Assembly (NCBI RefSeq): GCF_020745735.1
Contig: NW_026867551.1
Span: forward strand, 369,983 to 433,982
Reading direction: 5' to 3'
From: Hemiscyllium ocellatum
Lineage: Eukaryota
DNA length: 64,000 nucleotides
This document shows positions 1 through 64,000 of this stretch, in pieces. The position numbers and the translations under genes were made by a program. The notes beneath the pieces are model-generated. The model made no database searches. It was given only the letters and a program-made list of their open reading frames with translations, and was not told where the DNA came from. The first letter of the stretch is position 1. Each line of letters begins with the position of its first letter.

Positions 1-479
1 AGGTCCAGGTGGGTTCCCTCCCATGATGGTGTTGGGGGCAATTCAATAATATGCCGAGGTCTTATTTCTCATATTTGGCCTCATGTGAGGTTCGAGACAA
101 CTGAAGAATGACAAATGATTTCTTTGTTTGTTTAAGAAGCGAAACAGAGTTAATCTGGATAATTATTCTGAAGTTTGTGAGGCTAATGTCAGCGATGGAA
201 AAGCTGTTGCAGAACAGACTGTATGACCGAACATATTCACATTCGGAAGTAAATCGTCTTCTTTGAAATAGGGAGCATGGACTTTTAGCGAAAAATTCAT
301 CTCTCCCCAAGTTGATTTTATTTTCATGAGGAGGAGACAAGACTGTTTGAGTAGGGAAGGGCTGTGGATGTTTTCCACAAGGAGTTTGCTAAGGCAATGG
401 TCAATACTCCTGCAGTTTCCGTTGGTTTGCTTTGAACCTGAAATGTTTTCCGCTGTTGTTGATTCTGCTCTTTATTTGA

Positions 480-3400
480 AACCAATGAAGCATTTATGAA
501 TATAGGTCCAGACGTCGAAGTACTGGATTAGATAATTGAATGAGATGATGAAAAGAGGCGTTTCTGTGTATACAGCACAGCATTAGTAGAGTCATCTGTG
601 CACATATATGTGTTAACTGATTTCTCCTAGACATGCTGTTAACAATTTTTGCTGTTGCACGGAAAAAAAAATCAAAGATAGCGTCAAGCAAACATCTTAG
701 TGACACAGCAAATGTTTGGTTGATGATTACTGTACCTCATACATATTTTTCATTCGTACTGATTTGAGTCCTGATTCCTCCTTCTATAAAATTGAGCCAT
801 TGTATTTTTTTCTATAACCTGATCTTAATTTGTATTTTTGGCGCACGAGGGATACAGAAAAAAAACAACTGGTTACTGAGACTTGCTGGATGCTTAATTC
901 GGGAGCCAGGATATACGGAAGAGTTATATGACCTCTATTGTATTATTCTACGCAGTTCATTGTGGTTTCTTTTATTTCTGGACAAGAACTGGGATTGCTG
1001 GATAGGATAGAGAATTGATTGCAGTTCATTGTATGTTATCAAGTGCGTTCAGAGGATCTTGTTTTTAGGCAGGCTGGAGGCAAGTTTTCGTCTCACCAAA
1101 TACCAAGCTGCACCAGCTCTGGAGTTTCAATTTGGAACAAACAAGAGTAAAATTCACTCTGAAATTAAGATGTGCAGATACGCTCTGGGTGGTTTTATTT
1201 AATTGTGTACGTTGAAAAGTGTTTTGCTCTTTATCTTATTGGTATTTGACAGACACTGAGTATTTTGTTGTTGCTGTTTTAGAATATAAGAAGTTGGTAG
1301 CACAAGTACCCAAACTCCTGGATAACTACCCAGATTTTAAAAGTCATCCGAAGTTTCAAAGGAACAGATGTCAAATAAGTTTATTTGAATTCCAGAAGCC
1401 AATGTTTAAATAATTATTCATGTAAGCCGGGAGAGGGATTTCTGGAAGTGTAATGTTGCCGTGTCCATCAATACCTTTTTGGCGGGGACTCAGCGCGGGA
1501 GAAGGATTCATTTACTCCCCTTTCAATTCTATTTCGATTCGTTCCCTACCCTCCACTAAGCTTTTCACGTCGGCTTTGCCCCTACCTGGCTGTGCTTAAT
1601 ACGGGGTCCCTGGACACATGGCTGGAAAACAGTAATATGTTGAGATTGTTAAAAAATGTAACCAGTGACTGAATCCGAGATGGTTGGCCACAGCGAGTGT
1701 AGCGTTGGGAAAAAAAATGAAAAGCGGGAGATGATGGAACAAACATTTTTTTCACAAATCGTTCAGGTTCCCTGTGAAACAAATATGGATTCTGAATAAA
1801 ATAATGACTTCAAAAGGGAGATACTGCGTTTTAGGAGAAAGTAAGATAAAATATTACGAGTTAAAGATGCATAGAGTTCATGGAGCTGAACACTAACTAA
1901 ATTCAACTTGCACTTTCGTTCGATAAAATCATTGCCAATCTAAACGTAACTTCATTTCCACAGCTACATCCAGCTCAAAATCCGTTGGCTCCTTTGCTTG
2001 TACATCGGTGGGATAGTGGAATGAAGTTTGCTTCTTTCCCAATAACTAGATCTGGCTCGTTCGCCAAAACTAGGTTTTGATATTGTAAAACTGCATAATC
2101 ACTTAAAAGCATAACTATGAGTGAAAACCGTTGTCATTTGCCCGGATGACCCGTCAATTCCAAAATATAAGAAATTGATGAATGCAAAATGGTGACAACT
2201 CCACTTTCTTACCTGCCTAGGTGACCTTGGACTCTCTGACTGCAGGTACAAATTCTATTTCCTAACAATAAAACAACTTCTAGAGCGATAGAACTTTGGT
2301 GTGTTCGTGTTATATTCATTTTATGTGCCGGATCATTTTCATAACGTAAACTGTTACTGCAATTTTGCGTGGCTGTTATATTTACTTCTACAAAATAATC
2401 CCTGTCCCAGTTACTGCCGAACAATTGATTTTTATATTTTACTTCTCTTATGAAATCACGTATGGGAGTAACGTGGAAGTTGTATAATGTTGCCACACGT
2501 GACATCATCTTGATGAAGGGCTTTTGCCCGAAATGTAGATTTTCCTGCTCCTCCGATGCTGCCTGACCTGCCATGCTTTTCCAGCACCACTCTAATCTGG
2601 ACTGTGATTTCCAGCATGTACAGTCCTCACTTTTGCTGAGATGTCAAGGTACCTGGGCAGAAAGGCGTTTAGAGACAAAACAATAAGAGGAACAAGAGTT
2701 ATAAAGTTAATTATTACTTCATAGAATATGAGCAATTTCAAGGAATTACGTATAGTTTATCCTCAATTTTCTCATCGTTTAGACTGGGACACAAAGGATT
2801 GAGTCAACTGTTCAAGAGCCTTTGACGATTCGTTCTCTTGTCTCGTTCTGCTTTCTTTCTTGATGTCACCGCCACACACAGCATTGCTGCTGTTGAAAAT
2901 ACAGTCTCTCCGACGACTCTGGACATGTAACCGGGCAGGATTCACTCATACGTCTCGCTGAGATACCGCCATAAAATGTCGAGACACCAGCCAATATCCC
3001 ACTGAGAGGTCAGGCTGACAGCCACTGAGAGATCAGATTGGAACACACCACGACTTGGCGAGAGACCAGGCTGAGAGACACAAGGAGACCAAGCAAAGAT
3101 CCCTCATGAGGCGCAATGAAGCAAGCCTGAAAGCGCCAGGAAACCCAAATACTCTCAAAAAATCAGAAAAAAATCGTGAAAATGAGAAGCAAACAAAGGG
3201 ATTGGAGGAGCTTCAATGGAGCGTCCATCTCCCTTGCTATTTCACGACATTATCACATTTTTCATCCCAAATGAGACTCCTGACTGCCATATTGTGAGGA
3301 GCGAAGGGGTAATGGGGGATAATAGCTGAATATTTTGGGTCTCATCCAAGTACCTTGAGGATTTTCTGGTTTGATAACCTTAGACTGAGTTATTTGAACT

Positions 3401-4190
3401 CCAGTAACTAGAGTCATCTGAACTATTTTGTTCATTCCGACTTCCAATCCAATCCCCAATTTCAAACCTCTGTGAACAAAATTGGAAAAATGGACTTCTG
3501 CCATCTGTTCCGTTCCATGAATGGCAAATGCACAGATTAACTAACATTGAATCTAATGCAATACAAATGATTCGTTATTTTGCCTTGAGATCTGCAGGGA
3601 TTTTTTTTTCTTCACAACTTAATATGTTGAGGGAACGTTTAAGTGCATGTGAAGTAATACCTCGCTTCCTGCCATGAAAACTAGGAAGATTTATCTGTTG
3701 GCCAAATGTTACAAACGAAAAATGGTAAATATGGACATTCGTGCATGGCATTGAAGGATTAGTTTGAAAAAAAAACATATTTTTCCTCGTTTAATTGGCT
3801 GTGTCAAATTCGATCACATAACTAATATCAGGTGATAAAGTTGATTGATGCAATACCGTTACTTTCTCCCATAATTCAGAAATATAAAGCCCCCGGGGAG
3901 TCAAGACAGAATCTTAACTGGAACTACTTTTTTTCTCTCTCATGTTTAGTATAAGAGACAATCTTGCTGTGCATGTTTACATTCATGCGACGTTTTGAAA
4001 CAAAAATGTGTTAATGTTTTTAACAGAGACCATGGATATCTTGCCATCTGGATTTTCCACATGCATCATTCAAATCCATTTCAAAGTGAAATCTTATTAA
4101 AGTAAGTTTTTGCTGCTTGTAGACAAGGGGAAAACCAGAGACATGATCTCTCTCACAAGTGGCTGCCATGAATTTATGAAGCGGTGTTGT
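480..4190. repeat. Segmental duplication unit A (partial, no receptor)
   Basis: Colinear diverged matches: 487 atgaagcatttatgaatata ~ 27133; 1101 taccaagctgcaccag ~ 27813; 4153 tcacaagtggctgccatgaattt ~ 14647 and 33976. Confidence 0.8.
2510..2636 (+). mobile_element. Single-arm copy of the same Penelope-derived repeat
   Basis: ttgatgaagggcttttgcccgaaatgtagattttcctgctcc..tccagca..cagtcctcac matches 9525-9645. Confidence 0.8.
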
Positions 4191-4194
4191 GCAT

Positions 4195-4440
4195 CAAGAA
4201 GATTTACTGGGAAGTCTGTTCGGACATTGCTGAGGCCAATTTTAGTACACTGCAGACAGTCGTCATCGCTCTGCTATAAGGAAAACGTTGTTGAACTGGC
4301 AAGTATACAGAAAAAAAACAATCAAATTGGTCATGCCAGACCTGGCGTGTATGAGATATAACAAGTCACTGCACCGGCTATGAATTTTTAATCCTGCAAC
4401 TTCGGAAGCCGAGGGCTGAATTTTTAGAGAACACAAAGTC
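4195..4440 (+). mobile_element. CR1 fragment at the end of unit A homology
   Basis: RTLLRPILVHCRQSSSLCYKENVVELASIQKK resembles CR1 LVRPHLEYCVQ..YRKDV..LERVQ. Confidence 0.7.
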
Positions 4441-5269
4441 AGTACCGTAACCGATAAAGTGACGTGTTGTGGATCAAAATAAAACGCTCAAAATATATTA
4501 AGAGGACAGTCTCGAATACCAGAACGTTTTATTTATTATAAAAGTTAGGTGTTCGTCGTTTTGTTATAGATGCAATTCGATTAGTCAAACGACTGGGTTT
4601 GGTAGAAAACACTTTTTACATACACTTTAAGGAAAATGCGAAGAAAGTACCATTACAATAAAAATATGCTGATTTTACTGTAGCTCTATCGATATCCTCA
4701 ACACAATAATAGATGAACGGCCACTAATTAACTGTTGCAATATAGTAAGATCACGTAAACACACGCTTGAAAAACGCAGATGCGGCTAAGTCAATTGTCC
4801 CACATGCCACTTTAGAAACTGGAAGAAAATGGCAGATGTAACTTCTAATAGGGAGAGGAAGAAGTCTCCAAAATCCAGTTAAAGATCACAGCGACTGCCA
4901 ACAAATTGAAAAAATATATTGTCCCAGTGGGAGCTTGACCCAACCACTCAGACTGGTGCAATTGAACCAACTTTATCAAAACAACAAGGCCTCACAAGGT
5001 GTTTATTTTATTGACCTTGAAGCAACATCTTCCGTCATTTAAAAAAAGGACGGAATACAATACAGAAAGCCATAGCATCGGCACAATATGCGTGATCTTT
5101 TACCAGGTTTTTGGTGAGTTTGGAGAGATTGACAATCCATAAATTCCCGACATAGTGGAAGAAGGCCATTAGGCCAATCGTGCTAATACTGCCCCTCAAA
5201 GATAATCGCATTCTGATCAACATCGGTCCGCTGTCCTTTTATCCCAGCATTTATTACAAGATTATAAGA

Positions 5270-6210
5270 CAAACAGACATAGAAGCAGAAAATTTACCAT
5301 TCTACCAAACAAGCCTGCTCTACCATTTGATGATAGCTCGTAGGTTTTTGAATCCCAACTTCATGCTTTCTCCCCATAATCGTTCTTCCCCTTGGCAAGA
5401 AAGAACATTTAAAATAAACTCAGTGATTTATCCTCCATAGCCTTGTGTGGAAATGATTTCCATAGACTCGACTCTTTGGCTAAAGAAGTTTCACCCTAAG
5501 TCTGTTATAAATCGTCCTCACTGTATTCTTACTTTGTGCCCTCGGCTTCTCATCTGTCCTGGAAATGGAAGTATGTTCCAGAAATCCTGTCCGACCAGGC
5601 CGCTCAATATTATGTCAGTTTCAATAAAATGCGTCTTCTTCCTTTGAAACGCTATGGGCATCATTCCAGATCTGTCAAACGATCGCCTCATGTTAAGCTT
5701 GCCATTCCTGGTATTATTCTGGTGAAGCTTCTGTGGACGCGCTTCAGTATGTCTGGATTCCTCCAGAGGTAAGGGGGCCAAGACTGCACGCAAGACTAGA
5801 AATGTGGACTGACTGGAGCCTGATGAATCGTCAGAAGCACATACTTTTTTTTTTACATTCTGTCCCACTAGTGGTCTTTACTTTCCTAACTACCGACTTA
5901 ACCTCCACGTTCACTTTAAGAGAAACGTCGACTCGGACTCCCATTTCACGGTTAAATTGCAACTGAGGAAGAACATTTCACAGAGATTTTGGTTCAAATG
6001 TGGAATGAGATGCCGAAGAAGTAGGAGAAGCGATCTCAATTACAGTTGTATTAAGAAATTGAATACGTACTTGAATAGGAAATGTTTATAGTGACATGGA
6101 CAACCACAGGCTGATGGGACTAATTCCGTTCAACACACCTGGATGGCATGGGCCAGTTGAAGCAAAAGAGTGTGTTTTACATTCAGTATGACTCTGTGTC
6201 TATGAACGAA
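5270..6210. mobile_element. CR1 3' fragments (- strand ~5270-5830, + strand ~5960-6210)
   Basis: Typical CR1 3' ends (ttcacagag..tggaatgag; tatgactctgtgtctatga tail). Confidence 0.65.
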
Positions 6211-7957
6211 TTCACATTAACTCTCCAGGAGTATGCGAGTCATCTGCTGACCGATACAGCTTGTTTTAAAATCATACCTCCAGAATGACTTGAATGTGAG
6301 CTATAAAGTCCATGCATAATGGGCAATTAGTGCATTAAACAAACTCGACTGAACTTCCTGTTGCGACCACCAATTATCTGTTTTGAAATAAAAAATGGAC
6401 ACAATGACATGTATCTTCTACCATAAAACAGTAACATTATAATTTGATTGATTAACAAGGCAGAGATCCATTTAACGTGGAAAAAATACATAGCCCACTG
6501 GAAAATGTATATGCATGCCTCTTTTTAAATCACTTTCTGACTATCTCATTTCAAAAAGCCCATTCGCAGATCTACCCAGAATGAATCTGCCATTTACTGT
6601 ATAAAACTAAGCAATATAATATGAATATATGTTTTCCACAAATTGGAAACTGTCTGTAGTTAGACATGATCAGGAATTGAAGAATGAATATTATAGCCAC
6701 TTTGGCGACCTTCAATGAATGGCAATAGACACTCAATTGGCCGAGATTTAAAACAGGATAATAGCCATTCTTGTAACTTGGCTCGTGCAATCAGAAAAAG
6801 GACGACTGCAATTTACATGCACACTGAAGAAATCTAATCTGCACTTGTGCTGAAAACGAATAATCTGAATGGGGGTGGAATATTTTTTGGAGAAGCAGAA
6901 TGAAGACGTATATCAAATATGTCATAACATTATTCTATTATAGAATTATTCAAGGATCTCGCAGGATTTCCTGTCATTTTCTTTTCGTCTTGTCTGCAAG
7001 ACTCAAATGCGCATCGTGTTTCATCCGAATCATCATCTAAAAACCTCATTCACCTAATCTCTTCTAACTGCTCAAATTTTGATCAGCAGACTCCAAAAGA
7101 CTTTATCAGTGTGAACATGTTGTGCAGGGAGAACAACCAATAAAACGGAGCGAAAATTGTCAGGTTAAACTTTTTCTTTGTCTGTCTTGACAAAAAGGTG
7201 CGCTCAATTTGTTGTTAGATTTGACTGAAGTTTGCAAGATCGACCTGCTCAATACTGAATCCTTTTACTTGGCATCATCACTACTTGTGTAGAAAAGGAG
7301 AGAAAGTCTTCAGAATTGTGGTAATTTATGCAGTTACTTCTTGCTTTATTCCACGACGTCTGAGTAATTTATATCAATTTAATATTCTAATTTTGTTTTT
7401 TACATGTTTTACATCAAACGTGTTGTGATAACAAAATGAAATAATTAATCTTGACGCCGATTAAGATTTCGAAAATTTTGACATTTATGAGTTTGTATTC
7501 CAGTTCATGTAGGAGAGTGGTCAAGCTCATCTTTAAGACTCATTGCATAAATCTGGACAAGGGGTGACAGATTTCTGTCAACTGTCAAAATTGATGATGA
7601 TGAATGAAGAAAATGCATAAACAGATTTGACTGTGAACAAGAAATGGCTGGTATTAAAAGCGATTCAACATAGTTTCCACAAGAATACAAACCTTGAAAC
7701 AAACTCAATCTATACTGTCAATCAGGACACATTAGTTTTAAGGTTGTTTTATCTGAAAGTCCTGACCTAGAACGAAGGCAGAAAATATATCTTAGGACGG
7801 AGTGTAATTTCAAAGGCATCAAGTAATGAGCACGAGTTGAAAAAGAGATAGAAAACAGAATATGAACTCAAAATAGCAAGACATCAGTACAGACGGTCCG
7901 AAATGTTAGAAGTATAAATGGAAATACTAAAACGAATTAATTCAGATACATCAGAGT

Positions 7958-8290
7958 GGCACTGTGGCTAAGTGGTTAGCACTGATGCCTCACTGGACCA
8001 GGAACATAGGTTTAATTCCAGCCTTGGGTGACTGGCTGTGAGGAGTTTGAACAGTCTTGCTCCGCCTGCACACGTGTCTGCTAGGTGCTCTGGGTTTCCA
8101 CCACGGTCCAAAGATCTACAGGTGAAGTGGTTTGACCAAGCTAAATTCCCCACAGCTTGCAGCGATGCGCCGCCTCGCAGCGTTAACCATGGTAAATACA
8201 GGGACGGGATGGGGAGTGTATGAATAGGGTTTTCAGAGGATCTGTGTAGACTCCATGGGCCGGATGGTCTGCTTCCATGATGTCAGGAGT
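7958..8290 (+). mobile_element. tRNA-derived SINE (HE1/V-SINE type)
   Basis: A box tggctaagtgg, B box ggtttaattcc, central gtgaggagtttg..ggtgctctgggtttcc..ccaaagat, CR1-like 3' tail. Confidence 0.85.
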
Positions 8291-8574
8291 CGATGAACTG
8301 CGTGACAGTCACAGCAGAAGGTTGATAAGAGAGAATGACGTATATGTCTGTTGGTTGAATCCTGCTGGAGATGACAGAAATGGTGGCTAATAATCCTGAA
8401 AGAAAATGCAAACCATACTGAACACATCTGTTACTATTGGTCAGGAGAGCGTCAGACACATTTTTTGTTGATCTTTGGCTGGACCAGTATTCTGCCAATT
8501 ATATTTTTAAAAAGGCTCAGTCCAGTACATGAGGACGGTATTCATTCCTTCACCGAAATAATGCATTATGTGAT

Positions 8575-8770
8575 ATCCAGAGGATATGTTGGATACTGGT
8601 ATATTTGCAACATTTAAGAGACATTTGAAAGGGTATATGAATATGATGAGTGTGGAGGGATATGGGCCAGGTGCTGGCAGTTGGGAATAGATTGGGTTCT
8701 GACATTTGATTGGGATGGACAGGTTGGACCTAAGGTTTTGTTTCCATGCTGTGCATGTCTATGATTCTAA
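8575..8770 (+). mobile_element. CR1 3' end fragment
   Basis: catttaagagacatttg..gagggatatgggccaggtgctggcag..ctgtgcatgtctatgattct. Confidence 0.75.
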
Positions 8771-9414
8771 CTGCTAGTAGAAGCTTGCTTTGTGCACGTC
8801 ACCAACCTTAGTGCAGGCGTATAGAATGCAGAAAAGGCACGTACTTCGGACGAGGCCAGACCCCTTCGAAACACTTACAGAAAATAACCCTGTCCTTAAC
8901 CTTCCTAGTTTTGTTCAGCAGATGTTAAGCAGATTTTGCAAGAGTGTTGCAACTTACCAATCCACTCAGTTTTACAGAAAACAGAACTCATTTGCAAGTT
9001 TCCACAACGAAACACAAACAAAAGAGAACAGTATATAGAATAAGTAAGCTATTCGAAAAGGCTATCCAAAGTAGTGATGCATTTCCAACTACTTGCAACG
9101 ATCTCCAAAAACATCTAATGACAATAAACGGAAAAAATTAAAAACAAATCTTACAGGAGAGATGTGAAAGGCAGGGAGGATTAGCATGCACCAGTTTCTT
9201 TGTGTTCAGCAGCTGCACAACTGAGTGCTTGTCAAAACGACTTGAAACCACAGAAAAGCTGATCGGGAAGAACTGGTCACTCCTCTTTCTTTCGACATGT
9301 GTTTTCTTTTGAACTTGAAAGATTTTCAAGTGGATTATCTCCAGACATTTTGGAACCAGTGTCTTTATGAACTACTGAAAAATAAACCAGGATAACGTAA
9401 CCTTGTTAAAGGAA

Positions 9415-9651
9415 TCTAGATTAGAGTGGTGCTGGAAAAAGCAAAGCAGAACAGGCAATTCCGAGGAGCAGAACAATCGGCGTTTCTGGCAAAAGCCCTT
9501 CATCAGGAATGATGCCCTTCATTTCTGATGGAGGGCTTTTGCCCAAAACGTCAGATTTCCTGCTCGTAGGATGCTGCCTGACCTGCTGTGCTTTTCCAGC
9601 ACCAATCTAATCTAATCTGTGACCTCCAGCATCTGCAGTCCTCAGTTATGA
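9415..9651. mobile_element. Older palindromic Penelope-derived element with two divergently oriented hammerhead-like cores
   Basis: About 95-bp inverted arms at 9417-9511 and 9520-9614. Cores: cctgatgaagggcttttgccagaaacgcc (- strand) and tctgatggagggcttttgcccaaaacgtc (+ strand). Confidence 0.8.
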
Positions 9652-12389
9652 CTTGTTAGAGCAGCACATTGTCACACACGTCAATATCATAAGCACATTG
9701 TGAGATATTTGCAAGATCTTAGAAGAATAATAGAAATGCAAAAGCTTGAAAATATTCACGATATAAAATGCAAACTTTGATGCCTTCAAAATTATGAGAT
9801 TTTATTTGCTTCTGTCCATTAGAATCTCAACCAATTGCCATTCCTTGGCGTATTGACCTCATTTGAGATGCTTCATTGATTATATTCAAGAGACATGCAA
9901 AACAGAATTCTAAATTCAGAAATATTTGGAACAGTTCTTGCAAGTAATGCCCTGGAAGCGTCTTCATATTTAGGAAATAGGTCAATATTCCTTACGTAAT
10001 CCTTCTTTCCATTTGAACTCAGTACATTTTTTCCCGCTATTGGTACTTCTACTCTTTACGTGAAATCAATGAGGTATTCATCAGTATGAATTCAGAAGAA
10101 GAAGTCCAAGATTGGACCATTGAATGAGATAAATAAACTAAATACCTACCAGTAAATAGTGCAGCATTGATAGAGATACCCAATCAAATTTATCAACTGA
10201 TTACTCTCACACATATTTTTCTCAATATTTGCAGTCATACGAAAAGAATAAAAGTTGCTATCTTTATGTAAAGCTAATAAACATGAAGTTTAATCGCAAA
10301 ATGTAGTGTCATAACAAATGCTTCTTTGAGATTTCCTGCACGTCGTCCTTACCTCTCACTCTTTCCGATTTGACTCCTCAGTCCTCCCTCTCTCCAACGA
10401 GCCATTGCAATTACTCGATACACTGATCTATATTTGTAATAGCATATTAACGTTAGACGAATACGGAGATATGACTGGATATTGTGACTATCTAGACAGG
10501 TAATTCGAGAGTCATGTTAGACATGAGTGTTGATTTCACGACCTTCTATACTGTAGAATTCCATGCAGTTTTTCATTTTGCTTTTGTTTATTCCGAACAA
10601 ACGCTTGGATTTTTTTTTGGTGGAACGGTGTGGAGACAATTTTACATGTAACTAATCAAGTTCTGCATCTGGATTAGGAGAATCTGCTTTTCAACAGATT
10701 GCAGGAAAGTTTTCTCTCGTGTCATACACTGATCTGTGTCAACCCTGAAAATTCTAATGGGAAGAAAGAGGAGAAAAACTTAATTTGTGTTGATAGGCTC
10801 TGGGAATTTTTGATTGTATAGTTGGAAAGAGTTTTGTACTGTTCTTTATTTGTGTTCAGCATGCATCAAATATTTTCTTGTTTTTCTGTTTGAGAGTATA
10901 AGGAGATCGAAACATGAATACCCAGACTCGCAAATAACCATCCCCAAATTTTTTTATCATCCAAACTTTCACCAGATTGGATGACAATAGATTATATTCG
11001 AATGCAAGCAGTCTTACATTTTCATTAATTGATAACAGCCGGCAGAGGGTGTCCTTGTATAGGGAGAATGCAGTGTCCAACATTGCCTTTGAGAATGGTG
11101 TGCATAGCGGCATGTGGATTGCTTTACTTCTCTATCCAGTTCAATTTGGGTTTGATGTCTACCCACCCCCCCATCACTTTTTTTATTTTACCTCGGCATT
11201 CCAAATGGTGGGCTCTGCTTTAGAATGGTTCCCTGGTCATCCTATGTCGCTGACTTCAGAATATTAGATATCTCTCAGTTCAGAGGAGTAACTCCCACCT
11301 GACCTCCCACAGTCAGTGTCCTGTGGGACAAAAAAACGAATAAAGACCTGTAGTTGAGGCAACAAATAACTTGAGAAATGGTGAAAATTCTACGTGAAAA
11401 GACGTGTACATTGAATCCAGTATTAAATTGAAAAGGGGAGACCACGTCTTCGGATAAAGTAGGATACAATTCTTCACAAACAATGGAGTTGAGGAAGTTG
11501 AAAGCTGTGTAACCCCAGATTGCATTGCATTTCGGTAATGTCATTGCTGATCTCATGATAATATCAAACTCAGATTTCCAGTCACCTCAACAAATTTTCA
11601 CTTGTGTATAAGTGGCAATTTGAATGAAGGATGGTTGATTTTCCCAATAACAAACTCGGGAACATTTGGTAAAATTATCTTTATTACCTGAACAACTACT
11701 CAGTCTAAAATGCAACTTAATGAGTTGAACAAAAAAAACGATATAAGTTGTATGGCACATTATGCCAGGTTCCATAATTTGAGAAGACGAGGGATGATTA
11801 TGGCTGTGATGGCAATTCCACAATCCTTCCTATCCCGATGCTCTTTGATTCGATGACAGATATCCTGAAGTTGCATTTTTATTTTAAAAAGAACAACTTT
11901 TGGAACAGAGGAACAGTGATCTGTGAATGCACTAAGTTTAAGTGCAATTTCACGACCAAAACTTGAGCAACTCTTTGAATCTTGAAAGGTCATGTCATAC
12001 TTATTGTTGCAAATGATTCCTATTCTAATTCGTGCTGAAAGTTCCATCTTTTTAGATATTAATATCACGAGTCGTCGAGTATTGAAGTTAAGAAAAAGAG
12101 TGAGAATTACCTCATATTTTAACACATGACGCCATCTTAGGTACCAATTACCATGACATTAAAAATCTCAGATAAAAAGTAGTTCGAGAAACAAGAATTA
12201 AAAAGCTAATTATTCCTTCATAGAACATTAGAAACATAATGAAATAAGTAAGAATTTACGTGAAAATATCGTAGTTACAACTCGGATGATAAAGGAATAA
12301 GTTGAATTTTCAATAGTCCTTGATGATTCCTCAGCTTATCTCGGTCTGCTGTCTTTTTCTCGACACAGCCCCATACATACCCGTAACTA

Positions 12390-12968
12390 CTGCTGAAACT
12401 TCAGCTGAGATACTGCCATGAACGGCTGAGTGATCAGCTGAGAAACTGTCGAGAGACCAGGCTGAGAGCTACCATGAGCCAATGAAGACCTGCCGGCCAA
12501 GAGAAACCAAAACTCCATGCTAAGCTCCACCATGAGCTGCGGAGAGAAAAGGCTGAAAGTGCTATGAACTGCTGAGAACAGGTTGAGAACGCTACAAGCC
12601 GCCGAGACGAGAGGCCGGAGCATCCATGAGCACCCGAAACAACAGACTGAGACCGCCATGAGCTGCTGAGAGAGCAGGCTGAGACGGCCATGACCCGCGA
12701 AGTAAACGGCCTGGGAACGGCCATGAGCCACCGAGAGAACAGGCGTCAACTGCCATGAGCTGCTGACACAAAGAGTTTGGACAGACAAGAGCTGCTGAGA
12801 GACAGGGCTGGGAGCATATATGACCTGCTCAGATGCCAGGCTGGGAGCAGCCATAAGCCACGTGAAACCAGGCTGGGAGCGGCAATAAGCCACGGGAAAG
12901 GTCTCGGCATGAGAAGTTGGAACCACCACGAGGCCCACAGAAGCCTGGTTGAGAGCGGCCCAGAGACA
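12390..12968. repeat. Degenerate ~32-33-bp GC-rich minisatellite (~17 units); shorter paralogous arrays at ~2950-3150 and ~29530-29710
   Basis: Units like ccatgagctgctgagagagcaggctgagacgg; ccatga recurs at 12625, 12656, 12688, 12721 and 12753. Confidence 0.8.
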
Positions 12969-13729
12969 AAAGGGAAACAAAAAAGAAAGTAAAAGAGCAG
13001 GAATGGGGGAAAGAAATAAAACAGGTTCATGGGAGCTTCCGTCGGGGCGTCCTGCTCCTCCATTATTCCTCTCGATTATCAATTTTTTTTAGGCAGTGAG
13101 ACTGCTGTGACTGTCACGTTGTGAAGCTAGAAAGAAGGATCCCCACTTTGACGGAGTGAGATCGTTCATGACAGCTAAACGTCCTTCGCCCCATCACACT
13201 GCCCCGTGGATTTCCTGTTTTCATGAACCGGGAATGAATTGTTTGACCACCAACAGCTGCAGTCATCTGAGGTATTTTACTACTTTGAACTTTCCAAACT
13301 CTTCCTCAGTTCGAAACTTGCACAAAACAATGGAGAAATGGACTGCTGCAATCGATTGGAGTCCATGAAATGCAAATATCACAGCTTAATTGAGCTAGAA
13401 TGTAACTTAGTACAAACATTTCTGTGTTTTGCTATGAGATCTGTTGGAAGATTTTTTGAAAAAACTATATGACAGTGAGAGAAAGCTTTCAGTGCATTCG
13501 AGGCAACACCACACTTCATGTCAAGAAAATTACGAAGGTTTATCCTTCTGCCAAACACAAGTTGCGAAAACAGTACTTGAAATGTGTATATGCTTGGAAT
13601 GACATTAATGCATTGGAAAAGGTTGCATGTTCTTACTCCTTTTTTTGGCTGCGTCAAATTCCAAAACATAATTAATTGTCGGTGACACAGCTGACTAATG
13701 CTTAGTTAGGGGAAAGCCTAATGTCATTG

Positions 13730-13905
13730 GCCCCCGGCGTTCGTCTAACAGGTTTATTTGAAATTGCAAGCTTTCTGAGCTCCCGCTTCTTCCTCACAAA
13801 TTTAGCTCCCAAAGCTAATGATTTCCAATAAACCTGTTGGACTATACCCTGGTGCTAAGCGATATTTGACTTTGTGAATCAGTGTCCATCACCAGAACCT
13901 CCACA
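13730..13905. mobile_element. Short palindromic Penelope-derived element (second family), degenerate
   Basis: Inverted arms gtctaacaggtttatttgaaattgcaagcttt / aaagctaatgatttccaataaacctgttggac; tail ending cctccacat matches the reverse of 23012-23060. Confidence 0.6.
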
Positions 13906-14827
13906 TATTAAGGGCGCCTGGAAATGTTAATTTCTTTGTTGCTATTATTAGCCAGTGTTCTATCAATCGATCTTTAATATCCACCTTAACACATGACGCT
14001 TGACTGATACGTGCACACGAGGTATTTGTCGAACATTTTCTCTCTCATTTCTCAGGTATGAAGCCTCAAGAAAGTCAAGATAGAATCTTAAAGTTATTGC
14101 GCTTCTCCTGATGTTTTATGCAAGAAACAATCTTGGTTTGCACAAGTGCATTTATGTGATTGCATCTGTTTAAAAAAAACCTGTTCAATTATAACCCGGT
14201 ATAGTGTGATTACTGAATTTGTCCACCAGACTGCATCAGCAGCACCTCCACATATTCAGGAGATAACAAGAAAATGCTACATCAATGGAATTTTAATATC
14301 GACCTTAACACATGTTGCTTGACAGCTTCGTGCATACGAGTTGTAATCCGAATAGCTTCTCTCGTATTTCTCAGGCATGAGGTCCCAAGAATATCAAGAC
14401 AAAACCGTAAAATGTTGTTGTATTTCTGACGTTTTGTAAAAGAAACAATCTTGGTGTGCACATGTGCATTTACACAATTCAAAATAAACAAACCATCTTC
14501 CTATTTGCAACTGGTTTTCACAGAGACTATGAGTATACTTTCAATCTGAATCTCAACAGAAGTCAATCAACTCCGTTTCAAAAGTAAATCTCTTTGGTGA
14601 GGTTTTGAGATAAGTGACAGAGACTAAACACTGATAAACAATTTCTTCACAAGTGGATTCCACGAATATTTAAAACAATGTTGTGGTTTGATTTACCTGC
14701 CATTCGTGTGAATTAACAAGCTTTGGAATCGTGATGATACACATGTAAAGATTGCTGAGCAATAGAAGCAAGGTGCAGTCTGTGTGTTAGTGAAGTGTTA
14801 AAGTCACAACAAATTATTCAGCTGGAC

Positions 14828-17323
14828 TCACTGTATATTGTATTTTTTAATAACCTTGAAGCGGTATATGAGAGCATCTTTCAATTGACACCTGAACTTT
14901 GTCTGTGCCACTGCATAAATATATGTAATCGTGCATGGGCGTAAGAGTTGTAGCATATATGCGCTTTCCTACAGAATAAATTTTGGGTTATTGAGAATGG
15001 AACCAATCGACTAGCCGCTGCCTGAAATTTGTACATGGAGAAAATATAAAATGTACAATAGCCATAAACGGAGGAAACTGCCTGAAATGACAAATAATAA
15101 AACGATTGACTTTCTCGTGCTCTGCCTTTCAATGTCACATTTACTAATTTCATTGCTGTTGTTTCGGAGTCTCCTGTGGGCTCTAGTAGCAACTACAATG
15201 TGTCTGACAGTTACTGCATTAATCATTAAAATAAGGAGGAATGAGGGATATGCAGTTTGAATGCGGTTAAACATTTCAAACAATCTCCATGCAACCGATA
15301 TGTAATAGACATCCTGATGCTGCAGTACCAGCCTATTTTATCAATTATATATAAGAGCTCATGCATGAGACAAAATTGAATGTTTATCAAACTGCATAAA
15401 ACACACACTATTCCTATAACTACAGATGCTACTTTTCCTGTGCCGTATTTCGTTTTCAGCTTCTGGTAATAAATGGTTATAAATCGATCAAAGGTGAAAG
15501 CGACAGTCAACCAGGCAGAGCAGTTTCGGGAACAGGAAGTGAGAAGAATTATCAGACGACATCCTGTTGTGGTGTTCAGTAAACTTGCTGACAAATAAAT
15601 TGTCAGAAGCCAACGTAAAATCACTGCAACGACAGTAACCAGGAAATCCATTGTTGCCACTGATACAAGGTATCAAGTGATGCATCCTGAAAGACCACAT
15701 CTTCCTCGGGAAAATAACACTATCGTCACTAGATTGGCCATACAAAACAAAGTGCCATAGAAAATGAGTGATCGGTAGAGAGTCAAATAATCAGAGACAG
15801 CGTCACACAGACAGAGAAGAGCAAAAAAAAATACACTTAATTCAGCAAAAAGACAGCACAGAATTTGTACTATGTATGTTGGATTTAACCAACAAAATCA
15901 ATCTTTTATTCATGTAATTTTAGTGGTTCATTGACAAGAATGTGCATCACAAATAATAATTGAACCAGGATGCGAATTATTTCAGGATCAATATATTTAG
16001 AAACGTACACTTTCGTGTAAATGTAAGGAATGGAGATACATTTCAGACACAAATATTGTAGAGTAGCCATGCTAAAATGTTTACAGAAAGCACGTTGAGT
16101 CATATCTGATCATGGTAAACAATAACGGTAGCCTGAGACACATGAAAAACTCCTCTTCAGCTCAGAGGTCAACGTTCCTTTCTCCAATGTAAGGCCAGAA
16201 TTGGGGCATTCATTTTTGATTGCCCAAAGTTAAATGTCATCTTCAGCTCATCAGATTCTGAAACACAAAAAAATAGCTTTAGGGAAGGTAAGTGGCAAAT
16301 GTTCGTGCCACTCAAGTGCTACGGAATTGCCAGCTGAAACAAAAACAACGCAGTGCATGCTTGCATAGCACACTTGATGAATTCCAATTGTTGCACATCC
16401 TCTGCAAGGCAGAACGTGTGCAATGCAAAGCTTACAAGATGCAGTGAGTTTCAGAAACCATCTTGACTGCACCTCAGGGAAAAGTTGTATCTCACTTGCA
16501 TGTCGCTATATCAATGTCCATTCATTCCTCCAGCAGTAAAAGAGTATAGAGCTTGTCTGTATCATCTACAATACACACAGCAGGAATTCACAATGACCGC
16601 TGCAATAGAACCCTCTGAACCCTGACCATGACGTGAAAGATTAGCAAGAACGTCATATCACTTGGTAGAGCAGCATCTGCAAGGTCCTCTGCAAGCTTCT
16701 TATCATCCTCACTTGGAAACATATTACCTGTCCTTTAGTGCCGCCATTTTTGTACACTGTAACTCTGTCCATTATCGCATTTTGGTGTGCTTGCATAAAA
16801 TGAACAGCATTGATTGAAACTGACAAATTAACACATGAAGACAATCGAGGGCTGGGTAATGCATGCTGACCCCGGTAACTGTGCACACATTTCACAAGAA
16901 GTTTCAAAACGAAGTCTAGAAATGAAAAATGGTCATAAAGGAATCGAGTGAAATACATAAATAGATATGAGTGTGAATATGTCTGTACTAAATATCTGAG
17001 GGAACAAGATTCTTATTGTAAACAGACCATTCGAAAAGAGAATGAACACCATTGATTACCATTGCTCACTGCCTCGGAGAATCAGCTAACTTTATTTCTG
17101 AATGCATGAACAACAAAGCGATGTAAACCTATAACAGTGCTCCACTGATTTGGTTTCAAGTTTATCAAACAAGTATTAATATAATAAAACTTTTTTTTGC
17201 GAACACACGTTTAAATATCATTCTGTCAAATATATTGTATTCCCATAATTTATCTGGTTCTCCGAAAGCTGCAACGGCAGAGCGATAGAGTAAAGCTATC
17301 AGCAATTTTGCAGGAGCATGCAT
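14828..17323 (-). pseudogene. GPR139-like GPCR pseudogene (exon 1 17323-17254; exon 2 15737-14828)
   Basis: Exon 1 MHAPAKLLIALLYRSAVAAFGEP; exon 2 colinear with the intact paralog (ANLVTIVLFSRGRCGLS..FTFDRF..WYC..KSIVLLFVISGSF..IYAVAQTKFR). Lesions: donor GT>AT, acceptor AG>GG, TGA at 15673-15675, 1-nt frameshift near 15314, TAG at 15011-15013 and 14969-14971. Confidence 0.92.
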
Positions 17324-17382
17324 TTCAAATATGAATACTGAATTACTTACACTTGCTTCTGAAGTAAGGATTATGATGCACC

Positions 17383-17390
17383 TTTTTATA
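17383..17390 (-). promoter_or_regulatory. Putative TATA box (TATAAAAA) upstream of the pseudogene
   Basis: Paralogous to 36681-36688, about 60 nt upstream of the ATG. Confidence 0.45.
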
Positions 17391-17449
17391 TTTGATGTTC
17401 ACTACGAGAGACACAATTATTTCTGACCATCGTTTGGACTTCGTACAGT

Positions 17450-17705
17450 TCATACTGACGAAAGACACATTCATACAGTTATCAGGGATGTGTAGACTAC
17501 TTACTCAAGTAACTAGTCTGCATATCCCTGAACACTATTGGCAATTTAGTATTCTCAATTCACCCAAACCTCACATCATTGGGTTGTGAGAGCAAACTGG
17601 AAGACACAAACGAAGAAACGGGGAGAATGTGCAAAGTCAACACAGACAGTTGTCCAAGGCTAGAATCGGCAGAATGTCTAAATATTGAGCCACCATGCCA
17701 CCCCG
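17450..17705 (-). mobile_element. HE1-type SINE, degenerate
   Basis: Reverse complement reads gggtggcatggtggctcaa..ccttggacaactgtctgtgttgactttgcacattctcccc. Confidence 0.75.
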
Positions 17706-18239
17706 GAATATCCCATAAACACACACCTTGACAAACGGTAAATTGAGACACAGGTTCTTACAGACAACAGGAAAAATCTTCCGAAGACCTTTCAGACAGA
17801 ATGCCAGTCAGCAAACATGTGCTGATAATTGGAACGTTTCTGAACTGCAAAAGCTTCTGCTCTGCTCCCGCAGCCTTTGTGCTGCAAATTAAGCAAATTC
17901 GAATATACCCGATCTGGGAAAATTGGCCATTCCCCTGCCATTGTTAAAAAAGTCTCTTTTTGAGATATAACTGCGTCTCTGCTTTTACGATCTCTCTTAA
18001 AACAGAAACGTAACGTCAACAAACTTTTCAAACGTGAATCCAAAAACGAATCATCAATATACAAAAATGGCTTCATTTTTAAAGCTATCGGTCTTACTCT
18101 GCTTGTACACGACAAATGTGTAATTAATTTAACGATAACCACGCAAACATTTACTAATATATTCTATTTCAGACAGTTTACTCCGGCCACTAAACACGTC
18201 TGCGTTTTGTTTTTCACACAACGTTCTACAAAGTGTCAG

Positions 18240-20700
18240 CAATAACGTTTTGACGTTTTCAAGATGCACAATGTATAAACTGAATGGCTGCTTCAATATG
18301 CTCCACCTATACAGTCTGGGGTTTTGCCCTTAAATTTCTCCAAAAACTTTATCAGATTATAATCAGTATATGTGACTGTCTCAGACACGTTACCATCACC
18401 AATAACATTGGAATATTGCAAGGCCAAAACGAAGCTCAAAGGCTCCTTGTCAAGTTTCGAATATTTCTGCAGATGAATGTTCAGTTTCATTGAGAAATAT
18501 CAGGTAGGCCTTTCGATCTTCCCGCCTTCTTCATGTAAGAGTACTGCACTGACAACCACATGGCTCGTAGCGATAGCCAACTTGAATGCCTTCGCATAAT
18601 TACTTTTGGCTCACAGCGGGGCAGTAAATAATAGAGCTTTCAGACTATCAAATGCTTTCTGACAGGTTGCTGTCCACTGAATCATCCTACATTTATTTGG
18701 CAATTCAATGAGGGCAGCAGCCGCACTGCTGAAGTTCAGTATCAATTTCTGGCAAACCCACACAATCCTAGGAATAAAATAACTATTGTCTTCGTTACTG
18801 GCATTGCAACTTCCCCAATTACTTTTGCCAAATCATCATTTCGTAACACGACGCAGGAATGTGTCTTGGGCATTGGCAAAATCACTCCTTGCGTGGTTTA
18901 CTGCAAAGCCTGACTCCCAAATTCAAACGAAAACCTCTAAAAAAATGCTGCAAAGGTTCTTTCAGTTTGTGACTGAAATCTTTCACTTTGTGACTGAAAT
19001 CTGTCAGTTTCTCGATATATACCACCCAATTGGTTACTCCAAAAATACTTCATTGGTTAGTCTTTGAAATGTGCCTTGTACACTCTTCATACCAAATTGG
19101 TGCAGTGCATTCTGTATTAGGAAAGTCGCAACTTTCTTCACTCTTTCAGATAAGCTAACAACCAGCATCCTCTCACAAATGTAAGTTGCATGTCCCATAT
19201 TTTAGTTATAGTATTACTAATTTGGAATCGGATATGAATTAGCCTTTCTAACTGCATAGAGTACACACATGACGAGTAGGGACCGTCTGGTTTTGGCACC
19301 ACTGCCATAAGTAAACTCTAATCAATTCAGCTCCCTTCGATTATGTTATCTTGGAGCGTGCATTCATTTTTTTTTCTGAACTGGTGCCAACTTCAATGGG
19401 TAATGTCCATAAAAAAGTAACTTAATTGGAACAGTATTACCTCTATCATGCATAATTAGATTAGCACTTCCCAGCATATGCCCACATTTTTCCACATACG
19501 ATCGCAATAAATGTTGCATGCCATTTCGATTTTCCTCTTGAAAGTAACTCAATGATGTATCCTAATTGTTGCCAGATTCCTCATTGTTTAATTAAGTTTG
19601 AAGTTTGCCTAATTCCGAATTCTCTGAACTTGATTCATAACTGCATCTTTCAACCAGTGACATATTCTCATTTTGCTTTCCTTCCCGGTCAAGATAACTT
19701 TTGAGCGCATTCACATGAAACACTCTGAGATTACTTTCTACCTGGAGTGCTTAACAAACCGTTCACTCCACTCAATTTCCTTTCGATTTAATAAGGTTCA
19801 CTAAACTTTCCTATTAAATGTTCACTTGTCACTGGAAACAACAGTAGAACTTTATCTCCACAAGCAAAAATGCGAGATTTTCATTTCTTTTCTGCTTCCT
19901 GTTCTTGTTTTGTCCCATCCATTCGATCAAATATGGCCTGTGATAATTCTATTGCAACTTCCTGTATGTATTACTTGTAGCTTTTTGTGTTTCAAATGGT
20001 GACTTTACGAATTTGTTATCAGGAAAAATCCCCAAACTCTCTATCTTATAATACCCTAATCACCTGCTTGTCTACCACAGTCGGTAGCACTCCTACCTGT
20101 GATCCTGGTTTATCGTTAGCAAGGATAATTTATATTCCTCGAGCCTAGAGTACTTTCAGTACTCCGACAATGACTACTCGAATCTTCACTGAAAACTCTA
20201 ATCATACTGTGCATAATTGACCACTTGCTGTCTCATTCTTAATTCCACGTACCAGCACTATTTCGGACAATCGTTCTTCTGATTTGCATATCTCCTCACG
20301 TGTCAACATCAAACATGAACATGATCCAGTAACTCTTAAACTGTAACCTATTTACCTGCCACTCGTGGCCTAAGTGAGTAAACCTTACCTTCGCAAGTAA
20401 ATCATTTAAAAAGATCTGGCACTTGTTGCTCCAAAGCAGTATGACATTCTAGTGCAGTTTACAGCCTCCACTGTGATTTCCTTTACCACTTCCACAAAAT
20501 TCACTGGTTTTCCCTGAATACCTACATCACTTTTCCGAGTGCGTTTTCGCACCCACCATAACTGTGATTCGACATGTCCTACTTTATGCATTGAAAACAC
20601 TGAGCATTTTTTAAAAATTCTCTTTCCCCTTCATGAGATTCATTGTTACCTTCGGTTGAGTTTATAGAGGTTCATGGTGAATAGTTTTCTGGACCTGAAC
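18240..20700 (-). mobile_element. Decayed Ty3/gypsy LTR retrotransposon internal region with Gmr1-like domain order
   Basis: On the - strand: zinc-knuckle relic (HKVGHVESQLWW, ~20600), integrase C-terminal GPY/F relic (GDKVLLLFP..FSEPY*IERKLS..HVNALKSY, 19900-19690), RT start (LIMHD..PIK..PLKLAPVQ, 19550-19364), connection/RNase H (WTATCQKAFDSLK; YFSMKLNIHLQKYSKLDKEPLSFVLAL..YTDYN, 18750-18300). Confidence 0.85.
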
Positions 20701-20799
20701 AAACCACCTAAATATATACTAAAACAATAGCCCTTAACTGCACATTGTTTATTTCTTAAGTTAAAGCATGATGCAAAACGTTTTGTTGTGGGTTAAATT

Positions 20800-21340
20800 C
20801 GCTTCGTCAATCTACGAACATTGAAATAAAACACTTTATTCACGCACTGTAAGTAAAATGCAGAAAATGTAAAAATAAAAATAAAGTTGGCTTAACTGTA
20901 ACTCGACGAAATGCTTTACAAAATAACACATCAGCGACTCTTAATTAACAATTCCGATATAGTAACATTCCATAAACATACCTTGGCAAAGGCAGATTCA
21001 GCAAAGCCAATTGTATCTCATGCCATTTTTAGTAGCAGGAAGAGAATTCAAGCTTTTAGTTGCAAGAGGAAGAGGAATGTGAACTTCCTTATCCATATTA
21101 AATAAACCAGAAAATGCTACTGATATTTATAACTTTAAAAAAAATACTTCCATACTCCGTGGGAACTTGACCCCAAATATTCAGGCTGCTTCTTTGGTGC
21201 AAATATGTTTTCTTTTTAATATGTTACAAACTGTTTAATTTTTTGAGGGCAGAGAAAGATACTCATCTCGTCTGTCTCAATGTTTCTTCATTGTAATAAA
21301 AAGAACAAAAAGCATCACTTAAAGCCATACTACCGTCACA
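20800..21340 (-). mobile_element. Possible LTR of the gypsy remnant (related segment at about 17710-18113)
   Basis: Similar motifs on both sides of the internal region: tccataaacatacccttggcaaaggcagattcag-like at ~20969 and cccataaacacacaccttgacaaacggtaaattgag at ~17712. Both segments begin TG on the - strand. Similarity is weak. Confidence 0.35.
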
Positions 21341-23011
21341 ATAATTAAAGTGCTTTCCCAAGCTTGAGAGAGGCCAAAACCTGAGGACACAATATCAAGG
21401 TGAAACTGGAAAGATTTATAAGCGACCTGGGGGATAACATTTCTCTGAGAAGTTTTACTTGTTTGGTTTGAGATGCCTGAGCAAGCTGTAGAAGGGAGCA
21501 CAACGACAATACTTAAAATGGATTATAAAACGTAGGTGAATAGGAACGATTTTGAGTGTTATGGACCAGAAACAGACGAATGAGCATGGTTCAGCATATC
21601 TGCCCGACACGGAGGAGTTGCACCAAAGGATGAGAGTTACCTGCTGAATGGCGTTAACTGCTTTAACATCATGTCTCTAAAAATGCTGGAATATTATGTA
21701 ATAAATCCAAGAATAAGGAACAAATATTCAATTAAACTGACTGAACTGAAATTTCTGTGGAGACTTTCAATTACTTGTTTTTAAGTCAAAAATGAATGCA
21801 ATGACATATTTAAATACCTGCTCCCACGGTAAAACAACAACCTAATAATCTGTTTATTAAATGCGACAGAGATCTATTCATCTGTTAAGATAAGGCATAC
21901 ACCTCGATAAAAAATATATATTTATGTCATTTTCTAAATCCCTGTCAAACGATTTCTTTTTAAACAAAATACAAACATGCTCACAGAAATAACCAGAATG
22001 AATCTGGCATTTATTGCAAAACTGTAGGCAGCATGATGCCTAATGACGGTTAGAATCTGCCTCTTGTAGAATCAATATTAAATTCACATTAAGCACCCCT
22101 GAAAAATTGCAATGGACAGACAGCTGACAACAGTTTAAAATGGAAAATTTACGATACATGTAATTTGGTAATGCAGTAAAAAAAGGCTCTTCAAAATATC
22201 TGCAGACTGGAGTAATCTCATCTGCACCAATCATGATGAAGACAAGTTCTTTCAATTTATACGAGATATTTTTGAAGAAGTTAATATGAAAATATAAATC
22301 GACAATGTAACATAATGGTCCTTTTCCCGACTTGTTCACGTGCCTCCCAGGTTTTCCTGGCACATTCTTCTTGATATTACCGTCTGTCTTACTTCTAAAT
22401 GGTGTATTCAACAAATTGTCTTATAATAGCATCATTCATCTGATCTCCGCCATGGCTCACAACCTATTCAGTAGTGTCAAGAAGACCTCATCAATGAGAA
22501 ATGTTGTGTAGGCAAAGAAAAATTGGGCATAAAACATCATTTTAATTTCCATTGCCTGGTATGAGGACAGGATGCGTTCCCTTTGTTGGTTTCCCTCTCT
22601 TAAATCTATAATAGTATCAACATTGTCATTTCTAAATCTTGCATTGAATTTACTCGAAATCGTTCGTCGTTGTGGGAAGAAGGAAAGCGATTCTTGACAA
22701 TTGTGCTAATAACAGTGTTTCCTTGCTGTCTTTTTGAATGCCATCTGAAAATGTTACGTGAATTACATATTCTATTTCGGTTCTATTCAGGTCAAACATT
22801 ATGTACTGAACAATAATCATATTTAACCTTGATACTAAGCAAAATCTGTTATACAGTGATATGAATGTTTTATCATGACACATCGTGTATGACTGTGATC
22901 ACTTTATTTTTTAAGACTGGGTGCATAAATCCGAATTAGGCTGTGGAATTTAGGAATACCTAGCAAAATTGATTGTGATGAATCAAGAAAATAGGCTAAC
23001 TGATTTGACTG

Positions 23012-23560
23012 CCATGACGTGGAGGAGTCGGTGTTGGACTGGATGGACAAAGTTAAAAATCACACAACGCCCTGTCAAAGTCCAACAAGTTTATTTGGGA
23101 AAACTAGCTTTCAGATAGCTGCTTCTTCATCACGTAGCTATGAATCAGGACGATAAGACAGCAATCTTACAGCAAAAGATTGCAGTGTCATGCAGTTGAC
23201 ATAATGTATGGAACAAACCTAGATTTCTGTTACGTGTTTCGTCTTTTCGAATGGATTGCATATTCCGGTTCAGTAATATGTAAATCCCAGAACTTCTTTT
23301 AATTCACTTTTTGAGATAACTTGAGGTTTTATAAAAAGAAATGGTGACATCTCCGCTGAGAAAATGCTTTAAAGGTATGACATTGAGTCTGCCTGTATGG
23401 CAAACTTTAGTCGAAAAGATAATATTTCCAAATTTGAAATAATAAAATATTGCATTCATAATTTTGACGGTGTACAGAAATGTTTGGGATTTAAAAACAT
23501 TTCAACACAGTCTGCATTAGACTTGCATACCTTGAAGAAAATAAAACTCAATCGAAAATG
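23012..23560 (-). mobile_element. Penelope-type terminal repeat fragment with degenerate hammerhead core
   Basis: Minus strand reads gtgatgaagaagcagctatctgaaagctag (core with C3>G; palindromic AGCT helix III). Same family as 13730-13905. No counterpart in unit B at this position. Confidence 0.6.
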
Positions 23561-23802
23561 TGCATCAATAACGTCCATTAAATTATTTTTAAGATTGTAT
23601 TATGCAAAAGGAAGTGATTTCCAAGAATGGCAGAAAGTATTTGTTAGGGTTGAGAGCAATTTCAAGGGAATGAAATTGTGACCAAATATCAGATGAAGGA
23701 AAAGAAAATATGAAAACAAATTAGTGAGACCTGTCAAGACAGACTGTCAGATATTTTACAAGGATAAGTTAAAAGGGTAAATGTAATTAATCCAGATATG
23801 TT

Positions 23803-24112
23803 GGGGCGGCACGGTGTCTCAGCGGTCAGCATTGCTGCCTCACAACATTAGGGGCATGACTTCGTTTCTAAACTTGGGTGACTGTCTTTGCGGAGTGCGC
23901 ACAATCTCCATGCATCTGTGTGGGTTTCCTCCAGGTTCTCTGCAAAAGCTTGCAGGTTAGTTGGATTATCAATTGTCCAAGGATGTTCAGGCTAGTTGCC
24001 TTTGACTTGGGAATTGCAGGGTTGGTGTTGGTCTGGGTCGAACATATTTTGAAATCAATGGCAGAGATTCAATGGGCTGAATTGTCTGCTTCCATAATGG
24101 GGGTATTATATG
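23803..24112 (+). mobile_element. HE1-type SINE
   Basis: ggggcggcacggtgtctcagcggtcagcattgctgcctcac..ttgggtgactgtctttgcggag. Confidence 0.85.
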
Positions 24113-24981
24113 ACATCAGACTCCAGCAGCACCATCCAGTTAACAAAAAGTAATATCGTGTCGATTTACAGACCAATCTAAGCAAGTACTTTGCCTGGCA
24201 TTAATTACTCAATCTGAATTTTTAAAAAAGCATGCAAGTAATCTTTATAAAATATATAATGATGACAAGTAATGAATAATACATATAAATTACCAAATGG
24301 CGCAGTAAGTCTTTTAAAAGAGGAAATCTCACCAGGTTTTCAACTCTGGAACAAAAGTGACTCCAATTCCAAACGATACATTTCTCTATTAAACACCTTT
24401 CAATTTACCCGACCAACATTTCACTTACACTAAAGCTGCAAACCGAATGACGACTTGCATCAAAATGGATTTAGAAAACAGGTTCACATGGTTTGAATAG
24501 CGCATTTTCATACGTGCATGAGTAATTAAACGTGTCTTTGTGTGCAACACTCACACTAAAAGAATACTTCAAAACCCTACAGAATTTGGGAGACTCAAGA
24601 ATTATGAAACAAATGAAAATGTAGAATTGAGATGCAACATGGATTGGCCATGCTACATTTCACGTCGTGTTAGGTGCATTAGTCAGAGGGAAATCGATCT
24701 GCGTGGTGAGTCTTCGGAGGGTCGGTGTGAACTTGTTGGACCGAAGGGCCTGTTTCCGCATTGTAGGGAATCTAATCTAAAAAAATACTGCTGATGGTGG
24801 AAATCAGAAAGATGATAGAAATTGATCTGAAGACTGAGGAGGTCTGGGAGCACCTGTTGAGAGAAATCAGCGTTAACATCTTGGATCCAGTGATGCTTGC
24901 AAATAGCTGATGGAAGTGTTGCTAACTCGGAAGAACGTACGGTCACTTTCAGAGAGAGGCGCTTTTCCTGAGATGAGAGAT

Positions 24982-25691
24982 TGTAACGGCACATATGTCT
25001 ATGATTAGACGACATCTGTGGAGTGTGCTGAGAATTGATAATACGTAAGAAATGCTTGGAGTTATGTTTTGATGAATAGGCAGCAGGTTTGAATTTAACC
25101 AATTATTTTAAAGTATACCTAGGAAACAAAAAAAACCGATTGCATTGACAAGAATGAACCAATCAGTCAGAGACAAATTAGTCAGAGACAACTTCCCATC
25201 GAATCGGAAAGCAGTTGTCATCCGAAAGTTGATCTCAAAGGAAATCTCCCAGAAGGCACCCTCTTTTTTTTAGAGGTAACAAGATACGTTATACAAAGAC
25301 AAATGCTGTAAAGATTAAGAAGTCCCAAGGAGAATACAGATCAATTGGTACCTCGGGAGGAAACAGCAGATTCGGACCACTGGAACAAAGACTGCTTAGA
25401 GACTGGATGAACTTTGAGACTCCAATTTAATGTTTAATAGCTGTCTAATTGGAGCAGCATTTTAATGCGTTTGGAGTCAGATAATGATAAGTTGATAAAA
25501 AGGTAGCTCGGATTTCTCAATAGCTTTAGTTTAGCGTTTAATGTAGATAGGAAATTAAATAGTTAAATTCCCATAAACAGTGGGAATCAAGGGTTTTCTT
25601 TCACTCACTCACATTTAGCAGTGTCCGGGGCAAAGTGAGCTTTTCACGGTGTTTTCAATTAGCGGTGGGACTCAAATTTCAGAACGTTACA
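24982..25691. mobile_element. Putative solo LTR (710 bp)
   Basis: Termini TGTAACG...CGTTACA (TG..CA with a 7-bp inverted repeat); no counterpart seen in unit B; no clear target-site duplication. Confidence 0.4.
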
Positions 25692-25949
25692 ATAACTAGG
25701 AAAATAGTTTTCTGTAGAAGACAGGGTAAGGGAACAGGGTTCGATATAAATAATATGTGGTGAGATAGAGATAGTGAGTCTGAAAACTGAGGAGCAGAAA
25801 AAAAAGTGGATAACGATCAACCCCTAAGTAAATGGGTAACAGCGAATTGGGAATCTTACTGGATAACAATGCTATGTGCATATTTGTAGACTCTGTGATA
25901 ACAAGGGCCTGGTATGTCGGACAGGAGGAAAACGTGGAGAAGTCGTTCA

Positions 25950-26460
25950 ACCACTAGAAGTGTTGAATTCGTTGTTGGTTTCAGAAGGATGTAATGTTCC
26001 CAAACGGAAAATCAGGTTCTGATATTCCAGCTTACGTTGAACTTCGCTGAAGCTCTGCGGAGACGTTGCTCAGGGAACAATGTGCTGTGTTGAATGGCTG
26101 GACAACGGGAACCTCGGGTGTTTGCTTTGTGCGCAGAATGTTTGTTTTTTCGGAAAGAGCTGCACATTCTATGCTTTGTTTCTGCAATGTAGAGAATCCT
26201 ACATTGTGAGTACCGAATACAGAAGACTATACCGGGTGAAATGCAGATAAAGCAGAGCTTCACCTGGAAAATGTGCGTACTACCATAGATTCTGAGAAGG
26301 GAGGAAGTCATAGGCAGGTGCAATGACGCTGTTGCGGTTGCATTGGGAATGGATGACAGTATACTGGCCGGAGTGGTTCTTGTGGAAGGCTGACAAGAGA
26401 GAAGGAAACTGTTTCTGGTGGTTGCATCCATCTGGAGGTAGCAGAAATAATGGCCTATGA
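25950..26460 (-). mobile_element. Penelope-like element fragment (GIY-YIG endonuclease)
   Basis: FQVKLCFICISPGIVFCIRYSQCRILYIAETKHR matches the PLE pattern VYCIxCxxCxxxYIGET; downstream QNLIFRLGTLHP..NNEFN resembles the PLE C-terminus. Confidence 0.85.
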
Positions 26461-29456
26461 TGCTGAAATAATATGCAAATATTAGTCAACACAGTCAGTA
26501 TTGGTAGAGACAGAATCGGCTGCATTTCTTTTATGATCAGTATCGAGGCGATAATTCTTGCAATTCGTATATTTCAGCAGAAGAAACGTGAATTTTCCAC
26601 CGTACTTGAAAACAACATTAATTAGCTCTCTGTAATGATATTTTACCTTATAATTTGTCATACCTGATTGGAGAAATTTGCTTTCCAAAATTTACCTGCT
26701 GCATCTTCAGTAGTAGTGCAATTAAATAACTGTAATGAAGGCACGCCAATGACACTAACATATTTTGAGACTTCGTATGATGTTAGAATCATTACAGCAA
26801 GACAAGAACTTGAAAAATATTCATATTGTAAAATGTAAATCGTGATGCATTCAAATTTCTGAAATTTGTTTAACTTCAGCGCCTGAATACATCAATCAAG
26901 TTGATATTCAGTGGAAAATTGCCCGCGACTGAGATGTTTCATTGACTGTGCAAATATAACATTCAAACCAGAATTTTGACTTTAGAAGGTATTGGCATAT
27001 ATCTTTCAAGTGGTGCCCTAGGAGTGTCATCTTATTTGTATCATCAGCCGATAGTTGCAACATAACCCTTCTTCTGATTTGAACTCAATCTAATATTCTG
27101 CTGTGGTTGCTTCAACACTTCAGTTCAAACTAATGAAACATTCATGAATATACATGTAAAAGTAGAAATCAGAGGCTAGACGATTGAAACAGTTTAAGAC
27201 AACAAACATTTTTTTCGGTATAGAGCGCAGCATTAACACAGATATCCATGCAAATATATCTATTGAGTGCTCTCAGACGTTTCCTTAACTATTATTTCAG
27301 TCTTACGAAATAAAACAAAGTTGATATCTGCACTTTTCGAACTAATCATCAGGAAGTCCATTCGCAAACTACAGTAAAATAGCAAATGTTTCTTTAATAT
27401 TTACTGAATCTTATCCTTCCCTCGCACTCTTTCTGGTCTGACTTCTTTGTCCTCCCTTCTGAATATCATTCGTTGTGTTTACTGGATAACCTGATCTTAA
27501 TTTGCAGTCAACACATTGTCATGAGAGGGATAAAGAAATAACACTGGATATTGTGATTAGCTGGATCATTAATTCACGAGCTGCAATTTACATGACCACT
27601 GACATGACCACCTTCTATATTGTATAATTTTATTTTGTTTATCAATGTTCTTTATTTTATTTCTAAAACAGCGCTCAGATTATTTTGCTCAACATTGCCT
27701 TACTTTACTGTAACTTACAGATCGCTTTAATTTGTCTGTCCACAAATACTGTATCTGTTTTCCACGAATTTTATATTTGAACAGATTCTGGGAAAACCTC
27801 TTTCGTAGCAATTACCAAGCTGCACCAGACCTGGAAGTTCTGATGGGAACAAAGAATAGGGAACTGTGAAATTAATTTGGGTCGATATCCTCTGGGGGTT
27901 CTTTTTGAATAACGTGGAAACTGTTTTGCTTTGTATTTCCCTTGTGTTCGACTACTTCTTCGTTGTTGTTGTTTCAGAGTGTTAGAATTTCAGAATACTA
28001 ATATTCAGATCCTCAAATACACAGACAAAGATGTAAAAAAAAACATCCGAAATTTCAACTGGGTAAATGTTGGATAATTCTATTTCAATGCCAAAATTGA
28101 TTTTTCCTTTTTAAATCAGTCATGAAAGCCAGGAGTGAAATGCGTTGAAGTGGAAGGAGGCAGTGTCCAGCAGTGTCTCAGGGAGAGGTGTGCACCATTG
28201 GAGGTGGAGTGCTTTAATTCTCCCTTCAATTCAATTTTTTGACCACTACCCTGCTTTCCACTTAGTCTTTCATGAAAACATTGTCCTTAACATGCTCTGT
28301 CTGCCACCGATCACGAGCCATATGAATTCACATCAGCAGTTTCAAGTATTTTAAGCAAATATATAATGGGAAGATTAGAAACTCCTCACTTCAGAGGACT
28401 GACTCCGAGCTGGCTGGTCACAGCCAGCACACTGTGAATAGGGGGAAAAATATCAAATAAAATTCCCGAGATAAGGGAAGAAATACTTGTACAAAATCGT
28501 GAAAAATCCATGTAAAAAGATATGGATGTTGAATCCGGTCATACTTCTAATAGGGCAGAGTGGAGTAAGATTAATTAATTTGATGCGGCGTTGAGGGAAT
28601 TGACAAGCTCCAGCTCGTACTGTCATTCGATGAAATCATTACTGATCTTATTTTAACCACAAAACCACTGGTGCATCCACCGCAAAAACGTTTTACTCCA
28701 TTGCTTGCATGTAAGCGCGAATGTGGAATGAACTCTGTTTGATTTTTCCAAAAAATCATCTCGGGCTCAATCGGCAAAATTAAGGTGTGTTATTCTAAAA
28801 CTGCGTACTCAGACTAAAGCGGAACCGTTTAAGTTAAAACCAATTACAGTTGTGTGGCCCACATGTCAGTTTCAATACTTCGGCCAGCCCTGACGATCTC
28901 TGACGCCATGACTGAATGCAAGAAAACATTAAAAAAATCAAAAGAAGTTTTTTTTTGCAATGATAGCGCTTTGCTATGTCTGTGTTTTACTGATTTTAGC
29001 ACCGTGTCACACTGATGACTTAATCTACTGTTTCAATCTTGCATAGACATTCACACTTAAAAAAAAACAAATCCTTGTTCGAGTTAGTGCTGAGCAATCG
29101 ATCATTTTACTTCGATTTATTTGTCATGTGTGGTCAAGTATAGAAGTACAAGAGTACAGAGAAAGTTGTCTAATCTTACCACGCATGACGCTAACTTAAG
29201 TACCAAGTACCGTGATAAAAAAGTATGTACAAAGTATTGAGGGAAACAAGAATTTTAAAGGTTATGTTTTTCTTCACATAATATAAGAAAAATATAAGAA
29301 ATCAGTAAGAGTTAACGTTCTCGCAATTCAAACTGCGGTAACAAAGGAAAACATTAAAAGTTCCACCATTTATCTTGCTCTGCTGTCTGTTCTCAATGCC
29401 ACTGCCACACGTAAAGTGGCTGCTGCTGAAACTGTCGCCTTTCCGATTATAAATTA

Positions 29457-29487
29457 CTGATGAAGGGCTGATTCCTGAAATGTCGAT
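29457..29487 (+). ncRNA. Minimal type I hammerhead-ribozyme-like motif in a Penelope-derived fragment (29457-29530)
   Basis: CUGAUGA-AGGG cugau UCCU-GAAA-UGUC. Core nucleotides and the GUC site are intact; helix I is poor, so activity is doubtful. Confidence 0.45.
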
Positions 29488-30429
29488 TAATCTACTACTC
29501 GGATGTTGTTTTTCCTGCATGTGCAGTCCACGTTTGTCCTCGCCGATCCAATCACCGCTGATGCCTGTGGCACATACTCAGGCAGGATCCACTCGCATGC
29601 CGAGCCGAGAGACTCCCATGAGTCGCCAAGAGAAGAGGCTGAGGGCCGCCGAGAGACCAGGCTGGGCGATAGCACACAGAGGCCATAAGCAGAGCCGTGG
29701 AAAGACCAAATGCGGGGTAATGACAAACCAAAAGCTAGAAAAAAAGTGAAGGAAACAGAAGGAACGGAAGAGCTCCCTTACGAACATCCTACCATGCCGC
29801 TTTTCAATTAGATTATCACCTTCATCGTATTAACGGGGACTGCTGCTTCTGTCACATTCTGAAGTCAGGAGCAATGATCCCCAGTTTGATGGATTGTTGA
29901 GAACAGCGAAATATGTTTGATCTCAGCACTCTGAGGATGTCTTGTTTTGATAACATGTGGTAGAGATGATTAAGCTTTAGTAATTACTCTCATTTGATGT
30001 ATTTTGAATTTTTTTACTCCCCATCTCCAAAATTCGAAAGTGGACAAGTTCATGAATTAAAAATGCCACAGCTTAATTTTGATAGAAAGTAGTTTCATAC
30101 AAACGATTCTTTTGTTTGTCCTACTTCCTTAAGGGACTTTGTGAAAAAAAGTGAATAAGGTGAGACGAAGTTATGAGTGTATTTGATGCAATATCTCGCT
30201 TCATGTCATGAAAACTGCAAAGATTTCTACTTCTGCTGGCGAAACGTTGTCAGTGCAGTACTGTGAAATGTGAAAGATCATGTAATGATATAAATGGATC
30301 AGATATTTAAAAATGCAATTTTTTACTGTTTCTCTTGTCAAAAACTGTGAGTCATTAGTGATTTTAAGTGAAGTGAGACAGCCAAGTAATAAGGAGTCAT
30401 TAAATTAATGTGGCTGGAGGCTGGGAACC

Positions 30430-33400
30430 AGATGAGAAGATAAGTAGACAGCGAGGTGGAAACTGGAGACTATAAGTATCATGACGATAACATTAATAAG
30501 GGGTAAAGTAGCCAGAGAGGAGATTAATGCAAAAGAACTGGTAGGCTGAAGTGCACATAATCTAATGCAAGTAGTATAGTGGGTAAGGCAGATGAACTGA
30601 CGGCTTGGATTGGTGCCTGGGGGTCTGATATTATTACAATCACAGAGATTTGTTTCAAGCAAGGGCGTGATTGCAACTAAATCTTCCAGGATGGAGATAC
30701 TTCAGATAGGACAATGATGAAAGTAAAAGGTGGAGGGAGCTGTTGTTATGCTGCTCCGGGATGATATCACGACTGTGCTAATGGAGAACATGATGGAGGG
30801 CTTGTGTAGTGAGACGTTATGTGTGGATCTGAGAAATAAAAAGGGTTCAGTTACGTTGTTGGGGCTGTATTACAAGCCTCCCAACAGTGAGCGGGATGTG
30901 AAAGAACAAATAGGTAAATCAATCATGTCGAGTCAACAGGGTGATGGTGATGGGAGATTTTAATTTTCCCAACATTCACTGGGATACAATTCGTGTCAGA
31001 AGTCTGGTTGGGGCAGAATTTGTAAAGGCGTCCAGGAGTGTTTTTTAGGGCAGTACGTCAATCGTCCGATCAGGGAATGGCGATATTGGACTTGGTGTTG
31101 GGGAAAGATAATGGGCATGTAGTAAAGGTTGCGGTGCGGGATTTATTTGGGAAGAGAGACCACAATTCTGTAAGTTGATTATACTTGTAGACAACGATGA
31201 GAATGCTTGTCAGGGAAGAGTAGTAAACTGGGCCAGGTGTAATTATATCAAAATTAGTCAGGGGCCGGGAAACGACAGTTGGACACATCGATTTGAAGGG
31301 ATTTCCACATTTGATGTGTGGGAGGCTTTCAAAGATAGGTTAAAGAGAGAGCAGGATAGGCATGTCCTGTTTAAAGCAAAGGATATGAAAGGCAAGGTTC
31401 GTGAACTGTGGACGAGAGGAGAAATCGGACGAGCGGCCAAGTGGAAAACGGAAGTGGGAGTAGCTCCAGGCACCTTAGAACAGAATGGACCCAGGAGGAT
31501 TATAGAGAGAGTAGGACCAGTCTTTAACGAGGAGTCAAGCGTTTTAAAACTGGTCTTGAAATAGCTTTAGTGAGCAGAATTAAGAAAAATCCCAAAGCCT
31601 TTTAATTTTATATAAGAATCAATGGGCAACTAGAGAAATAATTGGTCCACTAAATGTTAGAGAAGGATTACTGTGTGTCGAACCTGAGAAAATGGGTAAG
31701 ATTCTGAATTATTACTTTGCATCAGTGTGCACTAAGGAGAGGATCATCGTGAATGTTGAGATTAGAAATAGAGGTTTGATTTCTCTGGATCACGTTGACA
31801 AAATGAGAGAAGATGTGTTGGGCATTCTAGAGGTTTTCACGGTGTGCGAATCCCCAGGACCGAAGAGGATCCATCCCAGGTTGCTGAGGAAGGTGAGAGA
31901 GGAAATAGCTGGGGCCGTGACAAATATCTTTGTAGCATCCTTAAATACAGGTGAGATGTCTGAGAACTGGAGGGTTTCTCGTGTTGCACCCTTGTACAAA
32001 AATGATTATAAGGCTATTCCGGGTACCTGCAAATCAGTGATCCTGAACTCAGTGGTGGGCAAATTGCTGGAGAAAATACTGAGGGATAAAATCGATTTTT
32101 ATCTGGAAAGAAATGGGTGAACAGTGATTGGCAACGTGGCTTTGTGAGGAGGACATCGTGCCTTACCAAGTTAATAGAGTTCTTTGAGGAAGTGACCAAG
32201 TTGATAGATGAAGGAAGGGCTTTAGATGTCATGTGCATGGACTTTAGGAAGGCGTTTGATAAAGTTCCTCGTGGTAAACTAATGGTGAAAATGAAGTCAT
32301 AAGGTGTTCCAGCTAGGTGGATCAAAAAATTATTTAGCAATAGGTGACAGTAGTAGTAGAAGGGAGTTTCTCGAAATGGAGAAAGGTGGCCAGTGGTGTT
32401 CCACAGGGATCAGTGCTGGGGCCACTATTGTTTAGGATATACTTAAAATGATCTGGAAGAAATTAATGTTCGTATGATCAGCAAATTTGCAGATTACATG
32501 CAGATTTGTGGAGTAGCAGAAAGCATAGGGGACTGACAAAGAATACAAGAGTACAGAGATAGACTGGTGTGTTGGGCGGAGAAGTTCCAAATGGAGTTCA
32601 ATCCAGGCAAATATGAGGTGATGCATTTTGGGAAGTCTAATTCTCGAGCAAATGAAGCAGTAAACGCGAGAACCTTAGTAAAAGTTGATGAGCAGAGAGA
32701 TCTGGGTCGATTGTTCCTGAAGGTTGCCGCACAGTTGGAGAGAGTAATCAAGACGGTATATGGTATGCTTACTTTCATCGGACAGGTTATTGAGTATAAG
32801 AGCTGTCAGGGTATGTTAAAATTGTACACGGAATTGATTCGGCCCCATTTAGAATTTTGGGTAGAGTCCTGCTGGCAACATGTCCAAAGGAGATAGACAT
32901 TTTGGAGACGATGCAGAGATGGTTGACGAGAATGTTGCTGGGAATGGAAGTTGCTAGTTATGAAGAGAAGTTGAGTAGGTTAGGATTGTTTCCATTAGAA
33001 AACAAGGAGATTGAGGGGTTTGATGTGATTGAGTTCGACAAAATCTTGAAGGGTACAGACAGGTTTAGATAGAGATAAGCTTTTTCACATTAAATAACGT
33101 AGTAGTTGAAGGGAGTTTTTCGAAGTGGAGAAAGGTGACCAGTTATGCTCCACAGGGATCAGTGCTGGGGCAACTTGTAACCTTTCTCCATTTCGAGAAA
33201 CTCCCTTCAACTAATACGTTATTTCAATAACGTGAGGTCACGCTTTGAAGGTGAGATGTGCAACGTTTAAGGGGAATGCACGCGGTAAGTATCTGGAACG
33301 CGTTACCCGCAGAGGTAGCAGAGGCAGGCATGGTAGATTTACATAAGATGCTTATGGACAGATGCATGGGCAAGTGGGGAGCAGAGGAATACAGATGCGT

Positions 33401-33505
33401 AGGATTAGCTTGACACATTTGGACAATGGATTTGAATCGGAGGGCCGGGAGGACCAAAGAGCCTGTTACTGGGCTGTAAATTTTCTTTCTTCTTCTTTGT
33501 TCTTC
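30430..33505 (+). mobile_element. Decayed CR1 LINE, ORF2 region (APE endonuclease + reverse transcriptase) and 3' end
   Basis: Fragments [105 protein letters not shown]; many stops and frameshifts. Confidence 0.93.
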
Positions 33506-33837
33506 ATTAATACTTACTCAGGGCAAAACAGTACAACGTCTCAATTTCTGAAATATTTTTGTTTATTTCTTCTCAGAGCAGGAATATTTACTCGCACTAT
33601 TTAAAACAACAGAATTTTAATAACTGCCTCAACGCGTGATGCTTGACAGATGCAAATGAAATTTAATCCGATCCTCTTCGAAGATATTTCAGAAGTAAGA
33701 AACCCCTTATAACAAACCAGAATGTGAAATTGAAGTATGTATGTTTATTTCTCTCACCATCAGCAGAAACGGCAATCTTGATTTGCATGTGTGCATTTCT
33801 GCAAAATTTAAAAACAAAATAAGCTTATTATTTGTTA

Positions 33838-33843
33838 TTTATT
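33838..33843 (-). terminator. Candidate polyadenylation signal AATAAA of the intact GPCR
   Basis: Minus-strand AATAAA about 305 nt after the stop; a second lies at 33744-33749. Not evidently conserved in the paralog. Confidence 0.25.
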
Positions 33844-34147
33844 TTAACACAGACTACAGTGGGTATCTACCAAGGGGAGTTTGCACACGCATCAATAAAC
33901 TCCATTTCAAAAGATAATCTTATGGTGAACCTATGTGGCTGGCAGAAGAGGCAAAAACTTGAGAAAAACTTTCTTTCACAAAGGACTGCCACGAATTTGT
34001 AAAGCAGTGTTGTGTCTGTCACTGGCAAGAACTAACAAGCCTAGGCAGAGTGATGATACATATGCCAAAATTTCCCAGCTGAAGATTCGTAGTGTTGTTA
34101 GTAGGTTGAGTGAACTGTCAATGTCATATCAAATTATTGATCCGGGT

Positions 34148-35058
34148 TCACTGAAAATGACATGTCCTAATAAGTTTGGAGGCGTATTTAAAAGCAGATT
34201 TCAACTGACCTCTGAATTTTGTCTGTGTCACTGCATAAATACACGTATTCGTGCATGAACTTAAGAGTTGTAGCATGTACCCACTTTCCTGCAGAATGAA
34301 TTTAGGGTCATTGAGATTGGAACTTATCGAATAAATATCACCTGAAATTTGCTTAAGTAGAAAATGTAAAACGTACGTTAGCCATAACAACAGAAAACTG
34401 CCTGAGATGGCAAAGAGTAAAATGATGGACTTTCTCCTGCTCTCCACTTCTGTGTCACGTTTCCTACTTTCATTTTTGTGAGATTGGAGTCTCCTGCGAG
34501 CTCGAGTAGCAACTATAATGTGTCTGACAGTCACTACATTAAACAACAAAATAAGGAGGAAAGGAAGACATGGGGCTTGAATGCGATCAAAAGTTTCAAA
34601 CAATCTCCATGCAACCGATGTATAAAATACGTCTGTTATATTGCAGTACCATCCCACCCCATCAAGAGTATACAAAGGCTCATATATGAAATAAAATGAA
34701 GTGCTCATCAAACAGCATAGTACACAGACTATTCCTATGACCACAGATGCTACTTTCTCAGTACAGTATTTGTTTTTCAGCTTCTGGCAACAAATGGTTA
34801 TGAACCGATCAAAGGTGAATGCGACAGTCAACCAGACAGAGCAGTTTCGGGAAGCGTAAGTAAGAAGAATTATCAGACGACATCCCAGTGTGGTGTTCAG
34901 TAAACTGGCTGGAAAATAAATTGCCAGAAGCCGACTTAACATCACTGCAACGATAATGACAATAAGATCCATTGCTGCCATGGATAGAAGGTAGCGAGTG
35001 ATGCAAGCTGACAGACCACATCTTCCTTGGGAAAGTATTACTATCGTCACCAGGTTGG
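34148..35058 (-). CDS. Exon 2 of intact GPR139/GPR142-like 7TM receptor (spliced product 326 aa)
   Basis: Within ORF 34148..35155. Acceptor tctgtctcttacag|CC AAC CTG. Motifs: TM1 Asn (ANLVTIVIL), TM2 Asp (MAAMDL), TM3 Cys and FTFDRF, ECL2 WYC, TM5 PCLPF, TM6 KSIILLF..FLLLWLT, TM7 SSCTNTCIY, helix 8 KFR. No stops or frameshifts. Orthology to GPR139 itself is not claimed. Confidence 0.92.
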
Positions 35059-35131
35059 CTGTAAGAGACAGAGTACGATAGAAAATCAGTGTGAGAGGGA
35101 GACATCGAGACAGACAGAGACAGACCTTCGG

Positions 35132-35183
35132 AGACATAGACATAGACATAGACATAGATAGGCAGAGACATACAGACAGACAG
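35132..35183 (+). repeat. (AGACAT)4 / AGAC-rich microsatellite in the GPCR intron
   Basis: Direct reading; produces the spurious MSMSMSMS start of ORF 34148..35155. Confidence 0.85.
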
Positions 35184-36565
35184 CGGAATTGGAGAAAAAC
35201 ACAACGTTGTTAGTTTGGCAAAATGATTGCATAGATTTTTTTACGAGTTATGTTGGACTTAACTCAAAAAAATTGTCTTATACTTTTACTCATGCATTTC
35301 TAATGGTTAATTAACAGGAATATCTGTCACAAATAATATTTGAACACTGAATGTTCAATTATTATTTGTGACAAGTGTTGTACTCTGACATTTCCTATGA
35401 CATATCAATGTAAGGAATTGACTCCATTGTCGTATCTGAACATGATTAACAATTACAAATGACAAGATCAAAAAACTACGATCTTCAGCCGATACGTGAA
35501 CGTTCTTTTCTCCAAGTTAAAGACAGATTACTGGTCACATACTTAAGATTGTACAAAGTTCAATATCACTGGCAGCTCATCAGATTCTGAAACAGACGTT
35601 ATTGAATTGTAGTAGAATTATTACTTCGGAAATACTTGCTCCAAGCATGTGCCATGCATTTGGAATTTCAGAGAAAGGCAGCAGAACACGTTTTCAATAA
35701 CTCACCTGATGACTCTCCAATTCCTCCACAACCTCAATGATGCTGTAGATGTGTAATGCCATACTGACTGGATGTAAACAGTTCCAACAACAACCTTGCC
35801 TGCACGTAGCTCACTCGACCGTCTACATTTCAATGAACATTCACTCCCTCCAGCAGTATGTCGGTATCACCTACAAGACGCGCTGCACAAATTCACACAG
35901 ACCACTGAAACAGAAACATCTAAGACCATGCCGACTTGCTGAGGGAACTGCAAAGACAGCAAATCACTGAGAAGAGCAAGACATGCAAGTTCCCTTTCAA
36001 GGTATCCAACACCCTGCCTTGCTATCCTTTTTTCAGTGCCGCCATGTCACTACTCCCTGAACACTTCCCTAGCTACATTTCGTTGCGCTTGCATCAAATG
36101 AAAAGCAGTGTTTCAAAATGGCAACTTAACCAATAGCTCCCGCAGGGAATCTAGAGTTGGATAGTGCATGAACACCCAGCCAAGGTGTAAATATTCCACC
36201 TATGCAGACAAAACTATGTCTAGACATTTAAAAAGTGGACATAAAGTAATCAAGTGAATTACATATAATCAATATGAGGGCAAACGCATCTGTAATAACT
36301 ATCTGAATAAACTATTTTCTAAATATAAAACGAAACCCCCGAAATTATGGTGAATGCCATTGGTTGACACTGTTAACTGTCCTGGAGGGTCAGTTAACTT
36401 TAGATTTGAAAGCATGAACAACATCAATATCTATTGGTAACATGATGTTTTACTGATTAAATTAAAAGTTTATCAAGCAGCTGAGAATATAATACATCCC
36501 CAGCCAGTCTGCGAACACACATTTAACAATCAGTATGACAAGTATATTTTATCTTCGTAATTTAC

Positions 36566-36635
36566 CTGGAACCCCGAAAGCAGCAAGTGCAGAGTAATAA
36601 AGTAGAAATATCGGTGCTCTTTCAGGAATATGCAT
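36566..36635 (-). CDS. Exon 1 of intact GPR139/GPR142-like class A GPCR (MHIPERAPIFLLYYSALAAFGVP + 1 nt)
   Basis: 70-nt exon read by hand: aaaATG at 36635, ends CCA G|gtaaat (canonical GT donor). Encodes a short N-terminus and the first half of TM1 and joins exon 2 in frame (G|CC = Ala). Absent from the ORF track because it is short. Confidence 0.9.
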
Positions 36636-36680
36636 TTTCACTAAGAATAGTGAATTGGTCCTGTGGCTTTAAAATGCACC

Positions 36681-36688
36681 TATTTATA
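36681..36688 (-). promoter_or_regulatory. Putative TATA box (TATAAATA) of the intact GPCR
   Basis: About 45 nt upstream of the ATG; the same position in the paralog reads TATAAAAA (17383-17390) in a conserved context (catca.atataaa.aggtgcat). Confidence 0.55.
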
Positions 36689-37794
36689 TCTGATGTTGGC
36701 CACTGGAGACGCAATTACTTAAATCATTGTTTGAACTTGGCACAGTCCTTGTGAAAACAAAACACATGAACGCATTCATTTTCACACGAATTGCAAATGT
36801 TACAATAGACCTTGCTAAAACAGAAAAGAAAGAATCTAAGATAAAGTAGTTAAAGTGGTAAATGATGTCAAATGATTTTAACATTTGAAACTGCTCTCAC
36901 CATTGCTGATGCCAGTACGATACAACTATACATTGAAACCTTGTTTGACAGATCCTAAGTTTAGCTGTGAACTTGGTTACTGTGGCAGTTTTAAAATTGC
37001 AAACAATACTTCAGATCATACGAAAGCCAGAGGGCAGAAAGACAGAAAATATTGTCCACATTCGCAACAAAAACTTAGGCAGGAAAACCTACAACAGTTT
37101 ACACTGTTCGGTCGTAATCTAAAAAGCAGGACCTCACGGGTAGAAATCCCTGGATAAGCCCACATTCCACGTTCTGCTGAAGCCAGGATAGGAGTGAAAG
37201 ATCGGGATGTCTTCCAGGGAAGGTGTGACCTATACAACAAACAGTGGTCACACCTAACGTAGCTGGGCACTAAATCCCAGCTGGAAGTTTGATAGTGGAA
37301 CTCGGTCGTGTTGAAAGTAGCGTGGCGGGGAGGGGGCAGTCTCAACGAGAGAAGCAAGTCAGCAAGTGTGGAGAGCGGGGCAGCTCTTGAGACAAAGGCA
37401 AATAATGTTAAGGTGATGAGTAGTCAGGGAGACGTGGCTGATCTCAGCGGAAATGGAGGTTTTGACAATATTTGTCTCAATCAAAAGCGTATAACAGATT
37501 ATAAGGATGAACTTACAAATGATGTGCTCAATCTGTAAAGGGTCGTTCACATCACTTCCTGATGGATGAACCCCCCTGTGGCAACTTGCTTAACATTAAA
37601 CATTCCATTATCAGTGTTGACCTCCCCAAAATCACGTGTTGCGAGGAGCAAAGGCAGAGCTGACATTATCGCCGAACAATTTCTGCAGTTACAGTTAGAT
37701 CAGTTAGACAAAGAAGCCTTGTTCAGCGGGCTTGCAGATTCTCTGTAGTTAATAACCTCTCAAGTTCTGGGTTGTCGACTTGTTAAAGTGACAG

Positions 37795-37992
37795 GGTGAA
37801 AAATGAGGTCTGCAGATGCTGGAGATCACAGTTGAAAATGTGTTGCTGGTTAAAGCACAGCAGGTCAGGCAGCATCCAAGGAATAGGAAATTCGACGTTT
37901 CGGGCATGTGAAGGGCTTATGCCCGAAACGTCGAAGTTCCTATTCCTTGGATGCTGCCTGACCTGCTGTGCTTTAACCAGCAACACATTTTC
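37795..37992. mobile_element. Young palindromic non-autonomous Penelope-derived element with 17-bp target-site duplication
   Basis: Arms 37833-37907 and 37919-37993 are 74/75 identical inverted repeats with an 11-nt spacer. acttgttaaagtgacag flanks both sides (37778-37794, 37993-38009). Centre retains tgaagggcttatgcccgaaacgtc. Confidence 0.85.
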
Positions 37993-38229
37993 ACTTGTTA
38001 AAGTGACAGTCCACAGTGAGCAGTCGATGTTACATCACCATCAAAATATCCCACGTTGGAGTGAGATCAGCTACCCTGATAAGAAATGTTCAGCTCCCAA
38101 CCACCCACCGACCTCCACACATGCCCCCACAACCCAACCCCCACACCCACCCCATCCTCCGGCCAGCCAGCTGTTCTGGATTGACGTCCCACCTGTGGCT
38201 TTTGAATTCCAGTAGCAATGCCAGGAATT

Positions 38230-38910
38230 CCCTCATGGCTGAGTGTAATACATACATCTGTCTGCATCAGCGGTGCGAAGATGAAGATGGTCAGGAGCGT
38301 TACCAGAAGTAACGATCACCAAGAGCCTCTCCAGAGCTTCCCCATCGATGTTACGGTAGAGAATGCACAAGAATGTCTCTACGTTCTCAGAGGGCTATGA
38401 AAATTGCTTGTGTGCATCAAGAAGTTTAGATTTTTTTTCTTGGTGCACTATACAATGTATCCTGTCTGTGTGTATCACAATTTTGTACGGTAACTGCTGT
38501 GCTCAATAACGCAAGAAATGCCATAATGGCATGAACATGCCCAGTGCATCAACAGATTAGTCTACAATCCATTGACTCCATCTATTCTTCCCGCTGCCTC
38601 GGGAAAGCAGCCGACAGAATCAAAGATCCCACACCTCACCAGGATTATACTATCATTCATCCTTTTCTGACGGGCAGAAGATTTAAATGTTTTAATTCAC
38701 ATATCGACAGATTCAAGAACAACTTTCCCCACGCTATCACAGCCTTTGAAAAAAACCTGCGAAAGACTAATCTTTGTTTTCTCTCTGCTGCGTGTTTGAG
38801 GCTGTAACAATGTATTTCTGCACTCTGTTCTTTGACGATATTGTACTTTAATGGTATGACTTGCCGAGATAGCAAGCCTTTTTCATTTTATATGAGTATG
38901 TGTGACAATA
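38230..38910 (+). mobile_element. Rex1/Babar-clade non-LTR retrotransposon 3' fragment
   Basis: AQECLYVLRGL; SIYSSRCLGKAADRIKDPT..FLTGRRFK..DRFKNNFP resemble the Rex1 C-terminus. Confidence 0.75.
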
Positions 38911-39109
38911 CCGCTAAATCTACCGTTAATACGTGTTTCATGATACTCTGAATTTGTCAATGATTTACTGAGACCTCCTTTATAATAGATTCTAACATCT
39001 CACCAATGGTAGATGTTCAGCTAACGTTAGTTGTGTTATACTTGTCTCCAAATCTTTTTCGATAAGGTTGCTTGCAGTTAGCCAATTTTAAGGATGAACT
39101 GATGATTTA

Positions 39110-40445
39110 GCCCAAGAGACCATACGATATAGGAGCACAAATTCAGGCAATCGAGTCTTCTCTGGCATTCGATCCTGGCTGGTCAGTTTCTCAAAAATAA
39201 CCCCTCGCCATCTCATGGTAATATTAGGTTCCCTTCATAATGAGGAACCTATCCCTCTCAGTCCAAAATGAATGTAATTACTTCATCTACATAACCTTCT
39301 GTTGCAATGAAGTCCATCGATTTTCCACTCTCTTGCTGAAGATTGTTTTTACTTATCTCTGTTCTTAAAGTTCGGAAAGAGTCTTGATGGGCTGAATTGC
39401 CTGAATCTGCAGCATTCTAGCAAGAGGATATCGGTTAAACGCAGGAAAGCATGTTTGCGATGACCAGTGGAGTTCAAAACCAACGGAGTCTCAGTCTAAG
39501 GCATTCAGTGAGACCATTTAGGACGGAGGTAGGGGAACGTTCCTGACTCACAGAGCGCGGAGATTGTGGAATTATCTGCCACTTAAAGCAGTCAAGGTGA
39601 AAATAAATGGAGATTATTTGTCGAAGTAATTAGATATGGCTCCTGGAACGAACTTGATCAAAGGATATGGTGAGAAAACAGTAACAGGGGATAGTGTTGG
39701 ATAATCACCAAAGGTCACATTGAAAGTTATAGCAGGCTCGAATTATTGAATGATCTATCCCTGCTCATAGTTTCTGTTTTTCACTATGAAACGAATGGTG
39801 CTGTGATTCATTCCAGAATAGCTTCATAACTTCATTTGAATTCGACAGAATGACAACTGGCAGTTAATCTCTTCCATGAAGGAGGTAGTTATTTAACATC
39901 ATGAAAGCATGAAACAATCTGTTGGCAACTCAGGTGAAACTCTCAGAAAGGTAGAAATAAAATCTTTCACGGTATGAGGGCATCACTGACTGAATGCATC
40001 ATTTTATGTTTGCTACCGGAGTAAAGAAAAATATTCTGTTCCCTCTCGTTTGTATATTAGTAATAAGGGGTTCACACTTGCACGATTGTCAACAAGACAA
40101 GTAGGAACGAGAATAAAAATAAAGGAATATAGTTCTGAGGCTTTATAAGGCCTCTGGTCTGACCAGACCACATTTTGATCTTTATGAGCAAATTTGGGCT
40201 TACATCTCAGGAAGGATGAGCTGGTCCGCGAGCGAGTCTGGAGGAGGTTCACGACAATATTCACAGGAATAAAAGGCTGAACGTATGAGGAAAGTTTTAG
40301 GAATGTGGGTCGCAAGAATCTCGAAGGATGAAGGGTGAGCAAATTGAAACTTACAGGATACTGACAGGCGTGGATGGAGTGAATGAGGGAAGATGTTCCA
40401 TTTAGCAGGAGGGACCAGGATCAGAGGACACAGACTTAGGTGAAG
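39110..40445. mobile_element. Cluster of CR1 3' fragments in both orientations
   Basis: Minus-strand tail at ~39110-39370; plus-strand pieces at ~39430-39790 and ~40090-40445 (ggtctgaccagaccacatttt..ggaggttcac). Confidence 0.7.
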
Positions 40446-40449
40446 ATTG

Positions 40450-40990
40450 CGATTGTTGACGGACTTTCAACCCAACTGTTTGTTCTGTGGTGCTGGGGCG
40501 TTCGTGAACCAATGATATGTGGAGTGTTTCATTTTGAGTTTCCTGAAAAGCACGTTAGTCACACGCTCCTGATCTTTGGGCACCCAGTGGCAATATAGAA
40601 GTATAGGTTAGAGGACCTCCGCGTGGTTTTGCTACTGGGCCTGTGCAAACTGGTCATAAACTGGTCTAGGCAGCGGTACGTGGAAGGGGTCGTAATGACC
40701 GATTGCCTACCCATCTTATGAGGTTACGTTTCAGTCCAGATGTCTCTGAAGAATGAGCACATGGTGCTTACGAACATCCTCGAGATTTTCAGGGACAGGC
40801 CCTCCTACTCTATTTTGATTTTATCCCTGCTCTCCCCTTCATCTTTCTAATCATGGAACATTGCTCTTTGGTGTAAAAGGCACTTTTTGTCACTGGCCCC
40901 TGTGTTGTTTCCTTTCTTCCTGCTGATGGAAAATGAATAAGGGTTTATGAACCTGTTGTTTTTCGTTGTGACTCGCAACTGCACATACAC
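40450..40990 (+). mobile_element. Tx1/L1-like retrotransposon 3' fragment
   Basis: QPNCLFCGA zinc-finger relic, TLLIFGHPV, LLLGLCKLVINWSRQR..DCLP; recognised from memory of shark Tx1-type elements. Confidence 0.6.
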
Positions 40991-41251
40991 AACTTTGGTG
41001 CTAGGGAAGAACAGAAAGAAAAACATAAATTTCAACCGATCATTCCTCACTTCATGCACCAGTCACTAAAGCCCAGGAATCAGTTTCGTATACATTTGTT
41101 GCACTTTCTCACTTAAGGAGGTCAAAACTGGAGTAATATATTAAGTAACATTGATTTATATTATATTATATCATTTTATATTACAAAATATTGTGATGTA
41201 CCATACCAAGGAATGTTTGCCACACTTCGATTTCCTTCATTGAACACCACA

Positions 41252-41495
41252 ATGGATCAGTGGTTAGTATTACCGTCTCACAGCACCAGGACCGAGGCTC
41301 TATTCCACAATTGCACACTGGCTGTGCAAAGTATGTACTTTCAACTCACCTCTGTTGGGTTTCCTCTGACATCTTTAGTTTTATCTCACATTCTAAAAAT
41401 GTCGCAGCTTAGTTACATTAAACTTGGTGAATCAAGGCTACAAGGGGGAGGATGGGAATTTCATCTGGTCTTGAAGCTCTTCAGGGGGTCTTGAA
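41252..41495 (+). mobile_element. HE1-type SINE, highly decayed
   Basis: tggatcagtggttagtattaccgtctcacagcaccagg..gggtttcctc. Confidence 0.6.
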
Positions 41496-41769
41496 CATAT
41501 TCTGAAAAAGGTCGCCTTCCAATCATGTTTACTTTTATTCACTCCCTTCCACAATCTGTGACATCTATCTCCTACCTGTGCTGAGCAAGTGAGTGACTGC
41601 TCCACTTGTAAAATATCAGAATGCTTATTTGATGGTGGGAACAAACAAAACGTGTCCTCGCTTACTCCAGAGGCCAAGCTTAAGTTCTTGAGGGATATAG
41701 ATTTGGAATGACATTGAGGCAGATAGAGTAGTTTGCACTGAGGAGCATTCTCGAAGGAGTGGTTGGTGC

Positions 41770-41791
41770 ATATATATATATATATATATAT
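41770..41791 (+). repeat. (AT)11 microsatellite
   Basis: Direct reading. Confidence 0.9.
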
Positions 41792-42324
41792 GTTGCCATG
41801 TGACTCCAACCGACAACGTTATGGTGACTACCCACCTACACTGTCTGACCCACGCGACTGTGGGTACTACTGTCCTGCTGTGGACTTATTTGCAAATCCA
41901 CACTCAGTTTACAATGGACTGCTCGGTGTTTGCTTGTGACTCCAGACACAAGCACTGAATGTACAACAGATCTGCTCTGCATCTCCATGTGAGTACACTT
42001 CTGCAACCCCATGCATACCATTGACCTACTGTATCTTAGTATGTGATACAAAGCTATGCTTCCAAAAGATCTGTACTGTCTGTGACCTGAGATGCACAGC
42101 CCTTTGTTTACCACCGATGTGCTCTGTCTCCATGTCTGCCTCAAGATACACTACATTATGATTACTTATGACTTGGTCTGTCTCTACCTTTGAATCCAGC
42201 TTCACAGCACCTTAGTCACGACTCACCTCCTTAGTCACTGCATGTGACTGCAATCCACTTCACTGTTGTTATCACTGGTCTGCACTGTGTCTTACGCCAG
42301 ACCCACATTCATGGATTCATGTAA

Positions 42325-42670
42325 TTAGATTAGATCCCTACAGTGATGAAATAGGCTCTTTGCGTCAACAAATCTAGATCGAGCATCTGAAGAGTAACCC
42401 AGTAAGACGCATTCCACTCCCCTATTAATCCACATTTCCATGAACTAATGAACCTAACCAACATACCCCTGTACACTACGGACAATCTGGCAAAGCCAAT
42501 TCACCTAATCTGCGCAATTTTGGATTGTGCGAGGTAACGGGAGCGGCTGCAGGACACCCAGGCAGAGGGGAGGAAAATGTGCAAACACCACACGAACAGT
42601 CGCCCGAGGCTGTAATCAAACACTGGTTCCTGGCATTGCGATACAGCAATGATAACCACTGAGACACGGT
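42325..42670 (-). mobile_element. HE1-type SINE inserted in the 54-bp array
   Basis: Reverse complement: gtgtctcagtggttatcattgctgtatcgcaatgccaggaaccagtgtttgattacagcctcgggcgactg; tail tagggatctaatctaa. Confidence 0.85.
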
Positions 42671-42679
42671 GATCTTTGG

Positions 42680-43130
42680 ATACCAGAAAACATTCATAAG
42701 ATCTGTTATTGAGCTTTATGGATAGACTCTGTTACGTTTTTCTCTGCAGCATCAGAGGCTTGGGGGAACCTTATCGAAGATTATAAAATTATGTCGAACA
42801 TGGATAACCTGAAAAATACATAACTTTGCCCCAGGGTCCGTGAATCCAAAACTAGACCACATGGCTTGATGTCTGAGATGGAAACGTTAAAAATGGGCAA
42901 CATTTTTCACTCATAGCGCAGTGTGAGCATGGAACGAATTACTTAAGGAAATGATAGAGATTGCTACAATTGCAACACTTAAAAGGCGTCTGGGTTAGTG
43001 TGCAAATAGGAAATCTTCAGCGATATATGCCTGAAAGTTTGGCAAATGGGTTTAGATTAATACAGCATGTTTGGTCGAATGGCTGCGTTGGACCAAAGAT
43101 TTTGTTTCTGTGAGGTACATCTCTATGACT
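42680..43130 (+). mobile_element. CR1 3' fragment inserted in the 54-bp array
   Basis: tttttctctg..gaggcttgggggaaccttat..tccaaaactaga..ggcaacatttttcac..ctctatgactc. Confidence 0.75.
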
Positions 43131-44134
43131 CAAGATTCACGGCACTATGGCTACCAATGATATTCTCCGTCTCTGTATCTCTTTGCAGAACAACAGCACA
43201 ATATTTTGCCATGATCTATTCTCTCTCTGCATTTGACTTCAGACCAAAAATATTGTGGTTATCACTGATCTGCTCAGGCTATAAATTTGAATCCAGATTC
43301 GCTGTACTCTGTTTCACAGTCATCTACTCTACCTCTACCTTTTACTGCAGAACACCAGCTCCGTAAATACTGACTCTTCATTCGACTCCAGACCCACAGA
43401 TCAGTATCTACCACTGAACTGTTCTGTGTTACTCCAGGCCAACTGCATTGTGTCACCACTATCTGTTTTGTCTCTACTTGTAAATCCAAACCCACATTCC
43501 TGTGGGCAACACTGATCGTCTCTGTCCCTTCACGAGACTCCAGAAGCACAACACTGTGGTCATTATTAACTTGCTGTCTCTACATGTGACTCCAGACCAG
43601 AGGGCCTGTGGTTTCCACTGACCTGCTCCCTCTCTACATCCGAGTCCCGACACACAGCACTGTGGTTACCGCTTACCTGCTCTGCATCTATATTCGAATC
43701 AGGCCCACAGCAATGTGTTTACTCCAACCTGCGCTTCTCTAACAAGTGACTACAGACTCTCAGCAATGTTATGAATGACCTGCTCTGTAACGACAGACAC
43801 AAAGCATTGGGTGTTCTATTGATGTATTCTGTCTCAATATGTGCCGCATTGCCGACGTAAATTTGCTTTGAAATAACCTACTCTCTTTCTGCATGTGGCT
43901 CGAGGCACAAAGCACGGTGATTACCAATGACTTGCTTTGTCTCTACATATAACTCCAGACTAAAAGCACCGTGGTTGCCATTGAGCTATCCTGTCCCTAC
44001 ATTTGATTACAGGCACAAAGCACAGTGGTTCTCACTGACGTGATATCTATCTACACGTGACAACAGTCCACAGCAATGCAGTTTTCACTGGTCCACACTG
44101 TGTCTGCATATGATTCCAGACTTACAACACTGCA

Positions 44135-45455
44135 CGTAGCACAAAAGATTGGTAAGGAAGCTGCCAAGGTTCTAGGCGTTGAGCCTCAGGGGGAGCCTCA
44201 GCAAGCTGTTGTTTCTATTCCCTGGAGCAGATGGGTGGCCTTATAAAAGTTTACAAAATCATGAGGGGCATGGATAAGTTTCAAACGTCATGCCTTTCTT
44301 CGACAGTAGGGGAGTCCAAAACTAGAGAGCATTTGTTTAAGGGTGAGAGGGGAATTTTTTAAAAAGGACATGAGTGGAGACGTTTCTTCACACAGTCGAT
44401 GGTGCGTGCATGAAACGTACTGCCAGCGGACGCGACAAACACTGCGATAGTTACATCATTTAAGAAGTACCTGGATAGGCATATGTGCAGGAAACGTTGA
44501 GTTAGATAAGTGCCAAATGGTACTAAATGGGGTTAGATTAATTTAGGCTATCTTGTCGGTATGGTCAAGTTGGACAAAGATGCTGCTTCCCTGCTGCACA
44601 TATGAGTGATTCTATGACTCTCGACCAATAGCATTGTGAGTACCTGTGATATAATCTGGCTCGACACCTGCATGTCAATCTAAATCATTTAGATATATCA
44701 GAATTCGTCGAGGTCCCAATAGGAACCTTTGTGGACAACCATTAGCCACGGACCGACAGAAAACAATCACCGATGTGAGACTGACTGGCCTATCGTTTCC
44801 TGTATTACCCCTATTTCCCTTCTTGAATACAGGAAAAAACAATAGCTATTCGTCAGTCGTTCAGGATCTCTTATATGGTAAGCGATGACAGAAAGCTGTT
44901 GTTCAAAGTCACAAAAATCACTTCTCTTCTCTCTCTCGAATAACTGTGGCAGATACATTCAAGCCCCGGCAACTTATCCGCCTTAATGCTTCTCAAGAAA
45001 GTCAAAATCACATCTTTCTTGCTCTCACTGTGCCCTGGCATATTTGTATACTCCGCACATATTTCATTATACTCAATGTCCTTTTACTGGGTGACTGCCA
45101 ATGCAAAGTATTCATCAGTATCTCATCCACATCCTCTGTATCCAAACACAGGTTCCCTCCATTACCTCCGTGTGATCCATTTTCTTTCGAGTTATGCTTC
45201 TGGTTTTAATGTTAATATGTAATGTCTTGGAACTTCCCTTAACTCTGCTTGCCAAGTGCATTCCATGGCCCTTTCTTGCTCTCCTAAATCCCTGCTTTAG
45301 TACCTTCCTGCCTTCCTTAAACTTTTCATGGGCGTTTTCCAATGTATGCTTCCTAAAACCCACATATGCTTCCTTTTCCCCTTTTGACTCGATTCAGAAC
45401 CTCCCTCGTTATCCAAGTGTCCCTATCATTGCACTCCTCGCTTTCCATCCATCCA
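44135..45455. mobile_element. CR1 fragments inserted in the 54-bp array (+ ~44135-44622, - ~44690-45455)
   Basis: + strand 3' end ending ttctatgactc; - strand FRRARKGHGMHLASRVKGSSK (ORF2 linker). Confidence 0.75.
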
Positions 45456-46394
45456 ATACACTATTGTTGACACTGTCTCAGCAAGTAACTCCAGACAGAA
45501 GCGCGATGTTTCCCTTGACATACTCTGTCTCCAGCTATAACTCCAGACGCACAGCACTGTGGTTTGCCTGACATACTCTATCTGTCCTGATGACTGAAGA
45601 CCGACAGCGCTTCTGTTAGCACTCATCTGTTCCGCAACTACATGTGACTCCTGACCAACAGCACTGTGGTTGTGCCTGATCCACTTTTACTGGACATGTG
45701 CTTATCAGTGTCCAACTGCTTATCACTGACCTACCTTGCTCTGAACGCAACTCAAGACAAAAAATGTGTTAAACATTGGTCTTGTCTCTCTCTACATGTG
45801 ACAGCAGAACCTTCGGCTGTAGATGCCACTGACATGCTCTGTCTCTTCATATGACTCATGGTCAACGGTACTGAGATTATCAATTACTTGTGCTTTCTCT
45901 GAACTAAACTCCAGTCCCACAGTACCTTGGTTTCACTTCTCTGCTCTGCCTCAAAAGCTGAATCTACATACACAGCAATCTGGTTATTTTTGACCCTCTG
46001 TGTGTATACATGTCACTCCAATTCCACAACACTTTTGTTATGACTGATTTCCTACTAACATGCCCTGTCCCAATATTTAGCGCCAGACACACAAAGTTAT
46101 TCTGATCTTGAACTCGTCTGCTCCTACACGTGAAAACAGGCCCACTCAACAGTGTGGTAAATGACCTGCGAATGGAATGTTGGCCTTTCATTCAATGGAA
46201 TAGTGCACCTGCCTTCACCAAGTCATCAGGCAGCACATTCTATTCTGGACCAACTACTGCATCTAAGAAACTGATGGACTCTGGTCTTAGACACGACCCT
46301 CATGGGAAAGAAATTTTCTTAATCTATTTCTCTCCTAATATCCCATTCTTCCCCAGCATTCTCGGCTCCAAGGCGAACAAATCCAGCCTTCCCA

Positions 46395-46684
46395 GGCTCT
46401 CGTGGCACAATGGTTAGCACTGCTCCATTACAGCGCCAGCGACCCAGGTTCAATTCCCGCCTCAGGCGACTGACTGTGTAGGGTTTGCCCATCCTCCCCA
46501 TGTCTGCCCAGGTTTCCTCAGACAGTCCACGTGCAGGTTAGGTGAATTGGCCATGCTAAATTGCTGGTAGTGTTTGGGGCAGGGGAAAATGAAGGGGAAT
46601 GGGCCTGCGTGGATTGCGCTTCGGCGGGTCGATGTGGACATGTTGGGCCGAAGTGACTGTTCCCACAGTGTAAGTAATCTAATA
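46395..46684 (+). mobile_element. HE1-type SINE
   Basis: A box tggcacaatgg, B box ggttcaattcc, gcaggttaggtgaattggccatgctaaattg, tail gggccgaag..taatctaat. Confidence 0.88.
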
Positions 46685-46689
46685 TAATC

Positions 46690-47200
46690 ATAACTGAGAA
46701 TTTCTATCCCAGGTGACAGCATGCTGAATCTCGTCTATTATGTCTACGGTGGAATCACGCCTTTCCAACAGTGTGGTGAGCAGAGCTACACTCAGTATTC
46801 GAACTATGGTTGATGCAAAGATTTATAATTTTGGAATCCGACTTCCTTGCTCCCAATTTCTAATGACTAAAAATTGAAAACAACCCCTAAGCCCTCAGCA
46901 TAATCATTTCTACACGTGTTCACATCTTCGGAGATGAACTAACTTGCACACCAAGTTTCCTTCGTTCCTCAATATGCCCTGGGGGCCCAGCATAACTGTG
47001 CACATCCTGCCCATTAGACTTCAAAAACGCATCAACTCATACTTATTAGAATTAAATTCGTCTGCCGTTGATCTGCGGAATTTAACAAATGAGCATTATC
47101 AAACTCATAATTGAGAGTATCTTCCTCATGATCAACAACACGACCAAATTCGAGTCATTTGCAAACTTACTAATTTTCGCTTTTGCTTTCACATTCAAGT
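46690..47200 (-). mobile_element. CR1 RT fragment
   Basis: Plus strand shows gtggtgagcagagctacactcagtattc and gtcatttgcaaactta, the reverse of CR1 LEYCVQ and KFADD regions. Confidence 0.6.
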
Positions 47201-47456
47201 TGTGAATGCACAGTCCACATTCAAGAAATAGACGTTCATTATTTCAAAGGGAGGGGGTGCCAATTTAAAAGGTTGTTAGTGCTTGAAATTCATCTTTCTC
47301 AAAACATCGTGGATGCAAATAGTGGAAGCTTTGTTTTCACTGATGTTGACATATTGTCGATGATTGAGAGGTCAAAGTTGATCAATGAACACGCAAGAAA
47401 TCACAGTTGAGGATAATAAAAAACAAAAGCCACAATATTTTTGCATAGAGAAAGAA

Positions 47457-47680
47457 GAACTGTGAATGCTGCAAATCAGAAACTACAACAGCAATTGCCG
47501 GAAAAGTTCAGCAGGTCTGGCAGTATGTGTGGATACAAATCAGTTTTAAACTTTCGGGGTGAGCGACCTTTCCTCAGAAATGTGGTGCCTTTCTCAGCTC
47601 TGAGGAAGGATCATTTGAATCGAAAGCGTTACACTGATCTCTTTCCACAGATGCAGCCATATCAGCAACACATTTTCAGC
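47457..47680. mobile_element. Palindromic Penelope-derived element (third family) with opposed hammerhead-like cores
   Basis: ctgaggaaggatcatttgaatcgaaagcgtta (+, from 47600) and ctgaggaaaggtcgctcaccccgaaagttta (-, from 47577). Related degenerate pieces lie at about 24785-24900 and 55560-55715. Confidence 0.6.
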
Positions 47681-48744
47681 TAATTAATTTGGATTCTCGT
47701 AAACTGGAATTGCTGAGTCGCCTGCTCCTGTTCCTGTTCAGTATGTTCGGGTGAGCACACAGGTTACCCCTGGCAGCCTCTAAGATCGATAATTCGCGAT
47801 TGTGCATTGGACGGTTTTTAATTATTTTCTGCCTACTCAATGGTTCATTCACCTTCGCAGACATTTCGTTTTGTGTTTGATCAATGTGGTTCAGTAGTGA
47901 TGCGCCTGGCGTTCTCTTGCTTGTAGGCCAGCAGGAAGCGTGAATTATGTCTCCTTCCCAGTGCGCCTCCCAATTTTCTTTCCAGGCTTTGAGGTCGGAC
48001 AGTGATACATTGGACATACACAAGTATGCCTCTGTGCAACAGCACGCTCCCCTTCCCTCAAGTGACATGGGGACAAGGAGCCAGTGACATTGCCGGCGTG
48101 CTGCCATTTGTGTCTGTTGGAGCAGAGAATCAGAGAATCTCGGAGATTATCTTCAAGTCCTTTCAAGAGCTTGTGCCTTCCAATTTCAAATTGTGTCTCC
48201 TTATTGGACTCAGGAAGCAGTTGTTTTCTGCTCACTCTGCCCGTGTTTCCCAAAAATATATGCAGGTGTTACAGGCCTGACCAATACTGCCTTTGCTCTA
48301 AAGAAAACAATCCTTTTAAATCCAGCCTCTCTCCAAATCCATCATGCTCCAATGAACAGAGAAGAGTACAACAAATAAACAGATCCTTCTGTCAGCATGT
48401 CTGTGACGATCAGTGTACTATTCTAATATAATACCATCTGCCTTCATATGGTCAAGATCCCTATACAGTCTGCCTGTTCATCTGTCTATCTAATTGCCTG
48501 TTAACCTTTGCTATTATGTCCAATTATATCACTTCCCTGGCAGTGTATTCCGGACATCTATCACACTTTCCGTAAAAAAAAACTATCTCATGCATATTCT
48601 TTCAAACGTTTTCCTCTGTGCCCAGTACAAAACGACATTTCCACCTTGGGTGTTTCACATACTTCCTTCAGATCGCCTCTCAGTCCCAAATCTCGAGCAC
48701 AAATCATTAAAATTTGTTGAAAGGCTTTTGATAAAAAAAATCAT

Positions 48745-51700
48745 CTCTGATCCAAGCAAATCCTGCAATAACTCTTTCCGAGGCCTTCCAAACCGTCCAG
48801 ATCCACCCTTATATCCAACTGCAGTGACCGGGTGTCTGGCACGAGGTCGGGCTCTGAGGCTCAGAAAGGAAAGGGGGAGGGGGGAGAATGCTAGTTATCG
48901 GAGACTCTATAGTTAGAGGGACAGACAGGCGGTTCTGTGGACATGGGGAGACTCTTGGATGGTTTGTTGCCTCTCGGCTGCCAGGGTCTGAGACGTCTCG
49001 GACCGTGTCTTCAGAATCCTTAAGAAGGAGGGTGTGCAGCCAGAGGTCGTGGTGCACATTGGCACCAACAACATAGGTAGGAAGAGGGGTGGGGAGGTAA
49101 TTCAGGAGCTCAGGGAGTTAGGCTGGAAGCTAAAAGCTAGGACGGACAGAGTCGTCATCTCTGGATCGTTGCTGGTGCCACGTGCTGCAAGGATGGAGGA
49201 CTTCACGTTTTTGGACAATTGGACTGCATTCTGGGGAAGGTAGGAACTGTACAAGCAGGACCGTTTGCACCTGAACCAGAAGGCACCAATATTCTGGGAG
49301 ATAGGTTTGCTAGCACTCTTCGGGGGGATTTAAACTAATTTGGCAGGGGGGTGGGATCCGGATTTGGAGTCCACCAAGTAGGTTAGCTGTTTTTAAGGAT
49401 GTCCAAGAATGTAGGGAGGATGTGGAGAAGGTAGCAATGACAGGGAATACTCCGGACACAGAAATGGTCTCAAATGTGAATACTTCAACGAAAGGAGTAT
49501 CAGAAATAATGTGGGTGCGCTTAACGATGGATCAGTGTTTGGGATTATGATGTTGTGGCCATCACGAAAACGTGGATATAAGAGGGACAGGAATGTTTGT
49601 TGGGGGTGGGGTGGTAAAAAATGGAGGGAGGGTGGCTTTGCTAATTAGAAATGTTATAACGGCTGCAGAAAGGCGGTTCGAGAGGGATATGCCTTTGGAG
49701 GTAGTATTGGCTGAAGTCAGAAATACGAAAGGAACAGTCACCTTGTTGGGTGTTTTAGATAGGCCCCCGAATAGCAGCAGAGATGTGGAGAAACAGATTA
49801 GGAACCGGGGCAAGTGATGGGCTAGTTAGTGGGTGAGCATTTTGGTGATGGTGACTACAATTCTGAGACATTCACCTTGGTTATGGGGAGAGATAGGTGC
49901 GTGCAACAGGGCAGGTTTTACAATTGGGGGAAGGGTAAATACGATGCTGCAAGACAGGATCTGAGGAGCATAAATTGGGAGCATAGGCTGTCAGGGAAGG
50001 ATGTTGTTGAAATGTGGAACTGTTTCAACAAACAGATACGACGTGTCCTTGATATGTATGTACCAGTCAGGCAGGAAAGAGATGGTCGTGTGAGGGAACG
50101 TTGGTTGACGAGGGAGGTTTAATGTCTTCTAAGGAGGAAGAAGGAGGCTTAATAAAGTTGTGGAAACAAGGTTCTGACAGAGCGTTGGAGGGATACAGAA
50201 TAGCCAGGAGGGAGCTGAAGAAACGGATTAGGAGAGCTAAGAGAGGGCATGAAATATATTTGGCAGGTAGGATCAATGATAACCCCAAGGCCTTTTATGC
50301 AAATGTCAGAAAAATGAGAATGACGAGAACGAGGGTAGTTCCGATCAAGGACAGTAATGGGAGACTGTGTAATGAGTCGGAAGAGATGGGAGAGGTCTTC
50401 AATGAGTACTTTTCAGTATTTGCAAATGAGAGAGACCGTATTGTTGAAGAGGAGAATATGAAACGGACTGGTAAGCTAAAGGAGCTACTTGTTAGGAAGG
50501 AAGATGTGTTGGGTATTTTGAAAAACTTGAGGAAAGGCAAGTACCCCGAGCCTGATGGGATATATCATAGGATTATGTGGAAAACAAGAGAGGGAATTGC
50601 AGAACCGGTGGCAATGATCTTTTCTTCTTCACTGTCAATGGGGGTGGTGCCAGAAGACTGGAGAGTGGCGAATGTTGTGTCACTGTTCACTAAAGGGAAT
50701 AGCGGTGACCCCGGGAATTACAGGCCAATTCGACTTACATCAGTGACAGGCAAAGTAATGGAAAGGGTACTGAGGTATAGGATTTATGAGTATCTGGAAA
50801 GACACTGCTTGATTAGGGACAGCCAGAACGGATTTGTGAGAGGTAGGTAGTGGGAAGTTTGGCCAGTTGGATAGAAAACTGGCTAACCGGTCGAAGTCAG
50901 AGAGTGGTGGAAGATGGTAAATATTCAGCCTGGAGCCCAGTTACAAGTGGAGTTCCGCAAGGATCAGTTCTAGGTCCTCTGCTGTTTGTAATTTTTACTA
51001 ACTACTAGGAAGAGGGAGTCGAAGGGTGGGTCAGTACATTGGCAGACAATACGAAGATTGGTGGAGTTGTGGATAGTGAGGAGGGTTGTTGTCGTTTGCA
51101 AAGGGACTTAGATATGATGCAGAGCTGGGCTGAGGAGTGGCAGATGGAATGCAATCCGGTAAAGTGTGAGGTTGTCCATTTTGGAAGGACAAATAAGTAT
51201 GTGGAATGTAGGGTTAACGGTAGGTTCTTAGTAAGGTGGAGGAGCAGAGTGATCTTGGGGTCTACGTTCATAGATCTTTGAAAGTTGCCACTCAGATGGA
51301 TAGAACGAGTGAGAAGGCCTATGGTGTGTTAGCGTCCATTAGCAGAGGGATTGAATTCAAGAGTCGTGAGGTAATGTTGCAGCTGTATAGGACCTTGGTA
51401 AGGCCACATTTGGAGTACTGTGTGCAGATCTGTTCGTCTAAGTTTCGGAAATATGTGGAAGCTTTGGAGAGGGTGCAGAGGAGATTCACCAGGATGTTGC
51501 CTGGAATGGAGAATAGGTCGTACGCGGATAGGTTGAAGAGTGCAAGGCCTTTTCTCATTGGAACGGCGAAGGATGAGGGGTGACTTGATAGAGGTTTATA
51601 AGATGATCAGGGGAATAGATAGAGTAGACAGTCAGCGACTTTTTTTTTCCCCGGGTACAACAGAGTGTTGCAAGGGAACATACATTTAAAGTGAAGGGTG

Positions 51701-51920
51701 GAAGATATAGGGGGGATGTCAGGGGTAGGTTCTTTACCCAGAGAGTGGTGGGGGCATGGAATGCGCTGCCTGTGGGAGTGACAGAGGCAGAATCATTGGT
51801 CATCTTTAAGTGGCAATTGCATAGGTACATGGATAGGTGCTTAAGCTCGGAAAAATGTTTGTCACAACATCGTGGGCCAAAGGGACTGGTCTGTGCTGTA
51901 ATGTTCTATGTTCTATGTTC
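48745..51920 (+). mobile_element. CR1 LINE with ORF1 esterase-like domain, internally deleted ORF2 and (GTTCTAT)n tail
   Basis: ORF1 VIGDSIVRGTDRRFCG, VVVHIGTN, DRLHLN (SGNH/GDSL-like). ORF2 [72 protein letters not shown]. Tail ctgtaatgttctatgttctatgttc. Confidence 0.95.
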
Positions 51921-53930
51921 ACTTTGACCCTTTATTAAAGGCATATTAGGGATCCTCTTAGCCTTCATAATTCCGTGCTAACTTCCTTCCTAATTTCTCC
52001 ATACTCCTCAAGGGCTCAATCAAATTACGGCTGCATGGACCGATAGTGTGTTTCATTTTCTTCCTTTTGGCTAAACCAACAATTTCCCTCGCCATTGCTA
52101 TCCTTCAGTTTTACAGGCACAGATGTATCCCACACTTTAACCGACTGTCTTTAAAAGCCACCCACATGCCAGCCCTTGATTTGCATTCAAATAACTGCTC
52201 CCAATCCACTTTTCCCAGTTCTTATCGAATTTGAAAGTAATTGCGCCTTGACAAATAAGTCACTTTTGAAATGCTATCGAGTTGTAAACTCACCCTTTCT
52301 GGGTTGAATCTCATTTCCCCCAGGTCTTTTCATTTGAGCAATCGATTGGTATTCTCGAGCAGTGTCCTGCTATCAACTTACGTAGTTGTCACAAAAATAT
52401 TTTCCTGTTATCAACACCTTTCTTTTGTCTTACCTCCTATATTTAATTACCAAGAAACAACAATGGACACAGCACGAAAATGAAGAAATCTCTGTCTGTT
52501 GAGGAAGGTAAATGACAACCTTTAAAAATGTCTTGGACGACCACTTGAAGTGACATAACTTTCAACATTAACAGTTAAGAGCGGGGAATCAGAATTTACA
52601 GGTGTTTGGTTATTTTTATTGGTACATATTCGATTGTCCAAAGGGTCTTTTAAGCACTGTAAGATTCTGTCATTCTATGGCACAGATTAGCTGGAACGGA
52701 GATTTGATAGTTTCAGTGAGTGAGCGAGAAAGAAGTAGTTTGTGCCATGTAACCTAGACAAATGTAAGACTTTGTTCATTCGTGCCAGTCTTGAATGGTT
52801 TTCAGTGCACTGTTAGATTTTTAGACGGTCACCAAGTTCTAAATCTCGATGAAGCACCACACATTCATATTTATCTGTCTCAACGTTTTTTTTATTATTC
52901 TATTCAAAGTATTTAAAAACCTCAGATCACTTAAATTCACCCTGCGTTTGTGTTATTACATTCCATCGCCTTTGAACCCCTGCTTTCCCGCGTACATTCT
53001 GGTGAATCAACGTTGCATTCAAATGAACACCGATTGCCAATTCCCACTCTTAATTCCCTTTTCTGATTTAAAATTCAATGACAATACTTGGCTAACATCA
53101 CCCCCTGTTTGCAGATTAAAAGATGTTTCACAGTTTGCGCCGATCCCAGCTTCCTGCTGATGAACTCCAGCTGGAAAGGAGCCAATCCTTTTGCAAAGTT
53201 AGACTGAGAAAGTGCAATATCAACGAAATATTTCAATGTGAAACTGAATGCGGTAATGGAGAAGGCATCTGCTTCGGACTACAATTCTATTAGCGGTCGA
53301 GAAGGATAAATGTGTAAAAAGATGATTTCATTGATTCGACCTTGCATTGCTGAATTGACCGTTTGTTTGCAGAATATGGCTAACTGAGCTGCAAGGGATA
53401 CACAAGTTTCGATCGATGAAGATAGAAATTGCAAAATCTCTTTAAACTCACTACCCTTAAATGATGGAGTGTTTCGGCAGCGCCTCACTTGCAATCCAAA
53501 TTTGTAATCGACAAAGTAATAGTAACTTACACAATATGCCATGTTATGTTTACCGCTCAATTTCTGTCATATAGATATTTTTTCAGTACCTGTCAGAGTT
53601 TTAAACCGAAAGCAAGAAGATAAAACTGTTGTATCTTCACGTATTGTGCTGGGAAAAATAAATCAAAATGATCAGCAAATTTTAAATCAAATGTTCTGTA
53701 CCCTACAAATTTGATTTCGTCGTTTGTTGATATTCGTGAGTACGTGAGCATTCATGTTCGAGAGTGAGTATGACTGTGAGTAAATATATGCGATTGTGAG
53801 CGAGTGAGAGGTTGTGGTTTAGTTGATTTGAGTGAATGTGTTTGAATGTTTGTAAAATGAATCTGTATAATTGTGTAATTCTGTCAGTTCGTGAGTTTCT
53901 AATGCCCTATAAGTGAACGCCTCTTTGAGA

Positions 53931-53931
<1 letters not shown>

Positions 53932-53966
<35 letters not shown>

Positions 53967-53983
53967 GTGTGTGTGTGTGTGTG
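53932..53983 (+). repeat. (GT)n microsatellite
   Basis: About 25 GT units with one GC interruption. Confidence 0.95.
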
Positions 53984-55325
53984 CAAGCTTGTGTGAGTGA
54001 CTGCATCGTTGCCAAAGCATGACAGTGCGTTTGCTCATGTGGGTGTGTGTGCATGAGAGACGGAATGAGTATGTATGTTAGGCTACGTATTTCTATGTCT
54101 ATGTCCGTGAAGGATAAAACTCCTAAGGAGTTCATCGAAACGAAAAATTAACCTGAGAGGGAGTAACAACACTTTCTCATGACTGTGAAAAAAATCTCGT
54201 GGCCATGATTGGTCATGCAATGTTTGTCCTCCAAATTATTGACTTACCGTCATGTTGCACTTCTGGTATCATAAACCTGAAGGACCACAACAATGAATAA
54301 ATTTCCACCATCTTGAACAGAAGTGTTCTGTTCCTTTTCTTTATTCTTCCCACAACATGAATCACCTTTCACCACATTATATTCCAACTGTAGTTCTTAA
54401 TTATTAACTACTATGATGTAGATGGAAAAGAAAGTGATATGATGGGATGTAGCCAGCTCATTTATATTCAATACTTTCATATTGTTATGTTATAATATCT
54501 AGCGAGAAAACTGCCTTCCATCATAAACAAAAACTCACGAGGACTGCAAATATAGATTGGAAATGGAGTGTGATTTTAATATGTCAATCAGTTAGCTTGA
54601 AATTCCTTGCTATATTTGGACAGCCATGCATATTATTTTGCACAGGGCAAATATTAAACCAAGAATTTTCGAAGAACAACAAACGAGGTAATTGTGGCGA
54701 AAGCAGATGAGTGCCAGTGAGCAGTCCTCCTGGTGAGCAAATTGTGCTGGGTGGTTCCCTTGATGACCCTGCATACCTTTTTTTGACAAATTAGAACTAA
54801 CTGTTGAAGCGTTATTAATTGTTTTTGACAGTATTAAAAAATGACCTGTGATATTTGGGCATAGCTATCTGACCATAATTGACCGAAAATGCCAGGAGGG
54901 AGGGAATTGCCTGCATGACGGGCAGGGAAAAACTGGTTTTCATAAGCAAATAGATGCCAGCGTTGTAGTTGGATCATAGAAGCTTTGTTTTAGACACGTC
55001 AGGTTTTGGAGAACACTACCACAGGGACAATACTTTTTGGCTCATTTCCTTTGTGAAGCTATTGTGTTCAGATGGCACGTGACGTGAATGAACTTGACTA
55101 AGTACTGGATGGGCATATTATAAAATCATGATATTATGTTTTTACATATGTGCATTTTTATGATCTTCCCGGATGGCCTATTAGCATTTGTTATATTTAG
55201 TGAACACTGGCTTATTTTCGAAGCATTGGATGAAAATCAAATTGATCTGAGTATATTCATTGAACAGTTGTAAATAGTGTTCGTGATGATGTAACTTGAG
55301 TTTGCCAGAGGAGACTTCTTGCTTG

Positions 55326-55332
55326 TATATAT
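55326..55332 (+). promoter_or_regulatory. TATA-like element (TATATAT) upstream of the + strand GPCR exon 1
   Basis: About 65 nt upstream of ATG 55398, similar to the spacing at the - strand genes. Confidence 0.3.
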
Positions 55333-55397
55333 GGACGATGGCTTCCACTGCCTCAGCAGTACATCAGCTGTGACAAGATTTCGTACTATTACAGAAA

Positions 55398-56720
55398 ATG
55401 GGAAAACCAACACTTATTTTGATTAAAGAATTGTATTATTCGATTGTGGGAGCCATCGGTGTGCCTGGTGATTTAGTTTATTTTGCATTCTTAACATGTA
55501 TAAATTGACTCTCTTCTTCAATGCTCTAAGTACAGAATAAGATAATACATTTGTGCAAAGTCGCAAATACCAGATGCAAAAATAGACAATACTGGAAAGA
55601 TGCTGCCAGCATTCGTGAAGAGAACAATTAACTTCATGTGACTGATGTATTGACTCTTTGCAACAATTTCGGTTTTCTTTTCAGATTTCCACTTTATTCG
55701 GGTATTTATGTTTTATTTGAGCTGTTATTATTGTTTGCTTAATTTGGCCATCCCTTGCTTTTCAGTTGACTTGTAATTGAATCAGACTGAGTTTTAGTAG
55801 AATAATTGGAGTGCATTACTTATCACGCAGTTCCTTTCTGAAGAGTCTGGTTTATAACAGATTCGTGGGAGGTGTGTTTCATAGACTATTGTTTTGAAAG
55901 TAATCCTCTTCATATACAGTATTTTGTATTCATCTGATTGCGGGCATATTTTCTGTACAGTTAAATCCATTAAAATTTTCCACAGGCGAAGGAACATTAC
56001 CAACTGTTTTGAATTTTTATAGCGAACCTGCTGACAATTGCGATTCTTTTCCGAGGAAAATGCGCTCCTTCCAAGTGTATCTCTGTCTACATGATGGCCA
56101 TGGCAACGGAAGATCGACTGGTCGTGCTGAATAATGAATTAATATACTATATTTTCAGTCACTACTTTCCAACTTCATTCCTATTGCAGACCTCGGTTTG
56201 TTACTCTGTTTTCATGACGGGACTTACTCTTGAATGCTCTGTTTGGTTCACTTGACTTTCGACCGATTTGTGGTGATCTGCTGCGGAAAGTTTAAGACAA
56301 AGAACGGCAGTCGTGTTTGTTACAATTCTCACTCTCCTTGTCGTTTTGAGAGACGCCCCAATTTCGCTTTCATTTGTTCCTGAGATGACAATTAACAAAG
56401 TACAGTGGGGGTGTCGGGCAAAGGCATCTTACTTCTCCTCAGATTTTGGTGAAGCATTTGTCTGGTTTCACAACGCACCCCTCATTTGGTTCCACTTCAT
56501 TTTGATTACCACGTTTAACTCTTTAACTTTCAGAAATATTGTATTGAGCAGTTGATCCAGAAGAAGTTTTTACAGTCATAACAGTGAGAATCAGAGCAAT
56601 GCTGACATGCAGAACCGAAAGAAATCCGTCATCCTGCACTTCGCTATTTCAAGCAGCTTTATATTGTTGTGGATGACACATGATTTGACAATGGTAACGA
56701 AAAAACTGACAAACAACACT
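55398..56720 (+). pseudogene. Divergent GPR139-like GPCR pseudogene, 3'-truncated (exon 1 55398-55467; exon 2 from 56023)
   Basis: Exon 1 MGKPTLILIKELYYSIVGAIGVP G|gtgatt; acceptor tttttatag|CG AAC CTG. Then ANLLTIAILFRGKC..MAMATED..SVWFT, frameshift near 56250, LTFDRFVVICC, small deletion near 56300, QWGC, TGA at 56553-56555, NRKKSVILHFAISSSFILLW. Homology ends near 56720, before TM7. Confidence 0.88.
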
Positions 56721-57040
56721 TTGATTGTTGTGTTGACAATGATTGGAAGTGCAGGGAATGTAAGTAATTGAAATAGGAGGGCTGATAAAGATTTTAATGA
56801 ACACGAATGCAGCGTTGTCCTCACTCCTGGCGACAACTGTCAAAACTTTATTGCATGTATCGTTGAAAAATAAAGTCCCCAAAGGACGCATTTTTGCTTT
56901 CAATTGAAGAACAGCCGCATCATTCATTAGGGCAAAATATCATTTCATTGGGGAAGTTCAGAGAAATTCCAGAGGGTGATCCCTGTTGAGGAACTATTAT
57001 CTTTTCAGCAAAACAAAAACAGCTTGAAACGTTCCACATT

Positions 57041-57933
57041 ACAGATCTACTGGTCATGCTCAATAATGGATTAATACACGATATTTTCAGTTACCACTTA
57101 TCAACCTCATTCCTCTCGCAAACCTCTGTTTGTAAATCCATTATATACATGACTAGAATTACTCATGATTATTCCATTTGTTTCACAGTTTCCTTAACTT
57201 TTGATCGATGTGTGGTGATCTGCTGCCGAAAGTTTAAGATGAGGTACTGCAGTGAAAGAATACCGTCGTGGTTATTAAAATTATCATTCTTCTCGTCTTT
57301 TTGAAAGACGTCCCAATTTTGCTTGCATTTTATCCTGAGATAGCAATTAATAAAATAGAGTGGGGATGCCAGGCAAATGCATTTTTCTTCTCCTCAGATT
57401 TTGGTGCATCTTCTGTTTTTTTTTCACTGAGCTTCCCTCATTTGGTTCCCTTTCATTTTGATTACAACGTTTAACTCTTAAAGATTGTATTGAGCAATCG
57501 AGCCAGAAGAAGAATTCAAAGACGTAGCAGTGAAAATAAGAGCGATGCCGAGATGCAGAACTGAAAGAACTCCATCAACTTCCTCTTCGCTATTTCAAGC
57601 AGTTTGTATTTGTTATGGTTGATACATGCCGTGACATTAGTATCAACCAAACTGAGAAACATCATTTATTACCGAGGCGATCGCACAGACCCAGGACACA
57701 TCGCCAGTGAAGTGACAGCTCTCCTGAGATATTTTAGCTCTTCTCTGAACTTGTGGATTTATGCAGCGACCCAAAATGCATTCTGTGGACAAGTGAAAAA
57801 TTCATTACTGCTGCCCCGTACGTTGTTTGTCAGATTTATTAGAAAATCAGGACAAAAAGACACGAAAATATGTAAATCAACTTCGTCTTTTAAAAATAGC
57901 TTAAATTTTAAGGCATTTCCGTTATTGAAGTGA
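57041..57933 (+). pseudogene. Second divergent GPR139-like pseudogene, 5'-truncated (TM2 to C-terminus)
   Basis: TDLLVMLNNGLIHDIF..FTVSLTFDRCVVICCRKFK..IEWGC..FAISSSLYLLW..SSSLNLWIYAATQNAF. Frameshifts near 57262 and 57420, TGA at 57562-57564. Closely similar to 56110-56720. Confidence 0.88.
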
Positions 57934-58299
57934 CTTCTTCACAGTATGGTCATTCAGAACGCGATTTTGTGGATGTTTCTCGTAATGTACAGATTCACTT
58001 TGTTCCTGAATTAATTTTACATATGAGGCAGGATGCCATGTGGACAGAGTCAGGCAATTAAGACCTGCAGCGATAGATAGGGTGCAGGCAGCAGCAAAAC
58101 AAAAACCTCGAGTTAGAAAAGACATTGTCCTGGCAGCGTAGGCAGAACTGGGATTCAAATGAATTTGCGTAATATTAGTAGAAATAATATATGAAGCAAC
58201 AACTGAAACTAGCAAGGGGCGGTGCTGAACGCAGATTATAGTGTCGCGAAGGATTGGTGAGTTAGTGGTGGTTAGCAGTGCGGGAAATGTGAGCAAGAA

Positions 58300-61200
58300 A
58301 TGTCGGAGTATGGATTAAAGATTCAAATGAAAATGTGTATCATGTTTTCCGCTATCTTGGTGAAAATCGAGGAAGTTCCATGACTCTTCTATTGGGAAAA
58401 AATGTTTCCAGAGGAGAGAGTGGTGCACTGGTGCTTTCGATGGACGACTACCATGATCAACTTTGACTGAAATATACCATTTCATTGGCACATTTCAGAT
58501 AAATTCACTGGGGATATCTCTGGTATGGAGGCATTGTCTTGTGAGCAAATTCGAAACAGATTGAGACATTAGTCTCTGGAGTTTACAAAATGTGAGGTTA
58601 TTTCAATGAAACAGTATGTATTAAAAAGTGATTTCACAATGTAAATGTTCAGGGTATTTTCCAGTACCTTGGAAAGTCAAAGACAGCATCTGAGAACAAT
58701 GGCGTGATAATTTAAGACTGAGCTGAGGAGGGATTTCTTCTCTCAAATATGAGCCTCTGATTTAATTTGATTTGAATTATTGTCACGGGTACCGAAGTAC
58801 AGTGAAAGCTTTGCAGGCAGATCATTTGAAACAAGGACACGGAGATCAAAGATGAGAAAAGAACTTCGGCAGAGGAAGACGTGCAGGTTGTACTACACAG
58901 GACGTGCGTGAAGCAAAGTAAAGTTGAACAAGATCAATATGAATTGAATTTAGAAAGTTTTTTCGTCAGTGTAATAACGGCAGGGAAGGAGCATATCTTG
59001 AATATACCAATGCGTGTGTTCAAATCTGAATCTCCATAGCATACAGAGATAGGAGAGGGGTGATTTCCTTGAATGTTACTTGCAGTGTGATACATGGACT
59101 TCCGATCATTCGTGAAGCCGTGCTTAATAGCAGAAATCAGGCAAGAGGCCATGAGGAATTTTAGCCGATTGAATGTAAAGGCTAGCTGAAAAAACTGAAC
59201 AAACTCCCCTCAATCGTCTATCTTATGATCTTCTAAATTACTAATGTTCTGCGGTTATGTGTTTGAACCTCACCACGCAACATGCCAAAATTTGAGCACA
59301 ATAAATGCATGGAAAGAAATGCTGACATCAATAAATATAAATTTGCAACATATCTCTTTGTTCCAATTTGAACGGTTAATCATCATATCGGATCGAATAG
59401 CAGTTGTGCTCCGGTGCTACATGTTGTAGTATCCTGACTTGTCATCGATCTTCTTCCAGAGTGTCCATTGATGTTCTACCCATATCCATCACATTTTGTC
59501 CAACGCTTCTGTCCACATCTGTCCTGCCTATATCCTCTTCAAGGATGCCTAATTTCAAATGTGAGTAATAATAGAACTTTCTTGGTAATCCTTTGTCTAA
59601 GTTTACTCAATTTTTCTTGTCAATGTGGGTTGAGGTTCGTTTTACTCCCTCATCGGCCATGGTTGAGAATCGTGTCAGATACCTTGATCTTTGCAAATAC
59701 TTGTTGCGAGGCGAGCACCATCCGTACTTACTCCAAATCAAATGGCAGGCATAAAGTGAAGCGGAAGTCTCATGAGGCAGTGTAATCATGCAGATTCATT
59801 TGATGTTTCTGTGGTTGATTCCCATCATCGTCCATTTTACCGATATACAGTTTAAGCGAAATGTTTGTTTTGTAGTTTGGGAATTTGGGTTCAAAGTTAA
59901 ATTCCAGAACACATACTTGCACGAAATTAAATTTTCATTATCTTAAGTGTCCTGCTCCGTGGATTTGGGATTATAACTATGCTTATCGTTCTGCTAAAAC
60001 CCAACAAGAGATATTCAATATGAATTATTATTCATACGTTTTGCATTTATGCTTATTTTGTATTTTCGAAAAATGTTCTTTTCTTTCATAAGCAAATCCT
60101 TTCCTTCTACAACAGGACCCTGGGCTTATCAAACATCTTCGTAGTTATCCAATAAATAAATGTTACTGGTTTCAATTGAGAACTGTCATTTCGACCTTTA
60201 TTCTGGCTTTCAATGGAAAATCATCAAGATTCCCCTTAATCTAAGTTGTTTGTGTCAGTTGCATGTTACGAATTCAGTCAAATGCCACGCTCTGTGGATC
60301 CGGTCGAGTTTGTGTCACACCTGTCCTGCTGTCCATAGTTCACATGTGTGACATAATTGCTCTTGCTGAAACTTCACGGTATCCATTCGATTGATAGCTA
60401 TGGTGTGTGTTTCCATCACAGATACCCAGCTGATCTGTACCTCTATTGCTTTCTAACCCAGCACACATGATTTTTTTTGAACTTACCCTGCTCACACCGT
60501 TTCACCTTCCATTTTTGTTAAGAGCAGTTCCATGCTTTTATTTACAAAGTGTTTATCTAAGGAATGAACTATCAGCGTTCCTGGCTTAACTCCTGATACA
60601 ATTGTGTTAGATATCTCACTCTTGTTCCCGTGGAACCTTTGTTACTCAGATGGCCCTGTGCCAAATGTATCTTTGTGGAGTACAACGTTTGTTAACATCT
60701 GATTCACATCGAGTTGAAATTGCCACGCAATTCTACAGCCTTCAAATGGAGGAGATATCAGCATACTTCACATTATTGTACAGTATCTCCACCTTGATCA
60801 GCAAGACAATTTTATTAACCAATCTCTCTTTTCATTGTAATTCTGTAGGGGTTGGAAGACGAAAGAGACCATGTGACATGCACGTGGTATGGACAAAATC
60901 ACACATACTTTCGTAATATTTACGCCCACATATCAGGATAATATGCCACATACTGCTACCTTCGTCATTGCTAATTCAACACTTCGTTGTCGCAGGCACA
61001 AATAGCCCTTTCAGAAACGTGGATGTAGGCTATTGCACACTCATTATGCCTGTACTCAGATACACTGCGAGCCATGCATTCAAAAGCTTTCGCCATTACT
61101 CTTGCTTTTGACTGCTGGGATGAATGCCAAATTCCATGCATTGTATATTACCCCATCATCTACAAAACTGCTTATGTCCCGTTTGATAAGCAAATGTACT

Positions 61201-63700
61201 TCTTCATTCGTTCTTTCCACCAACTATTCTCCGAGCCCTTATACTAACAACACACTCCACAGTTGTTGTGGCCATAGAGTCATGGAATCATGGAGTCACA
61301 CAGCATGGTAAGAGTTCTTTTGGCCCAAGCTGCTCCATGTGCATCAAAATATCCTTCTACGCTTTCCCAATTTCCCGGAATTTGGTCTATATCCTTCTAA
61401 TGCCTTTCTATCCATGTATTTGCACAAATTACTTCTAAATGTTCTCAATGTTCACATCAATCACTTCTACTGTGAGCTCAGTCCATATGCGTACCATCTC
61501 TGTTGAAAAAAAAAGTTTGCTCTCAGGTTCCCTTTTATTCTCACCACTCTAAACTTAGACTCATACGCTCCAGTTCGAAATTTTGCAATCCTCAACAAGG
61601 ACTTGAATGTATTCACCCTATTCGTTATGAAGTTCAGCTCCGTCGTCAGTCTTCCATATTCTATAAAAGACTCCTGGGTTGTCCAAACACTGCCTCCAAC
61701 ACAGACCATTGTGTCCACTCAACATCCTTTTAAAACTCTTCTGCTCCCTTTGCAACTTAATAGCATCGTTGCTGGAACGAGACGTTCACAACTGAAAACA
61801 ATATTCCATCTGCAATCTCACCAGCATCCGATATAAATGTCAGACAACATCCCAACTTGTCCCCTTAAAGCCCTCATTGATGAATGCCATTGTGCCGAAA
61901 GCTTCTTCAATGCGATGTTTCCCTGTGATTTTATTCACAGAGCCCTTTCCCTCTAATGTCTGTTCCTGACGGGACTCCAATTAAGGAATGGATCTGCCAG
62001 GCAACTCACATGAGTCATGATTTGGATTTTGAAAGTGGAATTTTGATTATTTTATATATATTAATTCGATGAAGTTAAATGAAATGTGGACTAATTGGAT
62101 TTTGATCATCTTCTGGGTCTAGCATAGCCACTGACTCCCTTCCTCCATAAACCCCATGAAAGATTGTTCCACGACAAAAGTCCTCACTGTTTGGAAGTTA
62201 TGCAGTTAATTCGAATGACGATATGGTTGGTGGAGAGTAAAGAGCATCATTTTTTGCGTGACGAGCTGGGACGGGTGATGTGATAAGAAGGTGGCTGATA
62301 AAGCTGCTGTCATTCACAATTGACTTCAATGACTTAAACAAATGCAGCAAGTGTTAGGTCTCCAGGTACACTAAGAAGAACGCATTGGGCGGGACATAAA
62401 ATGAAGGAGAAGGCTCAAGAGTCTGCATACACATGGGCATGTTCATGAATGGGCAATCAATTTGCAGATGGAATATATGGTATGGAAATGTAAGTCACGT
62501 TAGTCGTAAAAGTAGGAAGGAAGAATTTTGCTGTTTTAACTTTTGAAAAATCACAAAATCTTAGCGCATCAGATTGAAGGATTAGCTCCGTAAGAGGAGT
62601 GAATTTTTGTTCCCAGCAGCGATTTACAAACGATCTCAGTGAAAATGCATGACCTTCGGTCACTGCTCAGTCCACATTCCAGACGCAGTGATATTATTTC
62701 TCTGTGAGGGCAGTTTTTTGACTGGATACTATGACAATACAACATGAGTATACTAACTATAATAGGATTTGCTATATCCAATCATATAATATGCTGAGCT
62801 GCCCGTATTATGTAAATTATGTTCAGAATACTGGGGGATGAAACATAATGTGATTCGGAGTTGTCGGAACAAAATAAACCCCGCAGATTTTTTCGGAGAT
62901 GATGAGAAATAATTGAGCATTAAAATCCGGGGATTAGAATGTCCTTGTGCAAAGATCAGCAATTAAGATTACCACACTGCCAACGAGGAAGGCAGATAAT
63001 ATTTTGCCGGTGACTGCCAGGAAAGTGTTACGAATGTAAGTGAGTCTCGAAGGAGAATGACACTGCATCAAATGTTCCTATTGTCTGATATGATTTGTGC
63101 CATTTGGAGTTTGCCTGACACGTACAGTCCAACCGTCACACAAAGGTACAGGCACATACTAACTCGACTTCTCACAATCAAGTTCTCACTTAAGTGCACA
63201 CAGATGATCTCACACAAAAGGGCTTTCATTTACAAACATATCCACACATGCACTCACACACGATCACTCAAGCATGCACTTTCACACAAGGTGCTAGGGA
63301 ATTTTAAACGTCATACCGATTCACTGATGAGTTTGGAATATTTAAACTTGTGATATTACTTCACAAAATATTACATGAAGAGTCATCTGAGATATCATTT
63401 TAACCTTGAATTAGGAATGGTAATTTGCCCCAATGATGTCTGTCCAATTCTGCCATTTCCCCCCAAGATGTATGCGTGTGAGCTCTCAACAAAAAAAATG
63501 TCTTAACGATTTCCTTATTTTCAATGCAAAATAAAGAAACTGGTCCTGAATCTCGGTTGATTTTTGAAAGAGACAGTCTTAGATGGATGGCGCTTTCGTG
63601 CTGTTCCAGTAGTGGAAACATTTTTAAAACACGTTCACCATTATAAGTATCTTAAGTAATTGAGAAAAAAACACTGTCAGTTCATTCTTCATCTTTCTCT
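58300..63700. mobile_element. Patchwork of old CR1-type fragments (~58480-58750 +, ~61270-61930 -, ~62200-63050 +, ~63360-63700)
   Basis: For example FRVVRIKGNLRANFFFQQRW (- strand) and the tail catagagtcatggaatc at 61273. Individual boundaries not resolved. Confidence 0.55.
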
Positions 63701-64000
63701 CGTTCAGCAAATTAGGATGCTGTTTAAAATCTTCAATAATAAATTATTTTTTGGCTACAGTGTCCTGATTCTGACTCCTTTAAAATCTTGGTTGGAAAAA
63801 GGACACGCAGTAAATTTGGACAAGGTGTAAAGCTCTGAAAATATGCTAATGCACTTGGCATAGTTAAGATCACCACTGCATGTTAATTGAGCCAGTATTG
63901 TCTTCTATCTGATCATAACGGTCTTACTACCATGCGAGAGGACCTAACTGAGTTTCTACCTTGAAAATATTCCTCATGCTTATTTCAGACTTATCGAAGT

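Follow-up and report, generated by a model that had tools for sequence, protein, structure and literature searches.

What kind of receptor family is represented by the cluster of GPR139-like genes on contig NW_026867551.1 of Hemiscyllium ocellatum, and what might its members sense? We analysed a stretch of 64,000 nucleotides (hereafter the window), which is, overall, probably best explained as a tandem cluster evolving by birth and death, its genes belonging to a class A G-protein-coupled receptor (GPCR) family of cartilaginous fishes. We are highly confident that the structural and evolutionary account given below is right.

Receptor copies and tandem units in the window

Using the open reading frame 34148-35155(-) as the query, a tblastn search of the 64-kb window matched four receptor copies: copy 1 at 14831-15771(-) (64-69% identity, E 6e-101), copy 2 at 34151-35155(-), which is the query itself, copy 3 at 56022-56717(+) (32%, E 4e-29) and copy 4 at 57044-57804(+) (30-35%, E 6e-24). 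A family HMM recovered the same four copies and no other significant match in the window. In the tree, copies 1 and 2 are sisters (100), as are copies 3 and 4 (97), and the two pairs fall into separate clades. The four copies, and their division into two divergent subfamilies arranged head-to-head, are as an earlier note on this DNA had described them. Of this two-exon class A GPCR family the window contains a single working gene and three dead copies, copy 4 consisting of exon 2 only. The exons are as follows.

14828-15737(-): exon 2 pseudogene of copy 1, with stops at 15675, 15013 and 14971, a frameshift near 15314 and an acceptor changed from AG to GG
17254-17323(-): exon 1 of copy 1 (MHAPAKLLIALLYRSAVAAFGEP), frame open, donor changed from GT to AT
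34148-35058(-): exon 2 of copy 2, stop included, with an open frame, acceptor cttacag at 35059-35065 and a Pfam 7tm_1 match
36566-36635(-): exon 1 of copy 2, 70 nt, 23 codons plus one base (MHIPERAPIFLLYYSALAAFGVP), donor GTAAAT
55398-55467(+): exon 1 of copy 3 (MGKPTLILIKELYYSIVGAIGVP plus G), donor GTGAT
56023-56907(+): exon 2 pseudogene of copy 3, MG-type subfamily (MGKP type), carrying in-frame stops at 56253, 56274 and 56553 as well as three or more frame changes
56990-57933(+): copy 4, an exon-2-only duplicate, disrupted by a frame change at 57268 and by stops at 57472 and 57562

Copies 1, 2 and 3 each start with an exon of 70 nt and a phase-1 intron, as do five genes of Stegostoma, Heptranchias and Leucoraja. 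Both splice sites of copy 1 are lost, and the stops and frame changes in copies 1, 3 and 4 indicate that all three are dead, leaving copy 2 as the sole intact gene, again as proposed. Copy 4 begins ~80 nt past the stop of copy 3 and is 75.6% identical to it at the nucleotide level (56111-56721 matching 57043-57667); neither an exon 1 nor a promoter was found for copy 4.

Four further features concern the duplicated units.

448-4191(-): partial third tandem unit, matching 27096-34014 of unit 2, the gene's 3' flank included
7626-17449(-): tandem unit 1, which holds copy 1 and is homologous to unit 2 (self-blastn, collinear blocks of 65-75% identity)
23463-36746(-): tandem unit 2, which holds copy 2 and is collinear with the Stegostoma locus L001
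53378-53494(-): possible TM7/helix-8 relic (..ILQFLSSSIETC..), not significant (HMM E 0.51; best E 0.13 from 16 family queries)

Copies 1 and 2 lie within an old tandem unit of 10-19 kb, and the same unit is found at Stegostoma L001 with a period of ~10.9 kb. Neither the HMM nor tblastn detected receptor sequence in 4192-7625, beyond the third unit, and this partial unit (448-4191) marks a site from which the gene was lost. The earlier note had also proposed a fifth site from which the gene was lost; the gene-less third unit, which lies beyond the range of that note, is one candidate, and the relic at 53378-53494(-), a weak and non-significant match (E 0.1-0.5), is the other. Tandem birth and death is borne out by the window, in which an old duplicated unit occurs together with a single intact gene, three pseudogenes and a site that has lost its gene.

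Copy 2 and its promoter

The two-exon model of copy 2 is correct. The whole locus, 34148-36635(-), includes a phase-1 intron (35059-36565) with GT/AG splice sites and encodes a protein of 326 aa that starts MHIPER...GVP and, as had been noted, has a very short N-terminus; exon 2 covers the end of TM1 through to helix 8. The protein matches Pfam 7tm_1 with an E value of 1.4e-18 (67.8 bits, cutoff 30.5), and its AlphaFold model has seven helices plus helix 8 (pLDDT 89, pTM 0.84). The class A microswitches are in place, namely D54 (D2.50), the C83/C162 pair (C3.25-ECL2), D107-R108-F109, W249 (W6.48) and N294..Y298 (N7.49..Y7.53), and across 36 family members each of these residues either does not vary or is conserved to at least 90%, while Thr in place of P6.50 and P7.50 is a family-wide variant. 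By its sequence and predicted fold, copy 2 is a class A (rhodopsin-like) G-protein-coupled receptor.

A pairwise comparison of copy 2 with its Stegostoma relative L001 gave a dN of 0.13, a dS of 0.48 and an omega (dN/dS) of 0.27. The exon is 83% identical between the two, compared with ~70% for intron and flank. In DNA contigs from other individuals, copy 2 shows five nonsynonymous and three synonymous differences and no stops. Taken together, the gene appears to be a working two-exon gene under purifying selection.

Upstream of the coding sequence, two promoter blocks were located.

17402-17419(-): promoter block of copy 1
36679-36717(-): promoter block of copy 2, 44-82 nt before the ATG, consisting of TAATTG, 2 nt, TCTCCAGTGG (O/E-like), 10 nt and ATATAAATAGG (TATA)

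The block is conserved in copy 1, Stegostoma L001 and L002 and Heptranchias L003, and partly in Leucoraja L004, the pattern having been derived in part from the same sequences that were later scored with it. MH-type genes share the order TAATTG, O/E-like site, TATA box, with a degenerate O/E-like element. They would be transcribed from a short TATA promoter with a putative homeodomain site and an O/E-like site upstream, and this common promoter suggests that the MH-type genes are expressed in one common cell type.

Size and origin of the family

A database search returned 1679 clusters at E<=1e-3, all automatically named "probable GPR139"; the best 120 of these 1679 are all from elasmobranchs, ~31 of them from Heterodontus alone. 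A search of representatives gave 103 at E<=1e-30. The large expansion in cartilaginous fishes that had been suspected is corroborated by these numbers, and the family is very large across sharks, rays and chimaeras, where a genome may carry tandem genes by the hundreds. We found no paper in the literature that describes or names it, and databases mislabel it as "GPR139". Within the family, the close clade of copy 2 (P0003, P0005, P0006, P0007) retains 75-86% identity between sharks and rays, a degree of conservation more in keeping with a receptor for a fixed ligand than with an odorant receptor that evolves fast.

The GPR139-like label used earlier is right in that GPR139 is the nearest characterised receptor and wrong if taken strictly. 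Among solved receptors, GPR139 scores 80 bits against the family profile and the next, NTSR1, 59 bits (a gap of 21 bits); the single sequence of copy 2 scores 39 bits against GPR139, and the top Foldseek match of its model is also GPR139 (human GPR139, PDB 7VUG and others). Identity to human GPR139 is ~21-25% (20-23% in structural alignments). This low identity, together with the absence of Arg at 6x51, rules out an identity as GPR139 or GPR142 proper. The family is better regarded as a putative distant cousin of GPR139, a placement made by profile scores rather than by a tree with true GPR139/GPR142; the sequences that the searches returned were family members, amphioxus genes or amphibian kin only. 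The hundreds of tandem copies in the shark family also contrast with GPR139 and GPR142 of mammals, which are single copy.

In our tree, the amphibian genes make up the sister group of the chondrichthyan clade (100/99). The chondrichthyans themselves are united in a single clade (88/54), and the next branch is that of the coelacanth and teleost genes. The nearest bony-vertebrate kin is a gene conserved as a single copy in amphibians and sturgeon (e.g., Pleurodeles XP_069092602, Xenopus tropicalis P0298 and Acipenser P0314, likewise auto-named 'probable GPR139'). It has in common with the shark family the WLTVAFTFDR(F/Y) and SS.(S/T)N..IY TM7 motifs, the short N-terminus and the (F/Y)YP..(A/S).(F/V)G.PA design. 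Identity between the two is 32-33%, and the bony-vertebrate gene, unlike the shark family, keeps P6.50 and a basic Lys at 6.51 (6x51); in amphibians it is single copy and 66-74% identical across salamander, frogs and caecilian, in contrast to the expanded shark family. The next sister group, which comprises P0244 from coelacanth and P0253 from a teleost, resembles the shark family in having GPR139 as its best match (70 bits) but differs in its retained Arg 6x51, Ser at 6.48 and low copy number. Coelacanth, gar and teleost orphans grouped with GPR139/GPR142 have been named GPR210A/B (PMC6504862), and this is probably the same clade, Ensembl ids being unmatched to either P0244 or P0253.

The shark family is co-orthologous to the amphibian/sturgeon gene, which amniotes appear to have lost. 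Its origin would lie in a single ancient orphan receptor gene of jawed vertebrates, one that survives as a single copy in amphibians and sturgeon and that belonged to the wider GPR139/GPR142-related group without being GPR139.

Ligands and possible functions

The window itself says little about function, as three of its four copies are dead. Four sequencing runs contained the gene with even cover of intron and intergenic DNA, which identifies these runs as DNA, and two possible RNA runs contained none of the gene's words. The remaining evidence comes from the family. Its members differ mainly in the outer halves of the helices and the loops: mean variability is 1.67 bits in the outer half and the ECLs and 1.04 bits in the inner half and the ICLs (Mann-Whitney p 4e-9), confirming the strongly differing extracellular parts noticed in the window, and the variable positions include 3.29, 3.32, 6.54 and 7.38 of the pocket. 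Members would thus probably recognise different small ligands. Such variability is common in most GPCR paralogue sets, which makes it weak evidence of chemoreception.

A sensory reading of the family is plausible. The family shows a large lineage-specific tandem expansion and a high pseudogene fraction, both traits of chemosensory repertoires. An external chemosensory repertoire, of olfactory or other sensory epithelium, is a candidate reading to which we give slightly less than an even chance, the rest being divided among internal or immune roles. Like the OR and TAAR repertoires, the shark family forms large birth-and-death tandem arrays with many pseudogenes and a variable outer pocket, and its proximal promoter, with a homeodomain site beside an O/E-like site, recalls the Lhx2/Ebf logic described for the promoters and enhancers of ORs (PMC5608512, PMC7804114). 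In contrast to ORs and TAARs, its genes have their coding sequence split into two exons by an intron within TM1, a TATA promoter directly 5' of the coding exon with a degenerate O/E-like site, and no sequence affinity to either group. The more specific proposal, that the family is the missing large odorant-type repertoire of cartilaginous fishes, a class A repertoire other than OR, TAAR, V1R or V2R that was born from a GPR139-related orphan and uses a sensory-neuron homeodomain and O/E promoter logic, is tentative and on present evidence unlikely.

Of similar, low probability is the proposal that the family serves internal signalling or immune cells (neuromodulatory, endocrine, or leukocyte peptide and metabolite sensing) rather than external chemosensation. 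Its closest characterised relatives are the brain/endocrine orphans GPR139 and GPR142, followed by peptide receptors (NTSR1, GHSR, galanin receptors); an endogenous ligand would predict the conservation of the copy 2 clade across sharks and rays and of the single-copy amphibian orthologue; and EBF-type sites also act in B cells. However, hundreds of tandem paralogues with many pseudogenes would be unusual for receptors of endogenous ligands, and the variable pocket positions also argue against it.

Less probable still is that the members are aromatic amino acid or peptide sensors that bind ligands in the manner of GPR139/GPR142. GPR139 is the best solved match, and the two share, besides the class A fold, an aromatic residue at 3.33, W6.48 and a non-proline at 7.50 (NTCIY in the shark family, NFFLY in GPR139). 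Arg 6x51, however, is reported to occur only in GPR139/GPR142 and to be critical for activation, and has been modelled as binding the carboxylate of L-Trp/L-Phe (PMC8807744). In the shark family this position is Tyr252 in copy 2 and Y in 89 of 116 members (F in 5, N in 5); the MG subfamily has N, A or H there, with His in copies 3 and 4. The nearest non-chondrichthyan kin carry R or K, and the GPR139-type basic residue appears to have been replaced in the shark lineage. GPR139 residues H187, N271 and E108 align with E, Y and T, respectively, overall identity is low, and the N-terminus is much shorter than that of GPR139. The amino-acid-sensing idea of the earlier note is weakened accordingly, having lost its main structural basis.

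That the whole cluster is decaying, with copy 2 a recently silenced gene or chance survivor, is very improbable: the three dead copies, the gene-less unit, the possible RNA runs without the gene and the five nonsynonymous against three synonymous differences among individuals would fit, but 326 open codons, intact GT/AG sites, ATG and TATA promoter, the omega value, the conservation of the exon above the ~70% of neutral DNA in Stegostoma, the retention of every class A microswitch residue and the lack of stops among the variants seen argue against it.

Cartilaginous fishes are noted for their keen chemical senses. They have very few classical odorant receptor genes, and V2Rs make up most of the repertoire described for them (PMC6368271). 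With its hundreds of tandem genes in each genome, the present class A family is an obvious candidate for filling this odorant-receptor gap; alternatively, it may represent a novel form of diversified internal sensing. The common promoter block of the MH-type genes is new here, as is the evolutionary anchor provided by the co-orthology with the amphibian/sturgeon single-copy gene. Combined with the likely loss in amniotes and the replacement at 6x51, this co-orthology would offer a tractable comparison for de-orphanising the family, one frog gene versus many shark genes.

Receptor copies and tandem units

The minus-strand ORF at 34148-35155 (335 codons) encodes a rhodopsin-type seven-transmembrane protein (Pfam 7tm_1, E 1.4e-18), and a tblastn search of the window with this ORF as query returned four receptor copies, the query itself included. 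A scan with a profile HMM from 79 full-length relatives gave no other significant match in the window, which contains no runs of N. The earlier note had described four copies with only one intact, and both tblastn and the HMM agree with that count: copies 1, 3 and 4 are pseudogenes, whereas copy 2 is intact and its product has exactly the 326-aa length that had been given.

Receptor copies and their exons (coordinates, strand, feature)
14831-15771, minus: copy 1, tblastn match, 64-69% identity, E 6e-101
17323-17254, minus: copy 1 exon 1, frame open; donor GAT in place of GGT
36635-36566, minus: copy 2 exon 1, 70 nt, 23 codons plus one base; donor G/GTAAAT
36565-35059, minus: copy 2 intron; acceptor ...ctcttacag/CC
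35058-34148, minus: copy 2 exon 2; intact gene, product 326 aa
55398-55467, plus: copy 3 exon 1, MGKPTLILIKELYYSIVGAIGVP plus G; donor GTGAT
56022-56717, plus: copy 3, tblastn match, 32% identity, E 4e-29
56023 to stop at 56907, plus: copy 3 exon 2, pseudogene
57044-57804, plus: copy 4, tblastn match, 30-35% identity, E 6e-24
56990-57933, plus: copy 4, beginning about 80 nt past the copy 3 stop, at the point equivalent to the start of exon 2

In copy 1 the acceptor AG has become GG, and exon 2 carries in-frame stops at 15675, 15013 and 14971 and a frameshift near 15314. The reading frame of copy 3 exon 2 is interrupted by stops at 56253, 56274 and 56553 and shifts at least three times; copy 4 has a frame change at 57268 and stops at 57472 and 57562. 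Since copy 4 begins at the exon 2 start, has no exon 1 and is 75.6% identical to copy 3 (56111-56721 against 57043-57667), we consider it a tandem duplicate confined to exon 2 (period about 932 bp). Where a gene has two exons, duplicates of this kind might serve as alternative 3' exons on a single exon 1, although copies 3 and 4 are both dead. Every window copy with an exon 1 (copies 1, 2 and 3), like five genes of Stegostoma, Heptranchias and Leucoraja, has a 70-nt exon 1 with a phase-1 GT donor, so that the proposed constancy of exon 1 size and intron phase extends to other genera.

Copies 1 and 2 are each carried by an old tandem unit, 7626-17449 aligning to 23463-36746, with 65-67% identity in the flanks and intron and 75% in the coding exon. 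A third, partial unit (448-4191, aligning to 27096-34014 of unit 2) includes the immediate 3' flank of the gene (3930-4191 to 33744-34014), and neither the HMM nor family queries detected receptor sequence in the 3.4 kb that follow this flank. Judged from its sequence, the third unit is a site where a receptor gene was lost or eroded. A probable fifth site of gene loss had been claimed within 14828-57933; a unit lacking its gene does exist, but it lies outside that range and may therefore not be the site that was meant, and the sole candidate inside the range is a weak TM7-like relic at 53378-53494 on the minus strand (E 0.1-0.5). Next to this possible relic there is a (CA)n microsatellite (53819-54135, with HTHTHT... 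ORFs). Three other weak receptor-like stretches (7508-7858, 9661-9762 and 53624-53728) were discounted as noise because they are inconsistent in order and have E above 0.04. Degenerate LINE-type ORFs fill much of the space separating the receptor genes; Pfam gave them no match at E<=0.01, and nothing informative for other ORFs submitted with them.

LINE-type reverse-transcriptase ORFs (...NYRPIRLTSVTGKVMERVL... type), degenerate, with strong positive GC skew
31175-32896, plus
50101-51583, plus

Stegostoma locus L001 aligns collinearly with unit 2, and the unit recurs there with a period of about 10.9 kb; this indicates that the array predates the split between Hemiscyllium and Stegostoma. The same locus has a second family exon 1 on the opposite strand (5800, minus; MHATLTGLEFAIYYAVIAAVGVP, donor GTAAG), and the promoter of the L001 gene P0002 is about 2.3 kb away; head-to-head pairs thus also occur in Stegostoma. 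A Heptranchias locus (L005, plus strand) holds an array of the MG-type subfamily, that of copies 3 and 4, with exon 2 copies at 3393-4278, 9932-10822 and 32181-33071, one of the three frameshifted. The 23-kb Heptranchias annotation P0281 fuses part of the middle copy with the last copy of this array and looks like an annotation chimera.

Constraint on copy 2 and its upstream block

Copy 2 and the Stegostoma L001 gene differ with dN 0.13 and dS 0.48 (omega 0.27), and identity is 83% in the exon vs about 70% in the intron and flanks. All class A microswitches are present in copy 2 (D2.50, the TM3/ECL2 cysteines, DRF, W6.48 and N7.49..Y7.53) and are conserved in 36 relatives, and the AlphaFold model, predicted with confidence, has a 7TM fold and an ECL2 beta-hairpin (pLDDT 89, pTM 0.84). 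Four sequencing runs from other individuals contain copy 2; they cover gene, intron and flanks evenly and have no splice joint, and are thus DNA. DNA contigs of other individuals differ from copy 2 at eight coding positions (within 34185-34860 and at 36619), three synonymous and five nonsynonymous, with no stops, and part of these differences may stem from cross-mapped paralogues. The nonsynonymous changes are R6K, T90I, T165K, F168L and Y315C; T90I falls at pocket position 3.32, and T165K abolishes an NIT glycosylation site in ECL2.

The general consensus is TAATTG for homeodomain sites and TCCCNNGGGA for O/E sites. Upstream of both copy 2 (36717-36679) and copy 1 (from 17419) we found a block, 44-82 nt from the ATG, consisting of TAATTG, 2 nt, a pyrimidine/purine O/E-like element, about 10 nt and ATATAAA. 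The pattern TAATTGNNYCYCNNGKRG occurs in the window only at these two blocks, a specificity that is partly circular because the pattern was derived from them; an independent match lies just upstream of the gene in Stegostoma L001 (8046-8063). The copy 2 layout recurs in a second Stegostoma locus, L002 (TAATTGGCCCCCAGGAG...ATATAAA), and in Heptranchias L003 (TAATTGTCTCACTGGGGG...GTATAATA), and partially in Leucoraja L004; an MG-type Heptranchias gene has TCTCACTGGGG...TATATAAAAGG at -112 to -75, without TAATTG. Odorant receptor promoters and enhancers follow an Lhx2/Ebf logic (PMC5608512, PMC7804114), which the putative homeodomain site beside an O/E-like site would resemble. As the Monahan text contains no written Lhx2/Ebf composite consensus, this resemblance was judged on the general homeodomain and O/E consensus.

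A large family with GPR139 as a distant relative

At E<=1e-3, exon 2 of copy 2 matched 1679 clusters, of which the best 120 are all elasmobranch (57-79% identity, about 31 from Heterodontus francisci) and nearly all auto-named 'probable G-protein coupled receptor 139'. With one representative per 50%-identity cluster there were 923 matches at E<=1e-3, among them a Callorhinchus-type UniProt entry, and 103 at E<=1e-30. Together with the dead copies and the unit lacking its gene, these numbers bear out the reading of the locus as part of a large birth-and-death family. Database naming is inconsistent: MG-type members in Hypanus sabinus (P0183 and its cluster) are auto-named 'vasopressin V2 receptor-like' and some Heterodontus members 'GPR15-like'. 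We found no description of a GPR139-like expansion in cartilaginous fishes in the literature searched, and a catshark sensory-organ study, 'The Sensory Shark' (PMC11979771), lists no GPCR among its top olfactory genes and does not mention the family.

In a phylogenetic tree copies 1 and 2 are sisters (100), nested in a well-conserved clade that also includes proteins of Heterodontus, Stegostoma, Amblyraja, Mobula and Pristis. Within this clade the proteins of sharks and rays show 75-86% identity to each other and 64-69% to copy 2, whose nearest kin are from Chiloscyllium (79%) and Stegostoma (76%). Copies 3 and 4 pair with each other (97) and fall into a separate clade that branches deeply and also contains proteins of Rhincodon, Heptranchias, Heterodontus and Hypanus; the two divergent head-to-head subfamilies recognized from the sequence are therefore correct.

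On its own, copy 2 matches human GPR139 weakly (39 bits vs 36 bits for GPR52). With a 36-member family profile, GPR139 is clearly best (80 bits, E 1e-21), followed by NTSR1 (59 bits); Foldseek ranked the human GPR139 structure 7VUG first in the PDB, and among Swiss-Prot matches GPR139 had the highest identity (20-22%) and lowest rmsd. GPR139 is thus the nearest characterised receptor, yet a distant one. According to the GPR139 cryo-EM study, Arg244 at 6x51 is confined to GPR139 and GPR142, is critical for activation and contacts the L-Trp/L-Phe carboxylate in docking (PMC8807744). The equivalent residue is Tyr252 in copy 2 and His in copies 3 and 4; across the family it is Tyr in 89 of 116 members, with Phe and Asn in five each. 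GPR139 E108, H187 and N271 align with T, E and Y of copy 2 and F109 is replaced by Y, whereas W241 is retained. The label 'GPR139-like' therefore holds for nearest known kinship but not in the strict sense, as the pocket Arg that defines GPR139 and GPR142 is absent; the suggested sensing of aromatic amino acids is weakened, having lost its structural basis. Charged pocket residues are common, with Arg at 3.36 in 80 of 118 members and Asp/Glu at 5.42 (Asp in 80 of 115), corresponding in the family alignment to copy 2 residues 94 and 178, and this deep-pocket pair might take over the role of the lost Arg.

For 117 family members aligned to copy 2, with helix limits from its model, mean entropy was 1.67 bits in the outer set (outer 12 residues of TM2-7 plus ECLs) vs 1.04 bits in the inner set (inner halves plus ICLs; Mann-Whitney p 4e-9). 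Outer exceeded inner in every helix; among the loops, entropy was high in ECL3 (2.18 bits) and in ECL2 (1.73 bits). Such outer-half variability fits diversified ligand recognition but is equally seen in most GPCR paralogue sets. A sensory role for the family would be plausible, a view we hold tentatively and at somewhat less than even confidence.

Origin of the family

The proteins listed by the single-protein and representative searches, family members and amphioxus or nemertean kin, included no true GPR139 or GPR142, and the family's position relative to these two is taken from profile scores; the amphioxus protein P0261, used as query at E<=1e-10, matched amphioxus genes only. Beyond cartilaginous fishes, the nearest proteins come from a salamander (32% identity), a coelacanth (30%) and a teleost (29%), and their scores of 53-70 bits against 7VUG rule them out as true GPR139. 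A maximum-likelihood tree with amphioxus and nemertean 'GPR139' genes as root places the chondrichthyan proteins in one clade with moderate support (88/54; 90% of bootstrap trees), with amphibian genes as sister (100/99) and coelacanth plus teleost as the next branch, which may correspond to the 'GPR210A/B' of PMC6504862. The salamander gene has single-copy orthologues in frogs and caecilians (66-74%) and a 46% match in sturgeon, after which its next matches are shark family members at 32-33%. Amphibian genes and the shark family have in common the motifs WLTVAFTFDR(F/Y) and SS..N..IY; P6.50 and a Lys at 6.51 are kept in amphibians, and Arg in coelacanth, teleost and amphioxus.

We propose that the family goes back to an orphan receptor gene, related to GPR139, that was present in early jawed vertebrates. 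This gene would have remained a single copy in amphibians and in sturgeon, with an apparent loss in amniotes. In the lineage leading to cartilaginous fishes, this gene would have lost its basic 6x51 residue and undergone massive expansion.
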